The notes under the pieces: model-generated
Told to the model about the DNA's origin: nothing
The model's input: the letters and a program-made list of their open reading frames with translations, nothing else
The model's database searches: none
Made by a program: the position numbers and the translations under genes
Assembly (NCBI GenBank): GCA_047947115.1
Contig: CP170459.1
Span: forward strand, 1,472,001 to 1,536,000
Direction: 5' to 3'
DNA: 64,000 bases
Source: Verrucomicrobiota bacterium
GTDB taxonomy: Bacteria; Verrucomicrobiota; Verrucomicrobiia; Limisphaerales; AAA164-E04
Shown here: piece after piece, positions 1-64,000 of the stretch
How the letters are laid out: every line of letters starts with the position of its first letter
Numbering within the stretch: the first letter of the stretch is position 1

Positions 1-1017
1 CGCGAATTCGGCGGAGCGGGGTTGGGACTTGCTATTTCAAAACGGTTGATGCTTGCCATGGGGGGGGACGTCACCTGTGAAAGTGAACATGGGGAGGGCA
101 CGACCTTTACGATTCACTGGCCTTTGAAACGGCCTTCCGAAGGAGAGCGTGCCACTCATTTGGACGCCTTTTCACGGTTGAAAGGTATCCACATATGGGT
201 GATTCATCAGCATGATGCTTTTGGTGATTGGGTGGAGAAGTCTTTTAAAGAGGCTCAGATGCAATCCAGGAGCTTTCCTTCTGCCCAGGATGCGATCGAT
301 GCTTTTACTCATTTGGATGATCAGGATTGGCCCAGCATGATTATTCTTGATGAAGATTCGTTGGCGGGTTGTCCTATGGATCGTCCACTGGAGCTTCTCG
401 GTAAATGTATCGCCTCTGCTCAAAAAAACTGCAAACTGGTGGTTCGCAGCAGCCACCGGTTTCAATCACAAGCCAGGGTGGATGGAATCCTTCGACGTCC
501 CACCACCCCGAATCGGATGATCATTAAAATTGACCGGATACTTCAGAAAACTGCGAGTCAGTCGAATGTCCTGTCTTCCAAAACTTCATCGGCTGCGGAT
601 TTGGTTTCGACCCAAGTCCATCAGGGTGCATGTTCGGTTCTGGTGGTTGAGGATCATCCCATCAACCGAAAGTTGGCCGTTATTTTGTTGGAAAAGCTCA
701 ATTGTCGAGTTGTAACTGCGAATCATGGGGAAGAAGCTCTTGGCTGCATGGAAACACAATCATTCGACATCGTTCTCATGGATCTGCACATGCCGGTTAT
801 GGACGGTTTTGAGACAGCCCGAACGATCAGGCAGAGGTGGGGCGACGCGGATCGGCCTTTGTTGGTGGCCCTTACCGCAGCTGCTTCCCAGCAGGATCGT
901 GAGTTGGCCAAAGCAAGCGGGTTGACCGAGTTTCTGACAAAACCCATTCAATTCGAGCAGCTGGAAAAGCTGGTTGAAAGAAGCAGGCGGCCCAGGCCCC
1001 CTTCTAAGATTTCTTGA
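1..1017 (+). CDS. Hybrid sensor histidine kinase/response regulator, 5'-truncated by the window edge
   Basis: Frame open from base 1 (REFGGAGLGLAISKRL, HATPase G2 box); degenerate middle receiver; C-terminal receiver VLVVEDHPIN...VLMDLHMPVMDG...FLTKP. Confidence 0.9.
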   Translation, partial: REFGGAGLGLAISKRLMLAMGGDVTCESEHGEGTTFTIHWPLKRPSEGERATHLDAFSRLKGIHIWVIHQHDAFGDWVEKSFKEAQMQSRSFPSAQDAIDAFTHLDDQDWPSMIILDEDSLAGCPMDRPLELLGKCIASAQKNCKLVVRSSHRFQSQARVDGILRRPTTPNRMIIKIDRILQKTASQSNVLSSKTSSAADLVSTQVHQGACSVLVVEDHPINRKLAVILLEKLNCRVVTANHGEEALGCMETQSFDIVLMDLHMPVMDGFETARTIRQRWGDADRPLLVALTAAASQQDRELAKASGLTEFLTKPIQFEQLEKLVERSRRPRPPSKIS

Positions 1018-1171
1018 TCCGATGGGCATGATTGTCCATACTGGTTTCACCTTACATTGACTCTCGTCGTATGGCTGAACTCCTTGTTTCAATCGTTGTG
1101 AAGTCAGACACATGCTCGGTGCGGTTCTCAGGGGTGGGAATGGCAGGTGCCGGCGACTGCATGAAACACTA

Positions 1172-3829
1172 ATGTCCTATCTTGCTGTAGGTTTTATTTT
1201 GCTTCTTGATCTGGTCCTCGTCTGGGGATTCATGGTCTTCCACGGGCAACTGCGCGAGCGCTTTTACAAGCGTTGCGGATGGGCTTTTGTTTTTGAATGT
1301 CTGGCAACGGTTACTTTGTTTTTTGTTGAAAATGAGGCATGGCGTCCTTTGACCTTCACTTTATTGTTTGAATTCTACACGCTCAAGGGGCTGATGTTTT
1401 GGTCGGCAGTGCTCAGTCTGGACACCCCCAAATCCCATAAGTGGTGGATTCCTGCTGTTTTTGTCGGATATTGCCTCGCCGTTATTGTTCCGGCCATTCT
1501 GGATGCACCTGAGATTCTTGTTGCCCAGATTGCCATTCTCATTCCCTTGATGTTCAATCTGGCTCCTGCCTGGGCCCTGTACTGGAGTCGCTGGATATCC
1601 TGGAAGTCTTTTCAACTGCTCTTCGGATGCATTTTACTTTCGCAGTTGCTGTTCAACGCGGGATCGCAGTTCGGCGGTGTGGATCAAAAGTTGTCCATGC
1701 TGTTGTTTTACCTTGGGATGGTATCCAATGTTTTTGTGGGATTGTCCGCATTTGTAGTAGGCATGAAACGTTTGCAGGGGCGATTGGAAGTGGCCTTGAA
1801 TACGATTACATCCATTCAAAACCAGACCGAAGCCATCGTGAAAGCATCGATGGATTCCATTTTGATCACTGATTTGAATGGAGAAATTCGATTTGCAAAT
1901 CCGGCCGCCAGCATGCTGTTTGTCGAAGGCCGCGAGCATCCCCCGAATCTTTTCCGTCACCATTTTGCCCCGGAAACAAGGGATCAACCGGCCTTCACAC
2001 TCGAACGCATCCGAGATGAAATCATCGTAGGTTCCAATCAGTATGTAAGGTGGAACTGTATGTTGGACCACGATTTGCAGGGGAAGGTGCCGGTAGAGTT
2101 AACGGCTGTGCCCATTCAGAACGAAGAGGAGCATTTGCTTGCGGTCTATATTCGCGATTTGCGGGAACAAAGAAAAAATGAGGCGGAAATCATCCGTGAA
2201 CGCGATCGAGCGGAGCAATTGAACCGGCAATTGAGTTCGGCTCTTGAACAGGCCCAGGTACTCAAAGAACAGGCGGAACAGGCTAACGCCGCCAAGAACG
2301 ATTTTCTTGGTGTCATGAGTCATGAGCTGCGTACTCCATTGAGTGCCATCATTGGCATGTCCTCCATGTTGGAGGAAGAGTCCTTGTCCCCAACCCAGCG
2401 ACATAGTGTCGCCGCCATCAATGATTGTGGGCAGAGTTTGTTGTTGATTATTGGAGACATCTTGAACTACTCCAGAATCGAGGCTGTAAAAATAGAGATT
2501 ATTTGCCAGCCGTTTCAGTTTCGTGACTGCCTGGACCAGGTGGTGGACCTGATGAGGAATCAATGCAATCATCAGGGCATTCACTTGCTCCCAATATTGC
2601 ACCCCAGATTATCTCCATACTATGTGGGTGACATAGGGAAGATTCGCCAGATACTTACCAATTTTGTCAGCAATGCTGTCAAATTCACCGATGCCGGCCA
2701 TGTATCCATCGAGATAAACCCCAGGAAAGTGAATGGCCAGGAATCCGCCGGAGTGGAGATCGTCATCAAAGATACGGGGATAGGCATCACCGAGGAGCAG
2801 CAGGAAAAATTGTTTGAAGCATTTTATCAGGCAGATTACTCGGCGAGCCGGCGTTATTCGGGTACCGGGCTCGGTTTGGCCATCTGCAAGCGTCTGGTCG
2901 GGGCCATGGGAGGGGAGATTCAGGTTCAAAGCACATTGGGTGTAGGTTCTACTTTTACGGTAATGCTGCCATTGCCTTCCGCTGCACCAGAGGATGTCAC
3001 TGAGGTGGTTTCCACGTCAGACTACCTTCAGGCCTTCAGGAGCAGGATTTATTACGTCAATCCATACAAGCCTGCCAGAGAGTGGATGAAGACTTATCTG
3101 GATGCCTATGGAATGCGAGGCGGATGCTTTGAATCGCTTGATGCTATTCCTGGTGACGTCTTTCATGATCAAGATGAAGCCGTTTTGTGGGTAGTGGACC
3201 AGCAGGTCATGGGGCAGACAGAAAGCTGGCAGACCTTTCTTTCCGAATGCGAGAAGCATTATGGGAACGGGGAACTGCCATTGATTGGCACGTACGTGCA
3301 TCCTGGTAAACGGCTGTCTTCGACCACTCAAAGTCTTGCCAAACCATTCTTCTTCGAACAACTTCTACAGCAGGCAATAAAACTGGTAGCTTCCACCCGC
3401 CAGGAAACCAGACCTTCGAAGATCGCGGCATCGAGCCAGGAGCAGGAATCGCTCCTTGGATTGAACATACTTGTCGCGGAAGATCACCCTATCAACTGTA
3501 AACTGGCCCGGCTGTACCTTGCCAAATTGGGATGCGAATGTCAGGTGGTCCATGATGGGAATGAAGCGCTTGAAGCATATGAAAAACAACGCTTTGACGC
3601 CGTTTTGATGGATCTTCACATGCCAGGGATGGACGGTTTTGAAACGACCCGTCATTTAATGGATCGGCATCGCAGCGGAGAGAAGCGTCCTTATGTGATT
3701 GCATTGACCGCGGGTGCATCATCACATGAAAAGGCCAAAGCTGCAGAAGTGGGGATGAATGATTTTCTGCTGAAACCGGTCCGGATTGAACAGCTGAGAG
3801 AGGCCCTGAAGGGAGCGGTTGCCAAATGA
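1172..3829 (+). CDS. Membrane-bound hybrid histidine kinase (TM-PAS-HisKA-HATPase-REC)
   Basis: Hydrophobic N-terminus, PAS-like segment, H-box FLGVMSHELRTPL, N-box NFVSNAVKFT, GTGLGLAIC, receiver LMDLHMPGMDG; ATG at 1172 preferred over 1112. Confidence 0.9.
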   Translation: MSYLAVGFILLLDLVLVWGFMVFHGQLRERFYKRCGWAFVFECLATVTLFFVENEAWRPLTFTLLFEFYTLKGLMFWSAVLSLDTPKSHKWWIPAVFVGYCLAVIVPAILDAPEILVAQIAILIPLMFNLAPAWALYWSRWISWKSFQLLFGCILLSQLLFNAGSQFGGVDQKLSMLLFYLGMVSNVFVGLSAFVVGMKRLQGRLEVALNTITSIQNQTEAIVKASMDSILITDLNGEIRFANPAASMLFVEGREHPPNLFRHHFAPETRDQPAFTLERIRDEIIVGSNQYVRWNCMLDHDLQGKVPVELTAVPIQNEEEHLLAVYIRDLREQRKNEAEIIRERDRAEQLNRQLSSALEQAQVLKEQAEQANAAKNDFLGVMSHELRTPLSAIIGMSSMLEEESLSPTQRHSVAAINDCGQSLLLIIGDILNYSRIEAVKIEIICQPFQFRDCLDQVVDLMRNQCNHQGIHLLPILHPRLSPYYVGDIGKIRQILTNFVSNAVKFTDAGHVSIEINPRKVNGQESAGVEIVIKDTGIGITEEQQEKLFEAFYQADYSASRRYSGTGLGLAICKRLVGAMGGEIQVQSTLGVGSTFTVMLPLPSAAPEDVTEVVSTSDYLQAFRSRIYYVNPYKPAREWMKTYLDAYGMRGGCFESLDAIPGDVFHDQDEAVLWVVDQQVMGQTESWQTFLSECEKHYGNGELPLIGTYVHPGKRLSSTTQSLAKPFFFEQLLQQAIKLVASTRQETRPSKIAASSQEQESLLGLNILVAEDHPINCKLARLYLAKLGCECQVVHDGNEALEAYEKQRFDAVLMDLHMPGMDGFETTRHLMDRHRSGEKRPYVIALTAGASSHEKAKAAEVGMNDFLLKPVRIEQLREALKGAVAK

Positions 3830-3939
3830 CGCTGCGTGCATGTGTTCTCCATTGTTTCTGTGCCATTTGTGTCAACAATCCAGAGAGCCTTCTCAAGCAA
3901 ATAAGTTGGACCAACAATCTGTATTTCATCCTTAACGGT

Positions 3940-3968
3940 TTGACTTGGTTTCTACCAGGGCTTAGAGT
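3940..3968 (+). promoter_or_regulatory. Putative sigma70-type promoter for the prenyl synthase-ECF sigma cluster
   Basis: TTGACT-N17-TAGAGT ending 9 nt before the ATG at 3978. Confidence 0.4.
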
Positions 3969-3977
3969 GATACCATA

Positions 3978-5027
3978 ATGATAGTGTTAGGAGTCAATCC
4001 GGTTGCCGCTGAAAAAGATGCGACCATTTTGAAAGCCTCGGGAGCCGATTGGTATTCATTCCTGAGGCCCATGGAACCCTTTTTGCTTGCCGTCAGCGAC
4101 CAGCTTCGCGAACAGGTAGCGGCATTTGAACCCGAGATTGCTTCCTATGCCGAATACGCGCTTTCCAACCAAGGCAAACAATTACGGCCTTCTTTGGTTG
4201 GATGTGCCGGAAATGCTGCGGGGGGGGTTGATGCATCATTGGTCAAGGCGGCGGTCATAGTGGAGATGGTGCATTTGGCAACTCTCGTCCACGACGATAT
4301 CATGGATGAAGCATCGGTTCGCAGACGTCGTCCCACTTTGTGCGCCCGCTCCGGAAATGAGGTTTCAGTTCTGTTGGGGGATTGTCTCTTTGCTCGTGCA
4401 CTGGAACTGGCTTCAGATTTTCCAACAACCCAGGTCTGTCGTTTGGTGGCTCGTGCGACCCGCAATGTTTGCACCGGGGAAATCATACAGACCCTGAGAT
4501 TTAGGAAAAACTTGCTGGATCGCGAACAGTATCTGCACACCTTGAAACTCAAAACCGCGGAACTTTTCGCCCTGAGTTGTGAGCTGGGGGGGCTGATTTC
4601 AGGGCTCAACGAGGAAGGTTTGGACGGGCTCAGGGAGTATGGATTTTCCTTGGGGATAGCGTATCAGATTTATGATGATTGCTTGGATATTTTCGGGGAT
4701 GAATCCCAGGTAGGAAAGTCTCTTGGAACCGATCTTGCCACCGGCAAATTGACACTTCCGGTTCTTCAATTGCTCGAAAAAGCGCCTGCTGCTGAAAAAA
4801 ATGAAATTAAATCTAAACTTTTTCAGTGGAATGGTGGTCAAATGCCATGGTTGATGGAATTGCTGAAACAGTTCCAGACCTTGGAAGACAGTAATGAAGT
4901 GATGCAAGATTATGTAAGGCAGGCAAATGCATCTTTGAGTGTAGTGGAAGGGGACGGTCGCTCCCAAGCTTTGAAGCAGTTGTTGGCCTACCTTTCGCAC
5001 CAGATTGCCAAATTGAGTTACAAGTAA
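3978..5027 (+). CDS. Polyprenyl diphosphate synthase (IspB/HepT-like)
   Basis: GKQLRP, first Asp-rich motif LVHDDIMD...RRR, KTAELF, second motif YQIYDDCLD, GKSLGTDL. Confidence 0.93.
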   Translation: MIVLGVNPVAAEKDATILKASGADWYSFLRPMEPFLLAVSDQLREQVAAFEPEIASYAEYALSNQGKQLRPSLVGCAGNAAGGVDASLVKAAVIVEMVHLATLVHDDIMDEASVRRRRPTLCARSGNEVSVLLGDCLFARALELASDFPTTQVCRLVARATRNVCTGEIIQTLRFRKNLLDREQYLHTLKLKTAELFALSCELGGLISGLNEEGLDGLREYGFSLGIAYQIYDDCLDIFGDESQVGKSLGTDLATGKLTLPVLQLLEKAPAAEKNEIKSKLFQWNGGQMPWLMELLKQFQTLEDSNEVMQDYVRQANASLSVVEGDGRSQALKQLLAYLSHQIAKLSYK

Positions 5028-5114
5028 AAGGGTTGCTTTCTGAAAACTTTAACCAAACAACACTGCGCGGAGAAGCCAACGGTCCGCGATCAGCAGCCTG
5101 CTGTTCCCGATTCT

Positions 5115-5693
5115 TTGTCGGAGTTGGAAGACGCTGTACTGGTGCGCTCTTCTCAGGAAGGGGATTTGCGTGCATTCGACGAACTGGTACGCCGCTACCA
5201 GCAGCGAGTTTATGCCACCGTCTATCACATGACCTCCAATCATGAGGATGCCGACGATCTGACCCAGGAAAGTTTCATCAAGGCATTCAAAGCCCTGAAG
5301 CGGTTCAAAGGCGACTCCTCATTCTACACCTGGGTATATCGTATTGCGGTGAACCGGACGATCAATTTTCTAAAGCAAAGGAATCGTCGCTCCTTTCACA
5401 TGAGTTTGAATGATATGGATATGCAGGTGGAAAAAGATGCCGACCTCCTCATGTTCATTTCCGACAAAACGCCCCGGCGGGACATTCGCCTCAATGAACT
5501 GCAGGAAAAGCTGAACGAAGCGCTGATGAAGCTGTCTGAGACTCATAGATTGACGGTGACATTGCACGACATTCAGGGGATGTCCCACGAAGAAATCGGC
5601 AAAATAATGGACTGCAACACCGGAACAGTCCGTTCTCGTCTTTTTTATGCCAGACAGCAACTGCAAGCTTATCTGTCTGAATATTTGAATTAA
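5115..5693 (+). CDS. ECF RNA polymerase sigma factor (RpoE-like); start uncertain, possibly 5040
   Basis: Region 2 DADDLTQESFIKAF...FYTWVYRIAVN; region 4 SHEEIGKIMDCNTGTVRSRLFYAR. Confidence 0.92.
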   Translation: MSELEDAVLVRSSQEGDLRAFDELVRRYQQRVYATVYHMTSNHEDADDLTQESFIKAFKALKRFKGDSSFYTWVYRIAVNRTINFLKQRNRRSFHMSLNDMDMQVEKDADLLMFISDKTPRRDIRLNELQEKLNEALMKLSETHRLTVTLHDIQGMSHEEIGKIMDCNTGTVRSRLFYARQQLQAYLSEYLN

Positions 5694-5705
5694 AAATCCC
5701 AAACC

Positions 5706-6215
5706 ATGAATGATTCTCAGCAACCAGCATCTTCAAGAATCGAAAAACTGATTGCCCTCAAACGATACGAATGCCCGCCTCCGGGGCATGCCGAGCTTCT
5801 GACCTCAAAAATCATTTCACGGCTCGAGGCCGAACAAATGCGAGCTCGCGAACCCTGGTATCGGCGGTGGATGCATGCTTTGGATTTGAACCCTATTCTG
5901 ACCACCGCTTATGGTGGAGTGGTGATGGCTCTCATGTGGTTGGGGTGGCACTATGGCGAACATTTTGAAGCAGAGGCTCCAGCGAAAGTCTTTGGCAATG
6001 CTGGCCTGCAGATGGGTTCTTTAGGACTCATGGGAAGCATGTCCTCCGATGAGGACGCTTCATCCCTCGGGATTACCCTGGAACAAGCATTCCAGTCCGT
6101 TCAGACTTCTTCCAGCGTGCAGCCTCGTGTGCATATTCCAGGAAGCCCGGTCCCCTGGTTGAGGGAATCCATGGCGGCGCGCACTTTAAGCCATGCCGAT
6201 TTCCAGCCTTACTGA
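5706..6215 (+). CDS. Hypothetical single-TM protein, probable anti-sigma factor
   Basis: 12 nt downstream of the ECF sigma gene; one central hydrophobic helix; role inferred from position. Confidence 0.6.
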   Translation: MNDSQQPASSRIEKLIALKRYECPPPGHAELLTSKIISRLEAEQMRAREPWYRRWMHALDLNPILTTAYGGVVMALMWLGWHYGEHFEAEAPAKVFGNAGLQMGSLGLMGSMSSDEDASSLGITLEQAFQSVQTSSSVQPRVHIPGSPVPWLRESMAARTLSHADFQPY

Positions 6216-6240
6216 GACTCTGTTGGTGACGTCGAAGAGA

Positions 6241-6963
6241 TCAGGCCTTCAGCCATTGCGTTACTTTATCGACCATAAGCCGGGTGGGCTCTCCTTCAAA
6301 AATATGGTCCGCACCTTCTATCCGGAACAATTCGGCTGATGGTTGGTTGGATTGAACGTCCAAGGAATCTTGCAGTGGAACCACATCATCTTCCGTGCCG
6401 TGAACCAGGAGCCATGGGACGTGAATGGAAGAGGCCAAATGCTGAACTGAAGAAATAGTCGCCATGTCATTCATATAGGCAGACGAAAGGGGGCATTCCG
6501 GTTTCTCCCACATGAGTCCCGCGCCGGGAGTTTCCCCTCCAAACTCACGCTCTGCAAACGCCTTGGTGTGCACCATCCCGGCGAGGGAAATCAGTTTTTG
6601 AATGCGGTTGTCCATGGAAGCTCTCAATACCCCGACGGCCGCCCCCATGCTGTGTCCCGCATATGCAATTTCACAATTGTTCAATGCATCCAGAACACAG
6701 GACAGGTCTTCCACTTCCTTGGAGATACAGGATTCCTCAAACCGTCCCTCCGAATTGCCGTTACCTGAAAATGAAAACCGTAGTGCGTGGATGCCATGGG
6801 CCGATAAATTCTCAGCCAGCGCTACAATGAGCGGGCGATCCTTGTTGCCTGTGACTCCGTGCCCAATGATCACCACCTGCCGGTTGGTATCCGAACCAGG
6901 GTGAAGTGTGTGATCAAGAAGCTCGCCCGCCATGTTCCTGATTTCTCCCAAATCCATATTCAT
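6241..6963 (-). CDS. Alpha/beta hydrolase
   Basis: GHGVTG, nucleophile GHSMG, VHGTEDDVVP, GADH; start set at 6963 because the longer ORF runs through a terminator. Confidence 0.88.
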   Translation of the reverse strand: MNMDLGEIRNMAGELLDHTLHPGSDTNRQVVIIGHGVTGNKDRPLIVALAENLSAHGIHALRFSFSGNGNSEGRFEESCISKEVEDLSCVLDALNNCEIAYAGHSMGAAVGVLRASMDNRIQKLISLAGMVHTKAFAEREFGGETPGAGLMWEKPECPLSSAYMNDMATISSVQHLASSIHVPWLLVHGTEDDVVPLQDSLDVQSNQPSAELFRIEGADHIFEGEPTRLMVDKVTQWLKA

Positions 6964-6974
6964 GGGGCGATGGT

Positions 6975-7007
6975 AAAAGAAAAAGGACGCCTTGTGAAGA
7001 CGTCCTT
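6975..7007 (-). terminator. Rho-independent terminator after the DUF4399-like gene
   Basis: Minus-strand stem AAGGACGTCTT-CAC-AAGGCGTCCTT followed by TTTCTTTT. Confidence 0.75.
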
Positions 7008-7036
7008 CCATGATTCTTTCAAATAGAGGCTGAGTG

Positions 7037-7468
7037 TTACTCAGTTACATAAATGGTGATTTTCTTGGAAACCACCGGTTTGTCATGTGGGATATGTAGA
7101 TAATCACCCAGGACCAGTTGCAGTGTATGTGTGCCGGGTTTAAGCGTCAGGACGGTTTCTGTTTGCCCTTTGCCAAAGTGAACGATTTTGTCGGTTGCAG
7201 GCAATGGAATGTCAAAGTTAACCTTCTCTTCCACATCGATCAGCATGTGATGATGGCCCGTGTTTTCCAGTTTGACCCCTGCCGGAGCGATTCCCATACC
7301 GGAAAGACCAAATTGAACTTTGACCGTGGTGCCGACCACTTCACCGTCAGCCGGACTGATGATGTAAGAACGAGCACCCTCGGGGGCTTTGGATTTCGGG
7401 AGAGCACCTTGACCCAAGCCGGTCAGGGTGACAAGTGACAGTACTAATGCGAATACAATTTTTTTCAT
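7037..7468 (-). CDS. Secreted DUF4399-like protein
   Basis: Signal peptide; GIAPAG...TGHHHMLID...HFGKGQTE...PGTHTLQL...HIPH pattern. Confidence 0.8.
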   Translation of the reverse strand: MKKIVFALVLSLVTLTGLGQGALPKSKAPEGARSYIISPADGEVVGTTVKVQFGLSGMGIAPAGVKLENTGHHHMLIDVEEKVNFDIPLPATDKIVHFGKGQTETVLTLKPGTHTLQLVLGDYLHIPHDKPVVSKKITIYVTE

Positions 7469-7623
7469 GGTTGTTCGATGAATCCTCTGTTTGTTAACGT
7501 TGTCCTGAATAGTAGATCCTTTGTGAAGCCTTCACGCCAGGTTTGAGCCGAACAGGCTTCAGGAACATCGGGCATAACCTGACGCACCTCCATGGGATCA
7601 GCAAGTTAATTTTCCCGAACAGC

Positions 7624-8163
7624 ATGTCAGAAAAAAACATCATATACTTTGATCTGGAAACGCAAAAGTCCGCTGCCGAGGTCGGTGGGTGGGACAAAAT
7701 ACGCGACATGCGCATGAGCGTGGGCGTGACTTACAGCACCACACGCGGAACTTATGAAATCTATGAGGAAAGCCGTGTCAACGAGTTGATCGATGAAATC
7801 ATGAAGGCTGATTTGGTGATCGGATTCAATCATTTGCGATTTGATTACGAGGTTTTACATGGTTATACCATTCTGGATTTATCCCAGGCACCCAGCCTGG
7901 ATTTGATGATCGATCTTCAGAAGGTGCTCAACCATCGCATCTCACTGGACGCCGTGGCAACCGCCACACTCGGCAGTGAAAAAACCGCCGAAGGTTTACA
8001 GGCCATCGAATGGTTCAAACAAAAAGAATTCCTCAAAATCGCCGAATACTGCTGCTTCGATGTCAAGATCACCAAGCTGGTTCACGAATATGGCCGCGCG
8101 CACAAACAGGTCTTTTACCACAACAAATTCGGCACCAAAATGTCTGCATCGGTAGATTGGTGA
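7624..8163 (+). CDS. RNase H-like / 3'-5' exonuclease-fold protein (YprB/RNase_H_2-like)
   Basis: YFDLETQ, IGFNHLRFDY, YCCFDVKIT acidic motifs. Confidence 0.78.
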   Translation: MSEKNIIYFDLETQKSAAEVGGWDKIRDMRMSVGVTYSTTRGTYEIYEESRVNELIDEIMKADLVIGFNHLRFDYEVLHGYTILDLSQAPSLDLMIDLQKVLNHRISLDAVATATLGSEKTAEGLQAIEWFKQKEFLKIAEYCCFDVKITKLVHEYGRAHKQVFYHNKFGTKMSASVDW

Positions 8164-8199
8164 AGTGAGGTTTCCAAGGATTCATCTTATGACAAAACC

Positions 8200-9087
8200 A
8201 TGTTGACACTCGAACATTTAGCTGAGCTTGTTCATCGGCATCGCGATGCCCTGGATGCTGAGGTGACGGAGTTCCAGCTCGGAAAAAATCTTCCCCACTT
8301 TCCACGTACACCAGCCATCATGGGAGTGGTCAATCTATCCGCCGATTCATGGTATCGGGAGAGTGTCTGCTTAAATACTGATCAAGCCGTTCGGCGCACC
8401 CGATCCCTGATGGCTCAAGGTGCCGACCTCATCGATATCGGAGCGGAATCCACTCTCGCGCACGCCACGGTTGTTTCACCCAAGGATCAATGGCGCCAGT
8501 TGGAACCCATCGTTGAAACCGTGCATGCCGACGACGGAGTGGTGTCTCTTGAGACCTACGATGTGGAACTTGCGGAGTGGGCATTGAAGTCCGGTGTGGG
8601 TTTGATCAATTTTACAGGGCATGCACATGCCGAGCGTGTCTATGAGTTGTGTGCGGAATATCAGGCCGCCATTATCATCTGCCACGTCCAGGGTAACGAT
8701 GTTCGGAATGTTCGAGATCTCCAGTTCGATGGAGATCCGATCGATGCCATGAACAAATGGTTTGAAACCGAAATTCAACGAGCACATTCCATCGGGGTTC
8801 GCAAGATCCTGATTGATCCCGGTTTGGGATTTTATTACGCCAATCTTAAAGACGGCGCCGCTCGCGTGAGGTATCAAATGGAAATGTTCCTGAATACTTT
8901 CCGCCTCCGGAAATTGGGTTGGCCCGTTTGCCACGCATTGCCTCACGCTTTCGAATACTTCGGAGAAGAAGTCCGAACCGCCGAATCTTTCTTTGCCGTC
9001 CTGGCCTTGTTGGGCAAAACAGACCTGATCCGGACCCACGAAGTAGCCAAAGTGAAAGCTGTGTTGGATGTGATAAAAGTCTTTTGA
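8200..9087 (+). CDS. Dihydropteroate synthase-like pterin-binding protein (divergent)
   Basis: MGVVNLSADS, IDIGAEST, IDPGLGF, IRTHEV; canonical SRK motif absent. Confidence 0.8.
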   Translation: MLTLEHLAELVHRHRDALDAEVTEFQLGKNLPHFPRTPAIMGVVNLSADSWYRESVCLNTDQAVRRTRSLMAQGADLIDIGAESTLAHATVVSPKDQWRQLEPIVETVHADDGVVSLETYDVELAEWALKSGVGLINFTGHAHAERVYELCAEYQAAIIICHVQGNDVRNVRDLQFDGDPIDAMNKWFETEIQRAHSIGVRKILIDPGLGFYYANLKDGAARVRYQMEMFLNTFRLRKLGWPVCHALPHAFEYFGEEVRTAESFFAVLALLGKTDLIRTHEVAKVKAVLDVIKVF

Positions 9088-9137
9088 ACTTGCTTCCGCT
9101 TTTGATGATGTTGGATGCAAAAAAATCTTAGATCGAA

Positions 9138-12100
9138 TCACTCGAACAATGATTCGATGTCTTCCCAGTTGAGGCTTTCCATGTTTTCGATGTTGCCTGT
9201 TGCCAGCATGGAGTCGAGTTGGGCTTGTTTGCGTTGTTGGAGGTGGAGGATTTTTTCTTCAATGGTGTCCCTCGCAATCAGTTTATAGCTGGTGACGGTC
9301 TGGGTTTGGCCAATGCGATGCGCGCGTGCCGTGGCTTGGGCTTCCACCGCAGGGTTCCACCAGGGATCGAAGTGTATGACGGTATCGGCGCCGGTCAGGT
9401 TCAATCCCGTGCCGCCTGCTTTCAAACTGATGAGAAATACCGGGATGGTTGAGTTCTGAAAGCGCTGCACGACCTGGCCCCGTTTTGCAGTGCTTCCGTC
9501 CAGATAGCAATATTCCACTCCATTTTCTTCCAATCGTTCACGAAGGATCGTCAGCATTTTGACGAATTGACTGAACACCAGCACGCGGTGACCACCGTCA
9601 ATGGCTTCGTCCAGCAATTCGCTGAACAGCTCGAGTTTGGAAGATGGATGCTTCAGCTTGTCCGGATCCAGGTCGAGGAGTCGGGCATCACAGCAGATTT
9701 GTCGCATTCGGAGGATCGCGCTTAACACCATCATGCGTGCCTGGCCCGAGGGTTGCTTTTGTCCTGCGATTTCCAGGAGTTTGGCGCGTCCACCTTCCAT
9801 GATCTGTTGGTAGAGGGTTCGCTGTTCCGGTGTCAGCTCACAGTACGCGACCTGGTCGATCCGGTCGGGGAGATCCGGTCGCACTTCTTTTTTAGTGCGC
9901 CGCAGGAGGAAGGGGCCGACGCGACGTTTCAGTCTCGATAGCACGGGTTGCGCCGACTGTTGGGAGGCCGGGATTTCGTAACGTTCCTTGAAATCTCGGG
10001 CCGATCCCAGATAACCCGGCATCAGGAAATCAAAGATGGACCAAAGATCCAGCACTGAGTTTTCCATTGGGGTACCGGTCAGGACAAGGCGATGATGGGC
10101 TCGGATGGCTTTGACGGATTGTGCGTTCTGCGTGGCGCGGTTTTTGATGTGTTGGGCTTCGTCCAGAATCAATGCCTCAAAGGTCACCTTCTGATAAACA
10201 TCCAGGTCTCGACGTATGAGTGCATAACTGGTGATCACCAGATCATGGTCCGGTATCTGTGAATACCGTTTGGCTCGTTGGGAGCCTTCCAGTGTCAATA
10301 CGCGTAGCTTTGGTGTCCAGCGTTTGGCTTCTTCCGCCCAATTGAAGACAAGGCTGGAGGGACAGATGACAAGGAATGGCGCGTGCTTGTTGTCCCCATC
10401 ATTTATTAATTTCGGTTGTCTTTGCAGTCTCCATTGCATCCATGTCAACACTTGCAGCGTTTTGCCAAGTCCCATTTCATCGGCCAGGATTCCAGCGAAG
10501 CCCCGTTCGAACATCTGGTGCATCCATATCACTCCATGCCATTGGTAGGGGCGTAAGACGTTCGCGAGATCCGGCATGGTTTGGTGGATGGATTTTAGCA
10601 GTTTCTTTTCGGAGTCGGGGCTGGAATCCGGTCTGAAACCTTCTTGTCTCAGGTTCCACCGGTTTTCCTGGATGGTTTGTTCGAGATAAGTTGAATGTGA
10701 TTTGCGGACCCGGTATTCCCCGTGGTGTTGCTGGGGATTGCAATCAACCAGGACTTCATTGAATTCCTGCAATGCTTCGGTATCCAACATCAGGAATTTC
10801 CCGTTGGTGTTTTTGCGATAGGATTTGCCGGATCGGAGAAGGCGCTGAATTTCATCCTGGGGCAGTGCTCCACCTCCTGAAGTGTGGTAGTCGACCTTGA
10901 AATCAAACCAGTCGCCCGAGGACGCATGCACCCGTACTTCGGGTTGGACGGTTTCGATGTTGCGTTGAAAACTCCAGTCCAATCGTTCTTCCAGAATGAC
11001 CTTCCAGTCTTTTTGCAGGCGTTGGTAGGGGCCTGCGATGAAGCTCAGCACGGCATCCTGCCCGGTCAGGCGCCAGCATTCTCCCTTGGCATCCGAGATG
11101 AACCCGGCGCGCTTCAATTCATCCAAAGCTGATTGCTCCGCACCCGGGTTGCGCAGGATGTAGCGCATATGGTCGGACGGATCGGGCGTGCAAAAATCGG
11201 TCGGTGAGGTTTGCAGTGACACGGGGAAGACCTGGTCGCCATATGCGGTTTTCAAACGGGCATCGAGGCGTGCCAAGCCTCCTTCCATGAAAAGCTGAAT
11301 CCGAGGTTCTTCGGAATCTATCTTGAAATCGTTCAGTGAAAAATCCGTGTGAATGCGATCTGAATCGGGAAGCAGATCGAGTTGGTGCAGGATGAATGGA
11401 ACCTGTATTCTGGGAACCGTCATGGGCGACTGAAATGCCGGCATCAAGGCGGAAGGCAGGCCCATCGGTTGAAAATGTTTGTCCACCCAGACATATCCCG
11501 GTCGTCCCATGAACAGACCTTGCGGCATGGATGTTCCGGCGCAGGTGATGGATAAACTTCCATCGTCCCTGAGCTTGATTTCCATGTGAGGGATCCAGAC
11601 TTGATTGGACACTTTGACGTGCTCCGAACGACCAAGAATTAATTGATCCGAACCCTGCAGCAAGTTCAGGAAATCACAGAACGCCGCGGTTTTCATTTGG
11701 ATCATGGGAACCGGTTTCCCATCAGCTTGATCTTCCAACAGTTTCAACAGATGTCGATCCGACTCGGTAAAATGATAGGCCTGGTTGCGTGGAAACGTAT
11801 TTAAGGGTTTGTATGATCCGTCCGTTGAACCTTCCAGCATGACCGCGACGGTTTGTGGCTGCATTTGTCGGGTGCTGTTTGGGGCGAGTATGAAGCGTAG
11901 TGACAGATTTATTTTGGATGTGGGATCGTAATTGAACCATGGGGTCGGCTTTTGTTCTTTTTCCTTTCCAGCGTTCATGGATGGAACCGATTCCTGCCGT
12001 GGGTTTGGTGGAGCTTCCGCACGAATGGCATCCGGATACAGGGTAGCCAGCGCAATGGCGACCGAATGCGCGCACAGGCTGCCGTATTGTCTGGACTCCC

Positions 12101-12314
12101 GGCAGGTGCACAGGTTTTCGATATCGAATTCGGATTCAAACACCAAGCCCGCCTGATATTGCAGCGAACCCGCCTGAATCAATCCACTTGCTCTGGACGC
12201 TTTCCATTCCGCCGCCAGAACCGCTCCCGACTTGAGATATTGGCGGGCAGATTTCATTGCCTCCCAACCCGCCGACTTGGCCAAAAACGGTTCCGTGATC
12301 TGATCTAATCCCAT
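9138..12314 (-). CDS. SWIM zinc finger-SNF2 family helicase/ATPase
   Basis: CTC...LCAH SWIM motif; GILADEMGLGKT, LDEAQHIKN, LTGTPMEN, SLKAGGTGLNL, QATARAHRIGQ. Confidence 0.93.
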   Translation of the reverse strand: MGLDQITEPFLAKSAGWEAMKSARQYLKSGAVLAAEWKASRASGLIQAGSLQYQAGLVFESEFDIENLCTCRESRQYGSLCAHSVAIALATLYPDAIRAEAPPNPRQESVPSMNAGKEKEQKPTPWFNYDPTSKINLSLRFILAPNSTRQMQPQTVAVMLEGSTDGSYKPLNTFPRNQAYHFTESDRHLLKLLEDQADGKPVPMIQMKTAAFCDFLNLLQGSDQLILGRSEHVKVSNQVWIPHMEIKLRDDGSLSITCAGTSMPQGLFMGRPGYVWVDKHFQPMGLPSALMPAFQSPMTVPRIQVPFILHQLDLLPDSDRIHTDFSLNDFKIDSEEPRIQLFMEGGLARLDARLKTAYGDQVFPVSLQTSPTDFCTPDPSDHMRYILRNPGAEQSALDELKRAGFISDAKGECWRLTGQDAVLSFIAGPYQRLQKDWKVILEERLDWSFQRNIETVQPEVRVHASSGDWFDFKVDYHTSGGGALPQDEIQRLLRSGKSYRKNTNGKFLMLDTEALQEFNEVLVDCNPQQHHGEYRVRKSHSTYLEQTIQENRWNLRQEGFRPDSSPDSEKKLLKSIHQTMPDLANVLRPYQWHGVIWMHQMFERGFAGILADEMGLGKTLQVLTWMQWRLQRQPKLINDGDNKHAPFLVICPSSLVFNWAEEAKRWTPKLRVLTLEGSQRAKRYSQIPDHDLVITSYALIRRDLDVYQKVTFEALILDEAQHIKNRATQNAQSVKAIRAHHRLVLTGTPMENSVLDLWSIFDFLMPGYLGSARDFKERYEIPASQQSAQPVLSRLKRRVGPFLLRRTKKEVRPDLPDRIDQVAYCELTPEQRTLYQQIMEGGRAKLLEIAGQKQPSGQARMMVLSAILRMRQICCDARLLDLDPDKLKHPSSKLELFSELLDEAIDGGHRVLVFSQFVKMLTILRERLEENGVEYCYLDGSTAKRGQVVQRFQNSTIPVFLISLKAGGTGLNLTGADTVIHFDPWWNPAVEAQATARAHRIGQTQTVTSYKLIARDTIEEKILHLQQRKQAQLDSMLATGNIENMESLNWEDIESLFE

Positions 12315-12448
12315 GTTTTTCTTGAAATAATTTCCCGTTAACGTGCTTAGCATCTCTGCTCGGACCTTGGTCTGTCAATTCTGCCGTGGTGTGTTGGTTC
12401 CAACCGTTTATTGACAACCGGGTGCTTGCCCTTCAAATTTCTGATCAT

Positions 12449-13252
12449 ATGAAAACCTCCCAGCAAACATTCTCGCTCAGAAGCCGCGTTGTTGGTTTTA
12501 CCCTGATCGAGTTGTTGGTGGTGATTGCCATCATCGCCATTTTGGCCGGCATGTTATTGCCCGCCTTGTCCAAGGCCAAAGCCAAGGCGCAGGCCATCAA
12601 GTGTGTCGGCAACCTGAAACAGATCAGTTTGTCGAATTACATGTATATCAGTGATACCGGCAAACCAGTGCATTATGAATCCTGGCCCTACCTGTGGTTG
12701 GCTCAATTACAGGAAAAGTATGCGGCCATCAAGGATGTGAGATTCTGCCCCACCGCTCCTGAACGGAACGAGGCCGCGTTGCGTAAGGACAGTGACAGTT
12801 TTGGAACGATCAATCGCGCCTGGCTGGTGGATGGCGGCGGCACGAACAAGTGGCAGGGGAGCTATGCCTTGAACGGCTATTTCTATACCAAAAGCCCGTA
12901 TGGCGATGACAAGAACATGTTCAAAGTCGAAACCGATATCCGCAATCCTTCCACCACACCTTATTTTGCGGATTCCGTCTGGGTGGATGCCTGGCCTTTG
13001 GAAACCAGTTTGCCGGCCAGGAATCTTTTTAACGGCGACAAGTTTCAGGGACCTATGGCGCGGTTTTCCATTCCTCGGCATGCATCCGATCGCTCGGCGG
13101 CAGTCACCAACTTTGATCCCAAAAATACCTTGCCGGGTGCCATCAATGCCGCCTTTGCTGACAACCATGTGGAACTGGTTCGATTGGAGAATCTTTGGAA
13201 TCTGACCTGGCATAAGAACTGGAAAGTGCCAGCCGTCAGGCCGGGAAAATGA
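12449..13252 (+). CDS. Prepilin-type N-terminal cleavage/methylation domain protein (H-X9-DG-like C-terminus)
   Basis: [30 protein letters not shown]-terminal RH...[11 protein letters not shown]. Confidence 0.9.
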
Positions 13253-13358
13253 TCTTCACTTGTTTTTGCCCTAATCGGTTGTTATGTTCTGGTTCCGTCG
13301 GGGGCTTGGACCAAACGCCGCCGGTTGAATAAACTCAGGACGAAAAAATAACAATATT

Positions 13359-13976
13359 ATGGCTTACGAATTACCAAATCTGCCTTACGCCGCCGATGCG
13401 CTCGAACCGCACATCGATGCTCAGACCATGGAAATCCATCATGGTAAACATCATAACACCTATATCACCAAGCTGAATGGAGCCTTGGAAGGTCAGGACG
13501 CGCTTGCTTCCAAAGATATTTGGGATCTGGTTGCCAACTTGGATGCCGTTCCGGAAAACATCCGTGGCGCCGTTCGCAACAACGGTGGCGGTCATGCCAA
13601 CCATTCTCTGTTCTGGTCCATCATGGGGCCGAACGGCGGTGGTGAGCCTACCGGAGCCCTCGGCGAAGCCATCACTTCTACTTTCGGAAGCTTCGATGCA
13701 TTTAAAGACCAATTCGAAGCTGCCGGCGCCACCCGTTTTGGCAGTGGCTGGGCCTGGTTGATCGTGAACAAGGCTGGTGCCCTCGAAGTGGTTTCCACCC
13801 CGAATCAGGACAACCCTGTGATGGACGGTTCCGGAAAAATTGTGATCGGCTGTGACGTCTGGGAGCACGCTTATTACCTGCGTTACCAAAACCGCCGCCC
13901 TGATTACCTCAAGGCCTGGTGGAACGTCGTTAACTGGGACGCGGCCAATCAGAACTACGAAGCTGCCAAGGCTTAA
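13359..13976 (+). CDS. sodA: Superoxide dismutase, probably Mn-type
   Basis: [30 protein letters not shown]. Confidence 0.96.
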
Positions 13977-14000
13977 TCATCTGATTCAGACTCTTTTTCT

Positions 14001-14038
14001 AAACGGTTGGAGAATGGAAGTTCTCCAACCGTTTTTTT
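14001..14038 (+). terminator. Rho-independent terminator of sodA
   Basis: 14-bp perfect stem AAACGGTTGGAGAA/TTCTCCAACCGTTT running into a T tract. Confidence 0.9.
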
Positions 14039-14043
14039 AGCAG

Positions 14044-14246
14044 GTAGATCGGACCGTCCCGGTCCGCACCTTGTGGCCTCCCCGCTTAAATAAGCTACCC
14101 CAAGGAACACCCAACCGCCTCCGAACCCCAATACCTTTTTGCACGTTCACCAAGGACGCATGTCATTGAAAACCGCAGGCATCCCAAAGCGGAAGTTGAT
14201 TGGAATTCGTATGCCACAAGGGCGCGCCAGGGACGGAACGCACTGC
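14044..14246. repeat. REPIN-like element, GTAG family, long class (203 bp)
   Basis: Left GTAGATCGGACCGTCCCGGTCCGCACCTTGTGGC; right GCCACAAGGGCGCGCCAGGGACGGAACGCACTGC; near-identical to 19713-19915. Confidence 0.9.
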
Positions 14247-14369
14247 CTGGCAGGTAGCGGGCTGCATCATATTCAATGATTATGCTCGACAGTGGTCGAT
14301 GGTTGAAACTTCATAGGTGTCACGTGCTTGATTGGAACGAATTTCAGTATTCACGCATTCTTAATCGTT

Positions 14370-15689
14370 ATGACGGACAACCTTGCTTCCCTTTACACTC
14401 AGGATTTTCAACAGCTCCATCCCGCCGACATAGCAGATCGCATTCAGCGTTTGCCGTTTGAGCAGGCTGCGGAGATCCTCCGTCAACTGCCTTCGTCTAT
14501 TTCAGGTGAAGTGCTCACCGAATTGGAGGAGGATTTCAGGTCGGAACTTATCGTGTTATTTTCTGAATCTGAACTGGTTCAACTCTTTCGCAAGCTTGAG
14601 CACAACGACGCCACTGATTTGATGGCCGAGCTGGATGACGAAATCCAACAACATGTGCTCCAAGCACTGCCCGATGACGTCTCCATTCCAGTTCATGCCC
14701 TCCTCCAATATGGGGAGGATACCGCTGGTGGGATCATGAGCGACCGGTTCATCACTCTGGACCAGGATGAATCAGTGGAATCCTGCCAGGCCAGCTTGCG
14801 GGGTGATATTCGCTTTCAAACCGAAGACATATCTTACCTTTACGTCGTGGATCCTCAACAACGCCTGATTGGCATTGTCAGTTTCCGCGATCTGGTGTTC
14901 AGCTCGCCCCAGCGCAAAGTATCCGAAATCATGCGGCCGAATGTGGCGGCCGTGCGGGTGACCGATGATCAGGAAGAAATTTCTCGTCAATTTGCACATT
15001 ACCATTACTTGGGACTTCCCGTGTTGGATGATCAGGATCGGGTGGTTGGGGTGGTCAAGGCCAGCGATGTTCTGGAGATTGCCCGTGAAGAAGCTACTGA
15101 AGATATGCAATTGATGGTGGGTCTGTCTGGTGAGGAAAGGGCGTTGACTCCCTGGCGCAAGTCACTTCCCAAACGGCTGCCCTGGTTATTTGTCAACCTG
15201 CTGACCGCTTTTGCTGCGGCGTCGGTGGTTGGATTGTTTGAGTCCACCATTGCCAGCTGGACAGCTCTTGCTGTGTTCCTCCCGGTCGTGGCGGGGCAGG
15301 GGGGCAATGCCGGCATGCAAACACTGACAGTCATTATACGGGACATGGCACTCGGTGAACTCAGCAAGGGTGATGGCTACCGTGCTCTTTGGAAAGAACT
15401 GACCCTTGGTCTTGCAAATGGTCTGTGCATTGGAGTCGTGGTGGGGGTGGCGGGATTTCTTTGGAAAGGAAGCATCATTCTCGGGTTGATCGCCTTCCTG
15501 GCTATGGCGCTCACTCAATTGATGGCCGGGCTGGCCGGGGTTCTGATTCCTTTCACACTCAAATTCTTCAAGATCGACCCAGCTTTGGCCTCCAGTATTT
15601 TTGTCACCACCATCACTGACATTGCGGGTTTTTTCTTCTTTCTTGGTTTTGCATCGATCGCGTTGAAATGGGCCGAATCCATGCCTTAA
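14370..15689 (+). CDS. mgtE: Magnesium transporter MgtE
   Basis: LHPADIAD N-domain, DTAGGIM, CBS pair, RLPWLFVNL, GQGGNAGMQT, IDPALAS...TTITDIAG. Confidence 0.95.
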   Translation: MTDNLASLYTQDFQQLHPADIADRIQRLPFEQAAEILRQLPSSISGEVLTELEEDFRSELIVLFSESELVQLFRKLEHNDATDLMAELDDEIQQHVLQALPDDVSIPVHALLQYGEDTAGGIMSDRFITLDQDESVESCQASLRGDIRFQTEDISYLYVVDPQQRLIGIVSFRDLVFSSPQRKVSEIMRPNVAAVRVTDDQEEISRQFAHYHYLGLPVLDDQDRVVGVVKASDVLEIAREEATEDMQLMVGLSGEERALTPWRKSLPKRLPWLFVNLLTAFAAASVVGLFESTIASWTALAVFLPVVAGQGGNAGMQTLTVIIRDMALGELSKGDGYRALWKELTLGLANGLCIGVVVGVAGFLWKGSIILGLIAFLAMALTQLMAGLAGVLIPFTLKFFKIDPALASSIFVTTITDIAGFFFFLGFASIALKWAESMP

Positions 15690-15826
15690 TATCATTCTTT
15701 TTTAATGATGTTTTTCATAATGAATTAGCAGCTTATGATTGCATTCGCATTACGCCATGAATTAGCCGCATGCTCCAGGGTGAATCAGTATTAATATGCT
15801 TATAGGTAATTGGATTTACCTCGAGC

Positions 15827-15862
15827 AACCAAAATGCGACATAAGTAACCAAAATGCGACAT
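15827..15862. promoter_or_regulatory. Tandem 16-bp direct repeat, candidate transcription-factor operator
   Basis: AACCAAAATGCGACAT at 15827 and 15847 (20-bp period), 35 bp upstream of a TTGACA box. Confidence 0.55.
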
Positions 15863-15897
15863 TTTGGGTAGAATTTTCATTTTTGTCCTCTTAGTCG

Positions 15898-15925
15898 TTG
15901 ACAGATTCAGGTTCTGAACTACAGT
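15898..15925 (+). promoter_or_regulatory. Putative sigma70-type promoter of the candidate sRNA
   Basis: TTGACA-N16-TACAGT. Confidence 0.55.
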
Positions 15926-15931
15926 CAATCC

Positions 15932-16042
15932 GGGTACTTCAATCAAGGATGATTGGTTTAGTTGGTTTAGTTGGTTTAGTTGGTTTCACCGATAGAACGG
16001 GTCGCTTATAGTGCAACGCTTAAAGCGGCCCGTTCGCTTTTT
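15932..16042 (+). ncRNA. Candidate small RNA with (TTGGTTTAG)x3.8 repeats and an intrinsic terminator
   Basis: Promoter upstream; repeats 15953-15986; 13-bp stem GAACGGGTCGCTT/AAGCGGCCCGTTC at 15995-16035 then GCTTTTT; no same-strand gene downstream. Confidence 0.5.
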
Positions 16043-16277
16043 AATGAGAGGGGTTTCCGGGAGGGGTTTTCTGTTTTTGAACTCCAGGATCGGGTTGCTC
16101 AAAACGGATCACCATCATCGTAGGTTCCCTCCGGCGTGAGTGTTTCACCCACTTCCTCAGGTTTCAAGCATTGCCCTCCTGATTTCGTGGGAAGTATTCG
16201 CTTATGCGGATGTCACTTCGAAGCTGTTTTGCTCAGGTGTGTGATGATGGTTTCGGGTGAGTTTTGGCGTGAGGGTG

Positions 16278-17705
16278 TCATTCCCACGTCCTTTCGACGT
16301 TTTCATAAACACCAGTGGGGACCAACTGTTCTTTTCCTGAATTGTTTTGGAAATGAACATGCCCTCTCAGGATCACTCCTTCTTCGAAAGTGAGGGGGCC
16401 GCTGACGGTCAGGGAGTCGCAATCCACCAACGATGGAACCGCCCGGCCGAAGCGTTTGTCAAAGTCCTGAATGGTCTTGTAGTGTGAAGGATCCAGTTTG
16501 ACCAGTGGAGGAATGCCTGCCCGTGTGGCATCCAGAATCAGGCAGTGATTCGCGGTGATGGTATAGGCGTCCGAACGAAGTGCCAACAGATCCGAAGTTG
16601 TTTTGACCGGAGAAAATCTTGTTCGATCAACTTCTATCGCGCAGGTCTGATCGAAGCAGGCGATGGCGGCGCCCATGGCCGATTCCAACTGGAGGACTTT
16701 TTGGGAATTGGGATCCTTTGGATCCACGGTTTTTTTGTTTTGGATCAGTGGCAACTGGAATACGCCTTCTTGCTGATCCAGTGCTTCTTTCAATCTATCG
16801 AGTCGGATCCATAGATTGTTCGTGTTGAAGTAACGGTGTCGATCGATGTCTTGAAATGAAGCGATATCATTCTCAGGGCACTGCGCAGACTCCCGGAGGA
16901 TCAGGTGTCCGTCGGATTTGCGTTGGGCCAGGTGGCCGCCCTTCCTGTCGGAAGTTGTGCGGCGCGCCACTTCCATCATGAAGGCGTTTCCTGACTCGGC
17001 GAAGTGTGCCAGTAATCCTGGGTGAATGGTGGCACCAAGATTGTCTGAATTGGAAACGAAGGCATAGATGATACCCCGCTCCAGCAAGCTTTCCAACAGG
17101 CCTTCGGCCATGAGTGATGTGTAAAGGTCACCATGCCCCGGAGGGCACCACTCCAAATCCGGGTTTGATTCATGAGCCACCGGTTCAAGGGTTTCTGCGT
17201 CCAGCTTGGGCACCATTCCCTGAAGAAAATCCAGTTTCTGATCTCCATTGCTCAGTTCGGGAAATTTCTCAAGATAGTGTAATGTGTCCCGGCGGGTGCT
17301 GAAACTGTTCATCAGGTAAAAGGCCGGCCGGTCCGATTTGGATTTTCCCCTAAGCTCCAGGGCCTGCCGGGCAATGAAATCGAGAAAGGTTTCCTCACCT
17401 TTCACCTGCATGAGAGATTTGGCGCGATCCAGTCCCATGCCGGTTCCGAGTCCCCCATTCAGCTTGATGCAGACCAATTGTTGCAGCCGTTCAGTATCCA
17501 GCTGTGAAGCGTTCTCAAGATCTTCCAGTCGAATCAAATCCCGCGCAGGTACGATCGAGTCTTCGGGAATGAAACCCGAGTTCCCCGTTGCAACTTGTGC
17601 AACGGAAGCAAGGTATGTTTCGATTCGAGAGGTGGCAATGCCGGCTTGCCGCATTTTCAGGGTGATGCTCTCTTGAATGAATTGAATGTCCGGGGTGGTT
17701 TTCAT
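16278..17705 (-). CDS. UTP--glucose-1-phosphate uridylyltransferase, UDPGP (eukaryote-like) family
   Basis: KLNGGLGTGMGL..AKS, LMNSFST, WCPPGHGD, SNSDNLGA, FNTNNLW, QLESAMG, RFSPVKTTSDLL. Confidence 0.93.
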   Translation of the reverse strand: MKTTPDIQFIQESITLKMRQAGIATSRIETYLASVAQVATGNSGFIPEDSIVPARDLIRLEDLENASQLDTERLQQLVCIKLNGGLGTGMGLDRAKSLMQVKGEETFLDFIARQALELRGKSKSDRPAFYLMNSFSTRRDTLHYLEKFPELSNGDQKLDFLQGMVPKLDAETLEPVAHESNPDLEWCPPGHGDLYTSLMAEGLLESLLERGIIYAFVSNSDNLGATIHPGLLAHFAESGNAFMMEVARRTTSDRKGGHLAQRKSDGHLILRESAQCPENDIASFQDIDRHRYFNTNNLWIRLDRLKEALDQQEGVFQLPLIQNKKTVDPKDPNSQKVLQLESAMGAAIACFDQTCAIEVDRTRFSPVKTTSDLLALRSDAYTITANHCLILDATRAGIPPLVKLDPSHYKTIQDFDKRFGRAVPSLVDCDSLTVSGPLTFEEGVILRGHVHFQNNSGKEQLVPTGVYENVERTWE

Positions 17706-17763
17706 ATTGCTTGGCTCTTCGGAATACACTCTGCGGGTACCTTGCCTGATGATGTCGGTTCTC

Positions 17764-18684
17764 TCAAGTTGAAAGCCGGCTGCGCTTGATCCATTTAAGA
17801 TCGGCCAGCCCCAAAAGCACACCGGTCATTACAAACAGCATCGCTCCCCAGAAGGTGGCGGTCACGGTCTCATTCAGAAAAATCCAGCCGCATAAGACCG
17901 TGGTCAACGGGATCAAATTCACGAACAGCATCACCCGGCTGGTTGGCCATTGCTTGAGGGCGTTGGTCCACAGGGCGAATGCAATTACGCCTGCCGCGAT
18001 GATGGAGTAAATCTGTGCGGACCATAGTTTGATCTGCATCGGAATGTCCTGGGTGCATTGGTCGTAAATTGCAAAGGGCAACAGCCAGACGAAAGTTCTT
18101 ACGAAGTTGTGCCCGTTGATCTGGGCACTAGACAGTCGATGCCCGAAGCCTCGGCAAACCCGGCTGTAAACTGTCCAGAGAACGGATGCCAACAATCCCA
18201 GTCCGTTGCCGATCCAGTTGGAGCCTTGGTCAGTCGGAGTGGATTTAAACAGGATGGCAACGCCGCACAAGGTCAGGAAGGCTGCGGCAAAGCGCTTGAT
18301 TAATTCCAGTCGCTCCACCTGTTTGATCTCCCATAACAGTGCCCAGACTGGAGACGTGGCGAACAGCAATCCCATATTGGCTGCCGTGCTGTATCGGAGC
18401 GCCCAGATGAAACTCAGGATGTAGGCGGTAAAAATCAGGCTACCTTTCCACCAGAGGGCTCGGTTCAGATCGGAGCTGACAGGTTGATAAGCTCCAAACC
18501 ATCTGGTGTAGCGGGCCAGCAGGAGCAGCAGTGCGCCCGAAATGAGGAATCGTGTGCAACTGGTCCAGACCGGGGGCCACCGGTCGACCAGATACTTCGT
18601 CGCAACGTTGTTGCCTCCCCACAGGAAAACAGCCACGACCAATCCGGTCACAATGTTGGTGGAATGATTCGATCCCTCTCGCAC
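17764..18684 (-). CDS. EamA/DMT family transporter
   Basis: About 10 hydrophobic helices in two repeats; LWGGN...RF, FLNE. Confidence 0.85.
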   Translation of the reverse strand: MREGSNHSTNIVTGLVVAVFLWGGNNVATKYLVDRWPPVWTSCTRFLISGALLLLLARYTRWFGAYQPVSSDLNRALWWKGSLIFTAYILSFIWALRYSTAANMGLLFATSPVWALLWEIKQVERLELIKRFAAAFLTLCGVAILFKSTPTDQGSNWIGNGLGLLASVLWTVYSRVCRGFGHRLSSAQINGHNFVRTFVWLLPFAIYDQCTQDIPMQIKLWSAQIYSIIAAGVIAFALWTNALKQWPTSRVMLFVNLIPLTTVLCGWIFLNETVTATFWGAMLFVMTGVLLGLADLKWIKRSRLST

Positions 18685-18719
18685 TTCCCGAGTAAGCGTG
18701 AAGAGGGAGCAAGAGACAA

Positions 18720-19469
18720 CTAGAAATAACGTTTCAGATTTCTTGGCGACAGATCCCGGAGATTCAGAAGTGTCAGGAAATCAATCGTCCCGAAGGATTG
18801 GTCGAGGGCGGGAGGCCCGCAAATACGCGCTCCCACCGTCAGATAAGCCCGTAATAATTTCGGGATGTCCGGTCTGATGGTCAATGCTTCCTTGGACACG
18901 CATGCAAATTCAGGATGCGGATAGGTGGAGAGATGGCGGGGGGCGTGAAATCGCTCGCTCAGCATGCGATAAGCCTCCAGCCCTTCTGCCGGATTCTGGG
19001 AAGTCAGTGAGCTGCACCCAATCAGGTGGCACAGGTCATGCACACGCGCGTAGCAGGCAATCCCCTTCCACAGCAGGCTCAGGCTTGACAGGTTTCGGTG
19101 GGATTTGTGCACGCAGGCCCTGCCCAATTCCAACACCTGATGCCGAATCGCTTCATAAGGCGTGAAGTCGAATTCCTGCTCGCTGTAATAGCCCAGGTTT
19201 TGGGCTGCTGTTGTACCGGATTGAAGTCGGTAGGTGCCGATGACCTGTTGGCTTGCCTTATGCCGGACGATCAGGTGATCGCAGACGCTGTCAAAAGGGT
19301 CCGCATCGAGCCCTGTTTCGTAAGCACTTGATAATCCTTCTTTTAATTCCAGATTAAAGACCTCGAAACGAAGCCTCTGAGCCTGTTCCAGATCATCGGT
19401 GGATTGTGCCAGTGTACATGTGTAATGTTCGGCTTCAATCTGTCGAAACCATGGAGTGGAAAGCTTCAT
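18720..19469 (-). CDS. GNAT family N-acyltransferase (OlsB/ornithine-lipid synthase-like)
   Basis: AQRLRFEVF..E, DPFDSVCDHL, GTYRL, ELGRACV, PKLLRAYL..GA.ICGPPA.D..F. Confidence 0.85.
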   Translation of the reverse strand: MKLSTPWFRQIEAEHYTCTLAQSTDDLEQAQRLRFEVFNLELKEGLSSAYETGLDADPFDSVCDHLIVRHKASQQVIGTYRLQSGTTAAQNLGYYSEQEFDFTPYEAIRHQVLELGRACVHKSHRNLSSLSLLWKGIACYARVHDLCHLIGCSSLTSQNPAEGLEAYRMLSERFHAPRHLSTYPHPEFACVSKEALTIRPDIPKLLRAYLTVGARICGPPALDQSFGTIDFLTLLNLRDLSPRNLKRYF

Positions 19470-19689
19470 GTGTTCAGAAACGGATGGAATCCGTTTGGCT
19501 CGGGACGAGTCCTGATAAGAGTTGGGTAAGTTTCATTGTCTTTGCATCCATTGGACACGCGGTGAGTTATATGGTCTATGTGTGATTTTTTGTCCACCTA
19601 ATTTCGTAATTCTTTGCGGCAGGTAAATGGAGGATGCGTTACAGATCAGCAATAATTGAATGGTGAGAAAGATCGAACCTTCCCGTCGG

Positions 19690-20071
19690 GTAGATGGGAC
19701 CGTCCCGGTCAGGTAGATCGGACCGTCCCGGTCCGCACCTTGTGGCATCGCTGCTTAAATAAGCTACCCCAAGGAAAACCCAACCGCCTTCGAACCCCAA
19801 TACTTTTTTGCACGTTCACCAAGGACGCAGGTCATTGAAAACCGCAGGCTTCCCAAAGCGGAAATTGATTGGAATTCGTATGCCACAAGGGCGCGCCAGG
19901 GACGGCACGCACTACCTTGAGTGAACTGCGGGTAGATCGGACCGTCCCGGTCCGCCCGCTACCGCCAACTGCGCGGATGTTGGGTTGTTGGATGCCAAGG
20001 GGTTTTCCTTGAGAGGTGAAAAACAGGGAATGGAGGCCATGAGGATTGCGTGCCAAGACGCCACGTTCTAC
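19690..20071. repeat. REP cluster: single REP (19690), long REPIN (19713-19915), 16-bp linker, inverted short REPIN (19932-20071)
   Basis: Three GTAGAT(C/G)GGACCGTCCCGGTC heads; CTAC ends at 19915 and 20071. Confidence 0.88.
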
Positions 20072-20083
20072 CTGTCCCCCAAC

Positions 20084-20116
20084 AAAAATGCCGGCGGGAA
20101 GGGTTCCCGCCGGCAT
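20084..20116 (-). terminator. Rho-independent terminator of the Calx-beta protein gene
   Basis: 13-bp perfect stem ATGCCGGCGGGAA/TTCCCGCCGGCAT with a T tract on the minus strand. Confidence 0.85.
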
Positions 20117-20156
20117 CTGGCTTGGCTTTGGTTTTTATGGACTGAGGGAGAAACTT

Positions 20157-23100
20157 TTATTCCTCGTTGGGCAAACCTTCAGGTGCTTTGCGGACCCGGT
20201 AGTATTGTCCTCTGCGTTGACCGGGCTTGTCGGCTACGATGTCCAGTGCGCCTTCTTCACTGACACCAGTGCCAATCACTTCCCATTCTTCCAGGTTGTC
20301 CGATACTTCCATGACATAACCTTCACCTGGCACTGCAGGCAGACGCAGGTGAATGCTACCGTCATCCAGAATCGATACACCCTTGCGGCCGGGATTATTG
20401 TCACTGATCACCACCGTGGCGGCGCCGGCGCGTCCTATGTTGTAGGTGTCGACAGGTTCCAGTACCAGAATGGCGGTTTCCAGACCTTCTTCCATGTCAT
20501 CCAGGATGGGCGACAGTTCCAGAGTAGCCCACCGCTTTTGGGCTTCGATGATGACGGAACCTTCCAGGAGTGTGTAGTCCAGTCCGTTTTCCGCGGTGCC
20601 TTCCATGCGGTAAGCAACCTTCAACTCGGTGTCCGTTTTGCCGGTGCGGCGAATGCGGAACTTGGCGGTGTTGCCGTTGGGACTGCCGTTGCCATTGCCG
20701 TTACCGGTGGCTTCCGATGCGAAGGCATCCTTGGCGAACACGGTGACTTCCGGTTTTTCATTGTCTCCGATGACTTCAACTTTGGTTCGGCGCGACATGA
20801 GGGTGGCTCCGTCGTTGTCGGTGACTTCCAGTGCGATGTCATACTTGCCGGCTTCCACATTTTCCCAGAGGAAATCAAAGGTCTGACTTTGACCGGGATC
20901 AGGCGCCACGATGAAGTTGATCGTTCCTTCATGGACCACTTCGTCGTTGGCAAGGAATCTGAACGCTCCGATCCATCCGTCAGCATCGACCGCTTCACCG
21001 GTCAATTGAATGCTGGCAGGGGCCTGGAATTTTTCGTTGTTGAACGGTGTGATCATGCTCACCTTCGGCGCGATGTTTCGATCCCGATCATTGTCGAAAA
21101 TATTCAGACGTGCCGCATCCTGACGTCCCACTTGGTAACAATCCGGTGAGGGTGGGAAGATGGCGATGCACTGGATGTCTTCCAGGAGCAGTACGACCTG
21201 TTCCACTCCTTCCACGTCATTGTCTTCCAGAGGAATGACGGACACCTGCACTTCGCTCATGCCTTCCGGGATGGTGACCATGCCGCTCAGGTGTTCGTAG
21301 TCCAGACCGTTTACACCTGCTCCACGCATTTGATAATGCACAGCCAGAGCGTTGGAAAGGTCACCCTGACGCCAGATGAGGAAGGAACCGGGATTTGGGT
21401 CTTCACCGGCGCCCGTTTCTGAGGCTTTGCCGTCATCGACTTTGACTTGGACGAGCGTCAGGCCGTCGGTGTTTCCGCCGTTTCCATTACCGTTGCCGTT
21501 GCCGTTGCCATTTCCATTTCCATTTCCATTGTTGCCATCGTCGCTGTCCGATTTGTCGCGGACCTGGACGATTACGGGGCGGGAGCGTCCGATTTTACCT
21601 TCATCATCGGTGACTTCGGCATGCAATTCATATTTGCCAACCGGCACATCCGACCAGACCAGTGAGTAGTGTTGGTCTTCTCCGTCTTCCGGAGGGCGAA
21701 TAAACGTGAGAAACTGTTCGCCTATTTTTCTGCCGTTGGCAAAGAAGGCTGCCTGGGAGGTCCATCCGTTTTGATCCTTGGCTTCCACTTCAATCCTGAT
21801 TTCAGCGGGAGCTCTGAAGGCGTCTCCGTTATCGGGTGATTCGATTTTCACGACGGGGGCAGGGTTGTCGTCTTGATCATTGTCGCGAATCTCCACCTTT
21901 GCAGTGGTGTGCTGGCCCAGTTGATAGCAATCGGCGGGCGGAGGGAAGATGGCGATACAGATTGCCGGCAGCAACTCGAGAACCACTGTTTCGGTGGGTT
22001 CGGTCTGGTTGTCGTCCTTGGGAACGAGTTGCAGTCGGACGTTGTTCACACCTGCCGGGATTTCGATGGTGCCGGACAGGGGGGTGAAGTCGTCACCGCT
22101 GGTGGCGGTGCCACTCAATCGATATGCAACATTCAGCGCCACGTCCTTGTTGCCGGACCGGCGGAACATCCAGGTGGCTGCATTGACTTTTTCCGGACGG
22201 TTGTCCTCTCCGTCGTTCTTTTGACGGAATCCCTCGGTGGCAATGGGGTCGGTGGCGAATACTTCCACCAATGGAGCGCGTGTGGCACCCTGGACGGATA
22301 CTGTGATGGATTCCGAGCGGGCGCTTTCGCCGTTTTTGTTGGTCGCCACTGCTGTCAGATTGTGTCGACCGGTGGTCAGATTGCTCAGTTTGGTGGACCA
22401 GATCGGGCTCTTGCCCCGGCCGTTGCGTTCCAGTTTTGCAACGGGTTCATCGCCCGAGTAGAGTACGACTGAATCGACATCGTTTTTACCTTCCTCCAGT
22501 TTGACCACGACATTGATATTGTGATTGGACGGGAATACCGATCCGTTGCGTGGTGAAAGGATGGCCAGTGAGGTGGGCAATGTTTCTCCGTCCTCGCCGG
22601 TGCCGTCCAAAATGGTTACTTCCGCCTGGTGCGATTCCCCCAGGGCGTAGCACTTGTGGGCATCATCACGATCCAATTCACATTCTCTGGGAATCAAGGT
22701 CAGAATGACATTTTCAGGGCCTTCGCGGAGTTGGTCGTCTAGAGGTTTGATCTCGACGCGGACGCTGGCAACGCCTTTATCCATCAGGATCGAATGTTCC
22801 AGTTCGGCATAATCTTTGCCATTCTGTGCACGGCCGCTCAACCGGTAGGCGACTTCGATGGCATGGTCCATGGGGCCTTCACGGCTGATGACGAAGAAGC
22901 CGGGATCACCGCCCACTGCTGCTTCCGCCAGGGTGAGGGACCTTGGTTTTACCTTGTTTTGAGGGGCTGGGTTCTCCGGGCGATTGGCGTTGCCCTGTCC
23001 GTTGCCGTTCTTTCCTCGATCATCGCCATTTTTCTCGCCTTTATCTCCTTCATTATCGGAATCGAGATCCACATTTGCCATCAACGTGGGTTCGGTGGCT

Positions 23101-24248
23101 TCGGGATCTTCAGCGTGGACGGAGACGATGGAGGGTTCTTCTTTTGACAGAACGTGGAACACATGGGGTTGTGAATCGGTATAGGCTCCTTCATGATCGT
23201 AGGCACGTGCCACAATTTCATAGCGGCCCGGGCCTAGGTTTTGCCAGAACTGCTTGTAGAGGTTGGGTTGTTCGAAGTTGCCGGATATGATCAGCTCGGT
23301 TCCTTCGAAGAACTCCACACGTTCGATTTGGCCATCCGCATCCTCAGCCTGCGCGATCAACCAGACACTGGCGGGATCAAGGAATGTTTCTCCCGGCAAG
23401 GGAGAGATCATGGCGATTTTTGGGGGAAGGTTCGGGATGGGGTTTTCGCCATCACGGATGACCGCTTCAGCCACACTCAGGCGTCCCACTTCGTAACAAT
23501 CCTGCGGCATTGGAAAGATGTCTGCGCAAGGTGACGGTTCCAGGATCACCAACACTGACTCATCACCCTCGGGATCCTGGTCGTCCAACGGTTCGAGCAG
23601 GACTACTGTGGACCGTTCACCCGCTGGAATGGTGACAACATTGGACATGGGCAGATAATCCAGTCCGGCTTCCGCGGCGCCTTCTGTTCGGAAATAGACA
23701 TCCAGTTCATGATCTACCGAGCCTGTGCGTGTAATGGTGAACTCCGCCGTGTCGATCAAAGTATCGCCATCTTTGGGTTCACTTGCTTCCGGATCGGTGG
23801 CGGAAACGGTCACAACGTTGACCGGGATGCTTTCGACGATGGTGAAGGAAACGAGTTCGGATATGGATTCCGTGCCGTTTTCATCCCGTGCGGTGACTTG
23901 GACGGTGTGGTTTCCGCCGCGCAGGTTTTCCCAGTCGAAGCGAAAAGGGCCGATGGGGGTTTCGGGTGTCAATAATTGAGGGGGAATCAGGTTGAGCGGT
24001 TCATCCACGGTTCCCAGAGAGGTCCCGTCTCCCACAAATTCCATGCTGACACTGGCTTGTCCGACTCGATCCACCTCCGCGAAGATGGTCAGGTCACGCG
24101 GTCCTTCCAGAACGACTCCGTTGCCAGGACTGGTAATGCGGGCTGCGGGTGGAGCCGTTTGCTCTTCCTGAGCCCATGCAGATACGCCGACACCCATGCT
24201 CATCAGCAGGGCGGCGAGTTTTCTCGACAGTTGGTTGTTGTATTTCAT
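20157..24248 (-). CDS. Large secreted protein with alternating Ig-like (Big) and Calx-beta domains
   Basis: Signal peptide; about 5 units of an SP..G..F Ig-like module plus A.G.DY...V.IP.G...DD..EG.E.V.L.L Calx-beta; GN low-complexity linkers. Confidence 0.85.
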   Translation of the reverse strand: MKYNNQLSRKLAALLMSMGVGVSAWAQEEQTAPPAARITSPGNGVVLEGPRDLTIFAEVDRVGQASVSMEFVGDGTSLGTVDEPLNLIPPQLLTPETPIGPFRFDWENLRGGNHTVQVTARDENGTESISELVSFTIVESIPVNVVTVSATDPEASEPKDGDTLIDTAEFTITRTGSVDHELDVYFRTEGAAEAGLDYLPMSNVVTIPAGERSTVVLLEPLDDQDPEGDESVLVILEPSPCADIFPMPQDCYEVGRLSVAEAVIRDGENPIPNLPPKIAMISPLPGETFLDPASVWLIAQAEDADGQIERVEFFEGTELIISGNFEQPNLYKQFWQNLGPGRYEIVARAYDHEGAYTDSQPHVFHVLSKEEPSIVSVHAEDPEATEPTLMANVDLDSDNEGDKGEKNGDDRGKNGNGQGNANRPENPAPQNKVKPRSLTLAEAAVGGDPGFFVISREGPMDHAIEVAYRLSGRAQNGKDYAELEHSILMDKGVASVRVEIKPLDDQLREGPENVILTLIPRECELDRDDAHKCYALGESHQAEVTILDGTGEDGETLPTSLAILSPRNGSVFPSNHNINVVVKLEEGKNDVDSVVLYSGDEPVAKLERNGRGKSPIWSTKLSNLTTGRHNLTAVATNKNGESARSESITVSVQGATRAPLVEVFATDPIATEGFRQKNDGEDNRPEKVNAATWMFRRSGNKDVALNVAYRLSGTATSGDDFTPLSGTIEIPAGVNNVRLQLVPKDDNQTEPTETVVLELLPAICIAIFPPPADCYQLGQHTTAKVEIRDNDQDDNPAPVVKIESPDNGDAFRAPAEIRIEVEAKDQNGWTSQAAFFANGRKIGEQFLTFIRPPEDGEDQHYSLVWSDVPVGKYELHAEVTDDEGKIGRSRPVIVQVRDKSDSDDGNNGNGNGNGNGNGNGNGNGGNTDGLTLVQVKVDDGKASETGAGEDPNPGSFLIWRQGDLSNALAVHYQMRGAGVNGLDYEHLSGMVTIPEGMSEVQVSVIPLEDNDVEGVEQVVLLLEDIQCIAIFPPSPDCYQVGRQDAARLNIFDNDRDRNIAPKVSMITPFNNEKFQAPASIQLTGEAVDADGWIGAFRFLANDEVVHEGTINFIVAPDPGQSQTFDFLWENVEAGKYDIALEVTDNDGATLMSRRTKVEVIGDNEKPEVTVFAKDAFASEATGNGNGNGSPNGNTAKFRIRRTGKTDTELKVAYRMEGTAENGLDYTLLEGSVIIEAQKRWATLELSPILDDMEEGLETAILVLEPVDTYNIGRAGAATVVISDNNPGRKGVSILDDGSIHLRLPAVPGEGYVMEVSDNLEEWEVIGTGVSEEGALDIVADKPGQRRGQYYRVRKAPEGLPNEE

Positions 24249-24333
24249 AATCATCTTACTCCTGATTTTGCAAAACAGAGAACATGCAGACGCCATGCCA
24301 TATCAATTTTTAGAAAATCGAAAATTCCTTCGG

Positions 24334-25791
24334 ATGCCCGCTCTATGGTGCGGATTTCTGGTTTGCCTGTTTGGCTTGACCGGAGACGAATCACAAGCTG
24401 CGGATGCACAGCGTGTTCGGATTGCGTGCCTGGGGGACAGTATTACCCAGGGTGCGCGTGTTGATGAGGAGACGCAATCGTATCCATCTCGTCTGCAGGA
24501 GCTTCTGGGAGACCGGTATGAGGTGGGTAACTTTGGGGTAGGTGGCGCCACGCTGCTGCGCTCGGGGCGTCCCAATATCTGGTCCAAGCTGGACGAGGTA
24601 ACATCTTTCAACCCTCATGGCGTCATTATCTCCTTGGGGACCAACGACACGGTCGACGGAAACCGCGGCAATTGGTCAAGGATCCGGCGTTTCGAACCGG
24701 ATTGTCTGGAGTTGCTTGAAACACTGCTGGCGCTGCCGGCTCAACCTCAGATTTGGCTGTGTGGTCCGACCTCCATGGTCCTTGAAACCCCGGACCTCAG
24801 CGAGGATCGACGGGCCAATTTGGAGGAGCGTCGGCCTAGATTGGAACAACTTCGAGCGGTTTTGAGGCGAACCGTGGAAACATTCGATCATCCGCGTGTT
24901 CATTTTCTGGATTTGGGACCGGTATTACACGGTCAGCCCGAGTTGCTGACCAAAGAAGACGGAGTGCATCCCAATGTGGAGGGCTACCTTGCCATCGCTC
25001 GGAACGTGACTCAAGCCGTGCGAAAAGGTTATCAGGATCAGTGGCCTGAAGAAAAGGTGGACCATTGGCACGGATATCGGCGACATCATTTTATGGTGGC
25101 TGGGCAATCAGCCTGGGTGGTTCGTCCCTTGAAAGCGGCTCCAAACAGGCCATGGATCTGGCGGGCTCGTTTTCCGGGGTTTCATGCCGAAATGGATCGC
25201 CAGATGATCGGTCACGGTTTTCACGTCGCCTATGTGGATGTGGCCGGACTTTACGGTAACGCACGCGCCATGGAGATTGGCGATGCCTTATATACTCGGT
25301 TGACGCAGGATCATCAGCTTTCGCCCACTCCCGTGCTGGAAGGAGTCAGTCGCGGTGGTTTATTTGTTTACCATTGGGCCGCCCGTCATCCGGAATCAGT
25401 CAGCGCCATCTATTGTGACACCCCGGTGTGTGATCCTCGCAGTTGGCCTGGGGGCAGGGGAAGTGGGATCGGATCGCCGGGGGATTGGAATCGTTTCATG
25501 GAAGTGAACCAGTTGAAGTCGTATCAGATGGACACTTTCGAGCCCGAGACGTTTGAAAAAGCCGCCGTGATAGCAGGCGCCCGGATTCCCGTCATGCATG
25601 TGATTTCTGAGAATGACACCGTCGTTCCTCCTTCTGAAAACACCCTGGTCTTAAAGACCAGGCTGGAGGCATTGGGGCACGGGATGGAATTGATTCGTGT
25701 ACCTTTTGGGACGGAACCATCCCACGGCCATCACTTCACACACCCGGAGCCGGATCGGGTGGTTCGGTTTATGTTGAACCATGCCAAATGA
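24334..25791 (+). CDS. SGNH/GDSL esterase fused to an alpha/beta hydrolase domain
   Basis: GDSIT, GTND, DGVHPN; second domain GVSRGG, ENDTVVP, HGHH. Confidence 0.85.
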   Translation: MPALWCGFLVCLFGLTGDESQAADAQRVRIACLGDSITQGARVDEETQSYPSRLQELLGDRYEVGNFGVGGATLLRSGRPNIWSKLDEVTSFNPHGVIISLGTNDTVDGNRGNWSRIRRFEPDCLELLETLLALPAQPQIWLCGPTSMVLETPDLSEDRRANLEERRPRLEQLRAVLRRTVETFDHPRVHFLDLGPVLHGQPELLTKEDGVHPNVEGYLAIARNVTQAVRKGYQDQWPEEKVDHWHGYRRHHFMVAGQSAWVVRPLKAAPNRPWIWRARFPGFHAEMDRQMIGHGFHVAYVDVAGLYGNARAMEIGDALYTRLTQDHQLSPTPVLEGVSRGGLFVYHWAARHPESVSAIYCDTPVCDPRSWPGGRGSGIGSPGDWNRFMEVNQLKSYQMDTFEPETFEKAAVIAGARIPVMHVISENDTVVPPSENTLVLKTRLEALGHGMELIRVPFGTEPSHGHHFTHPEPDRVVRFMLNHAK

Positions 25792-25886
25792 GCAGGAGCG
25801 AGTTGATTGGTCGTTTTTTCACCGTTTTTTTTGTGAATCCCTCCTCGATTATTTGCGTTCTTCTCGAATCTGAGTAAACTATTTCC

Positions 25887-26723
25887 ATGAATCGTGTTTC
25901 GAGTGGCATCTCCATCCTTTTGCTTGTTTTCTGCTTTGCGTTTTCCGGATGTCAACCCATGTCGGTTGCCAGAGTGGACGAGGAGCGGGAAGCCTATTAT
26001 ATGGATGCCAAAGAGAAGCTTTTTGCCGGGGATTACGAGGAAGCTGCGATCGGTTTTGAGCGTGCTCTGGAGGTGAACCCCAAAAACGCAGCCGCGCATC
26101 TCGAATTGGGTTTGCTTCACTACGAGCACCTTCACAACTACGTTTCCGCCATCTATCATTTTCGGAAAATGCTTGAGCTTCGGCCGGATCATCTGATGGC
26201 TGGACAGATCAAGGATCATTTGACCCGATGCGAAATGGATTTTGCCTCCTCGATTCATCTGGGACCCCTTAATCAAAACACCGAGACAAGAATTCGTAAT
26301 CTGGTTGAAACAAAAGAGGGTCTTGAAGAGAAAGTTCAGAGTCTGGAAGGACAGTTGCGCCAGATGCGCAGTGTCCTGGCCGCTCAAAGCAACGACCTCA
26401 AAACGGCTCAGGAAAATGCCGGTCAACGCCGACAAACTGTTGGTTCCGACAACGGCAACGAGCGCACGAATCAGCTTTCCAAACCTGCTGTCGAAAGAGT
26501 ATCGGCAATAGAGTCTTCGCAAACGGATCTCACGCCGGTATCCACCACCCCCACATACCGCAAACACATGGTGCGGGCTAATGACAGTTTTTACAAACTT
26601 TCCCGCAAATACGGAGTCACACCCAAGGTAATTGCCGATGTCAACCCGGGTATTGACTCGACCAAGCTCCAGATTGGACAGGTGCTGAACATCCCTTATC
26701 CAACGGCAACCGCCTCGCGATGA
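25887..26723 (+). CDS. TPR/coiled-coil/LysM lipoprotein
   Basis: Lipobox FSGC; TPR-like AAAHLELGLL; C-terminal LysM HMVRANDSFYKLSRKYGV...LQIGQVLNIP. Confidence 0.85.
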   Translation: MNRVSSGISILLLVFCFAFSGCQPMSVARVDEEREAYYMDAKEKLFAGDYEEAAIGFERALEVNPKNAAAHLELGLLHYEHLHNYVSAIYHFRKMLELRPDHLMAGQIKDHLTRCEMDFASSIHLGPLNQNTETRIRNLVETKEGLEEKVQSLEGQLRQMRSVLAAQSNDLKTAQENAGQRRQTVGSDNGNERTNQLSKPAVERVSAIESSQTDLTPVSTTPTYRKHMVRANDSFYKLSRKYGVTPKVIADVNPGIDSTKLQIGQVLNIPYPTATASR

Positions 26724-27574
26724 ACCGTGTCTGGTTGATCCTCGCTGGCTGTTTCTGGGTGGGGATGAATGTGCTGCTCTGGCGCTCGGAATACGGCGGC
26801 GGATCGACCGGTACCCCTCTGCCAGTCGACAATGTGGTTGCCAAAATACTCGAAACACCCGATCCCTCGGAGCTGGAGATCTATTATCAGAATGAACGAG
26901 TGGGCAGTTGTCGCTGGATGGTGAGCCAGCTCAGCGAGATCGAACATGAACCCGATACCGGTGACGAAGTCGACCTCGAAGCCGCTGAAATGTCGGGGTT
27001 GATCAAGAAAATCAAATCATTTGCCATCAATCTCGACGGACACCTCCAATGGCAGGAACAGACCAGGCGTATACGTTATATGTTGAACGTGAATCTTGCT
27101 CCCGATTGGAAGTGGACTTCGCTCGACGCCAAAGTGGGGTTCAGGGATCAGTGGTTTCATGTGCATTCGAAACAGTCTGAAGGCACGGTGAGTTTTGAGC
27201 TCGAACAGGGTGCTTCAAAATGGGACAGCGTGATTACCTTCGAGCAATTGAAGCGTCCTGAAGCACTCCTTGAGCAGTGGCTGCCGGAGAATCCCCTATT
27301 GGTCGGCTTGGCGGCACCCCTGCTGGCTCAGGCCAAGGCCCTTGTCGGGGATGTAAACAATCCGGCCTTGGGATTGGCAAGCTGGGGGGATAACTGGAAA
27401 GCCTATTCGGATTGGTTGACCATTGCACATTCCAGAATGCGCGTCTACCGCATGGAGCACTCCCTTGATGATGAACCAAGTGTATCGGTCACCATCAATC
27501 GTGCGGGAGAAATCCTCACGGTCACCCTGCCTCAACGCCTTCTTATCAAGAATGAAGGAGTGCTTGGATTGTAG
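26720..27574 (+). CDS. Hypothetical protein with N-terminal membrane anchor
   Basis: 284-aa ORF overlapping the upstream stop (ATGA coupling). Confidence 0.75.
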   Translation: MNRVWLILAGCFWVGMNVLLWRSEYGGGSTGTPLPVDNVVAKILETPDPSELEIYYQNERVGSCRWMVSQLSEIEHEPDTGDEVDLEAAEMSGLIKKIKSFAINLDGHLQWQEQTRRIRYMLNVNLAPDWKWTSLDAKVGFRDQWFHVHSKQSEGTVSFELEQGASKWDSVITFEQLKRPEALLEQWLPENPLLVGLAAPLLAQAKALVGDVNNPALGLASWGDNWKAYSDWLTIAHSRMRVYRMEHSLDDEPSVSVTINRAGEILTVTLPQRLLIKNEGVLGL

Positions 27575-27688
27575 TTTTCCAACCTAATGGACAAGATGTA
27601 TGGCGGTAGATGGTGTGCGCTTTGGCTTTTCAATCGTTGGTTTTGTGTGTTTGAATGATCCGGCAGTTCGTTAAATTCTTACCCGTTC

Positions 27689-29884
27689 ATGGAAAATAAC
27701 ACATCCAATCAGCAAACAACAGGCGGTGAAAATCATCCAATCTCCGTTTCGGTCCCGAGTCCTTTCAAAAAATGGGCCTTTCGCCTGTTGGCCATGCTTT
27801 TGGTTTCCGGATGTGTGTTGGGTGGTCTGGAAGGTGCCCTGCGATTGATCGGATTTGGAGATCACCCCTATTTTTTTCAAAAACGGGTTTTTAACAACAC
27901 TGAATATTGGACTGAAAATCCTGGTTTCCTCTATCGGTTCATGCCCAGGACGCAGGCCCGATCCCCTCGGCCCGTGATGTTCCCGGTCAAGAAGGCCGAA
28001 AATGTCGTTCGAATTTTCGTGTTGGGCGAATCCGCAGCCATGGGAGATCCTGAACCTGCTTTTGGCCTGGCTCAGGTGCTCAGGGTATTGTTGAGGGATC
28101 GGTTCCCGAACAAGGAATTTGAAGTGATCAATACCGCCCTAACCGCCATTAATTCACACCTGATTCTGCCACTGGCACATGAATGCGTCGAAAAGGACGC
28201 TGATTTTCTGGTGATTTACATGGGCAATAATGAAGTCGTCGGCCCTTTCGGCCCAGGAACGGTTTTCGGTGAGCATTCACCTAACTTAACCACGTTGAAA
28301 TGGGGGCTGGCGCTGAAAAAGTTCCGACTGGGCCAGCTAGTGGATCACCTGGCCACTACGTTTGCGACCGGTTCCTCTGCGAATGCCTGGGGTGGCATGG
28401 CCATGTTTCAGGAAAAGCAGGTCAGCCGTGATGACCCGCGTTTGCAGGCCGTGTATGATCATTTTCAGTCTCAGGTACGCGATCTGGTTTCACTTCCCAG
28501 ACGTTCCGGTGTTCCGGTTTTCATCAGTACGGTGCCCTGCAATCTCAGAGATTCGGCGCCTTTCGCGTCGAGTGTTCCATCCAGTCTGTCGGATGAAGAT
28601 AAGCAAGCTTGGCAGGCGCATTACGATCAAGGTGTGCAACTGAAAAAGGCCGGACTTTTGTCTGAGGCTTTTCTCCACTTTCAGGAAGCTGAATCCCTGT
28701 TTTCCGAGCATGCGGATCTGCAGTTTCAATTGGGGCAATGCCTGATTCAAATCGGCACCCCTGAAGAAGCTCCCACACATTTCCTGCTCGCCAGAGAACT
28801 CGATTTGCTGCGGTTTCGAGCCGATGATCGATTGAATCAGGTCATACGCGACGCCTCCAAAGGTCAAATCTCCGCCGGAACGCATTTTTTGGATGCCGTT
28901 CAAGTGTTCGCGGAACAGTCGGAGTACGGTCTGCCGGGTAGTGATCTTTTTTGGGATCATGTGCATCTCAAGTTTTTGGGAAATTACTTGCTGGCAAAGC
29001 TTTATGCAGAAAATGTTGCAACCGTCCTGGCGATGCAAAACGGAGGCGGAACGAAGCAGGCTGTTGCGTGGTTGGGTGCCGAACAATGTGCCCGGCGAAT
29101 GGGCTTGACCCGCTGGGGGCAGTATCAGATGACAAGCACTATGTTCTCCAGGCTCAACGTCCCGCCTTTCACAGGGCAGTCCAACCGCGCTGAAGTGAAC
29201 ACTGTCATGGCGGAGGAAATTCGGTTGCTTCGCATGGAGCCTGATCAGGAAAAGTTGAAAGCCATGTCCGATCTCTACCTGGCTACGATTCAAAACGACC
29301 CCGGCAATTGGTTGCTGTATGATCAGCATGCGCGGTTCTTAAAAGCCGTGGGTGATCGTGAAAATGCTGTGATCCAATGGAAAAAGGTAATCGAACTTGT
29401 GCCTCACCATTTCATGGCTCGATATGAGTTGGGGACCTTGCTCAAAACGTCCGAGGTGACTGTAGGGCTGGCGGAACGTTATCTGCGGGAGGCAATTGAG
29501 TTGCGTCCATACATTCCTCAAGTGCATTCCGAACTGGGGCTTTGCCTCGGGCGGCAGAACAAGTATCAGGATGCCAGTGAGTCATTTCAAAGGGCCATTG
29601 AGTTGAATCCAAAGGACGTTAACGTTCATGTCAACTGGGCGATTGCATTAAATTTGATGAAAAAAAACGACGAAGCCATTCACCGCCTTGAGCAGGCTTT
29701 GACTGTGTCCACCAACAGTGTCCCCGCTCATTTGAACATGGCCCGTTTTCTGGCTCCCGGTAAGGATTGGGGCCGGGTTCGCCATCATCTCAATCAAGTG
29801 CTTAGGTTGGATCCGGACAATGCCGAGGCAATCGAAGCGTTGGGCAAGGTGGAAGCGATGACACCTGGTTCTGCTTCGCAATGA
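27689..29884 (+). CDS. Membrane-anchored SGNH-like + TPR protein
   Basis: TM helix, VLGESAAMG, YMGNNEVVGP, FWDHVH, several C-terminal TPRs. Confidence 0.85.
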   Translation: MENNTSNQQTTGGENHPISVSVPSPFKKWAFRLLAMLLVSGCVLGGLEGALRLIGFGDHPYFFQKRVFNNTEYWTENPGFLYRFMPRTQARSPRPVMFPVKKAENVVRIFVLGESAAMGDPEPAFGLAQVLRVLLRDRFPNKEFEVINTALTAINSHLILPLAHECVEKDADFLVIYMGNNEVVGPFGPGTVFGEHSPNLTTLKWGLALKKFRLGQLVDHLATTFATGSSANAWGGMAMFQEKQVSRDDPRLQAVYDHFQSQVRDLVSLPRRSGVPVFISTVPCNLRDSAPFASSVPSSLSDEDKQAWQAHYDQGVQLKKAGLLSEAFLHFQEAESLFSEHADLQFQLGQCLIQIGTPEEAPTHFLLARELDLLRFRADDRLNQVIRDASKGQISAGTHFLDAVQVFAEQSEYGLPGSDLFWDHVHLKFLGNYLLAKLYAENVATVLAMQNGGGTKQAVAWLGAEQCARRMGLTRWGQYQMTSTMFSRLNVPPFTGQSNRAEVNTVMAEEIRLLRMEPDQEKLKAMSDLYLATIQNDPGNWLLYDQHARFLKAVGDRENAVIQWKKVIELVPHHFMARYELGTLLKTSEVTVGLAERYLREAIELRPYIPQVHSELGLCLGRQNKYQDASESFQRAIELNPKDVNVHVNWAIALNLMKKNDEAIHRLEQALTVSTNSVPAHLNMARFLAPGKDWGRVRHHLNQVLRLDPDNAEAIEALGKVEAMTPGSASQ

Positions 29885-30093
29885 GTGAGTCTTTTAAGCT
29901 TGCCCAATTGAGAATCCAATCGAAACACATCCAGCATCATCGACCTGATCAGGGCACGTTCTTCACATTTTGACTTGTCACAAAGCTGCCATACTTGGTA
30001 AAAACCCCTCATCCATTAATACGTGCCTCGGCTCGGAAGCCGAAGCATTATGTGGTTTTGCAGTGTTGTAATTAAATGCAAATCAGGAACGAT

Positions 30094-33000
30094 ATGAGTA
30101 AAAATAAATATAACTTATTCACACGCAGTAAGTTAGGGTTTGCTTCGCTCTCTGCGGCCGTCATCGGCCTCAGTGGTGTTGCAAACGCTGGCGATGTCAC
30201 ATGGGATTTCAATAGTGATCCCGTAGATGACGGTATTATTCTGTCCGGAAATAACGACGCGATTTGGGTCGAAGAGGGCGGAAACGACGGTGGCTTCTTG
30301 GCGGTTACATACCCCGAAGGTGGCCAGGATGGCTATGTAGCATTCCCCAGTATTGATGCTGATAACGAAATTGTTGCCGGCTTCAAACTCTCAGGTGAGG
30401 CACGTATCGGTAACAGTACGGGTGATCGTGCCGCGGACGGTTTCAGTGTGAGCTTGGCTCGCGACAATGGAACAGATCCTGTTGTTGAAGAGTTAAATGC
30501 CAATGGCGCTATTTCAGGCATGGGTAACTTTGCCGGTGGTATTGCCGAAGGTGGAACCACGACCGGTGTTGCAGTTAGCTTTGACACTTGGGCTGGAAAT
30601 ACTCTGCCTGATGGTGGTGATATCGAAGGTATCATCGTCCGCGTGGACAATGTGACCATCACCCGTGAAGGTCTCCCTACTCGCCATGGTGAGTGTGATG
30701 ACATCACCAGTTTGCAGACCGGGCCTCGCAACCAGCAGTATTGGGATGACGGTGGCGATCCTCGCGATCCTGAGTCCTGGGCCGATCTTTGCTGGCAGCC
30801 TTTCTCTGTGGAAGTGACCGCTCCTACGGGTGGCGAGTTAGCAAAACTCACTGTTGCCTTCAAAGGAAACAATGTGTTGGACAACTTCGAGCTTGATTAC
30901 TTCCCTACCAAGAGCCGAGTGATCTTGGCTGGTCGAACCGGTGGTGCCAATGAGCACACCCACTTTGACAACCTGCGCTTGACCACAACTGCCATCACTG
31001 GCGGTGGCGCTCCTCCCAAACCAGGCGACTTGGCCGTGGATCTCGAGGGTGCTGGTTTCGTGCGCTTGTCCTGGGAAGCTGCTAACACCCCTGACTTGGT
31101 TGCATACAAAATTGAGCGTGATGGCGTTCAACTGGCCGGTCAGGTGACCGGGACAACGTTTGATGACTTTGGGGTGAGCGCTAACAGCTCCTACAAATAC
31201 AAGGTCTACACCATGAGCATTGATGGAACTCTTTCCGAAGAGCCCACCAACGAAGTGACCGCAACCACCATCGACGTCGTCGAAGTGGAAGCATTCCAGA
31301 ACATGCTCGTTTACGAAGGAATTGGTGGAACGGATACTCCAACCTTGATCTTCGATACCCCTGATTTCCCAGACAACCCAACACGCACCGTGTTCATCAA
31401 TGGTCTGGACTTCACTCCTGGCGGTATTGCTGATAACTACGGTGGTCTTGTAACCGGAACCTTGACTCCTCCAGTTTCCGGGGATTACCACTTCTTCATT
31501 CGTTCGGACGATGCTTCCGAGTTCTTCTTGAACGAAGACGGTGCGGATGCTCCTGATCCAACCTCAGACTTCCCGATCGCATTCGAAACCGGATGCTGTA
31601 ACGGCTTCTATGAGCCAGGTGAAGACGATGCCACAACTGTGACGCCAATTCCTTTGACTGCTGGTACAAAATATGGTTTTGCCATGGTGCTCAAAGAAGG
31701 TGGCGGTGGCGACTGGTTCCAAGTTGCATGGCGTCGCGAAGGTGACGACACCCCTGCTGCTGAATTGGCACCAATCACGGGTTCCGCTGTGGGTGGTGGT
31801 CTCGGCGATCCTACCGGTGCCTATATCAACATCACTTCTCAACCTCAAGACGCAGTCATTCCTGCGGGTTCATCCGCTACGATCGAACTCGGTGTGGAGG
31901 CTGGTTCTCCCTACACCAACGCTGTTCTCTACCAGTGGATGAAAGACGGCGAGCCTGTTGCAGGTGGCACTAGCCAAAACTTGGTCATCAACGATGCTAC
32001 CGCTGACGATTCCGGTGAATATACCGTCAAGATCATCGTTCTGGGTCTGTCTGAAACTTCAGAAGCAGCCACGATCTCCGTTCAAGAACCTGCCGCCTTG
32101 GTTGCTGGAAACTCTATCGGTATCAACTTCGCCTCCGATGAGCCCGCCGGTAACGGTTCGGCTGTGGACGGCGAAGCGGGTGTGATTGGAACTTCTGTCT
32201 GGAACAACTTGGTTGGCGGAAGCGGAGCTTCTGACTTCCTGGTTGCTGACGTGGACGGTTCTGCTGGTTTGACCGGCGTGAAAGTCACCTGGAGCTCTCC
32301 CAACACCTGGTCCAGCCAGGGCCGTGGTGAAGAAAACAACAGCGCTCCTGCTGGCAACGACCGTAACCTCATGACCGGTTACATTGACACCAACAGCAAT
32401 GATCCAAACCAGGTCATCGTGACCGGACTGCCTTCCGACCTCTCTTACGATGTGGTTGTTTACATGAAGGGTGGCGTTGTTGGCCGTGGTGGTGATTACA
32501 CCGTCAAAGGCAGCCTCGCTAATGGCTTGGTTGCTCGATGGAACTTCGACAACGAAGACTTCAGCGATTCTGTGGGTAGCTACGATGGCGAAGGCATGGG
32601 AACTGATCCGATTGCATTCGGTGACGGTCCTACCGCTGAGTTCGGAAAAGCTCTGACCTTGGATGGTATCGATCAATTCGTTGAAATCACCAGTGATGGT
32701 GGCGACCTCGGTTTCACAGGTGGCAGCATGTCTGTTTCAACCTGGTTCCGCGCAAACGACTTCGATAAGAGCTGGCAAGCCCTGATCGCTGACGGTGAAG
32801 GTAACCGCTGGCGTCTCCACCGCCGTGGCGGTGAAGGTGGTTTTGCCTGGGTCGGTGGTAACGGCGGCACCCCAGTGGGTGCCGATGTTTCCATTGGTGA
32901 ATGGCATCACGTTGTGGGTGTGGCAGATGCTTCCGGTTTGGAATTCGGCTCTCGCCTCTATCTTGACGGTGAAATCTACGCCACAAACGTCACGCCCGCT

Positions 33001-33531
33001 GACTTGGGTAGCAACGACTTCAACGTCATGATCGGTGAAAATCCTGACGCTCGTGGTCGTACCTGGAACGGTGATATCGATGATGTAGCCATGTGGAACC
33101 GTGTTTTGACTCACGACGAAGTCAAAGCACTGGGTGCAGGTCCTCTCCAAACCGGAGGTGTGACCCTGCCTCACTATGATAGCGGCGCCTTCACCGGTAA
33201 CTATGTCCATGGTCGTGATGGTGATTACATCGTATTCAAAGACATCTCTGGAACCAGCTTCGTGCTGGAAGGTCAACCCGTCGAACTCCGCGCTCCAATC
33301 AATGGTATTGATATCTTGATCGGTGGTGGATTCGAACCTCCCGCCGGTGGCGGTGGTGGTGAAGGTGGCATCTCCAGTGTTGCTTTGGCAGACGGAAATG
33401 TGGTCATCGAATACACTGGCACGCTGAAGAGTGCTGACAGTGTGACCGGACCTTACAGTGATGTGGCTGGTGCCAGCTCACCTTACTCTGTGGCTCCTAC
33501 CAAGGCTGCTGAGTTCTACATCGCTGAATAA
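30094..33531 (+). CDS. Large secreted multidomain protein (lectin-like, FN3, PA14, Ig, LamG)
   Basis: Signal peptide; ADGFSVS lectin-like region; FN3 (LSW...YKYKV); PA14 (GDYHFFIRSDDASE...KEGGGGD); Ig (YQWMKDG...DSGEY); LamG (WHHVVG...GDIDDVAMWNRVL). Confidence 0.85.
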   Translation: MSKNKYNLFTRSKLGFASLSAAVIGLSGVANAGDVTWDFNSDPVDDGIILSGNNDAIWVEEGGNDGGFLAVTYPEGGQDGYVAFPSIDADNEIVAGFKLSGEARIGNSTGDRAADGFSVSLARDNGTDPVVEELNANGAISGMGNFAGGIAEGGTTTGVAVSFDTWAGNTLPDGGDIEGIIVRVDNVTITREGLPTRHGECDDITSLQTGPRNQQYWDDGGDPRDPESWADLCWQPFSVEVTAPTGGELAKLTVAFKGNNVLDNFELDYFPTKSRVILAGRTGGANEHTHFDNLRLTTTAITGGGAPPKPGDLAVDLEGAGFVRLSWEAANTPDLVAYKIERDGVQLAGQVTGTTFDDFGVSANSSYKYKVYTMSIDGTLSEEPTNEVTATTIDVVEVEAFQNMLVYEGIGGTDTPTLIFDTPDFPDNPTRTVFINGLDFTPGGIADNYGGLVTGTLTPPVSGDYHFFIRSDDASEFFLNEDGADAPDPTSDFPIAFETGCCNGFYEPGEDDATTVTPIPLTAGTKYGFAMVLKEGGGGDWFQVAWRREGDDTPAAELAPITGSAVGGGLGDPTGAYINITSQPQDAVIPAGSSATIELGVEAGSPYTNAVLYQWMKDGEPVAGGTSQNLVINDATADDSGEYTVKIIVLGLSETSEAATISVQEPAALVAGNSIGINFASDEPAGNGSAVDGEAGVIGTSVWNNLVGGSGASDFLVADVDGSAGLTGVKVTWSSPNTWSSQGRGEENNSAPAGNDRNLMTGYIDTNSNDPNQVIVTGLPSDLSYDVVVYMKGGVVGRGGDYTVKGSLANGLVARWNFDNEDFSDSVGSYDGEGMGTDPIAFGDGPTAEFGKALTLDGIDQFVEITSDGGDLGFTGGSMSVSTWFRANDFDKSWQALIADGEGNRWRLHRRGGEGGFAWVGGNGGTPVGADVSIGEWHHVVGVADASGLEFGSRLYLDGEIYATNVTPADLGSNDFNVMIGENPDARGRTWNGDIDDVAMWNRVLTHDEVKALGAGPLQTGGVTLPHYDSGAFTGNYVHGRDGDYIVFKDISGTSFVLEGQPVELRAPINGIDILIGGGFEPPAGGGGGEGGISSVALADGNVVIEYTGTLKSADSVTGPYSDVAGASSPYSVAPTKAAEFYIAE

Positions 33532-33563
33532 GCCGACTATTTAACAACGTTAAATCTCAACAC

Positions 33564-33596
33564 GAAAGCCCGCTCCCAGGAGCGGGCTTTCCTTTT
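33564..33596 (+). terminator. Rho-independent terminator
   Basis: 12-bp stem GAAAGCCCGCTC/GAGCGGGCTTTC followed by CTTTT. Confidence 0.88.
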
Positions 33597-33598
33597 AG

Positions 33599-33801
33599 GT
33601 AGATCGGACCGTCCCGGTCCGCACCTTGTGGCATCCTTACATAAATAAGCCATCCAAAGGAAAACCCAACCGTATCCGAACCCCAATATCACTGGGAGCG
33701 TTTACCAAGGACGCATGTCATTGAAAACCGCAGGCTTCCCAAAGCGGAAGTTGATTGGAATTCGTATGCCACAAGGGCGCGCCAGGGACGGCACGCTCTC
33801 C
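33599..33801. repeat. REPIN-like element, GTAG family, long class (203 bp)
   Basis: Same head and internal sequence as 14044 and 19713; right end degenerate (CTCC). Confidence 0.9.
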
Positions 33802-33859
33802 TTTTCCATGTTCCAAACGCTTGGAATTTCCATTCTCTGATAGTAGGGTTCACCTGCAC

Positions 33860-35731
33860 ATGATGAGCTTAAATCGACAGTTTGTTGGGATCTTGTTACT
33901 TGCCTTGATAGGAGCTGAAGGCATGCATGCCGCCTCATTGGTTTCCAAAGACCTTATCAAAAACAAACAACATACCCATTTCCGCGTCTCACCAGACGGT
34001 TCCAAAATTGCTTTGTTGGCACCCCATGAAGGAGCCATGAATATTTGGCATCAGGGAGTTGGGCGTGGTAAACGCACACTCATCACGCGTGAATCCCGAT
34101 CTTTGACCCACTTTTTATGGCAATATGATAATGAACATCTCCTTTATCTCCAGGATCAGGATGGCGATCAGCAGCACCATCTTTATCAGGTGGATATAAA
34201 CGGATTCAATACGCGCGACCTGACGCCCTATAGAGGTATTCAGGCACTTGTGGTATCCATGTTGCCTTTGGTGCCGGACCAGATCCTTGTTTCCATGAAC
34301 CTCAACAGCCGGCAGCGGCACGATGTTTTTCGGATCAACTTGGACACCGGCGCGATTGAATCGGACACGATCAATCCAGGATATGTGATTCAATGGGCAG
34401 CTGATGCCGATTTGCAGACAAGGGCAGGAGTGACACTGTCCCCGGGAGGAGATTACGAGATTCTCATCAAGAACCTCGCCAATGGTGAGTGGACTCCCAA
34501 GGTGACGATTCCTGCGGGTCGTGCCATTCCGGGTTTGATCGGATTTTCTCCGGATGGTTCTGTTCTGTGGTATTTGGGAGATGACGAAACCGGGAGCATC
34601 AGGCAATGGGCGTTAAATCTTCAAACAGGCGAAACGGCATCCACTCCTGAAGGAAAAGTGGGTGATGTTGTCGACGTGTTTCGAGATCCTGTCTTGGGGG
34701 TGCCGGAGGGTGTGGCGCTCCGTAATCCCATGAAATCCTGGCGTATGTTTCATGGTGGATATGAAAGTATCATCGAGTTTCTGCGTTTTGAAAAAGGAGA
34801 TCTGTTCTTTCCGAGTCGAAGCCTTCAGAAAAAGGAATGGATCGTAGGATACACCGATCCTCAGATGTCGACTACCTATCAGGTCTATGTTCTGGGAGAT
34901 CGACACAAGGTCATCCTGATGGGAATGGAGCGGCCTAATCTACGCAACGGCAATTTTTCCGCCACCCAACCGGTGTTGATTCCCGGACCTGATGGACAAA
35001 AAATCCGAGCCACATTGAATCGTCCGATCCTGAAAAAGGAAGAACCTGTGCCGACGGTGATTCGGGTCGTGGATGGTGCCATGGATCAACCAACCTTCCA
35101 ATTCGATGAAGAAGCTCAGTGGTTGGCTTACAAAGAAATGGCAGTATTGACGATTTACCCGCCACGCGGTGTGGCTTCGAAAGAGGCAGTGACTGCGCTT
35201 GCTGATGATCATTGGGCCACAGGTTTGAAAGACGACATTCTGGTTGCCAGAAATTGGGCGATTGCAGAAGGACATGCCAAAGATGATCAGATTTATCTCA
35301 AAGGGACTGGTTTGGGTGCTTATGCCGCTCTCTCTGCCGGGGTGAAGCAACCTGATGCTTTCGCGGGTTTGGTTTTGGTGAATGGTGTAACAGATGTTCC
35401 CTCATTTATGAAAGAGTTGCCGACCTATGAACAATCTATCGCGTCCAAGCTGGCCGGATGGTTCACCGGTGACACATCCGGGCAGAAAGCGTGGGTGGAA
35501 CCATCACCGTTGGACCATCTAAATGACCTGGATTCACCTGTTTTGCTAGTGCACGGAGCCAATAATCCTTGGATTCGCAAGGATCAGGCGGGGCGTTTAA
35601 GATCCAAGCTTCTCAACCTTCAGAAGCCGGTGGAAACCCTCTTGATCGAAGGCGAAGGTCACCAGATCATTCAGGAGAACAACGTGATTCGCTACTACGA
35701 GGCCCTGGAAAAATTTCTAAGTGCCAGGTAG
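33860..35731 (+). CDS. S9 (prolyl oligopeptidase/acylaminoacyl peptidase) family homolog, probably catalytically inactive
   Basis: Signal peptide, beta-propeller (SPDGSKIA, RDLTP), C-terminal SPL...PVLLVHGAN.P...EGH; GTGLG at the nucleophile elbow. Confidence 0.8.
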   Translation: MMSLNRQFVGILLLALIGAEGMHAASLVSKDLIKNKQHTHFRVSPDGSKIALLAPHEGAMNIWHQGVGRGKRTLITRESRSLTHFLWQYDNEHLLYLQDQDGDQQHHLYQVDINGFNTRDLTPYRGIQALVVSMLPLVPDQILVSMNLNSRQRHDVFRINLDTGAIESDTINPGYVIQWAADADLQTRAGVTLSPGGDYEILIKNLANGEWTPKVTIPAGRAIPGLIGFSPDGSVLWYLGDDETGSIRQWALNLQTGETASTPEGKVGDVVDVFRDPVLGVPEGVALRNPMKSWRMFHGGYESIIEFLRFEKGDLFFPSRSLQKKEWIVGYTDPQMSTTYQVYVLGDRHKVILMGMERPNLRNGNFSATQPVLIPGPDGQKIRATLNRPILKKEEPVPTVIRVVDGAMDQPTFQFDEEAQWLAYKEMAVLTIYPPRGVASKEAVTALADDHWATGLKDDILVARNWAIAEGHAKDDQIYLKGTGLGAYAALSAGVKQPDAFAGLVLVNGVTDVPSFMKELPTYEQSIASKLAGWFTGDTSGQKAWVEPSPLDHLNDLDSPVLLVHGANNPWIRKDQAGRLRSKLLNLQKPVETLLIEGEGHQIIQENNVIRYYEALEKFLSAR

Positions 35732-36030
35732 AACGGATCGTCCCCGATCCGCACCTTGTGGAATCCTTGCTCAAAAATGGTATCCAACGGAAACTCTGAT
35801 GTAGTTGAACGCCACAATCTCCATGCGCATTCGGGAGGAATACAGGCTATTGAAAACGGAGGGCTTCCCAAAACGGCCGATGATTGGAATTCGAACGCCA
35901 CTAGGGACGCGCCGGGGACGGCACGATCTACCTGAGGTGGCCTGCAGGTAGTGCTGACCGTCCCGGTCCGCTCCTTGTGGTAATCTTATTCAAAACTCCC
36001 ATCCAAAGGAAACCCTTGGAGTAGTCAAAC
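35728..36030. repeat. REPIN (35728-35931), 16-bp linker and a truncated REPIN from 35948, flanking the RAYT 3' end
   Basis: GTAGAACGGATCGTCCCCGATCCGCACCTTGTGG...GGGACGGCACGATCTAC; GTAGTGCTGACCGTCCCGGTCCGCTCCTTGTGG; right boundary approximate. Confidence 0.85.
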
Positions 36031-36066
36031 ATCCACCACCTCTTCAGTGTGGCGTATCACATATGG

Positions 36067-36582
36067 CTATAGCTCATTTTTTGCGCACAGTCCGGCACGA
36101 ACTGGATTATTGAGTGTATAAGAGCACTTTTCAACATACTCATTGAGATTCCTGATTCGATGGTCAAAAAAATCCCGCTGCCACTGAATGCCAAAGGCTC
36201 GCGCTGTGTATGATTTCCAGTTTGTGACTGGCTTTCTCAAACCGATATCCACGGGCACAGAAAGCATGGCGTGCAGATGATCCGGCATTAACAGCATGAG
36301 GCGGCAGGTCCATTTGCCGATTTGATGGTAGTAGAAAGCTGATTTCAACAGGGACCACGCTACTAAAGGGTGGCATAGCTGATTGGTGCCCTTAGGTGTG
36401 GTGCAAATGGTGACAAAAAAGCATGGAGAACCGGAAACCCACTGAGGGATATAATGGGCGAGACGGCCTTTGCGTAATTGAGGATTTTTAAATTGGCATT
36501 TCAAAGGCTTTGGCCCTTCGAACTCAATGAAAGCAATTTGTTTTGTGAAGCCAGTAAAACACCTTAATTGAAAGATAGCCAT
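36067..36582 (-). mobile_element. REP-associated tyrosine transposase (RAYT, HUH/Y1 family); start uncertain
   Basis: FFVTICT, HUH motif MPDHLH, WQRDFFDHRIR, catalytic Tyr in YTLNNPVRAGL; flanked on both sides by GTAG REPs. Confidence 0.9.
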
Positions 36583-36592
36583 ACTTTTTTGG

Positions 36593-36816
36593 GTAGATTC
36601 CCGACGAGTCGGTATCTGGGTACGCACCTTGTGGCGTTCTTATTCAAAATTGCCATCCAATGGAACCTCCTGAGGTAATCGAACGCCAAAACCCATCTGT
36701 TTGCGTTTGCATAGAATACAGATCATCGAGAACCACAGGCTTCCCAAAACGGAAGATGATTGGAATTCAAGCGCCACAAGGGGCGCGCCGGGGATACCGC
36801 AGTCGTGGGATTCTGC
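36593..36816. repeat. REPIN upstream of the RAYT, both ends carrying short palindromic substitutions
   Basis: Internal CAGGCTTCCCAAAACGGAAGATGATTGGAATTC and GCCACAAGGGGCGCGCCGGGGA match the family. Confidence 0.85.
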
Positions 36817-36838
36817 CTGATGTGGGCGTTCGTCATTA

Positions 36839-38392
36839 TTAAGGTTTGATCGGGTATCGCTTTACTTTCACATCATTGAGTTGTTCAGGCCCAGGATTGC
36901 TTCGGCCTTTTGTGATCAAGTGTTCCAGCAATTGGCTTAGTTCCGTAACCTTGTCCGGTTGGGTGGCGGCAAGATTGTTCGATTCGGCAATGTCTTTCGA
37001 GAGATCGTATAGCTGTATCGTTGTTTCTGCTTCGCCCTTTGTCCAGCCGCCGGAACCCTTGTCCAGAACCAGTTTCCAATTGCCTCGACGAATGCTGGGA
37101 ATGCCGCGGATGGAGCAACTCACCGAGTGTTCCCGAATAGGTTTGTTCTCACCTTTCAATAGGGGTATCAGGCTGAAACTGTCTTCCCCTTCATTTTCTG
37201 CCAACGGCGTTTCGAGCACATCCGACAGGGTGGCGATCCAATCGGCTTGATGGATCAATTGATGATTTGTGGATCCGGGCGCCACAACCTTGGGCCAACG
37301 CACGATGAAGGGAACACGGTGTCCGCCTTCCCATGCGTCGGATTTGTATCCACGCAGTGGTCCGCTCGGGAAGTGGCCTTTGGCTTCCAATTGGTCAACA
37401 TCGATATAGGGCGCACAGCCATTGTCACTGGTAAACAGGACAAGTGTTTGCTCGGTCTGGCCGCTTTCTTCGAGCGCGTTGAGGATGTTCCCCACAACTG
37501 CGTCGGTTTCCATCACCATGTCGGCATAAAGATTGAGTCCGCTTTGGCCCTTCCATTCATCATTGACGGACAGCGGGGTGTGGGGAGAAGTGAGTGGGAT
37601 TTAGAGCAAGAAAGGTTCTGGAGTGTTCCCTTCGCTTTTGATGAATGCCGAGGCTCGTTCGGCGAGTGCCGGCAGGATGGGTTCCAGCGTCCAGTCTTTG
37701 AGCGCCGGGCCTTGTTTGCTGGCCTGGTTACGCGCCAGTTGTGGGGCTCCAAGAAACTCCGATGGGATGCCCACGGTGCGATCCTGATCGATAAAACAAT
37801 AGGGTGGCCAGTTGGGAACATCCGTTCCAAAATAGAGATCGAATCCTCGTGTGATTGGACCGCCTTCAATGGGTTGAGAGAAGATGGATGACCAAAGCTT
37901 GCGGTGATCCTCGGTTGCCTGCGCGTCGTTGGGGTGGTTGGCACGCATGGCTGGCAAAGCATCGTTTGGAATGGGCCAGTCCCATCCTAAGTGCCACTTC
38001 CCGATGCACGCTGTGTTGTATCCGCTCTTTTTGGCAAGTCCGGCAATAGTCAAGCGATTCGGCGCGATCAGTGTTTTGCCCCAGAGTCCTACAATTCCAG
38101 ATTGCAAGCTGGTGCGCCAGTGGTAGCGTCCGGTCAATAAAGTGTAGCGCGAAGGTGAGCAAACCCCGGAGGAGGAATGCGCATCGGTGAACCGCATCCC
38201 TTCACGCGCCAGGCGGTCAATGTTGGGGGTCGGAATGAGGCCTCGATCCGGGTTGTAACATTGTACATCGCCGTAGCCCAGGTCGTCGGCATAGATGATC
38301 AAAATGTTGGGTGTGTCAGCCGAGGCCGGGGATAGGCCTGCCCAAAGCGAGCTCATCAGGATGGAACAAAAGGATGCGAAGCAGTGTTTCAT
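36839..38392 (-). pseudogene. Arylsulfatase (Cys-type formylglycine sulfatase) interrupted by one in-frame TAA at 37601-37603
   Basis: PNILIIYADDLGYGD, CSPSRYTLLTGR, GKWHLG; reads through as PFLL*IPLTSPHTP into the same-frame half with FTSDNG, GYKSDAWEGGHRVP. Confidence 0.88.
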
Positions 38393-38471
38393 AAAACAAA
38401 TCAAATGTTCGGGACTCAGATGCAATTTATAGACTCATCTTGCCATGACAAGTCGTGACAGATGAATTATT

Positions 38472-38854
38472 GGAGGGTCGGGTTCCACCCCGAACCCAAA
38501 CTTCCTCCTCGAAACCCTCCTGAGCAAGAGACGTGGAACGCGGGAAGCTGTTGGCAATTGTATGCCTGTGGCGTTTCCATTGCAGCCTGGTGGCGGGTTC
38601 GAGCGTTGCGAGGTCTGAAATGGGAGTCCCGACTCGTCGGGAGAGTTTGCCCCTCCATTTTGTAAATACGGAGGGTCGGGTTCCACCCCGAACCCAAACT
38701 TCTTCCTCGAAACCTTCCTGAGCAAGAGACGTGCAACGCGGGAAGCCGTTGGCAATTGCATGCCTTTGGCGTTTCCATTGCAGCTTGGTGGCGGGTTCGA
38801 GTGTCGCGAGGTCTGAAGTGGGAGTCCCGACTCGTCGGGAGAGTTTGCTCTTCC
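38472..38854. repeat. Tandem pair of 185-bp GGAG-ended REPIN-like elements (second family)
   Basis: Units 38472-38656 and 38670-38854 (198-bp period), each starting GGAGGGTCGGGTTCCACCCCGAACC and ending CTCC/TTCC. Confidence 0.85.
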
Positions 38855-38870
38855 TGGAATTTTTTGGGTC

Positions 38871-39719
38871 TCAGGAACTCGCGCTGTTGTAGTGCCGCAT
38901 GGCGAAGCGCCACATGGCTTCCGATGCCATCAGGCACACCATCATCATGACAATGAGTGAAACAATTTCCATGGGGCTTTCCATTTTTTGAATAAAAAAC
39001 TTCGTCGGGATATTGGCGACCAACAGCATGGGGACGGCGAAGGTGAAGAATGCTTTGAATCCCCCCTTGAAGGCCGAGTCCGGCAATCGTGCCACGTTGA
39101 AAAGGTTGTAGTATCCCCAGGCAAATCCTTCCGCCTTGATGGTCCAGAAGCTGATGCTGGCCAAGATGAACATCAGTGAGTAGTGGATCATGATCCCGCA
39201 AACACACATTAAAAGGAACCCGGCACATTGGATCAGTGTGGGTTGGAGATTCAATTGCACGCCTGCGTAAACCATCACCGAAATGGCTGCGAGCGTGCTG
39301 ACGTAAGAGCCCAGATCCATGGTTCGAAGAGAGATGAGGAACCGGGAATTGACAGGCAGCAACAGCATGAAATCGAGGCGACCGGTCCTAATGTGTTCGG
39401 AAAGTTGAGTGATGTTGTTCAGGAAAACGGCGTGAAAAAGCTGTTCGATGAAATTGGCAGCGCCAATCAGGAAGATCACTTCATAACGACTCCAGGTGCC
39501 GATGTGATCGGTGTGAGAGTAGATGACCGAAATAAAAGTGATCTGCAGACCGAACCAGAGCATTTCCACCACCAGCCAGAGGAGAAAGTTGGCCTTGAAC
39601 TGCATGTCGCGCATGACGGAGTTGCGACACAACGCTCCGTAAATATTCACATAACGGCGCCACCCCTTTTTCAATGGAGGGATGGAATCTGATTGGCTGA
39701 CCGGGATGGTTTTGTTCAT
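38871..39719 (-). CDS. ABC-2 family permease (DUF990-like)
   Basis: Six TM pattern; IRTGRLDFMLLLPV. Confidence 0.85.
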   Translation of the reverse strand: MNKTIPVSQSDSIPPLKKGWRRYVNIYGALCRNSVMRDMQFKANFLLWLVVEMLWFGLQITFISVIYSHTDHIGTWSRYEVIFLIGAANFIEQLFHAVFLNNITQLSEHIRTGRLDFMLLLPVNSRFLISLRTMDLGSYVSTLAAISVMVYAGVQLNLQPTLIQCAGFLLMCVCGIMIHYSLMFILASISFWTIKAEGFAWGYYNLFNVARLPDSAFKGGFKAFFTFAVPMLLVANIPTKFFIQKMESPMEIVSLIVMMMVCLMASEAMWRFAMRHYNSASS

Positions 39720-39723
39720 GTGT

Positions 39724-40557
39724 TCATCCTCCTACCGCCGTATAAGATTTGATTCCGCGGCTCCACACAAACCGTGCCGCGAAGAATGCGATGACCAGCC
39801 ATATGAATTGCACGATCAAGCCGTTCCACATGTCGCTTCCCTCGACGCGTCCCAAGTAGATCAACACCGGATAAGACAGAAGATAAGGGAACGGGGTCCA
39901 ATAAAGCAGAGTCTCCAACCAGCCGGGTAACAGGTCAATGGGGAAGAGATGCCCTCCCGCCACATATTCGAAGGCGTACAAGATAAAGATGAACGTCGCC
40001 ACTTCCAGCAGCCAAAACGCCAACAAGGCCATCGTGTAGGAAAGCATGAATTGAAGCAAACCCGTGAGCACCAGGGAAACCAGCGACAGGATCAAAGCTT
40101 CCTTGCTTGCCGGTGAGGCCCAATACTGCTGCTGCCACAGCAAGAACAATCCAACCGGAATGGATGCTACCGCCAGATACATGGCGCGATTGGCAAAGAA
40201 CAGGCTGAGGCGAAAGGTGAGGTAGTCGATGGGTTTCAGTAGGAACTGGCTGATGGTGCCATTTCTAATATCGGCAACGATCTGCCAATCGTCTTCATTC
40301 ACCGCTGTGAGTGAGTTCACGACAAGGATCAGCAGGTAGTAGGAAATCATGTGGGACAACTCATACGTTCCGATGGTCTCTCCTTCGCCTTTCCCTGAGA
40401 AAATGGTTTTCCACAGGAGCACCTGGGCAAGAAGGGGAATCAAGGAAAAGACGGATCGGAAAAGGAAGTTCATCCTGTAGGCAAGCGTGTTCTGGATGCC
40501 GATATTGATGACATGTGCGTATTTGCTGAAGGATGAGAGTCTTGCCGACATATCCAT
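39724..40557 (-). CDS. ABC-2 family permease (DUF990-like)
   Basis: LAYRMNF, DIRNGTISQFLLKP, GHLFPIDLLP, YTAVGG. Confidence 0.85.
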   Translation of the reverse strand: MDMSARLSSFSKYAHVINIGIQNTLAYRMNFLFRSVFSLIPLLAQVLLWKTIFSGKGEGETIGTYELSHMISYYLLILVVNSLTAVNEDDWQIVADIRNGTISQFLLKPIDYLTFRLSLFFANRAMYLAVASIPVGLFLLWQQQYWASPASKEALILSLVSLVLTGLLQFMLSYTMALLAFWLLEVATFIFILYAFEYVAGGHLFPIDLLPGWLETLLYWTPFPYLLSYPVLIYLGRVEGSDMWNGLIVQFIWLVIAFFAARFVWSRGIKSYTAVGG

Positions 40558-40564
40558 AAAGGTT

Positions 40565-41368
40565 TCAATCCTTGCTTGGACTCACGTAACGTGGAGGATA
40601 AACCGTTTGATGCAATACGGTCGCGAGCTTTTGCGTGAAGCGGTCTATGCCGGTTTTTTCACGAGATCCAAGATCATATCGAATCGCTTTACCGAGATAG
40701 TCCGACCGAAAAGCGGCATCGAACCTTTCGTCATTCCGGACAAAAGCATCCAGATGTTGCATGCCGTTTTGCTTGGCGGCATACAAACCTTTCAGCATGT
40801 CGGGGTGAGCGCTGGATTCACGGATTGCCCAGACCGCATATACAAATGGCAACTGAAAGCATTCTTGCCAGGCTTGTCCCAGGTCCCAGATCTGATGTGG
40901 GGCATGATTCATGCGAAATGAAATGGCGGGATCTCCGATCAGCAACACCGCTTCTTTTTCCACCGCTGTTTCGTAGTCGGTGAGTGGTTGCCATCGAGGA
41001 GTGATACCTTTTTCCAATAACAAGATTTTTAACAGATTGATGCTGGTCAACGAAGCCGGATCACAGTGGACAGTATGCACATTTTCCAGTGGGCATTTGG
41101 TAGCCAGGAAGACGCTTTGGACGGGACCGTCACTCGCTACCGCCACGTCGTCAAGAATGAGATATCCCGGATGCAACAGTGCTTCTGTGATACTGACCAA
41201 AGCGGCATCCAAAGTTTCGTTTTCCAGCATTCCGGCCAGTTGTGATGGCGGCGCAAAAACCACATGATCCTCGATGCCGGCGGTCAGGGGAACGGCATTG
41301 AGGTAGGGAACCGATCCCACACGAAAGCGTGAAAGCGGATGCGTGTCAGTCCTGGAGGGTGCACTCAT
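40565..41368 (-). CDS. mqnA: Chorismate dehydratase (futalosine menaquinone pathway)
   Basis: VPYLNAVPL, GPVQSV, SLTS, LLIGDPA, DLGQAW...LPFVYAVW. Confidence 0.9.
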   Translation of the reverse strand: MSAPSRTDTHPLSRFRVGSVPYLNAVPLTAGIEDHVVFAPPSQLAGMLENETLDAALVSITEALLHPGYLILDDVAVASDGPVQSVFLATKCPLENVHTVHCDPASLTSINLLKILLLEKGITPRWQPLTDYETAVEKEAVLLIGDPAISFRMNHAPHQIWDLGQAWQECFQLPFVYAVWAIRESSAHPDMLKGLYAAKQNGMQHLDAFVRNDERFDAAFRSDYLGKAIRYDLGSREKTGIDRFTQKLATVLHQTVYPPRYVSPSKD

Positions 41369-41377
41369 TACGCGGAT

Positions 41378-42511
41378 TCAAGGCTTTTTGACTGGACGAT
41401 TTTCAACCGCGTTTTTTGTGGGGACCGGTTGATAAAAGGTGTTTCGTTGTATGGGTTCACGTCCGGCTTCAACAATAGCCTTGCGCATGGCATCTTCGGT
41501 CTGACCCTGGGGCGAACCGGCTCCTGCCATGTGGAAGATATGCTCTTCAACAATGGTTCCATGCAAATCATCAGCGCCGTAACTCAATGCCACCTGAGCC
41601 ATCTTGAGTCCCATGCCCACCCAGTAGGCGGTGACGTGATCGAAATTGTCCAGGAACAAACGTGCCACCGCAATCGTACGCAGCATGTCGTTGCCTGTGG
41701 GTGGACGATCCACGGGGATTTCATTGTTCTCGGGTTGGTAGGGAAGGGGGACAAAACCGCAAAAACCCCCGGTTTCATCCTGAAGTTCCCTCAGTTGTCT
41801 CATGTGGCTGATGCGATCTTCCAGGGATTCCACATGGCCATAGAGCATGGTGCAGGTGCTTTTACCGCCCAGTTTGTGCCAGCGACGGTGGACATTCAGA
41901 TATTCAGCGGCGGATTCCTTGCCGGTGGCGATTTGTTTTCTCACCTCCGGTTGAAAGATTTCGGCGCCACCGCCTGTCAATGAATCAAGACCACAATCCC
42001 TGAGGGCTCGAAGGGTATCGTCCACCGACTGTTTGGACAGCCAGGCCAAATGCAGGATCTCGACAGCGGTGAAGCATTTCAGCTGTAGCGATGCGCTGAC
42101 ATCTTTCAAGCCGCGCAGCATGTCCGTGTAATAAGAAAATGGCAAACTGGGATGTAATCCACCCACGATGTGCAGTTCGGTGATCCCCAGCGCCAATGCT
42201 TCACGCGCCTTGGTTTGCATCTCCTCGAGGCTGAGTTCGAATCCGTCCTGATCACGCTTTTTTCGGGAGAATGAGCAGAACTGGCAGCTCAGGATGCAGT
42301 AGTTCGAATAGTTGATATATCGATTGACGATGTAGGAGGCGCGGTTCCCGTTTTTTTGTGCATTGACGGCGTTCGCCATGGTGCCCAGCACATTCAGGTC
42401 TGGGCATGTGTACAAACGGAGTGCGTCCTCGTCATTCAAGCGTTGACCGTTCCGAATCTTCTCGTTCAGATCGGCCAGTCCGCTTTTTTCTATCATCCAA
42501 TTCTCACGCAT
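41378..42511 (-). CDS. mqnE: Aminofutalosine synthase, radical SAM (MqnE; MqnC/CofH family)
   Basis: NYSNYCILSCQFC, ELHIVGGLHP, GGGAEIF, TMLYGHVE, YGADDLHGTIVEEHI.HMAG; adjacent to mqnA. Confidence 0.85.
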   Translation of the reverse strand: MRENWMIEKSGLADLNEKIRNGQRLNDEDALRLYTCPDLNVLGTMANAVNAQKNGNRASYIVNRYINYSNYCILSCQFCSFSRKKRDQDGFELSLEEMQTKAREALALGITELHIVGGLHPSLPFSYYTDMLRGLKDVSASLQLKCFTAVEILHLAWLSKQSVDDTLRALRDCGLDSLTGGGAEIFQPEVRKQIATGKESAAEYLNVHRRWHKLGGKSTCTMLYGHVESLEDRISHMRQLRELQDETGGFCGFVPLPYQPENNEIPVDRPPTGNDMLRTIAVARLFLDNFDHVTAYWVGMGLKMAQVALSYGADDLHGTIVEEHIFHMAGAGSPQGQTEDAMRKAIVEAGREPIQRNTFYQPVPTKNAVENRPVKKP

Positions 42512-42671
42512 GTTTCGGTGCGGGGTGGCGTGGTGTTTTGGTAACCCGCTCTACCCCGCCTGAAACGTGTCTAAAAATGCGTCTGATTTCAAGGGCGGAA
42601 CGCCTTAAATGGGTATTTTGCGGTTTGACCGTCCCCGAAAAGGTGAACTTTCCACGCGGAGCAGCCCGCAG

Positions 42672-42888
42672 GTAGAGCTGATCGTCCCGATCCGCTCCTT
42701 GTGGTATCCTTATCCTAAACTGCGAACCAAAGGAAAACCCCAACGTATCCAAAGGACTAAAAATCCAATGCACACGTCCGAGCAGAGTTTCGGTTATTGA
42801 AAAATTGCAGGCTTCCCGAAACGGAAGTTGATCGGATATTGGACCCCACAGGGACGCGCCAGGGATCCACGCAGTCGCGGGATTCTAC
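42672..42888. repeat. REPIN-like element, GTAG family, with a palindromic substitution in the right end
   Basis: GTAGAGCTGATCGTCCCGATCCGCTCCTTGTGG...GCAGGCTTCCCGAAACGGAAGTTGAT...GATTCTAC. Confidence 0.85.
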
Positions 42889-42972
42889 CAATTTTAAGGC
42901 TTTGGCGATTTGTTACGACTTTATCAATGTTGCGAATGGTATGGCTTATGCTCCCTGATGTCGGCTGTTAAA

Positions 42973-43248
42973 ATGAAAGGAAAAGGCATCAGGGTGATGA
43001 AACTCAATACAATTCCGCCTCAGGACTATCTGGAACCCCCGGGGCATGTTAAGACGCAAACGGATATGCAGCTTTGGGCGCGCATCATGATGGAGAGTGA
43101 GTGCCCTTGCATCCATCTGCCGAGATGCGATCCACATACATTTCATCGGATCGCTGATGAACAGGATGTCAGTCCATATCTTGTATACATGTCCGACAAG
43201 GACGAAGCGGACAGCTTGCGATCGTATTGGTTGATCAGGGAATCCTAA
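42973..43248 (+). CDS. Small hypothetical protein
   Basis: Open frame filling the gap before the next + gene; no motif recognised; start uncertain. Confidence 0.45.
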   Translation: MKGKGIRVMKLNTIPPQDYLEPPGHVKTQTDMQLWARIMMESECPCIHLPRCDPHTFHRIADEQDVSPYLVYMSDKDEADSLRSYWLIRES

Positions 43249-43304
43249 TCCTGTCAGTGTGCTTTTCGCGTGACCTGCAGGAGTCGACGTTACATTCTTG
43301 TTTC

Positions 43305-44804
43305 ATGAGATTCCTGTTGCTGTTTTTTTTAGGCGCATGGTCATGCTTTGCGGAAAAGGTTCGATGGGTGATCAGTGAAGCCGAATCAGATCAGCCTGCA
43401 CCTTGTCGCATCCATCTGACGGATTCAGAGGATCAACCGGTTCGTGCTCCTGGACTTCCATTTTGGCGTAATCATTTTGATACGCCTGGAGATTTTACAC
43501 TCGATCTCAAACCGGGGTCCTATCGTTTTGAAATTTTCCGTGGTCCCGAATACCTGATGCTTGAAGGTGGCTTTGAAGTCAAAGCGGGGCATGAAATGTT
43601 GATGTTGCGCCATTCGCTCAAGCGCATCGCTCATATGTCGGAGGAAGGTTGGTGGTCCGGGGAATTGCATATTCATCGGCCGGTGAATGAGGTGCCTCTG
43701 TTGATGCGGGCGGAGGATTTGCATGTGGGTCCGGTGATCACCTGGTGGAATCAAAACAATCCATGGAAGGATCTAGCCTTGCCTGAATCTCTTTGGCGTG
43801 AAGTGGCACCTGATCGATTCATCGGCCTCATGGGGGGCGAGGATGAGCGTCGGGGTGGGGCGTTGTTGTATTTTAATCTCAATGAACCATTGGACATTCA
43901 GTCCGCTCAGCCTGAGCATCCGTCCCCCATGATGTTCCTGAATCAAGCCGAGGCGCTTGGGGCCTGGATTGATATTGAAAAGCCGTTCTGGCGGGATGTC
44001 CCTGCATGGATTGCTTCAGGAAAAGCGGATTCCATTGGTCTGGCAAATAATCACATGTGGGAGCGAGGCATGCTCGACAACGAAGCCTGGGGCAGACCTC
44101 GGCCAATGGAAGATTATCCATCACCACAGGGGAACGGACGATGGACGCAGTTTTTGTATTATCACATTCTCAACGCGGGAATCCAACTGGCTCCATCCGC
44201 CGGAAGCGCGTCGGGAGTGTTGAATAATCCGGTGGGCTACAACCGTGTGTATGTGCATTTGGAAAATGGTTTGAATCTGGACGATTGGTGGGAGGGATTG
44301 CGAGAGGGCAGATCGTTTGTGACCAATGGCCCTTTGCTGCGGTGTCGGGTGGGGGAGTCGCTTCCGGGTGCTCGTCTTGTGGTGTCCGGTTCAGATACTT
44401 CCCATCATTTGATGGCACGCTTGACGAGTAGGGATCCGGTCGAAGCGTTTGAAATCATCCACAACGGTGAAGTCATTCGAAGGATTGCGGTGCGGGATTT
44501 GAAAGGAACGATCGAGCAGGATTTGGGGCAAGCTCCCACCGATCGGCCGGGTTGGTTTTTGGTTCGAGCCGTGACATCCCTTCCTCACACGTTTCGTTTT
44601 GCTTCGACCGCGCCCTTTTATGTGGTCGATGACAATGGTGCCATCCCTGTTCGCGAGGACGCTTGTCAATTTTTCCTTACCTGGGCGCGAGAACGTATGA
44701 ATACCCTTTCATTGGAGGATGATCCGTTGCGCGGGGAAGTTTTGGAATACTGGAAGGAGACTGAGGTGTTCTGGATGGATCGTTTGGCCGGCATTGGAAA
44801 ATAG
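43305..44804 (+). CDS. Secreted CehA/McbA-like (PHP-fold) metallohydrolase
   Basis: Signal peptide, RGPEY, WWSGELHIHR, SAGSASG, GYNRVYV, GRSFVTNGPLL. Confidence 0.75.
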   Translation: MRFLLLFFLGAWSCFAEKVRWVISEAESDQPAPCRIHLTDSEDQPVRAPGLPFWRNHFDTPGDFTLDLKPGSYRFEIFRGPEYLMLEGGFEVKAGHEMLMLRHSLKRIAHMSEEGWWSGELHIHRPVNEVPLLMRAEDLHVGPVITWWNQNNPWKDLALPESLWREVAPDRFIGLMGGEDERRGGALLYFNLNEPLDIQSAQPEHPSPMMFLNQAEALGAWIDIEKPFWRDVPAWIASGKADSIGLANNHMWERGMLDNEAWGRPRPMEDYPSPQGNGRWTQFLYYHILNAGIQLAPSAGSASGVLNNPVGYNRVYVHLENGLNLDDWWEGLREGRSFVTNGPLLRCRVGESLPGARLVVSGSDTSHHLMARLTSRDPVEAFEIIHNGEVIRRIAVRDLKGTIEQDLGQAPTDRPGWFLVRAVTSLPHTFRFASTAPFYVVDDNGAIPVREDACQFFLTWARERMNTLSLEDDPLRGEVLEYWKETEVFWMDRLAGIGK

Positions 44805-44904
44805 GTTGCCCAAGTGGTGTTTCGGGGTAATTTCTTCGACCATGGAGTTTGTGAGGATTAAGCCAACGTATTCAGTCCATTTGAATCCACGTCTTGGGGA
44901 CGCA

Positions 44905-44973
44905 GTTGATTGGAATGGAATTGGGGTGCGATCCAGGCGCGCTCGCGGGCCTGCGTCAGCAGGTCTCTTCTAC
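44905..44973. repeat. Degenerate right half of a GTAG-family REPIN
   Basis: GTTGATTGGAAT...GGCGCGC...CTAC, with CCTGCGTCAGCAGG at 44950-44963. Confidence 0.5.
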
Positions 44974-45042
44974 CTGTTGCGTTGGTTGCAATGGCCTAAA
45001 CCCTTGTCCGTTTATGGAAGCGTAGGATAATCATATCAGCCA

Positions 45043-45600
45043 ATGGATCTTCCTTTCAAAATACCTGATCTCAATCCAGCTCAATGGAACCTCGTCACGG
45101 GCATCCTTGTCGGGCTTTCATTGCTCCTCTTTGGGCGAAGATTGTATTGGCTGATGTTTGCGACCGTCTGGTTTCTCGTTGCCATGTTGGTGACCACGGT
45201 TTTTTTACCGCCGACCCAGGAATCGCAGTGGTGGTTGGTGGTCCCGTTTATTGCCGGCATCGCCGGGGCTATCCTGAGCCTCTTTGTGCACAAAACCGCT
45301 CTACGATTTTTCGGCGCACTCGCGGGCGCCTATGTAGGATATCATCTCTTGCAGCCTCACGTTGTGGATCCCTGGCCCTGGGTTGGTTTGGGCGTGGGCG
45401 TGTTGGTGGGATTCCTGATGGTGATGATGGTTTTCAATGGGGCGCTCATTCTCCTGTCCTCCTTGCTTGGGGCCATGTTACTGCTCGAACCCATGTCCGC
45501 CTCCCCGGAAGTCCGCATGGCGGTGACAGCTGGATTGGTCATTGTGGGGTGCGCGATACAAACACGCTCGCGTCCCAAGGACAAGAAAGAGAAAGATTAA
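45043..45600 (+). CDS. Integral membrane protein (DUF4203-like)
   Basis: About 7 Gly-rich TM helices; LLLFGRRLYW, LSSLLGA. Confidence 0.75.
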   Translation: MDLPFKIPDLNPAQWNLVTGILVGLSLLLFGRRLYWLMFATVWFLVAMLVTTVFLPPTQESQWWLVVPFIAGIAGAILSLFVHKTALRFFGALAGAYVGYHLLQPHVVDPWPWVGLGVGVLVGFLMVMMVFNGALILLSSLLGAMLLLEPMSASPEVRMAVTAGLVIVGCAIQTRSRPKDKKEKD

Positions 45601-45614
45601 AATCTGATGAGCCC

Positions 45615-46634
45615 TTACTTCTTTGGAGGTTCTACTCCTAATTTTTGGAAGGACAGTGGGGTGGCTGCACGTCCCTGGGGGGTTCGGATGAGGAAGCCTT
45701 CCATGATTAGGTAGGGTTCGTAGACTTCTTCGAGGGTGTCGGATTCTTCTCCGACGGCAACGGCCAGGGAGTTGATGCCGACGGGGCCGCCTCCGAATTT
45801 GATGACAATGCATTCCAAGATGCGTTTGTCCATTTCATCGAGTCCGTTTTCGTCGATTTCCAGCATGGCAAGGGCTTTGTCCGCTATGTCGGCGGTGACG
45901 CGGCCGTCGTGGCGGACCTGGGCGTAGTCCCGAACGCGGCGCAGGAGATTGTTGGCGATGCGCGGGGTGCCCCGGCTGCGTCGGGCGATTTCAAAGGCGC
46001 CTTCGGTTTCCATCTCCACGTTCAGCAGGCGCGCGGATCGGAGCACGATCTTTTGCAGGTAATCAGCCGGGTAATGATCCAATCGTTCACGCACCGGGAA
46101 TCGACTCAGCAGCGGAGCCGACAAGAGTCCGCTGCGGGTGGTGGCTCCGATGAGGGTGAATTTGGGGAGGTTCAGGCGGACGCTGCGGGCGTTGGGGCCC
46201 TGGTCGATGATGATGTCCAGTTTGTAGTCTTCCATCGCAGGATAGAGGTATTCCTCAATGGTTTTCTGCATGCGATGGATTTCGTCAATGAAGAGGACGT
46301 CACCTTCTTCGAGGTTGGTCAGGAGTCCTGCCAGGTCCCCCGCTTTTTCGATGGTCGGTCCGCTGGTGCTTTTGAGACTGGCTCCCATGCTTTTGGCAAT
46401 GATGCCGGCGAGGGTGGTTTTGCCCAGGCCGGGGGGGCCGTTGAGGAGGATGTGATCCAGCACGTCGCCCCGTTGCTTGGCGGCCTGGACGGCAATTTCG
46501 AGACGTTCCTTGATTTTGTCCTGACCGGTGAAGTCGGAGAACAGCGAGGGTCTCAGCGTCAGTTCCAATGCTGAGTCCGGTCGATTCAAAGTTTCCAGGG
46601 GCCGTTCGTCCATGTGATGGAAAACATGCGCCAT
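45615..46634 (-). CDS. ruvB: Holliday junction branch migration helicase RuvB
   Basis: [50 protein letters not shown]. Confidence 0.97.
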
Positions 46635-46751
46635 GGCCGGGATTGCGACAAGCTGAAAACGATAACGAGCTGTCTTTGGGGGATTTTGTTTGGGAACCGT
46701 AGATTGTGCAGCTTGTCGCAGATTTTTTAAGGGTCGGTTTTTCTGTGCGTC

Positions 46752-46976
46752 AGGGTTTCCTTTGGGTGGTGGGTTTGGTTAGCGGTGCCATAAGGGGCGC
46801 ATCGAGACGATCCGATCTACCATGGGTGAGCTGCAGGTAGATCGGATCGTCCCTGATCCGTGCCTTGTGGTTTTCGAAGGGCAATCAACTTCCGTTTGGG
46901 AAGCCATTGGGTTTCCTTTGGGTGGTGGGTTTGGTTAGGGGTGCCACAAGGGGCGCATCGAGACGATACGGTCTAC
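46752..46976. repeat. Partial REPIN (to 46820), 16-bp linker and a short-class REPIN (46837-46976, 140 bp), inverted relative to the long copies
   Basis: Two copies of GGGTTTCCTTTGGGTGGTGGGTTTGGTTAG.GGTGCCA.AAGGGGCGCATCGAGACGAT.CG.TCTAC; GTAG head at 46837. Confidence 0.85.
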
Positions 46977-46989
46977 CTGGTGGGGTTGG

Positions 46990-47853
46990 TCAAAGGTAAC
47001 GTTCCAGGATCGGCCCCAGTTTATCGATGGTTTCCTGGGGCCAGGCGTCGCGTTGGGTGATGACGGCGTTTTTCAGAGCGTCGTGTGCCGGCCAGTTTGC
47101 TTTCTCCGGGATTTTGGGAATGATGGAGGTGAGGAGTTTTCGGGCGGTGCCGGTGTTGCGGTGGAGGTATTCGATGACTTGTTCGACAGTGACGTGGTCG
47201 TGATCTTCATTCCAGGCGTCGTAGTCGGTGACCATGGCCATGGTGGCGTAGGAGATTTCCGCTTCGCGGGCACATTTTGCTTCACCAAGGTTGGTCATGC
47301 CTATGACGGCGCATTCGGCGTGGTGGTTGAGCAGGGATTCGGCTTTGGTGCTGAAGGCGGGGCCTTCCATGTTGACGTAGCTGCCTCCGTCGTGGCAGGG
47401 GACTTCGTGTTCCTGCGCGGTTTTCAGAAGGATTTGTCGCAGGTTTTCGCAGATCGGGTGGGCAAAGGCGATGTGGGCGACGATGCCTTGTCCAAAGAAG
47501 GTATGGTTTTGGGATTGTTTGGTTCGGTCGACAAACTGGTCGATGAAGACGATGTCGCAGGGATGGTATTGGGGTTGGAGGGAACCGACGGCGCTGACGC
47601 TGATGATCCATTTGACGCCGAGCGATTTCATGGCCCAGATGTTGGCGCGGTGGTTGAGTTCGGCGGGCATCAGGCGGTGTCCTCTGGCGTGTCTGGGTAG
47701 GAATACCACGTCGCGGCCTTCCAGTTTTCCGGTCAGAAATGCGTCCGAAGGTTTGCCAAAGGGGGTGTCGACCGATGTCCAGTTTTGGTCGGTGAATCCT
47801 TCCAGATTGTAAAGTCCGCTGCCTCCAATAATACCAATGCGATGATTCGACAT
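46990..47853 (-). CDS. mtnP: S-methyl-5'-thioadenosine phosphorylase
   Basis: IGIIGGSGLY, TPFGKPSD, FLPRH, NHRANIWA, MEGPAFSTKAES, IGMT, VTDYDAW. Confidence 0.93.
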   Translation of the reverse strand: MSNHRIGIIGGSGLYNLEGFTDQNWTSVDTPFGKPSDAFLTGKLEGRDVVFLPRHARGHRLMPAELNHRANIWAMKSLGVKWIISVSAVGSLQPQYHPCDIVFIDQFVDRTKQSQNHTFFGQGIVAHIAFAHPICENLRQILLKTAQEHEVPCHDGGSYVNMEGPAFSTKAESLLNHHAECAVIGMTNLGEAKCAREAEISYATMAMVTDYDAWNEDHDHVTVEQVIEYLHRNTGTARKLLTSIIPKIPEKANWPAHDALKNAVITQRDAWPQETIDKLGPILERYL

Positions 47854-47962
47854 GGCGGCATTATGGTGGGAGGAGTCGTTGTGACAAATGAAAACGCTGA
47901 TTTTAGCTTTGATTTATGGTTTGGAAGAACTAGATTGTCCAGCTTTTGATAAAGGCAGAAGT

Positions 47963-49534
47963 ATGGCCAAAAAGAAACCCGAAATCGAGATATACGACAC
48001 GACCCTGAGGGATGGAACCCAGGGTGAAGGCATCAATTTTTCCGTAGCCGACAAGATCCGGCTGGCGGAGCGCTTCGACGCATTTGGTATTCACTATATT
48101 GAAGGCGGCTGGCCGGGTTCGAATCCTCGTGATATTGAATTTTTCCAGCAGGCAGCCAAGAAGCGTTGGAAAAACTCCAAAATCGCGGCGTTCGGATCCA
48201 CTCGGCGCAAGAAGATTGCGGTGGAAGAGGACGCCCAGGTCAAGCTGTTGATTGATGCCAAAACACCGGTCGTTACCATTTTCGGAAAGACCTGGCTTCT
48301 TCACGTTCAGAAAGTCCTGCGCACGACGGCTGATGAAAACATTGCGATGATCGCTGATACGGTGGCCTATTTGAAAGCCAACGGCCGCCAGGTGATTTAC
48401 GATGCCGAGCATGCGTTTGACGGATACAAGGACAATGGCAAATACGCCATGGCGACCTGGGTCGCTGCGGCGGAAGCCGGCGCCGATTGCGTGGTGTTAT
48501 GCGACACAAATGGCGGATGTCTGCCTTCGGAGATCCGGCGTATCACGGAAGAAGCCGTTAAAAACGTTCCAACCCGTGTGGGCATTCACACCCACAATGA
48601 CATCGGCGTGGGGGTTGCCAATGCGTTGGAAGCGCTCGAAGTGGGAGCGGTGCAGGTGCAGGGGACGATGAATGGTTTTGGTGAACGTACTGGTAATTGC
48701 AGTCTGACTTCGGTCATTCCCAACGTGGCACTCAAAATGAACAAGACCTGTGTGCCCGCTGCTTCATTGCCCAAATTGTCCGAATTGTCACAGTTCGTGG
48801 ACGAAATCGCCAATCTGCGCCATGACACTCGCATGCCGTGGGTGGGGGCGACGGCTTTTGCTCACAAGGGCGGGATGCATGTCAACGCGGTTCAGAAGGT
48901 GGCCCATAGTTTCGAGCACATCAATCCGGAGGCCATTGGGAATCGTCGCCGCATTTTGATGAGCGATCTGGCGGGTCGCAGCAACATTGTCATGAAAGCC
49001 CAGGAAATGGGTTTTGAAATCGATAATGATACTCCGGAACTTAAACAGATCTTGCAGCGCATTAAGGAACTCGAACACGAGGGTTATGAGTTTGAAGCGG
49101 CCGAAGCTTCCATGGCTTTGTTGATTCAGAAAACGTTGAAACACCAGGCACTGCCTTTCAATGTGGATTCCTATCATGTTTCGATGCGCAAGGAGAATGA
49201 TTTTGCCATCTGCCAGGCCACGATCAAAGTCAGGGTCGGTGATGAGGTGGAACATACAGTGGACGAAGGAGATGGTCCAGTCAACGCACTGGACGGTGCG
49301 ATGCGCAAGGCGTTGCGGAAGTTTTTCCCGCGTCAATTGAAGCAGGTGAGGCTCACCGACTACAAGGTGCGCATTCTTGATTCTTCCGGCGGCACCGCTG
49401 CCAAGACCCGTGTGTTCATCGAATCTTCGGACGGCAAGGAGTCCTGGTCCACGGTGGGCGCCCACGACAACATCATCGAGGCCAGTTTGCGTGCCCTGGT
49501 CGACAGTTTTGAATATCGTTTAATGCGTAAATAG
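47963..49534 (+). CDS. cimA: Citramalate synthase (LeuA family)
   Basis: YDTTLRDGTQGEG, EGGWPGSNP, YDAEH, LCDTNGG, HTHND, GERTGN, AHKGGMH, GDGPVNALD. Confidence 0.9.
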   Translation: MAKKKPEIEIYDTTLRDGTQGEGINFSVADKIRLAERFDAFGIHYIEGGWPGSNPRDIEFFQQAAKKRWKNSKIAAFGSTRRKKIAVEEDAQVKLLIDAKTPVVTIFGKTWLLHVQKVLRTTADENIAMIADTVAYLKANGRQVIYDAEHAFDGYKDNGKYAMATWVAAAEAGADCVVLCDTNGGCLPSEIRRITEEAVKNVPTRVGIHTHNDIGVGVANALEALEVGAVQVQGTMNGFGERTGNCSLTSVIPNVALKMNKTCVPAASLPKLSELSQFVDEIANLRHDTRMPWVGATAFAHKGGMHVNAVQKVAHSFEHINPEAIGNRRRILMSDLAGRSNIVMKAQEMGFEIDNDTPELKQILQRIKELEHEGYEFEAAEASMALLIQKTLKHQALPFNVDSYHVSMRKENDFAICQATIKVRVGDEVEHTVDEGDGPVNALDGAMRKALRKFFPRQLKQVRLTDYKVRILDSSGGTAAKTRVFIESSDGKESWSTVGAHDNIIEASLRALVDSFEYRLMRK

Positions 49535-49545
49535 AAATCCTGAAC

Positions 49546-52233
49546 ATGAGCGAACTTCCCAAGGCGTATCAACCGCAGTCGGTTGAATCGAAGTGGTATC
49601 AATATTGGCTGGACGAAAAGTTTTTTGAAGCGGATCCCGAATCCAGTAAACCCGGCTTTTCCATCGTCATCCCCCCTCCCAATGTGACGGGGATGCTCCA
49701 CATGGGGCATGTGTTGAACAACACGATCCAGGACATCCTGGCCCGCAAGGCGCGCATGGACGGCAAGGAAGTGCTGTGGCTGCCTGGTACGGATCACGCG
49801 GGGATCGCCACTCAGGTCATGGTGGAAAAGGACATCCGCAAGGAAGGTCTGACACGGCATGATCTGGGGCGTGAGAAGTTCCTGGAGAAGGTCTGGGAGT
49901 GGAAGGAAAAGCACGGCGGAATCATCATCAATCAGCTCAAAAAACTGGGTGCCTCCTGTGATTGGTCTCGTGAGCGGTTCACGATGGATGAGGATTATTC
50001 CCGTTGTGTGCAGCGTGTATTCGTCGAGCTTTACAAGCAGGGGCTGATCTATCGCGGCAAGCGCATGGTCAATTGGTGTCCGGCTTCCCTGACGGCTTTG
50101 TCCGACGAAGAGGTGATCATGACGCCTCAAAAGAGTTTTCTCTGGTATTTCAAAGTGCAGGTGGTGGAAGAACCCGGCACCTGGATGACGATTGCCACGA
50201 CGCGTCCGGAGACGATTCCGGGTGACACGGCTGTAGCGGTAAATCCGAAGGATCCGCGGTATGGACACTTGATCGGTAAACATATCATTCGACCGCTGCC
50301 GATCGAGAATCAGGCCCATATCCCGATTGTGGCCGATGAGCACATTGATCTGGAGTTTGGAACCGGTGTGCTCAAAGTCACCCCGGCTCATGACAAAGCT
50401 GACTTCGAAATCGGTCAGCGTCACAACCTGGAAGTCATCGATATTCTGAATCCAAACGGAACGACCAATGACTTGGCTGGTCAGGACCTGGCGGGATTGG
50501 ATCGGTTTGAAGCTCGTGAAAAAGCGGCGGAGTTGTTGCGCGAAATGGGCGTCCTCGAAAAAGAGGAAGCCTATGAAAACAACGTGGGATTCAGTGAACG
50601 CGCCAAGGTGCCGGTCGAACCACGCTTGTCCGAGCAATGGTTTTTGAAATACCCCGAGGTGGAGGCGTCCCATCGTTGCGTCGCCGAGGGGCACATGAAG
50701 TTTTATCCGGAACGTTGGGCCAAGACCTATGATCACTGGATGACGAACATTCAGGATTGGTGTATCAGCCGCCAGCTGTGGTGGGGGCATCAGATCCCGG
50801 TTTGGTATCACAACGAAACCGGAGAGGTGCATTGTGATCTTGAGCCGCCCGCGAATGAGGCGGATTGGACGCGTGATGGCGATGTATTGGATACATGGTT
50901 CAGTTCCTGGTTATGGCCTTTTGCCACGATGGGATGGACTGGCGACAAGGACAAGGACGCCGACAATCCGGCGCTTAAGGCCTTCTATCCGACCACGGAT
51001 CTTGTGACGGGGCCGGACATTATTTTCTTCTGGGTGGCCCGCATGATCATGGCGGGATATGCATTCATGGGTGATTTGCCATTCCGCAATGTGTATTACA
51101 CGGGGATCATCCGGGACAAACAGGGGCGCAAAATGTCCAAGACACTTGGTAATTCACCAGATCCGCTGGAATTGATTGCCAAGTACGGCGCGGATGCCCT
51201 GAGGTTTGGCACGATGCGCAGCGCTCCTTTGGGGCTGGATGTGTTGTTTGACGAGAAGGATGTCGAGTTGGGGCGCAACTTCTGCAACAAACTATGGAAT
51301 GCCTGTCGCTTCCGTCAGATGCAGGGAGGTGAGCAGGAAGGGGAGATTGACCCCATGCGCTTGTGCTCGGATGACAAGTGGATATTGATCCGGCTCAACA
51401 CAGCCATTAGTGAGGTCAACCAGGCTTTCGATCATTATAAATTCAATGAAGCCACGACGGCGCTCTACCGGTTTTTCTGGAATGAGTATTGTGACTGGTA
51501 TATCGAGTCCAGCAAGGCGGCCTTGCAGAGTGATGATGAAGCAGTGCGAGCCAACACGCTGGCGGTGATTGATTTTGTTCTCTCGAACACCTTGCGTTTG
51601 TTCCATCCATTCCTTCCATTTATTACCGAAGAACTTTGGAACGGGATGGGTTTCAACAGTGATCTGCCGGAGAACCGCGGGGGGCAGACGATCAATTTCG
51701 CAACCTGGCCCAAAGCCTTTGACGAGGATTTTGTGGAGCACTATGGGTTGCATCAGTATTTCGCTGACTTCGTGGAGTCCAAGTATGAGCTGGTGAAGAG
51801 TGGTCGCAACCTGCGGGGAGAGTTCAACCTGCCGAGCAATCAGAAGATTCGCTATGTGCTTCAGCCTTCGGAAACTCTTTCGGATTACGAGTTGAACACA
51901 ATCAGGATATTGCTGAACGCCGATCCGTTGGATGTCGAATCCAGTTTCGACGCCCCCAAAGGAACGCCGACTATTCCTTCATCATTGGGAACCTTGTTCC
52001 TGCCATTGGAAGGCTTGATCGATGTGGAGGCCGAAAAAGCGCGTTTGAGCAAGGAGCTTGAGAAAATTGCCAAGGAAGTCGAGAAGGTGGAGAAGAAATT
52101 GGCCAATAAAGGCTTTGTTGACCGTGCACCTGCCGAGGTGGTTGAGGAGCATCGTCAACGCATGGTTGATTGGCAGCACAAGTTGGAGCACACCCGTAAA
52201 AGTCTCGAAGCGCTTGGTGCCGATGACGCTTGA
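49546..52233 (+). CDS. valS: Valine--tRNA ligase
   Basis: PPPNVTGMLHMGH, GTDHAGIATQ, DWCISRQLWWGH, DTWFSS, KMSKTLGN, C-terminal coiled coil. Confidence 0.98.
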   Translation: MSELPKAYQPQSVESKWYQYWLDEKFFEADPESSKPGFSIVIPPPNVTGMLHMGHVLNNTIQDILARKARMDGKEVLWLPGTDHAGIATQVMVEKDIRKEGLTRHDLGREKFLEKVWEWKEKHGGIIINQLKKLGASCDWSRERFTMDEDYSRCVQRVFVELYKQGLIYRGKRMVNWCPASLTALSDEEVIMTPQKSFLWYFKVQVVEEPGTWMTIATTRPETIPGDTAVAVNPKDPRYGHLIGKHIIRPLPIENQAHIPIVADEHIDLEFGTGVLKVTPAHDKADFEIGQRHNLEVIDILNPNGTTNDLAGQDLAGLDRFEAREKAAELLREMGVLEKEEAYENNVGFSERAKVPVEPRLSEQWFLKYPEVEASHRCVAEGHMKFYPERWAKTYDHWMTNIQDWCISRQLWWGHQIPVWYHNETGEVHCDLEPPANEADWTRDGDVLDTWFSSWLWPFATMGWTGDKDKDADNPALKAFYPTTDLVTGPDIIFFWVARMIMAGYAFMGDLPFRNVYYTGIIRDKQGRKMSKTLGNSPDPLELIAKYGADALRFGTMRSAPLGLDVLFDEKDVELGRNFCNKLWNACRFRQMQGGEQEGEIDPMRLCSDDKWILIRLNTAISEVNQAFDHYKFNEATTALYRFFWNEYCDWYIESSKAALQSDDEAVRANTLAVIDFVLSNTLRLFHPFLPFITEELWNGMGFNSDLPENRGGQTINFATWPKAFDEDFVEHYGLHQYFADFVESKYELVKSGRNLRGEFNLPSNQKIRYVLQPSETLSDYELNTIRILLNADPLDVESSFDAPKGTPTIPSSLGTLFLPLEGLIDVEAEKARLSKELEKIAKEVEKVEKKLANKGFVDRAPAEVVEEHRQRMVDWQHKLEHTRKSLEALGADDA

Positions 52234-52433
52234 GCGACGAGCAGTGCTTTCATGTGTCTGGAGCTGACTTGATGGCATTCTCGTTTTCAGCATTATGACC
52301 GCATGGCGGTATCTGAGAGGTGTCCTGGATATCCTCAGGTGTGGGAATGCGATGGTGCCTTGAAAAGAGTGTGTTGTTGCAAATCTACTCCGAATGAGTT
52401 GGTTCTTGCAGGGGCTGTTTGGCGTTGAACATC

Positions 52434-53408
52434 ATGGATTCTCTCTCATCCCAGTTATCGACCTTGATTGTCCTGTTCAGGGATGTTTGTCTGCCTATCG
52501 TCGTGTTGTTTGGCACGGGATGGGCTTTGGACAGGAAGTTCAAGTTTGATATGCCAACCATGGTGAGGTTGAATATTTACCTTTTTGTTCCGGCTTTTAT
52601 CTTCGTCAAAGTCACCGAAGCCCATCTGGACGCCCGCACGGGAATCAAGATTATCCTGTTCACCCTGGTATCCATTGGCTGCATGGGATGCATCAGCAGT
52701 GCAACGGCTCGATGGTTTCGCGATGATTTGCCGACGCGCAAAGCCCTTCAGTTGTCGACCATGTTTTATAACTGTGGGAACTATGGTATTCCGTTGATGA
52801 GTCTGGCTTTCCCGGTGGAGGGTCCCTTGGTTCAGGTTTTTGTTCTGATGACGATGAATATCTCCACGTTCACGTTGGGTTTGTTCATCGCTCATTCATC
52901 CTTGGGAGAGGGGGCAGGACATTGGAAGGAGTCGCTGGGGCCGGTTTTTCGTCAACCTGCGGTCTATGCCATTGCTTTGGCCTGGATTTTTAAGGGCTTG
53001 GATGTGCCGGTTCAGAATGCGGTTTTCCTGTGGCGGCCGCTGGAATATCTCGCTGAGGGATTGGTGGGGGTTGCTTTGATTACGTTGGGAGTTCAGCTTT
53101 CAAAGACCAACGTCAAGGGCTTGCGTGGGCCATTGACGCAATCTCTCGTCATCCGCTTGGTAGGCGGGCCTTGCATCGGTATTCTTTTGACATGGGTGTT
53201 TGGTTTCGAGGGCAGGACCGCCGCCATCCTTATCCTGGGAACGGCTGCACCTTCGGCGGTCAATACCGCTTTGCTCGCGTATGAATTCAAGGCCAACAGT
53301 CAGTTTGCCGCAGCGACGGTTTTTTACACCACGTTGCTCAGCATACTGGTGGTGACGTTTTTGCTCAGTGTGATCACTTTTGGCTGGATTCCCTGGGCTC
53401 GTTATTGA
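52434..53408 (+). CDS. AEC (auxin efflux carrier) family transporter
   Basis: About 10 TM; NCGNYGIP, APSAVN. Confidence 0.85.
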   Translation: MDSLSSQLSTLIVLFRDVCLPIVVLFGTGWALDRKFKFDMPTMVRLNIYLFVPAFIFVKVTEAHLDARTGIKIILFTLVSIGCMGCISSATARWFRDDLPTRKALQLSTMFYNCGNYGIPLMSLAFPVEGPLVQVFVLMTMNISTFTLGLFIAHSSLGEGAGHWKESLGPVFRQPAVYAIALAWIFKGLDVPVQNAVFLWRPLEYLAEGLVGVALITLGVQLSKTNVKGLRGPLTQSLVIRLVGGPCIGILLTWVFGFEGRTAAILILGTAAPSAVNTALLAYEFKANSQFAAATVFYTTLLSILVVTFLLSVITFGWIPWARY

Positions 53409-53530
53409 ATTTCGCACCCTTGCCGGAAATGGTGGAGGGTAATCTTGGGCATGAACCTGTTAAAATCCGCTGGCAATATGATGGTGTCCATATTACGCTT
53501 CTCTTGAAATTGAAACCCGTGAATTGACTT

Positions 53531-53995
53531 ATGGATATTGTATTTAGCTGCCCAGGATGCCATCAGGAGCTCGTTGTGGATGCGCAGGGATCGGGTTCTG
53601 AGATTGAGTGTCCTTCATGTGAAACATCGATCACCGTGCCTGAGGCTGATGCGGCCAATGTGAAGCTGCATGGAGCATCCAATGCGGCCAACAAGGTGGA
53701 TAAACAGTTTGTGGTTCCGACCTACGACCAGCCCGCGGAAAGCCTGATCACCAAGGCCCGTCCTCCACTCGAGAAGCAGAAGGATGGTGAAAAAATCTTA
53801 CGCATCAAAACCATTCGTCATACGGACTGCAAAGAGGTTGGTCATGATGCCTTTGACGAGCGAGTGACAGAAATTTTAAACCAGATCGGGGAGTCCAATA
53901 TCGTCAGCATCAATACCATATCCTACTCTTATGTGGATTTGAGTACCAAGCAATTGCTGGCCGACTTTGGGGTGGTCATTATTTATAAGGGGTAA
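53531..53995 (+). CDS. Zinc-ribbon domain hypothetical protein
   Basis: FSCPGCHQEL...IECPSC. Confidence 0.8.
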   Translation: MDIVFSCPGCHQELVVDAQGSGSEIECPSCETSITVPEADAANVKLHGASNAANKVDKQFVVPTYDQPAESLITKARPPLEKQKDGEKILRIKTIRHTDCKEVGHDAFDERVTEILNQIGESNIVSINTISYSYVDLSTKQLLADFGVVIIYKG

Positions 53996-54035
53996 CTTGT
54001 GAGCTGCAGGACGGCTCGGAATGGAGTTTTCAACA

Positions 54036-54067
54036 CAAAAAGCCCTCCCGTTCGGGAGGGCTTTTTG
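54036..54067. terminator. Bidirectional intrinsic terminator between convergent genes
   Basis: CAAAAAGCCCTCCCG-TT-CGGGAGGGCTTTTTG. Confidence 0.9.
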
Positions 54068-54092
54068 ATGTTCAAATAAGTTTTGCGTTGTT

Positions 54093-54356
54093 TCAGCTCA
54101 ACCCGTTGGCCAGCTTGGTCAGGCGGGACTTTTTGTTATTGGCCTTGTTCCGATGAAGCACGCCTTTTTTGGCTGCCTTATCGTAGGCTGAGGCAACAGT
54201 CCGAAGCGCGGTGGTGGCTTCTTCCTTTTTGCCTTCTTTCACGAGCTCCTTGAAATTGCGTTCCAAGGTGCCGATGCGTGATTTGATCGCACGGTTAACT
54301 TTTTGTTTACGTTCCGTGTTGCGTGTTCTTTTGATTGCGGATTTTGTATTTGGCAT
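54093..54356 (-). CDS. rpsT: 30S ribosomal protein S20
   Basis: MPNTKSAIKR...N...KS...DKAAKKGVLHRNKA..KKSRL. Confidence 0.97.
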   Translation of the reverse strand: MPNTKSAIKRTRNTERKQKVNRAIKSRIGTLERNFKELVKEGKKEEATTALRTVASAYDKAAKKGVLHRNKANNKKSRLTKLANGLS

Positions 54357-54397
54357 ACCTGATACTGATTAAGACTGATGCATCAATAGAGTCGGCA

Positions 54398-54425
54398 AAT
54401 CTAAGGATCTGGGACCGTTTGTCAA
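54398..54425 (-). promoter_or_regulatory. Putative sigma70-type promoter of rpsT
   Basis: Minus strand TTGACA-N16-TAGATT, about 40 nt upstream of the ATG. Confidence 0.55.
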
Positions 54426-54543
54426 TGGTTCTGTTTAAAATAATTGAATGAAAGTCATTTTTCCTTCGTTTTAGATGGATCATTTCTTGCAAGGAAACCG
54501 TTTGTAGGAACATGATGAACCCACGCTCAACTCTCGGGAAGCC

Positions 54544-55542
54544 ATGATTCGATCGTTCGCATTCACAACGCAGGGAAAGCTCCATAGTCGGGATATGGAG
54601 GCATTCTTGATGCCTACCTTGCTGGGCGACACTAACTTGTTCTTATGGGTGGATATCGAAGCTCCCACCAAAGAGGAGCTCAAGGTGGTGCTCGAAGAAA
54701 TTTTTCATTTCCACCCTCTGTCGATCGAAGATTGTGTTTCCGATCTGGGAGCTCCCAAGGTGGAGGAGTATGTTCCCAAAGACGAGGATCAGTTCGCTCC
54801 TTATTTGTTCATGGTGATGCATGGTGTGGATTACAGTAAGGAGGACGGTGTTTTCGCAACCAGTGAGTTGAATTTTTTCCTGGGCAAAAATTTCCTCGTG
54901 ACGTGTCATGTGAAACCTGTAAGGAGTATTCAATACACAGAAGATCAGTGCCTTAGGAGAAAGAAGCAAGTCGCCAGAGCACCTGATCGGGTGGCACATA
55001 CCCTTCTGGATAATCTGGTGGATAATTACAAACCGGCTCTTCAGGAACTGGCTTTTGAGATTGGTGAGATTGAGGAGCAGGTGTTGGATCAGGCCACTCC
55101 CGAGGTGTTGAACAAGATTACATCCATCAAAAAGGAAGTGCAGCATCTTCGTAGAATCATCGGCCCCCAGCGTGAGGTCCTTTCGCGTTTTGCTCGTGGC
55201 GATTTCAAGTTGATCCGGCCGAAGTTGATCCCTTATTACCGTGATGTTTACGACGATCTTTTCCGAATTCACGAGTTGGCCCAGAACTACACCGATTCAT
55301 TGACCGCCATTCTGCAGTTGTACCTCAATATGTCGTCCAATCAGACCGGTGAAGTCGTCAAATTGCTGACCATGATTACGCTGATCACGACTCCGATGAT
55401 GATGATTGGCACCTGGTACGGGATGAATTTTTCATCAATGCCTGAACTGACAGCTTCAAGCGGGTATTTGGTGGCTGCGACAGTCATGTTGTTTTCGACC
55501 GCGGGGACTTATTTGTATTTCAAGCGGAAGAAGTGGTTGTGA
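54544..55542 (+). CDS. corA: Magnesium/cobalt transporter CorA
   Basis: LWVDI, FHPLSIED, PKVEEY, two C-terminal TMs with YGMNF. Confidence 0.93.
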   Translation: MIRSFAFTTQGKLHSRDMEAFLMPTLLGDTNLFLWVDIEAPTKEELKVVLEEIFHFHPLSIEDCVSDLGAPKVEEYVPKDEDQFAPYLFMVMHGVDYSKEDGVFATSELNFFLGKNFLVTCHVKPVRSIQYTEDQCLRRKKQVARAPDRVAHTLLDNLVDNYKPALQELAFEIGEIEEQVLDQATPEVLNKITSIKKEVQHLRRIIGPQREVLSRFARGDFKLIRPKLIPYYRDVYDDLFRIHELAQNYTDSLTAILQLYLNMSSNQTGEVVKLLTMITLITTPMMMIGTWYGMNFSSMPELTASSGYLVAATVMLFSTAGTYLYFKRKKWL

Positions 55543-55575
55543 ATCGATGGATTTTGTTTGCGGATAGGTTGAACG

Positions 55576-56844
55576 ATGGCTGGTTTTAAATCAAATTTTC
55601 TGGATAAAGTGCTGGGGCGCATTGATCGGTTGGATGCGGAAGGTTTGCAATCGGTCGTCGAGCGCATGAATGAGCAGCGTCAGTTGTTCGACACTGTGTT
55701 TAATGTCATTGAAGACAGCATACTGGTGGTGAGTCCGGGCGGGAAACTGGTTTATTGCAACCAGGCGACTTTCGAGTTGTTGGGGCAATCCTGGGAGAAA
55801 ATGGAAAACAAGTCCGTGACACGGTTGATTCCGGATTTGGACTGGGAGGGATTGGTTCAGTCCATGAGTGAAGACGAATCCTCGCGCATGGTTCGTTTGG
55901 AATTTGATATACGATATCCGAAACCGCGGTTTTTGCGCCTTTTTGCCTCCATTATCGAGCGCCAAAGTTCTCGGCAGGCAGGGTATGTGTTGGTGTTGCA
56001 TGATGTGACCGAAACACGCCAAAAAACAGTGGAAGCAATTGAAAGTGAACGTGTTCATACCTTGACACTCCTTGCCGCAAGTGTGGCGCATGAAATAGGA
56101 AATCCATTGAATGCGTTGCATATACACCTTCAGTTGATCGCGCGTGAAACTTCAAAATTGCGACAAGCCGTTGAGCAGCAATCGGTCAAAAAAAAGCGAG
56201 GCCGAGGTCGTCCACGACTGGATGTGGCGGATGAAATGAATGCGATTGATTTGAACAAGGGATTCAATCGCTTGGAGGAGTTCATTGATATTTCAAAAGG
56301 GGAAATCAATCGCCTTGAGTACATCATCACTCAATTTTTGCAGGCGATACGTCCGACAGCTCCCGATCGCAAGCCCGATCAGTTGAACAGTGTCATTCTG
56401 GAAACGGTTGATCTGATGCGACCGGAGTTGGAAAACCGCAACATAGAATTGATCAAGGAGCTTGATCGGGATTTGCCAAACACGCCCTTTGACAGGTCGC
56501 AAATCAAGCAGGTGTTGGTCAACTTGATCAAGAACGCCATGCAGGCGATGAGTAAATCAGGTGTTCTGACGATTCGTACAGCGGGCGAGGCGGATGGTGT
56601 GTGGATGAGCATCGAGGATGTGGGGGCCGGTATTCCGAGTGAGCGGATCAGTCGGATTTTTGAGCCTTACTTTACGACCAAGAAGAAGGGGACCGGACTG
56701 GGGTTGATGATTGTTCATCGTATTGTGCGTGACCACGGAGGGCGAATTATGGTGGAACCCAACCAGCCCAAGGGAACCGTTTTCAGGGTATGGTTGCCTT
56801 TGTTTGACAAGCAGAAACGACTTTTGGGGAGTGGAGACATTTAA
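55576..56844 (+). CDS. Cytoplasmic PAS histidine kinase (NtrB-like)
   Basis: AASVAHEIGNPLN, NLIKNAMQA, D.GAGI, FEPYFTTK..GTGLGL; no TM segment. Confidence 0.92.
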   Translation: MAGFKSNFLDKVLGRIDRLDAEGLQSVVERMNEQRQLFDTVFNVIEDSILVVSPGGKLVYCNQATFELLGQSWEKMENKSVTRLIPDLDWEGLVQSMSEDESSRMVRLEFDIRYPKPRFLRLFASIIERQSSRQAGYVLVLHDVTETRQKTVEAIESERVHTLTLLAASVAHEIGNPLNALHIHLQLIARETSKLRQAVEQQSVKKKRGRGRPRLDVADEMNAIDLNKGFNRLEEFIDISKGEINRLEYIITQFLQAIRPTAPDRKPDQLNSVILETVDLMRPELENRNIELIKELDRDLPNTPFDRSQIKQVLVNLIKNAMQAMSKSGVLTIRTAGEADGVWMSIEDVGAGIPSERISRIFEPYFTTKKKGTGLGLMIVHRIVRDHGGRIMVEPNQPKGTVFRVWLPLFDKQKRLLGSGDI

Positions 56845-57083
56845 AGTTGGGCATGCTGGCTGGCTCCTTGCTAAAGTTGAGCCGCCTTCAGTGGCATAGG
56901 AGGATGAATTGCAAGCGGCCAAGACCGCATTTTTTACGTGTTATTTTGAGCGGAATACACATTTGATATTGTCAGAGGGGACGTAACTGTGGAAGTTGCT
57001 CGTGACATTGGACCTGTTTCCACATTTGTCTCAGCGAGCGAGTGAGGCCCCGGGACCCGGTAATCCGTTCATTTCAGGGAAAG

Positions 57084-58496
57084 ATGAAACCATTATTGTT
57101 GATTGTAGATGATGAAAAGACACAGCGTGAAGGTTTGCGTGCTGTCTTGGAAGATCATTACGATATCTACATTGCGGACAATGCCGCGGCTGCGATTGAA
57201 TTGCTCGAAAGTGAACCTTTCGACATTCTTCTTACCGATTTTCGGATGCCTGGCGAAGATGGGCTGAAGTTGATCAAGCGGGCCAAGAGCCTTTCACATC
57301 CTCCCATCTGCATTCTAATGACGGCTTTTGGTTCCGAGGAAACAGCCGTTCAAGCCATCAAGGAGGGGGCTGATGATTATATTCCCAAAGGTGGCATGTT
57401 GATAGAGGATCTTGAAAAGAAGATCCAGAGAGCTTTGAAGTTGCGCAGTCTGGAGGAAGAGAACACCGCGCTTAAGAAGCAGCTGGGCCATCAATTCAAG
57501 ACCAATAACATTGTGGGAGAATCTCCTGTCATGCGCTATGTGTTTGATACTGTGGATCAAGTGGCTCCCACCAATGCCACAGTTTTGATTTTGGGAGAAA
57601 GTGGGACGGGTAAGGAATTGATTGCCAAGGCAATCCATCAAATGAGCCACCGATCCCATCATCCAATGGTGACGGTGCATTGTGCGGGCTTGTCACCGAC
57701 CTTGCTTGAGAGCGAGTTGTTCGGGCATGAGAAGGGTGCATTTACCGGGGCTCATGAAAGAAGGATAGGCAGGTTTGAAAAAGCTGATGGAGGGACTTTG
57801 TTCCTGGATGAAATTGGTGAAATCGACACCTCCACTCAAATCAAACTGTTGCGCATACTTGGCGAGCGTTCTTTTGAACGCGTTGGATCCACTAAAACCA
57901 TCAATGTGGACGTCAGGTTGTTGGCCGCCACCAACAAGGATCTGCCCAAACTCATGCAAGAAGGCAAATTCAGGGAAGATCTGTATTATCGGTTGAGGGT
58001 GGTTGAGATTCGATTGCCGGCTCTGCGTGAGCGTCCGACCGATATCCCTGCTCTGGCCATGACCTTTCTGAAAGAATTTGCCAGTCAAAACCGGAAGAAG
58101 GTCAATGATTTTTCAAAAGAAGCCTTGGATTGCATCGTACGTCATTCCTGGCCGGGAAATGTTCGGGAATTGAGGGCTGCGATTGAGCACGCTCTGGTTT
58201 TTGCCAAAGGGAGGCGAGTTGAGTTGGCTGATTTGCCGGGTTCCATGCGCATGCCTCCGCCTTCTGGTGCGGCAGTCTTGGTGTCGCCGGAGATGCCGGG
58301 TTCTGTTCACGTTGGTCCTGCGGTCTTGGGGCATGGGGCCGGATCTCATGCGAATTTATCCGTTGAAGAAAACGAAAAACAATTGATGATGGAAGCCTTG
58401 AAGCAAACCAGGGGGAATCGGACAGAGGCTGCGAAGCTACTCGGGATGAGTCGCCGGACCTTGCACCGAAAGTTAACCAAATTTCAGATTCATTAA
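57084..58496 (+). CDS. Sigma54-dependent response regulator (NtrC/AtoC family)
   Basis: REC (IVDDE, TDFRMPG), GESGTGKE, ESELFGHEKGAFTGA, LFLDEIG, WPGNVREL, Fis-type HTH. Confidence 0.95.
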   Translation: MKPLLLIVDDEKTQREGLRAVLEDHYDIYIADNAAAAIELLESEPFDILLTDFRMPGEDGLKLIKRAKSLSHPPICILMTAFGSEETAVQAIKEGADDYIPKGGMLIEDLEKKIQRALKLRSLEEENTALKKQLGHQFKTNNIVGESPVMRYVFDTVDQVAPTNATVLILGESGTGKELIAKAIHQMSHRSHHPMVTVHCAGLSPTLLESELFGHEKGAFTGAHERRIGRFEKADGGTLFLDEIGEIDTSTQIKLLRILGERSFERVGSTKTINVDVRLLAATNKDLPKLMQEGKFREDLYYRLRVVEIRLPALRERPTDIPALAMTFLKEFASQNRKKVNDFSKEALDCIVRHSWPGNVRELRAAIEHALVFAKGRRVELADLPGSMRMPPPSGAAVLVSPEMPGSVHVGPAVLGHGAGSHANLSVEENEKQLMMEALKQTRGNRTEAAKLLGMSRRTLHRKLTKFQIH

Positions 58497-58508
58497 ATCA
58501 ACATTCAC

Positions 58509-60374
58509 ATGCCATCGATTCAGGAACTAATCCACAAATTTGAGGTGGGGGAAGGGTCCCGCTCCGTCACCAAGTTGGCCATTTTGCTGGCCTTCATAGC
58601 CTTGGTAATTACTTACAATGTGCGGGAATATCGCAATTTCATGGCCGTGGAAGCCATGGAAACCGCGCAGTTGGCCCGTAATATTGCCGAGGGGAAGGGA
58701 TTCGCAACTCAGAGCATTCGTCCGCTGAGCCTCGCCATGGTGGGGGCTCAGAGTGGGCAAGAGAGTGAAGATCCTATGATGCTGAAGGGAGGACATCCGG
58801 ATCTCGTTACACCTCCTTTATATCCCGTGGTCTTAAGTTTGTGGATGAAAGTACTGCCATTTGATTTTGATATTCCCTCCATGCGGTCGGAGAATTTTCG
58901 CCGCTACCAACCGGAAGTGCTGATCAGCTTCCTGAACCAAGCCATATTTATAGCCAGCGGTTTTCTGGTTTTCCTGATCTCAAGACGACTTTTCGATGCC
59001 AGTGTTGCCTGGATGAGTACGGCCGTCTTTTTTGGGTCCGATGTGTTGTGGAGGTTTAGTGTTTCCGGATTGTCCACCATGTTGTCCTTACTCCTTTTTC
59101 TGATATTGGTGGCTTGTCTTGTTGCGATGGAACGTGCCACCCGCGCCGAAATGGAGGAAGATTCATCTCACCCGGACGATGCGCAGGATGAGGAAGAAGG
59201 CGTAAACCATCCCAAACCCAGATCGTTGGGTTGGTTCATTGGGTTGGCCGTGGTGAGTGGATTGGTGCTGGGCCTGGGCGCTCTGACCCGTTACTCGTTT
59301 TTGTGGCTTTTGGTTCCCTCGCTGTTGTACACCGGATTGTTCCTCAAAACAAAAAGGATGCCCGTTTCACTCATCATGCTGGTTGTGAGCCTGATTGTAG
59401 TCGGGCCTTGGTTGATGAGGAATTATCAGATTGGAGGCACATTATTCGGATTGCATTCTTACGATATCGTCATGGATACCGAGGACTTTCCTGGCGATCG
59501 TCTGGAGCGAGCTCTGAATGCTGATATATCCACGCCCGACTTTAGTGCATTCTTCAGGAAATTTTTGGTGAATGCGCCCCATATTGTGACGGAGCAACTT
59601 CCGACGCTGGGAGGGAGTTGGATGGTTATGTTTTTCTTTGTGGGGTTGATGATACCCTTCAGCAATCCGGGCCTGCGAAGATTGAGGCTGTTCGGAGTGG
59701 TGAGTATGTTGGTTTTGATTGCTGTGCAAGCACTTGGACGTACGCATTTAAGTGATATGAGCCCCTTGATCAACGGGCAGAATCATCTTGTCCTGCTTGC
59801 GCCGCTCGTGTTCATGTTTGGCGTGGCTTTGTTTTTTACTCTTTTGGACCAGTTGCCACTGACCTTTGAAGGGGCGCGAAACGTGGTTGTGGTAGGTGTA
59901 TTTCTTGTTGTGTGTTCTCCGCTTGTGTTCCGATTGTTGCCGCCAAGGACCACTCCTATCGTCTATCCGCCCTATAGTCCGCCGTTGATTCAGGATATCA
60001 GCTTTTGGAATCAACCCGATGAACTAATGATGAGCGATATGCCGTGGGCTGTAGCCTGGTATGGAGACCGGAAGTGCCTGTGGCTGACCCGCAATGTGCA
60101 GCCCGATTTCTATACGATCAACGATGAGCATGAGGTCATACGATCCATTTACCTCACACCACTTACTACGGACAGAAAACTGATGTCAGAGGTGTTGAAG
60201 GGGGCGGATCATACTTGGGCAAGATTTTATATGGATGTTCAAGTGCGGCAAAATCTTCCTGCAGGATTTCCCTTGAAATTTGGATTTCCAGATGTTATGC
60301 CAGATCAGTTGTATGTATCAGATCGGCAGCGATGGTTGCCGGTTTTTCAAGAGGTAACTGAAGAACAAGAATAA
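58509..60374 (+). CDS. Polytopic membrane protein, GT-C (PMT/ArnT, GT39-like) glycosyltransferase candidate
   Basis: AQLARNIAEGKG, PPLYP, LTRY, PWLMRNY; about 11 TMs. Confidence 0.65.
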   Translation: MPSIQELIHKFEVGEGSRSVTKLAILLAFIALVITYNVREYRNFMAVEAMETAQLARNIAEGKGFATQSIRPLSLAMVGAQSGQESEDPMMLKGGHPDLVTPPLYPVVLSLWMKVLPFDFDIPSMRSENFRRYQPEVLISFLNQAIFIASGFLVFLISRRLFDASVAWMSTAVFFGSDVLWRFSVSGLSTMLSLLLFLILVACLVAMERATRAEMEEDSSHPDDAQDEEEGVNHPKPRSLGWFIGLAVVSGLVLGLGALTRYSFLWLLVPSLLYTGLFLKTKRMPVSLIMLVVSLIVVGPWLMRNYQIGGTLFGLHSYDIVMDTEDFPGDRLERALNADISTPDFSAFFRKFLVNAPHIVTEQLPTLGGSWMVMFFFVGLMIPFSNPGLRRLRLFGVVSMLVLIAVQALGRTHLSDMSPLINGQNHLVLLAPLVFMFGVALFFTLLDQLPLTFEGARNVVVVGVFLVVCSPLVFRLLPPRTTPIVYPPYSPPLIQDISFWNQPDELMMSDMPWAVAWYGDRKCLWLTRNVQPDFYTINDEHEVIRSIYLTPLTTDRKLMSEVLKGADHTWARFYMDVQVRQNLPAGFPLKFGFPDVMPDQLYVSDRQRWLPVFQEVTEEQE

Positions 60375-60534
60375 GGTGGTAGGAATGGAAGTTATTCTTA
60401 AGGTTCCGAGCACCCACAAATTTTCAATGATTCAGCATGATTTGTGTTTGACAATCAAGAGTGATGGACCTATTGATTTTGACTGTATCACGACTCAAGC
60501 TGGGCACTAAGCAGCAAATAGCGAAAAACAAGGT

Positions 60535-61782
60535 ATGAAAAAGATTGTAACAACCGCCGGATTGGCAGCCGTTGGGGTAATGAGCATGCAGGCCGCTTCC
60601 GACGCAGGATTGACACCTACTCAAACCGCCAAGCCGTGGAGCATTCAAGCAAACCTGCGAGGTTTCTACGACGACAACATCACCACTGCTCCCAATGCCA
60701 TTGCGCAAGACAGTGTTGGTATTGAGTTCAGCCCGGCTATCAGCCTGAATTTGGTAAAAGAGCAAACCTACATTGGCCTTGGTTATGAATACAAGCTGAG
60801 ATGGTTTGAAGACCGCGATCCAGATAATTCCGATCACTCACACCGCTTTAATTTGGATCTTTCCCACGACGTCAATGAGAAGTTGAATATTGATGTTGGT
60901 GAGGAATTCCTGATTGCTCAAGAACCTGAAGTGTTGGAGCCAACGGGTGCTACCCGATTACGTTCCAACATGGATGCCATTCACAATCGTGCGCACATCA
61001 ACTTCACGACACAGTTGAGCCGCACCTACAGCTTGATGGCTGGGTATCAAAACGATGTTTATAACTACGACCAGAGTGGTCCTGCCAGCTTTTCGGCTCT
61101 CTTGGATCGTTTGGAACATCGTATCACCGCAAATCTGCGATCTCAGATCAAGCCGGAAACTAGTGCCATCCTTGGATACCAGTACCGCATCGTTGATTAT
61201 ACCAGTGATGACAGTTTGGGTTTTGGGCCTTTCATCGATCCTGATGTTCGCAATAGCGATTCGCATTATGTTTACATCGGTGCTGACCATAATTTCTCCC
61301 CACAGTTGGTTGGTTCGATTCGTGCAGGTGCCCAGTTTACCAGCTACGATAATGCTTTGGCTGGTTCTGACGATTCCCAGGCAAGCCCATACGTCGATGC
61401 CAACCTTTCTTACTCCTACACTCAAGGAAGCAGCATCGCTCTCGGAGTGCGTCACGAACGTAATCAGACTGACTTGGCTCAAGTGGGTGGAGCGTTGGTG
61501 CTCGATCAGGAAACTACCTCTGTATACGCATCCGTCAGCCATCAGTTGACAGCTAAACTGACTGCCAACCTGATTGGTATGTATGCCAACAGTTCATTTG
61601 GAGACAGTTTGGCAGGTAGTCCGACCGATCAATTTTTCAGTTTGGGAGCCAATCTCAACTACCAGATCAACCAGTATCTGGCAGCTGAAACAGGCTACAA
61701 CTTTGACGACTTGAGTTCCGATCTGGGCAACCGTAGCTACGATCGTAACCGAGTTTACATTGGCTTGAAAGCCAACTATTAA
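60535..61782 (+). CDS. Outer membrane beta-barrel protein associated with polysaccharide export (BBP2-like)
   Basis: Signal peptide, RGFYDDN, amphipathic strands, terminal YDRNRVYIGLKANY; directly upstream of wzc-like gene. Confidence 0.8.
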   Translation: MKKIVTTAGLAAVGVMSMQAASDAGLTPTQTAKPWSIQANLRGFYDDNITTAPNAIAQDSVGIEFSPAISLNLVKEQTYIGLGYEYKLRWFEDRDPDNSDHSHRFNLDLSHDVNEKLNIDVGEEFLIAQEPEVLEPTGATRLRSNMDAIHNRAHINFTTQLSRTYSLMAGYQNDVYNYDQSGPASFSALLDRLEHRITANLRSQIKPETSAILGYQYRIVDYTSDDSLGFGPFIDPDVRNSDSHYVYIGADHNFSPQLVGSIRAGAQFTSYDNALAGSDDSQASPYVDANLSYSYTQGSSIALGVRHERNQTDLAQVGGALVLDQETTSVYASVSHQLTAKLTANLIGMYANSSFGDSLAGSPTDQFFSLGANLNYQINQYLAAETGYNFDDLSSDLGNRSYDRNRVYIGLKANY

Positions 61783-61807
61783 TCGTCAAACCTTTACATG
61801 CTTATTG

Positions 61808-61846
61808 GGGAGGCTGGAACTTTTTCATTCTAGCCTCCCTTTTTTT
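61808..61846 (+). terminator. Intrinsic terminator-like hairpin between the barrel gene and the wzc-like gene
   Basis: Stem GGGAGGCTGGAA/TTCTAGCCTCCC followed by T7. Confidence 0.75.
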
Positions 61847-61858
61847 CTCTCGTGAATC

Positions 61859-64000
61859 ATGCAAGTTAAACCCAACCAGACACAGCAGCAATCCGATTCG
61901 AAGCTCCATTTTTTGGATTATTGGCGCATTATTCGTATTAGAAAGACCGTCATTCTTGCGGTATTTCTTTTGGTGGTCCTGACCACGACGATCATTACCT
62001 TCTTGCTTAAGCCGACCTACGCCAGTTCGGTGAGAATAGCTATTGAGAAAGATTCCTCGGATATCACACCTCTCATGGGGTATCAGGCTTCACAACAACA
62101 TGATCCTTACTGGGTGTTGACTGAGTATGAAAAGATTCAGTCTAAAAAGGTGTTGCATCCGGTTATCCATTCTTTGGGGCTCAATCGTAAGTGGATGGAG
62201 CGATTCAATTTGGATGCGCCCTTGACCACGAATGAAACTTTTCAGGTGCTCAAAAAATCCATTGATGTCGATCAGTATCGAAACACCAGTCTGATTGAAA
62301 TCAAGGCATACAGCCAGGATAAGGAAGAAGCAGCTCAAATTGCTCAGGAAATAGCCGAGCAGTACAAGAAAGTACGTGAGCAGAATTTGCAAACCATGGC
62401 TACTGCCGGTATTCACGTTCTGGAAGATGAGTTGAAAATTCAAAAAACACTGGTTGAAGAAAAACAGAAGGAACTGGATAAAATCCGCGCTGAACTCAAC
62501 ATTTCCGACATCTATAGTGCCGAAGGTAGTCCCATTGGAATGACCACCGAGCCTCAGGTTGTAATGCGTCTTGAGCAGGAGCGTACTGTCGCCGAAGCAA
62601 AGCATATTCGTTACAAAACTCTGTTTGATGAGTTGAAGATATTGACGCGCGAAGAACTGCAGAACACGATTTTGACGGCCATGCCGGGCAATCTTCGTCT
62701 GACACACTTGTTGAATGAATATGATACAGCATTACAAACCGAGGCACGGTTAAAGGAGCTTCACGGACCTGAACACCCGCAAATGAAATCGATCAGATCA
62801 TTGCTGGTGGTCTTGAATCAGCAGCTTACTGAGGAAATGACCGGTGTGTTGCGTGGTCTCCAGAGTCAGGTGAATGCCGCAAAAAATGAGTTGAATCAAA
62901 TCAAGGAGGCAGTCGAAAACGCCAAGCAAACAGACGCCTTGGAAACCGCTAAGTATCGCCCTTATTTCACAGCAAAACGTGAGTTGGAAGGTTTGTCAAA
63001 AATCAGTGACATGATTCAAATCCGTATTCTGCAGGAAACGGTGGATGCTCAACTTCCCAAAGATTCCATTGTTGAAATTTACGATCATGCCGAACCCAAT
63101 GATGAGCCGGTTCGACCTAAGATTTTCCTTAATATTGCTTTAGGGGTTGTTGTTGGGCTGATTGTTGGCGTTGGTCTGGCATTCTTCATTGAATACCTCG
63201 ATACCAGTGTCAAGACAATCGATGATGTGGAGCAGGCATTGCAAGCCCCTGTGTTGGGTGTCATTCCCCAGAATGTTCAGTCGTTGCTGCTAGAAGGACC
63301 GGACAGTCCGCATGCTGAGGCTTATCGAGTATTGAGAACAAACATTCTCTTTTCTCGGAAAGATCAAAATGCAAATACACTGACTGTTGTCAGTGGCGGT
63401 GCAGGTGAGGGAAAATCGACAACCATTTTCAATTTGGCTGCAATTTTTGCTCAGCATGATTCCCGTGTTTTGATTGTAGATTCGGATTTGAGACGCCCAA
63501 GTCTGCATAAGCATGTGGGTGTTTCCAATGCGGTTGGATTGACTGATTTTCTTTTGGGGCAAAAACAATTGGAGGAAGTTGTTCAAACAACCAAGCAGGA
63601 GGGGCTTGATTTTCTTCCTAGTGGGAAATTGCCTAGCAGTTCCATGGGTATTTTGAATTCTGCCCAGATGAAGGAGTTTATCACGGATGCCCGCAAGCGA
63701 TATGATTTTGTGTTCTTCGATTCACCTCCCATTATGGGTGTGAGCGATGCATCCGTGCTCGCAAGTGAAGTTGATATGGCCATCCTCGTGATTCAATATC
63801 GCAAGTATCCCCAGGCGATGACGATTCGTGCCAAACAGATGGTCGAAAAGGTTGGTGGTAATCTCTTGGGTGTCGTGTTGAATAATATCAATATTTCTCA
63901 GGATTCTTACTACTATTACTACAGCGGATACTACTACGATTACTACTCCAAGCAGGACGATGCCGAAGCTAAGTCCAAAAAGAAGAGTGATGGTAAATCC
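61859..64000 (+). CDS. Polysaccharide co-polymerase / tyrosine autokinase (Wzc-like), 3'-truncated; absent from the ORF track
   Basis: Translated by hand: MQVKP...LHFLDYWRIIRIRK, TM, coiled coil, AEAYRVLRTN, Walker A GAGEGKST, VDSDLRRP, FDSPP, Tyr cluster DSYYYYYSGYYYDYY. Confidence 0.93.
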   Translation, partial: MQVKPNQTQQQSDSKLHFLDYWRIIRIRKTVILAVFLLVVLTTTIITFLLKPTYASSVRIAIEKDSSDITPLMGYQASQQHDPYWVLTEYEKIQSKKVLHPVIHSLGLNRKWMERFNLDAPLTTNETFQVLKKSIDVDQYRNTSLIEIKAYSQDKEEAAQIAQEIAEQYKKVREQNLQTMATAGIHVLEDELKIQKTLVEEKQKELDKIRAELNISDIYSAEGSPIGMTTEPQVVMRLEQERTVAEAKHIRYKTLFDELKILTREELQNTILTAMPGNLRLTHLLNEYDTALQTEARLKELHGPEHPQMKSIRSLLVVLNQQLTEEMTGVLRGLQSQVNAAKNELNQIKEAVENAKQTDALETAKYRPYFTAKRELEGLSKISDMIQIRILQETVDAQLPKDSIVEIYDHAEPNDEPVRPKIFLNIALGVVVGLIVGVGLAFFIEYLDTSVKTIDDVEQALQAPVLGVIPQNVQSLLLEGPDSPHAEAYRVLRTNILFSRKDQNANTLTVVSGGAGEGKSTTIFNLAAIFAQHDSRVLIVDSDLRRPSLHKHVGVSNAVGLTDFLLGQKQLEEVVQTTKQEGLDFLPSGKLPSSSMGILNSAQMKEFITDARKRYDFVFFDSPPIMGVSDASVLASEVDMAILVIQYRKYPQAMTIRAKQMVEKVGGNLLGVVLNNINISQDSYYYYYSGYYYDYYSKQDDAEAKSKKKSDGKS

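Follow-up and report, generated by a model that had tools for sequence, protein, structure and literature searches.

A RAYT-like gene seated within a family of paired GTAG hairpins whose orientation follows predicted replication direction in a Verrucomicrobiota genome

The DNA examined here, a 64,000-nt window of a Verrucomicrobiota bacterium (GCA_047947115.1 CP170459.1:1472001-1536000), contains a TnpAREP-like HUH/Y1 (RAYT) gene together with a ~205-nt repeat present in six full copies, a truncated copy adjoining the gene, and a set of partial copies, as well as one element of a second family (Table 1), with the host of the gene and repeats likely being a verrucomicrobial genome.

Table 1. 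Repeat elements and the RAYT gene in the window (positions counted from its first letter).
Feature	Position	Strand	Remarks
Full copy	14044..14246	+	After terminator-like hairpin of superoxide dismutase gene
Solo REP, GGTAG + hairpin	19690..19712	+	Abuts 19713 copy
Full copy	19713..19915	+	95% identity to 14044 copy; absent in sister species G001
Second-family element (~142 nt)	19932..20071	+	REP-L shared; core and right REP differ
Full copy	33599..33801	+	Immediately after terminator-like hairpin
Full copy	35728..35931	+	GGTAG gives TAG stop of S9 peptidase ORF
Truncated copy, REP-L type 1 + left core	35948..36044	+	nhmmer model positions 2-99
RAYT / TnpAREP-like HUH-Y1 gene	36067..36582	-	Motifs, NF047646, profile vs 4ER8
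Full copy	36593..36816	+	Immediately upstream of RAYT start
Full copy, type-2 right REP	42672..42888	+	Two tandem copies in G001
Partial copy 46752-46821 + short variant 46837-46976	46752..46976	-	

A repeat scan of positions 13000-48000 recovered a 208-nt family at 14041-14248, 19710-19917 (95%), and 33596-33803 (88%), with sub-families adding 35726-35935, 35946-36035, 36590-36818, and 42669-42890, and a separate 69-nt repeat pair at 46753-46821 and 46909-46977. In an alignment of the 11 stretches named in the original prediction the 5' GGTAG is nearly invariant and is answered by a 3' CTACC, bearing out the inverted GTAG-plus-hairpin ends around a conserved core that had been described. The original copy list stands for the six full copies, the truncated copy, and the partials at 46752-46976, but a supposed degenerate copy at ~44905-44973 aligned poorly with the other stretches, gave no HMM match, and is not supported. 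The 19932 element, listed as a further family copy, has only the left REP in common, and belongs to a second ~142-nt family with 76 copies genome-wide. The short variant at 46837-46976 carries REP-L-like hairpins at both ends of an inverted, shortened core, with a 157-nt unit of this region being a direct duplication that is missing in the environmental contig X16, which joins 46752 to 46909.

The placement of copies relative to genes was largely as predicted, with an inverted repeat and T-run lying downstream of an Fe/Mn superoxide dismutase ORF and immediately 5' of the 14044 copy, and an ORF at 33755..35731 (Pfam Peptidase_S9) whose TAG stop is provided by the GGTAG of the 35728 copy. A 12-pair terminator-like hairpin (33564-33591) does precede the 33599 copy, but the gene before it, previously taken for a PA14 gene, matches Laminin_G_3 and Ig_3 (E<=1e-5). 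The 35728 copy stands in tandem with the truncated copy (spacer 12-16 nt), which stops 22 nt from the RAYT stop codon, and the 36593 copy bears type-2 hairpins (GTAGATTCCCGAC...) at either end. With REP-L(+) at 35948 and REP-R(-) at 36816, elements of the family enclose the gene on both sides, as had been claimed.

The element comprises REP-L, a ~130-nt conserved linker, and an inverted REP-R, with the stems of the two REPs differing and type-2 hairpins able to replace either end. The hairpins are short regular stems 1-3 nt from GTAG, of at least three types in this genome (GGACC/GGTCC, GCGYGCC, and TCCCGAC), and tandem arrays hold 2-3 units separated by a conserved 12-16 nt spacer. Both hairpins show compensatory changes with strand-specific G.T wobbles: at REP-L pair 24-34, 39 copies have A-T and 12 have G-C, and at pair 25-33, 33 have C-G and 11 have T-A, with REP-R pair 200-211 being G-C in 51 copies and A-T in 7. 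REP-L contains 34 G.T cells on the top strand against 4 A.C cells, and one pair of REP-R is C.A in 49/63 copies, equivalent to T.G when the bottom strand is read. The hairpin of each REP thus forms on the strand bearing its own 5' GTAG.

The RAYT ORF encodes 171 aa from an ATG, with an alternative in-frame TTG at codon 27 giving ~145 aa, and the alignment of relatives to the protein starts only at residue ~36. The protein retains the HUH (MPDHLH), WQRDFFDHR, and Y..NP.R motifs, including the invariant H..H and Y155/N159. MPDHLH, Y155, and N159 are conserved across a 17-sequence alignment and line up with the same motifs of PDB 4ER8 (the role of an Asn four residues past the catalytic Tyr follows PMC6006769). 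Of the family searches proposed in the original prediction, that with NCBIfam REP_Tyr_transpos (NF047646) gave E 3.8e-17 at 62.5-62.9 bits, under the 80-bit cut-off, and that with Pfam Y1_Tnp gave 19 bits against a cut-off of 23, and by sequence the protein is a diverged member of the family rather than an equivalog-level NF047646 match. A profile of the protein and 16 relatives matches E. coli TnpAREP (4ER8) almost end to end, at 5e-11, and ISDra2 TnpA at 0.008, with the single sequence reaching 2.8e-4 against 4ER8; all 17 family members match REP_Tyr_transpos, and 2/17 match transpos_IS200. The original prediction had named grouping with IS200/IS605 TnpA as evidence against itself, and these scores instead place the protein, as judged from sequence, closer to TnpAREP. 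Elsewhere in the genome the gene has only two paralogues, both distant (34-36% identity), with no second close copy, and it is not repeated with left and right ends of its own; an IS200/IS605 insertion sequence was rejected on these grounds.

The association of gene and repeats extends to relatives, with GGTAG-plus-hairpin repeats within ~150 nt of the gene at 24 of 26 loci, mostly from Verrucomicrobiota, and with flanking stems that differ lineage by lineage. GTAG-hairpins at these loci total 101, compared with 28-52 for five control tetranucleotides, and models of the present element found no match in 37 relatives' RAYT loci. In this genome, 16-mers flanking the RAYT gene occur 13 and 9 times, versus <=2 in 24/25 control intergenic regions. 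The profile match to 4ER8 and the 24 flanked loci thus support the cognate RAYT-REP system that was originally proposed. An alternative is that the copies are MITEs of an unrelated DDE cut-and-paste transposon with terminal inverted repeats, the Y1 gene being a bystander. The element does end in CAGGTAG...CTACCTG, an inverted repeat of 7 nt that forms part of imperfect inverted ends of ~35 nt. However, the 27 copies in which both ends are present show no target-site duplications (flank repeats average 1.89 nt, and 1.57 +/- 0.22 when partners are shuffled), the hairpins covary in a strand-specific manner, and the pairing of gene and REPs recurs in 24/26 relatives with REPs that co-vary, leaving this origin barely tenable.

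Searching the 6.08-Mb genome with an HMM of the six full window copies (E<=1e-3) gave 117 matches at 102 non-overlapping places, which excludes chance. Taking as full those matches that cover >=170 of 209 model positions, the genomic copy number, which the original prediction had proposed establishing, is 42 full copies at 37 loci, with six of the 42 clustered in the 33 kb around the RAYT gene. The copies are old and diverged: with gaps and 12-nt flanks included, pairwise identity has a median of ~0.4-0.6, and high identity is confined to physical neighbours. Activity of the system appears low. The 42 copies, with both ends and core, repeat an inverted REP pair and spacer as a unit, which fits the original label of REPIN, but their divergence, with a maximum 16-mer count of 13, is not that of near-identical copies around a master sequence. 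A conserved CT dinucleotide 5' of REP-L is absent, with CT falling within 12 nt in 17/35 copies, about the chance level, and this counts against the RAYT-REP reading.

The orientation of the copies follows replication as predicted from GC skew, with REP-L on the lagging-strand template in 37/42 copies and 32/37 loci (p = 7e-6 against 0.5), in 34/37 copies scoring >=55 bits, and in 56/76 copies of the second family (p = 4e-5). Orientation switches at the two extremes of skew, the minimum at 1.105 Mb and the maximum at 3.99 Mb; since dnaA, at 5.94 Mb, is away from the skew minimum, fork direction is taken solely from GC skew. The skew of the element itself is -0.01, and only 53% of crudely called ORF-genes lie on the leading strand. 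Against the polarity reading, REP orientation is mixed in the closed chromosome of one relative, with 9 forward and 12 reverse.

Such polarity might instead reflect selection, were the element to act for the host at gene ends, for instance by stabilising or terminating mRNA 3' ends or by binding a chromosome-organising protein through its linker. A gene reads into 31/42 copies and 20/42 lie between convergent genes, the linker blocks are conserved far above the rest of the element across old copies, and selection on RNA hairpins, in transcripts arriving from either side, would likewise be compatible with the G.T wobbles seen on the GTAG strand; E. coli REP/BIME sequences are described as binding host proteins and affecting mRNA (PMC3479197). 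However, polarity tracks replication (88%) better than transcription (11/17 in tandem-gene contexts), with 5/6 of the copies that oppose local transcription still following replication. Furthermore, Rfam gives no match that approaches the gathering score of any family, and the single candidate core hairpin lacks compensatory changes. Nor is the element a general requirement, because no copy was found in six other genomes of the same genus, five of which have neither repeats nor RAYT and the sixth only paralogue-level RAYT matches (33-36%), in assemblies 75-94% complete. A host function as the explanation of the family is therefore considered highly unlikely.

The repeat family is present in two of 41 genomes, namely the present one and that of the sister species G001, which has 31 matches to the element but no RAYT gene at the syntenic site, and in which none was found elsewhere in the 88%-complete assembly. 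The absence looks like secondary loss, and loss of RAYT with retention of repeats has been described for REPIN-RAYT systems (bioRxiv 10.1101/2021.07.10.451892). Repeats carried irrespective of RAYT would speak against the original prediction, and this single species goes half way towards that pattern. In G001 the RAYT site holds a hybrid element, made up of the two repeats found on either side of the gene in the present genome. Across 121 kb of syntenic DNA the two species differ in element content only by the number of tandem copies beside an existing REP, and such changes could arise by recombination or slippage with no need of a transposase. The comparison of orthologous sites, as originally suggested, does find the 19713 copy absent in G001, the difference being an indel of 219 nt with a REP-L repeat of 25 nt at its borders, but reveals no insertion at a virgin site. 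Copy number also varies within environmental populations.

These observations raise the alternative of a decaying relic, in which an old spread has ended, the gene is now idle or was never the mover, and all present-day variation, covering tandem gains and losses as well as the missing gene of G001, comes from homologous recombination and replication slippage between repeats. The divergence of copies and their kinship with physical neighbours, the confinement of differences between the species to tandem changes bounded by common REP sequence, the hybrid element, which is the expected crossover product, the family persisting without the gene in G001, and the top flanking 16-mer count of only 13 are all consistent with this. 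Conversely, the RAYT gene is intact with all invariant family residues kept, and is covered by a DNA contig found in an environmental run. The 14044, 19713, and 33599 copies are 88-95% alike, compared with ~80-89% for syntenic DNA of the two species, so that some copying or conversion must be fairly recent. Recombination alone also fails to account for the spread to 37 loci or for polarity along the replication direction, and we regard the relic reading as unlikely.

The closest anatomical analogue is the E. coli BIME, the present element having two different, inverted REPs around a conserved ~130-nt linker and an occasional tandem arrangement; the likeness of heterotypic REP and iREP, conserved linker, and tandem arrays is one of anatomy only. 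BIME is the closer term and REPIN a loose one, given two unlike REPs, a long and conserved linker, and diverged copies. As in the E. coli REPtron (Ton-Hoang et al. 2012, PMC3333891), a single-copy Y1/HUH gene is flanked by REPs, GTAG stands 5' of the hairpin foot in each REP, several REP types occur (y, z1, and z2 in E. coli), and REP and iREP pairs surround a linker, some in tandem arrays. The present protein is a distant relative of E. coli TnpAREP (Messing et al. 2012), and the system differs in its short, regular stems close to GTAG, its low copy number (42 + 76), its linker with conserved blocks, where that of E. coli is short, and its orientation with replication. Literature searches found no statement that BIME orientation follows replication, and neither 'bias' nor 'replichore' occurs in PMC3333891.

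In REPIN-RAYT systems such as those of Pseudomonas (Bertels and Rainey 2011, PMC3116915; Bertels et al. 2017, PMC5581495) the repeated unit is likewise an inverted REP pair, the single-copy gene has flanking repeats, new copies lie beside existing ones, and RAYT-less relatives retain repeats. Unlike a REPIN, the present element is not a near-perfect long hairpin, because its two REPs differ, and there is no dominant master sequence, the top flanking 16-mer count being far below the averages of 57 and 140 given for RAYT Groups 2 and 3 (PMC5581495). The IS200/IS605 elements IS608 and ISDra2 share the Y1/HUH enzyme, hairpin ends, lack of target-site duplication, and a biased orientation that puts their top strand on the lagging-strand template (PMC3971601), but their hairpins both lie on one strand, whereas those described here are mutually inverted, and their gene is repeated with its ends. 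GTAG repeats in Verrucomicrobia are already published: Di Nocera et al. (2013, PMC3733652) report GTAG-tagged stem-loops from the PVC superphylum and describe Opitutus terrae as highly enriched for such repeats; the present family is not described in that survey.

Taken with a probability of roughly 0.7, our preferred reading is a REPtron, in which the RAYT gene lies within a repeat copy and its enzyme likely cuts and rejoins single-stranded GTAG hairpins, which would yield copies of a single polarity on the lagging-strand template. The single-copy gene would thus form part of one ~205-nt copy, and its product would likely bind the two different inverted hairpins as single-stranded DNA before cutting and rejoining at them, with REP cleavage and the making of copies both presumed acts of the RAYT protein. 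TnpAREP is reported to recognise single-stranded REP and not iREP (PMC8266576). By analogy with IS608 and ISDra2, insertion may occur into the template of the lagging strand at replication forks, the orientation bias of IS200/IS605 elements through lagging-strand ssDNA being established (PMC3971601). New copies would land beside existing REPs or hairpins, and tandem arrays may stem from either RAYT-driven or recombinational amplification.

This is a known kind of system, but its strand polarity is unusually clear, with orientation readable because the REP doublets are asymmetric, and with ~90% of the confident copies of two families having REP-L on the lagging-strand template. A more tentative possibility is that the asymmetric doublets reveal RAYT copying to be strand-polar in vivo, through fork-coupled single-strand insertion via one REP, with the linker required. 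If so, the polarity would be a genomic footprint of fork-coupled insertion that stays hidden in symmetric REPINs, and the 130-nt linker would be a necessary cis-acting or host-binding module rather than filler.

The dispersed repeat family put forward in the original prediction is real, with 208-nt copies recovered by repeat search and by an alignment of the 11 stretches named there. An HMM built from six full window copies and searched against the 6.08-Mb single-contig genome of the organism (G000; E ≤ 1e-3) returned 117 matches at 102 non-overlapping places, 42 of which span at least 170 of the 209 model positions, with six of these 42 full copies sitting in the 33 kb around the window's RAYT-like gene. 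The proposed copy at 44905-44973 has no HMM match, and the element at 19932-20071 is not a member of the main family, having only the left hairpin in common with it, and belongs to a second family. The latter is ~142 nt long, combines the left REP of the main family (REP-L) with a different core and right REP, and has 76 near-full copies in G000; it also includes a tandem array of six units at 1754690-1756502, whose orientation is the minority one. Tandem arrays of 2-3 main-family units occur at four loci, with a conserved spacer of 12-16 nt.

Copies of the main repeat family in the window
Feature	Window positions	Identity	Basis
Full copy (reference copy)	14041-14248		Repeat search
Full copy	19710-19917	95%	Repeat search
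Full copy	33596-33803	88%	Repeat search
More diverged copies	35726-35935, 36590-36818, 42669-42890		Repeat search and alignment of the 11 stretches
Truncated copy	35946-36035		Repeat search and alignment of the 11 stretches
Duplicated 69-nt end	46753-46821 / 46909-46977		Repeat search and alignment of the 11 stretches

Target-site duplication is absent: in the 27 copies that retain both ends, flank repeats average 1.89 nt, compared with 1.57 ± 0.22 nt for shuffled partners. The element models find no match in 37 RAYT loci of other genomes. A 189-nt × 6.7 tandem array at about 3500790-3502050 of G000 has no model match and a unit without GGTAG, and is therefore a different family; its unit contains ACCTTGTGGC, the motif found 3′ of both main-family REPs. 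Within the window, 38472-38854, to the right of a sulfatase gene, is a 185-nt direct tandem duplication (94% identity, spacing 198), both copies of which match one syntenic stretch of the same-genus sister species G001 (contig C2, reverse complement, 8572-8742), suggesting a single copy there. The first (5′) ~120 nt of an ORF, at 12500-12620, matches ~30 places in G001 at 72-86% identity and represents a paralogous stretch of coding sequence rather than a mobile repeat; we take the encoded peptide to resemble a prepilin-type N-terminal methylation signal. The PA14 domain predicted in the gene preceding 33599 was not detected at E ≤ 1e-5.

The left end of the 42-copy consensus reads (C)AGGTAG, followed by 1-3 nt, a 6-bp hairpin CGGACC/GGTCCG with a GTCCC loop, and CCTTGTGGC. 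A ~130-nt core leads into GCCACAAGG, a 7-bp hairpin and CTACCT(G), so that the right end is a second, different, inverted REP (REP-R). A third hairpin type, GTAGATTCCCGAC...GTCGGGA, substitutes at either end in some copies, including that at 36593, and two core blocks, CCAAAGGAAA and ATTGA.AAC..CAGGCTTCCCAAAACGGAAGTTGATTGGAATTCG, stand out from the middle by their much stronger conservation. The 42-copy alignment, which is probably too noisy, yielded no consensus structure on folding, and named helices were therefore counted instead, in 65 copies (42 from G000 and 23 from G001); in a blind covariation scan over all column pairs, G.T noise overwhelmed the signal. Within REP-L, 39 copies carry A-T at pair 24-34, 12 carry G-C and seven G.T, whereas at pair 25-33 there are 33 with C-G and 11 with T-A, REP-R pair 200-211 being G-C in 51 and A-T in seven, and pair 196-215 A-T in 18 and G-C in 14. 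Read on the top strand, REP-L holds 34 G.T cells versus four A.C cells, and one REP-R pair is C.A on that strand in 49 of 63 copies, equivalent to T.G on the bottom strand. These pair changes and strand-specific wobbles demonstrate that the hairpins are under selection, each REP being kept foldable on the strand that carries GTAG 5′ of its hairpin.

Such strand-specific folding is compatible with recognition of single-stranded DNA, and also with RNA hairpins in transcripts entering the element from either side. A search of 13000-48000 against Rfam (E ≤ 1) gave only two chance-level matches (26 bits versus gathering thresholds of 50-55), neither in the element core. Folds of single copies pair both ends, with z = −4.1 and −4.2 for copy 33599 and z = −1.4 for copy 42672. 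Two further helices were rejected, namely a core hairpin CTTCC/GGAAG, in which changes are mostly disruptive with zero compensatory, and a long-range TCCAA/TTGGA pairing formed in only 20-47 of 64-65 copies. No conserved CT was found 5′ of REP-L, and it is only a guess that the CT within the conserved CCTTGTGG, 3′ of each hairpin, could be a cleavage site.

The RAYT-like ORF at 36067-36582 (minus strand) matches the NCBIfam model REP_Tyr_transpos at E = 3.8e-17 and 62.5 bits, under the 80-bit cut-off, and Pfam Y1_Tnp at 19 bits, where the threshold is 23. Searched as a single sequence, its protein matches E. coli TnpAREP (4ER8) with E = 2.8e-4, the match taking in both the HUH and the Tyr motifs. 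Relatives at ≤50% identity are encoded at 26 loci, most of them Verrucomicrobiota by title (Akkermansiaceae, Opitutae, Verrucomicrobiia). Aligning the protein with 16 relatives drawn from these loci and from related-genome matches, and leaving out L038 for a stop codon in its matched stretch, reveals MPDHLH, WQRDFFDHR and N159 P160.R to be invariant and Y155 to be present in at least 90%, all being kept in the window's protein. The 17-member profile matches 4ER8 at 5e-11 (positions 16-133 of 135) and ISDra2 TnpA at 0.008; REP_Tyr_transpos is matched by 17/17 members and transpos_IS200 by 2/17. G000 contains just one close copy of the gene, along with two paralogues (34-36% identity). The N-terminal ~35 residues of the protein are not common to its relatives, and codon 27 offers an alternative start, an in-frame TTG that would shorten the protein from 171 to ~145 aa. 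Open frames of ~350 aa at G000 385609, 776080 and 1066077 match REP_Tyr_transpos in their N-terminal part (43-57 bits); these longer proteins have a different architecture and counterparts in G001 and another related genome, G007.

The gene sits inside one element copy, with 22 nt separating the end of REP-L and left core (35948-36044) from its stop codon and 10 nt separating its ATG from the start of a full copy (36593-36816). The 16-mers flanking it have up to 13 and 9 genomic occurrences, compared with at most two in 24 of 25 control intergenic regions. Repeats with GGTAG and a GC-hairpin lie within ~150 nt of the gene in 24 of the 26 relatives' loci (exceptions L051 and L058), several of which have inward-facing inverted REP pairs (L037, L040, L041, L044, L045, L050), with GGTAG constant and the stems lineage-specific. 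Next to RAYT relatives of Akkermansiaceae, doublets ~135 nt long occur. A hairpin search at these loci counted 101 for GTAG versus 28-52 for five other tetranucleotides; the control counts indicate that GC-rich hairpins are common there, and the gene-repeat argument rests on the repetition and position of the GTAG hairpins. The paralogue L002 (G000 5390989-5391348, minus strand; 36% identity) has a REP family of its own, GGTAGGGCTCCGC(N4)GCGGAGCC, with three copies in its 3.4-kb locus and five exact-pattern copies genome-wide, all on the minus strand.

Orthologue-level protein matches (41-51% identity) occur in only four of 40 related genomes, all from other families (G026, G032, G033, G036), and in none of seven same-genus genomes. 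The element itself was detected in G000 and in a single same-genus genome, G001 (88% complete; 31 matches). Contig C2 of G001 aligns collinearly with G000 1.483-1.605 Mb, at ~74-92% identity, and carries orthologues of most window copies, so that the family is older than the species split. All element differences between the two genomes are tandem: copy 19713 is missing in G001 through a 219-nt indel with a 25-nt REP-L repeat at its bounds, and G001 has one additional tandem copy each at the 33599, 42672 and 2.801-Mb sites. Where G000 has the gene, G001 carries just one element without it, with a REP-L like that at 35948 and a core and right end like those at 36593, the product expected of a crossover between the two direct repeats on either side of the gene. 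A protein-family search of G001, at 88% completeness, found no orthologue elsewhere; a match on contig C38 was rejected as such, being the orthologue of a paralogue at 2.36 Mb. RAYT loss with slow decay of the repeats has been described for E. coli, Pseudomonas chlororaphis and Neisseria (bioRxiv 10.1101/2021.07.10.451892). In the comparison for virgin-site insertions, G000 826-845 kb is almost without a G001 counterpart, and near 2.816 Mb the G001 contigs are interrupted at the tandem pair. By pairwise identity, the closest relative of each G000 copy is usually a neighbour (225.7 and 225.9 kb, 93%; the 2.665-Mb array, 92%; copies 14044 and 19713, 87%; 5.217 and 5.220 Mb, 84%), with median pairwise identity, gaps and flanks counted, being ~0.4-0.6. 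Copying is thus rare and mostly local.

Cumulative GC skew of G000 is lowest at 1.105 Mb and highest at 3.99 Mb. In 37 of the 42 full copies the top strand (5′ GGTAG REP-L) coincides with the replichore's G-rich strand, the lagging-strand template. The polarity holds by locus (32/37; p = 7e-6 versus 0.5, p = 4.5e-4 versus 0.6), without the five copies below 55 bits, whose two-strand scores are close (34/37), and in the second family (56/76; p = 4e-5), the orientation of both families flipping at the skew extremes. Among possible confounders, gene strand bias places 53% of crude ORF-genes on the leading strand (2386/4470), and the element's own GC skew is −0.01. As to transcription, replication is followed by 11/11 copies co-oriented with tandem genes and by 5/6 opposed. 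Two caveats on the polarity are that the plain GGTAG motif itself is 59% on the leading strand, and that 24 of the 37 loci are no more than 1.04 Mb from the skew minimum. dnaA lies at 5937145-5938500 (~5.94 Mb), ~1.25 Mb from the minimum, so we infer fork direction from the skew only, and the replication origin is probably not adjacent to dnaA. The 21 REPs of a relative, G041, are of mixed orientation (9 forward, 12 reverse); they may be parts of symmetric pairs, in which case the mixture says little about polarity. Three well-scoring minority-orientation copies (684842, 725879, 839236) fall in one 160-kb stretch of the left replichore (0.68-0.84 Mb), interleaved with correctly polarised copies, and could mark small past inversions. 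For IS200/IS605, both this polarity and the reason for it are established (PMC3971601), and TnpAREP binds single-stranded REP, not iREP (PMC8266576). As regards polarity, Bertels and Rainey report no more than the mirroring of some REP tandem arrays about the origin (PMC3116915), and a full-text literature search returned no report of replication polarity for REP, BIME or REPIN elements.

In environmental data, 33000-37200 is present in 20 of the 24 listed runs, 16 at half or more of its words, mostly seawater and estuary metagenomes from 18 studies; read depths are not comparable between genes. A DNA contig (X2) covers 35909-38650, gene included, and an RNA-library contig (X15) covers 35966-36851, which does not prove transcription of the gene, as RNA libraries can hold DNA. 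Contig X16 joins 46752 to 46909, giving one 157-nt unit fewer. Most contig joints were rejected as rearrangements, their sides of <35 nt inside repeats representing cross-mapping.

We favour a RAYT-REP system of the REPtron/BIME type as the best explanation, which accords with the observed protein family, hairpin selection, neighbourhood, absent duplications and polarity. The GTAG hairpin, folded in single-stranded DNA, would be recognised by the Y1 enzyme, which would cut close to it and rejoin. New units would thereby be placed next to REPs already there or to other hairpins at the ends of genes, chiefly in the lagging-strand template. On this reading the window's protein would be the catalyst, gene and repeats would be causally linked, and addition would be coupled to the fork.

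RAYT-REP systems in general are already known. GTAG repeats are also known from Verrucomicrobia (PMC3733652), making the window's system one more of a known type. Its noteworthy points are the replication polarity and the RAYT-less sister species. Most REP, BIME and REPIN elements are near-symmetric, leaving insertion polarity unreadable from genomes; here two families with unlike ends and an asymmetric core make orientation readable. The spread of these elements in cells is still called poorly understood (PMC8266576), and a readable polarity makes testable the action of RAYT on lagging-strand single-stranded DNA, an idea so far borrowed from IS608. G000, with the gene, and G001, with a recombination scar in its place, provide a natural comparison of repeats with and without their presumed transposase.

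Follow-up and report, generated by a model that had tools for sequence, protein, structure and literature searches.

Short palindromes that overwrite REP arms and tRNA relics adjoin tRNA-linked mini GIY-YIG genes in a Verrucomicrobiota genome

The window, the whole stretch of 64,000 nt analysed from genome G000, contains GTAG- and GGAG-tagged REP doublets, a RAYT-like HUH gene and several short palindromes located within REP ends. The features are listed with their strand where one applies.

35727..35932: GTAG-family REP doublet with two empty ends, serving as internal control
36067..36627, minus strand: RAYT-like HUH gene, ATG at 36582 the more likely start; candidate mobiliser of the host REPs, not likely of the palindromes
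36592..36817: GTAG-family REP doublet (REPIN-like) with two overwritten ends, immediately upstream of the RAYT-like gene
36599..36614: mini-palindrome of 16 nt, one mismatch away from the perfect form; it starts 3 nt after GTAG and takes the place of the 7-nt 5' arm in a GTAG REP end
36795..36810: degenerate 16-nt mini-palindrome replacing a 7-nt arm in the right-hand REP end of element 36592..36817
38627..38642: 16-nt palindrome of perfect form that takes the place of 7 nt in the right end of element 38472-38656, at a distance of 10 nt to the tag GGAG
38825..38840: perfect 16-nt palindrome in the tandem GGAG copy 38670-38854, identical to the insert at 38627
42678..42684, plus strand: empty 7-nt arm in a left-hand REP end; in the congener G001 the perfect 16-mer has replaced the orthologous arm
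42866..42882: bulged 17-nt palindrome replacing a 7-nt arm in the right REP end of element 42671-42889; the G001 orthologue is empty
44938..44974, minus strand: ordinary second-family GTAG REP, the native stem of which is the motif at 44950-44963

All six palindromic strings named in the original prediction were present in the window where it had placed them, its limits for 36795-36810 and 42866-42882 including one extra flanking base per side. Its reading of these strings as blocks swapped for 7-8 nt of REP hairpin held for five of them (36599, 36795, 42866, 38627 and 38825), with a replaced size of 7 nt in the window REPs. The sixth, CCTGC-GTCA-GCAGG at 44950, was rejected as an insert and belongs to an ordinary REP as its native hairpin. 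CCTGC-N4-GCAGG occurs 52 times in the genome, mainly in a GTAG REP family, where it forms the stem, and the orthologous G001 site shows the plain family consensus. The window copy departs from this only in point changes and an indel of 3 nt. The fillings at 38627 and 38825 probably go back to a single event followed by duplication.

The host elements display the GTAG tag, stem-loop, inverted doublets and adjoining RAYT-like gene that characterise REP/REPIN elements. The RAYT-like gene matched NF047646 with 62.5 bits, which is under the cut-off of 80, showed no Pfam match and is missing from the orthologous G001 region. Two degenerate palindrome copies adjoin it.

A genome-wide search with three strict motif patterns, of the kind proposed in the original prediction, revealed an enrichment, with 29, 20 and 18 matches compared to 1, 3 and 0 in a block-shuffled and 0, 0 and 0 in a reversed genome; the abundance of the palindromes is thus not due to chance. 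Long ORFs make up 83% of the genome but contain only 12 of the 70 strict sites. The expected fixed offset was found as well: 16 of 96 GTAG-REP ends, which were defined without use of the insert, carry a TCCCG…CGGGA-type palindrome at a constant offset. The arm lengths of these 96 ends are bimodal (7 nt in 73, 16-17 nt in 12 and 29 nt, as composites, in 4) and none of them measures 9-15 nt. The 24 matched right ends of the GGAG family showed a 7-nt segment in 19 cases, a 6-nt segment in one and a filled end in four. Inserts were found in at least six REP arm subtypes and at least eight distinct insert sequences at one and the same REP position, and identical inserts are common to the unrelated GTAG REPs, GGAG elements and tRNA relics. 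Identical 16-mers also occur in distant genomes. Nearly every composite insert consists of one and the same 17-mer and a related leader of 6 nt. Filling may disable REPs, as the original prediction suggested; in DNA folding, a filled end no longer forms the native REP stem. Filling is nevertheless no bar to local amplification, since filled ends recur in tandem units (38627/38825 in the window; C1:5279504/5279638; 5321268/5321446). The inserts have no conserved 5' tetranucleotide of the GTAG/GGAG kind at the foot of their stem; their flanks follow the host element and the distance between tag and insert differs among host families. In GTAG REPs, the stem has its foot at the position of the left junction. 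No sequence is shared between inserts and replaced bases.

Alignment with uninterrupted copies, the comparison proposed in the original prediction, revealed block replacement with precise ends, and orthologous REPs of the genome and G001 were filled or empty in both directions. The window region comprises three such filled/empty pairs, again in both directions, and 18 filled sites examined in G001 gave six more filled/empty, two shared and ten uninformative cases. For the site at 36599 the best-matching G001 element is empty, while G001 carries a longer composite form at 36795. In empty orthologues the arm still matches the local subtype. No target-site duplication was found at the empty/filled pairs and filling is accompanied by the loss of 5-11 nt of the empty allele, which differs from a pure insertion. 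Public contigs from four other studies span 36599 and 36795 with the inserts present, so the inserts are not an assembly artefact; one contig has the perfect 16-mer allele at 36599 and two have a 15-nt variant at 36795. A public contig also spans the insert at 42866-42882 without differences. One contig from run X9 is empty at 42866 beside extra sequence; as it may represent a second tandem element, it was not counted as an empty allele.

The original prediction of a separate class of minimal mobile palindromes agrees with this block replacement in REP ends of unrelated families. Its proposal that REP hairpins are the specific target is unsupported, as spare tRNA copies (relics) and other repeats are equally overwritten. 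Over all hosts the replaced block is about 7 nt (5-11). At one tRNA-Met site both insert orientations were found as loop inversions, and candidate copies are located at helix tips of RNase P RNA. For a further candidate in a 23S rRNA helix, the helices of four relatives are longer and unrelated, and G001 gave no match. A GGTAGAG-like junction (at least 5 of 7 positions) was seen at 10 of 60 distinct junctions compared to about 2% at random, and a universal GGTAGAG junction was rejected at this proportion. The replaced segments are 5' arms, 3' arms or loops; together with the junction count, this leaves no single target rule. A swap of hairpin tips, in which the left flank pairs with the right flank, also failed as a general rule.

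The co-occurring nuclease that the original prediction had suggested looking for is a small GIY-YIG protein. Two of the three small GIY-YIG genes in the genome end 0-1 nt before a palindrome within a tRNA relic.

G000:C1:3758861-3759112, minus strand: mini GIY-YIG gene with its stop codon 1 nt before the palindrome in a tRNA-Thr relic
G000:C1:3011019-3011306, minus strand: mini GIY-YIG gene with its stop codon 0 nt before the palindrome in a tRNA-Met relic

The two proteins of 83 and 95 aa are single-domain GIY-YIG proteins matching PF01541 above the cut-off. In these cassettes the 83-95-aa gene lies between an intact tRNA and the palindrome-bearing tRNA relic, similar to integrative elements at tRNA genes, the cargo of which is flanked by an intact tRNA and a displaced partial copy. 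None of 12 other tRNA fragments contains the palindrome. In 22 homologous GTDB loci the palindrome was found within 110 nt downstream in 15 and on either side in 18, compared to 0.2% of random windows; 12 of 17 order-level loci, counted by eye, have a perfect copy downstream. Starting from the palindrome, 9 of 14 matching genomes showed it in a tRNA-Asn relic, with a mini GIY-YIG ORF beside it in seven of the nine (one weakly). Palindrome-bearing relics behind GIY-YIG genes occur in several phyla. The Tyr, Tyr and Glu at the positions mutated in SsnA are conserved, as judged by position and not by alignment to SsnA, and the closest solved relatives are UPF0213/Slx1-like domains (PDB 1zg2 and 1ywl, E 8e-15 and 2e-12). 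A single-sequence AlphaFold model was poor (pLDDT 58.8) and was left unused.

Some palindrome-rich genomes have no detectable intact nuclease. A two-sequence profile gave no match in G194 (17 copies) and G170 (8 copies), and one short weak match inside a long ORF in G161 (8 copies). G001 has 16 TCCCG-N6-CGGGA matches (control, 4), and its single detected GIY-YIG homologue is broken and has no relic. In G034 the gene is present and the strict TCCCGAY pattern unmatched. Tests for co-occurrence of gene and palindrome gave 4/5 versus 14/195 and 15/17 versus 78/183, counts that include gene-adjacent copies and non-independent kin. Negatives of the PF01541 genome search are weak, as it missed the known mini gene of G062. 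A metagenome scan with the Met-type protein revealed only seven distant matches and one fragment. Carriage by phages was also considered: exact scans of viral contigs returned 10 and 11 loci. Neither a tRNA nor a mini GIY-YIG ORF accompanied any of them, and we took them as chance matches.

The closest published system is that of the Ssn nucleases with NTS/SRM repeats (SsnA, cd10448; Chenal et al. 2025, PMC11893778), for which its authors proposed an IS-like origin. In both systems a single-domain GIY-YIG protein of about 90 aa adjoins short hairpin repeats dispersed genome-wide, the gene is flanked by its cognate repeat (here on at least one side in 18 of 22 homologous loci) and the palindrome stem is similar to the TCCCG…CGGGA core known from dRS3/NTS. 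The motif and clade given in the text of that paper are, however, not those found here. The SRM pattern of 5' tag and hairpin overlaps none of the 70 strict sites and has 21 matches in the genome against 34 in a shuffled version. The mini proteins share 26-39% identity over part of their length with NTS-adjacent GIY-YIG proteins and fall outside their clade; as a proxy for it, six NTS-adjacent proteins from viral contigs formed a long-branch group of their own (97/93, rough supports from few columns) without the two G000 proteins. The genes described here are tRNA-linked, whereas the main text of PMC11893778 does not contain the word tRNA and, in the passages covered, gives no description of replaced target bases. 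REP/REPIN-RAYT systems, as presented in PMC3733652, PMC6006769 and PMC3686654, likewise consist of many short intergenic palindromes and a single-copy enzyme acting in trans, and the GTAG- and GGAG-tagged doublets are hosts of this kind; the inserts differ in being untagged single units of 14-17 nt that overwrite REPs and are linked to GIY-YIG instead of HUH genes. IS elements inserting into REPs (PMC1525189) also use REPs as hot spots, but encode a transposase, whereas the passenger here is 16 nt long, non-coding and removes 7 nt. Prokaryotic Slx1-like/UPF0213 proteins are minimal stand-alone GIY-YIG domains too, described in PMC1564403 as probable repair enzymes and with no link there to a tRNA cassette or palindrome. 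A site-disrupting insert would protect from re-cutting, as with homing endonucleases (homing as defined in PMC1564403). Unlike these and integrative elements, the cassette has no integrase or intron and most filled sites have no long homology to the donor, and in contrast to MITEs and classical IS elements there is no target-site duplication or pure insertion and 5-11 nt are lost. The literature covered, mostly outside subscription papers, gave no account of palindromes replacing REP bases or of tRNA-linked mini GIY-YIG cassettes; the supplements of PMC11893778 may list such proteins, and a preprint (10.64898/2026.09.22.753630) mentions SsnA repeats, in the text seen, only as a benchmark.

With a probability of about 0.57, we interpret the 14-17-nt TCCCG…CGGGA palindromes, which block-replace about 7 nt in REP ends, spare tRNA copies and other hairpin repeats, as non-autonomous micro-elements that are likely mobilised by the 83-95-aa tRNA-linked GIY-YIG nucleases. 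By analogy to SsnA (PMC11893778), the nuclease would bind the palindrome hairpin in single-stranded DNA and cut beside it. The same enzyme may also cut structured target DNA, and host repair would then join the hairpin where bases had been removed, so that no target duplication arises. To our knowledge, a nuclease on its own has no joining activity. GTAG REPs may be hot spots because their start, GGTAGAN followed by a stem, would mimic GGTAGAG, the tRNA D-loop junction overwritten next to the nuclease genes; this covers only part of the sites. On the best reading, REPs are bystander targets and the palindromes are not RAYT products.

It is rather unlikely that a few primary insertions spread among REPs by gene conversion or duplication of filled units, most filled ends then not being independent. 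The tandem filled units, the near uniformity of the composites and the short flanks common to REP ends fit such a spread, but it leaves the first insertion unexplained and agrees poorly with the variety of inserts at one REP position, with their identity across GTAG, GGAG and tRNA-relic hosts and with empty orthologues whose arm fits the local subtype. The original prediction had also considered the inserts as by-products of HUH strand transfer. Cleavage and strand transfer by RAYT at REP ends would suit the position of the left junction at the base of the stem in GTAG REPs, the filling of both ends of the element beside the RAYT-like gene and the presence of at least six other Y1-type loci in the genome. 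This origin is unsupported and quite unlikely, because the co-located enzyme is the mini GIY-YIG protein and strict-motif copies are missing within 1 kb of all six other Y1/RAYT-like loci, although two degenerate copies adjoin the RAYT-like gene of the window; moreover, identical inserts occupy tRNA relics behind GIY-YIG genes in several phyla, the palindromes have no constant GTAG or GGAG tag of their own, and their distance from the host tag varies by host family.

We consider it improbable that the nuclease nicks the target and a host reverse transcriptase copies the palindrome from RNA, in the target-primed mode of Penelope-like elements. The cassette lies just 3' of a tRNA gene and is likely co-transcribed, one reverse transcriptase gene is present in the genome and candidate copies occur in RNase P RNA; on the other hand, inspection of the cassette surroundings over a few hundred bases revealed no such gene, target duplications are absent and SsnA, in the account available, does not act on RNA. 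A local origin of the hairpins, either gradually through point mutations or by template switching that turns quasi-palindromes into perfect ones, is scarcely credible. The two orientations at one tRNA-Met site would fit, but the distribution of arm lengths, with intermediates absent in GTAG REPs, and the G001 orthologues largely refute it. The lack of relation between inserts and replaced bases and the recurrence of identical 16-mers in unrelated contexts and distant genomes also speak against it.

How CGTC REPs multiply without a dedicated transposase is an open question according to PMC3733652, and mobility of Ssn repeats is put forward only as a hypothesis in PMC11893778. At orthologous sites, the mini-palindromes offer filled and empty alleles defined to the base, and they come with a natural tRNA-gene target and candidate enzymes of 83-95 aa. 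They diversify and damage REPs, having overwritten 16 of 96 ends of one family. We propose only tentatively that they constitute a new class of mobile DNA, in which a GIY-YIG enzyme of about 90 residues, encoded in tRNA cassettes, pastes a 16-nt hairpin onto other hairpins in exchange for about 7 of their bases. If the enzyme does paste hairpins, GIY-YIG chemistry would extend to transposition and very small tools for single-stranded DNA may result. If true, this would be the smallest known pair of mobile element and transposase, a minimal mobile DNA spreading by overwriting instead of inserting, and a hyperparasite of REP/RAYT systems that could serve as a model for the spread of palindromic repeats without a transposase.

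The six strings listed in the original prediction were all located where it placed them (36599, 36794, 42865, 44950, 38627 and 38825). The genome that contains the window (G000, 6.08 Mb, a single contig), which to judge by its nearest protein clusters probably belongs to a Verrucomicrobiota bacterium and whose sequences were seen in public sequencing runs from seawater and estuary, carries a GTAG-tagged family of REP doublets with a unit of ~208 nt and also a GGAG-tagged REP family. One candidate for the HUH enzyme of REPs was detected near these elements:

36067-36627, RAYT-like ORF (NF047646, 62.5 bits, under the cut-off of 80)

The stretch 35727-36627, with this gene and an extra REP doublet, has no counterpart in the orthologous region of the congener G001, which indicates a recent gain or loss. 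On the minus strand, a sulfatase-like gene is broken at 37513-37604 into two ORFs (37601-38425 and 36839-37519). Position 37601 is T in G000 and G in the public contigs of all four runs compared, so this break may be an assembly error. A repeat of ~40 copies, CRISPR-like in appearance, heads the 16-mer list of G000.

TCCCG-N6-CGGGA (37 matches) and its N7 form (28) are commoner in G000 than other spacers from 0 to 14 (2-17), and three strict patterns gave 29, 20 and 18 matches, compared with 1, 3 and 0 after the genome had been shuffled. Only 12/70 strict sites lie inside long ORFs, although these make up 83% of the genome; automatic assignment placed 42/70 in a REP, repeat or tRNA context, and most of the remaining 28 were judged by eye to be degenerate ends of REPs or of repeats. 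In public contigs of four studies, both 36599 and 36795 hold their inserts as well. The palindrome feature is real and its first reading was partly wrong. The densest cluster (C1:1340000-1356000, L050; 21/70 strict sites) is a polysaccharide-biosynthesis cluster with many interspersed small gene pairs that by eye resemble toxin-antitoxin or nucleotidyltransferase modules.

Ninety-six GTAG-family ends were delimited by tag, 3' arm and tail, leaving the insert itself out of the definition. The 7-nt arm was found in 73 of them, a 16-17-nt palindrome instead of it in 12 and a 29-nt composite in 4, in which a 6-nt leader and a 17-mer stand for one base with the right junction unchanged; the last seven had 6 or 8 nt (4) or were double-tag matches (3). 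Arm lengths are thus bimodal, with no end of 9-15 nt, which argues for the proposed block replacement rather than gradual change. The perfect palindrome reported from the unrelated GGAG right ends was confirmed, with four of 24 ends filled, both window copies among them, 19 ends of 7 nt and one of 6 nt. Empty alleles recovered by flank search were mostly 7 nt (range 5-11), no target duplication was seen at filled vs empty sites, and the predicted native REP stem is lost on filling.

The window region is syntenic between G000 and G001. At 36599 and 42866, G000 has the insert and G001 the empty arm; the reverse holds for the left end at 42678, and 36795 has a different, composite form in G001. 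The G001 element aligns better to the 36592-36817 element than to the upstream one (score 225 vs 149), a pairing that is less clean because G001 has no RAYT gene there. Comparison of 18 further G001 sites, picked for being filled, with G000 revealed 6 empty, 2 shared and 10 uninformative sites. CCTGC-GTCA-GCAGG at 44950, also proposed as a replacement, had to be discarded: CCTGC-N4-GCAGG forms the native stem in another GTAG REP family (52 matches in G000, two complementary forms accounting for 33 of them), and at this site G001 shows the unaltered family consensus.

REP hairpins are not the specific target that had been suggested. The same palindromes lie inside two tRNA-Met copies, where they take the place of 8 nt from anticodon arm and variable loop, and in a tRNA-Thr relic in place of 11 nt; a tandem array of G001 consists of one intact and two filled tRNA-Met copies. 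Candidate copies also occur in the last RNase P RNA helix, terminator-like hairpins and other repeats. In G000 this helix (C1:4926672, L044) consists of a perfect 16-mer of the family, in G001 of a 17-mer variant, and in other genera it is unrelated; it is possibly an old tolerated insertion. Both 23S rRNA genes (C1:2577272 and 5992850; L047) have a variable helix one mismatch off a family 16-mer; in four relatives the helices are longer and unrelated, and G001 gave no match. Palindrome types with other arms are found at these target sites too, among them TTCCG…CGGAA forms in filled REP ends and tRNA relics of G000 and, next to GIY-YIG genes, CCCCG…CGGGG forms; the family therefore extends beyond the motif analysed here.

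Four PF01541 matches were detected in G000, three of them in small ORFs. Two of these mini GIY-YIG genes lie downstream of a tRNA (an intact tRNA-Thr and a tRNA-Met 3' half, respectively), and their stop codons are 1 and 0 nt ahead of the palindrome inside a tRNA relic; a palindrome was found in 0/12 other tRNA fragments. The third (C1:1875512-1875793, L028) has no tRNA link and carries hairpins of a different type on its flanks; of the proteins in the tree, the NTS-adjacent ones are closest to its product, which has a long branch. By their record titles, the 22 homologous loci belong mostly to Planctomycetota and in a few cases to Acidobacteriota and Verrucomicrobiota; a palindrome follows within 110 nt downstream in 15 and is present on either side in 18 (background 0.2% per window), typically within a tRNA-Asn relic. 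The 17 order-level loci found by the Met-type protein showed, by eye, 12 perfect, 3 imperfect and 1 different palindrome downstream, and none in one. Searching 300 phylum genomes with the DNA pattern alone revealed 14 with matches, 9 of these in tRNA-Asn relics, 7 of which adjoin a mini GIY-YIG ORF. Several genomes carry tandem copies of the unit of tRNA 3' half, nuclease gene and relic with palindrome (L121, L127, L140, L096), which suggests a circular or rolling intermediate. Related GIY-YIG domains within very long ORFs (>1100 aa; L085, L084 in G025, G027) are flanked by other short palindromes.

Genome-wide, the association is imperfect. No mini GIY-YIG homologue was detected in G194 (17 palindrome copies) and G170 (8), G161 gave a weak partial match only and G001 a broken copy only, all four being draft genomes 88-95% complete. 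Fisher tests of co-occurrence gave p ~2e-4 and 5e-4, with counts tallied by eye, gene-adjacent copies included and kinship ignored. We know of no joining activity for a GIY-YIG domain of this kind.

Replacement, precise junctions, polymorphism and linkage are observed. For the mechanism we favour, at a probability of roughly 0.57, a nuclease that would act on hairpins in single-stranded DNA and cut next to the donor hairpin as well as in structured target DNA; host repair would seal the hairpin in as a substitute for the lost bases. UPF0213/Slx1-like structures resemble the proteins, and the single-stranded activity is drawn by analogy from SsnA, which acts on single-stranded hairpins according to PMC11893778. 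The overwritten junction in tRNA-Asn and tRNA-Thr relics is GGTAGAG; since the REP start GGTAGAN is similar, GTAG REPs may be hot spots. Only 10/60 distinct junctions match GGTAGAG at ≥5/7 positions (~2% at random), so the remaining sites need a different rule. Gene conversion among REPs probably produced extra filled copies.

The palindromes are not REPs, as they lack a tag, and not MITEs, as they lack a target duplication. The working principle is shared with the Ssn/NTS system, which also combines a small GIY-YIG protein with dispersed hairpins; in contrast to it, the SRM motif is found at 0/70 strict sites, and the mini GIY-YIG proteins fall outside the clade in a proxy clade test. Searches of open-access literature brought up no account of either the replacement mode or the tRNA cassette. 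That the palindromes form a new class of overwriting micro-transposon is a tentative reading, which we consider less likely than not. They are a variant of the nuclease-plus-hairpin systems, and this variant is itself new.
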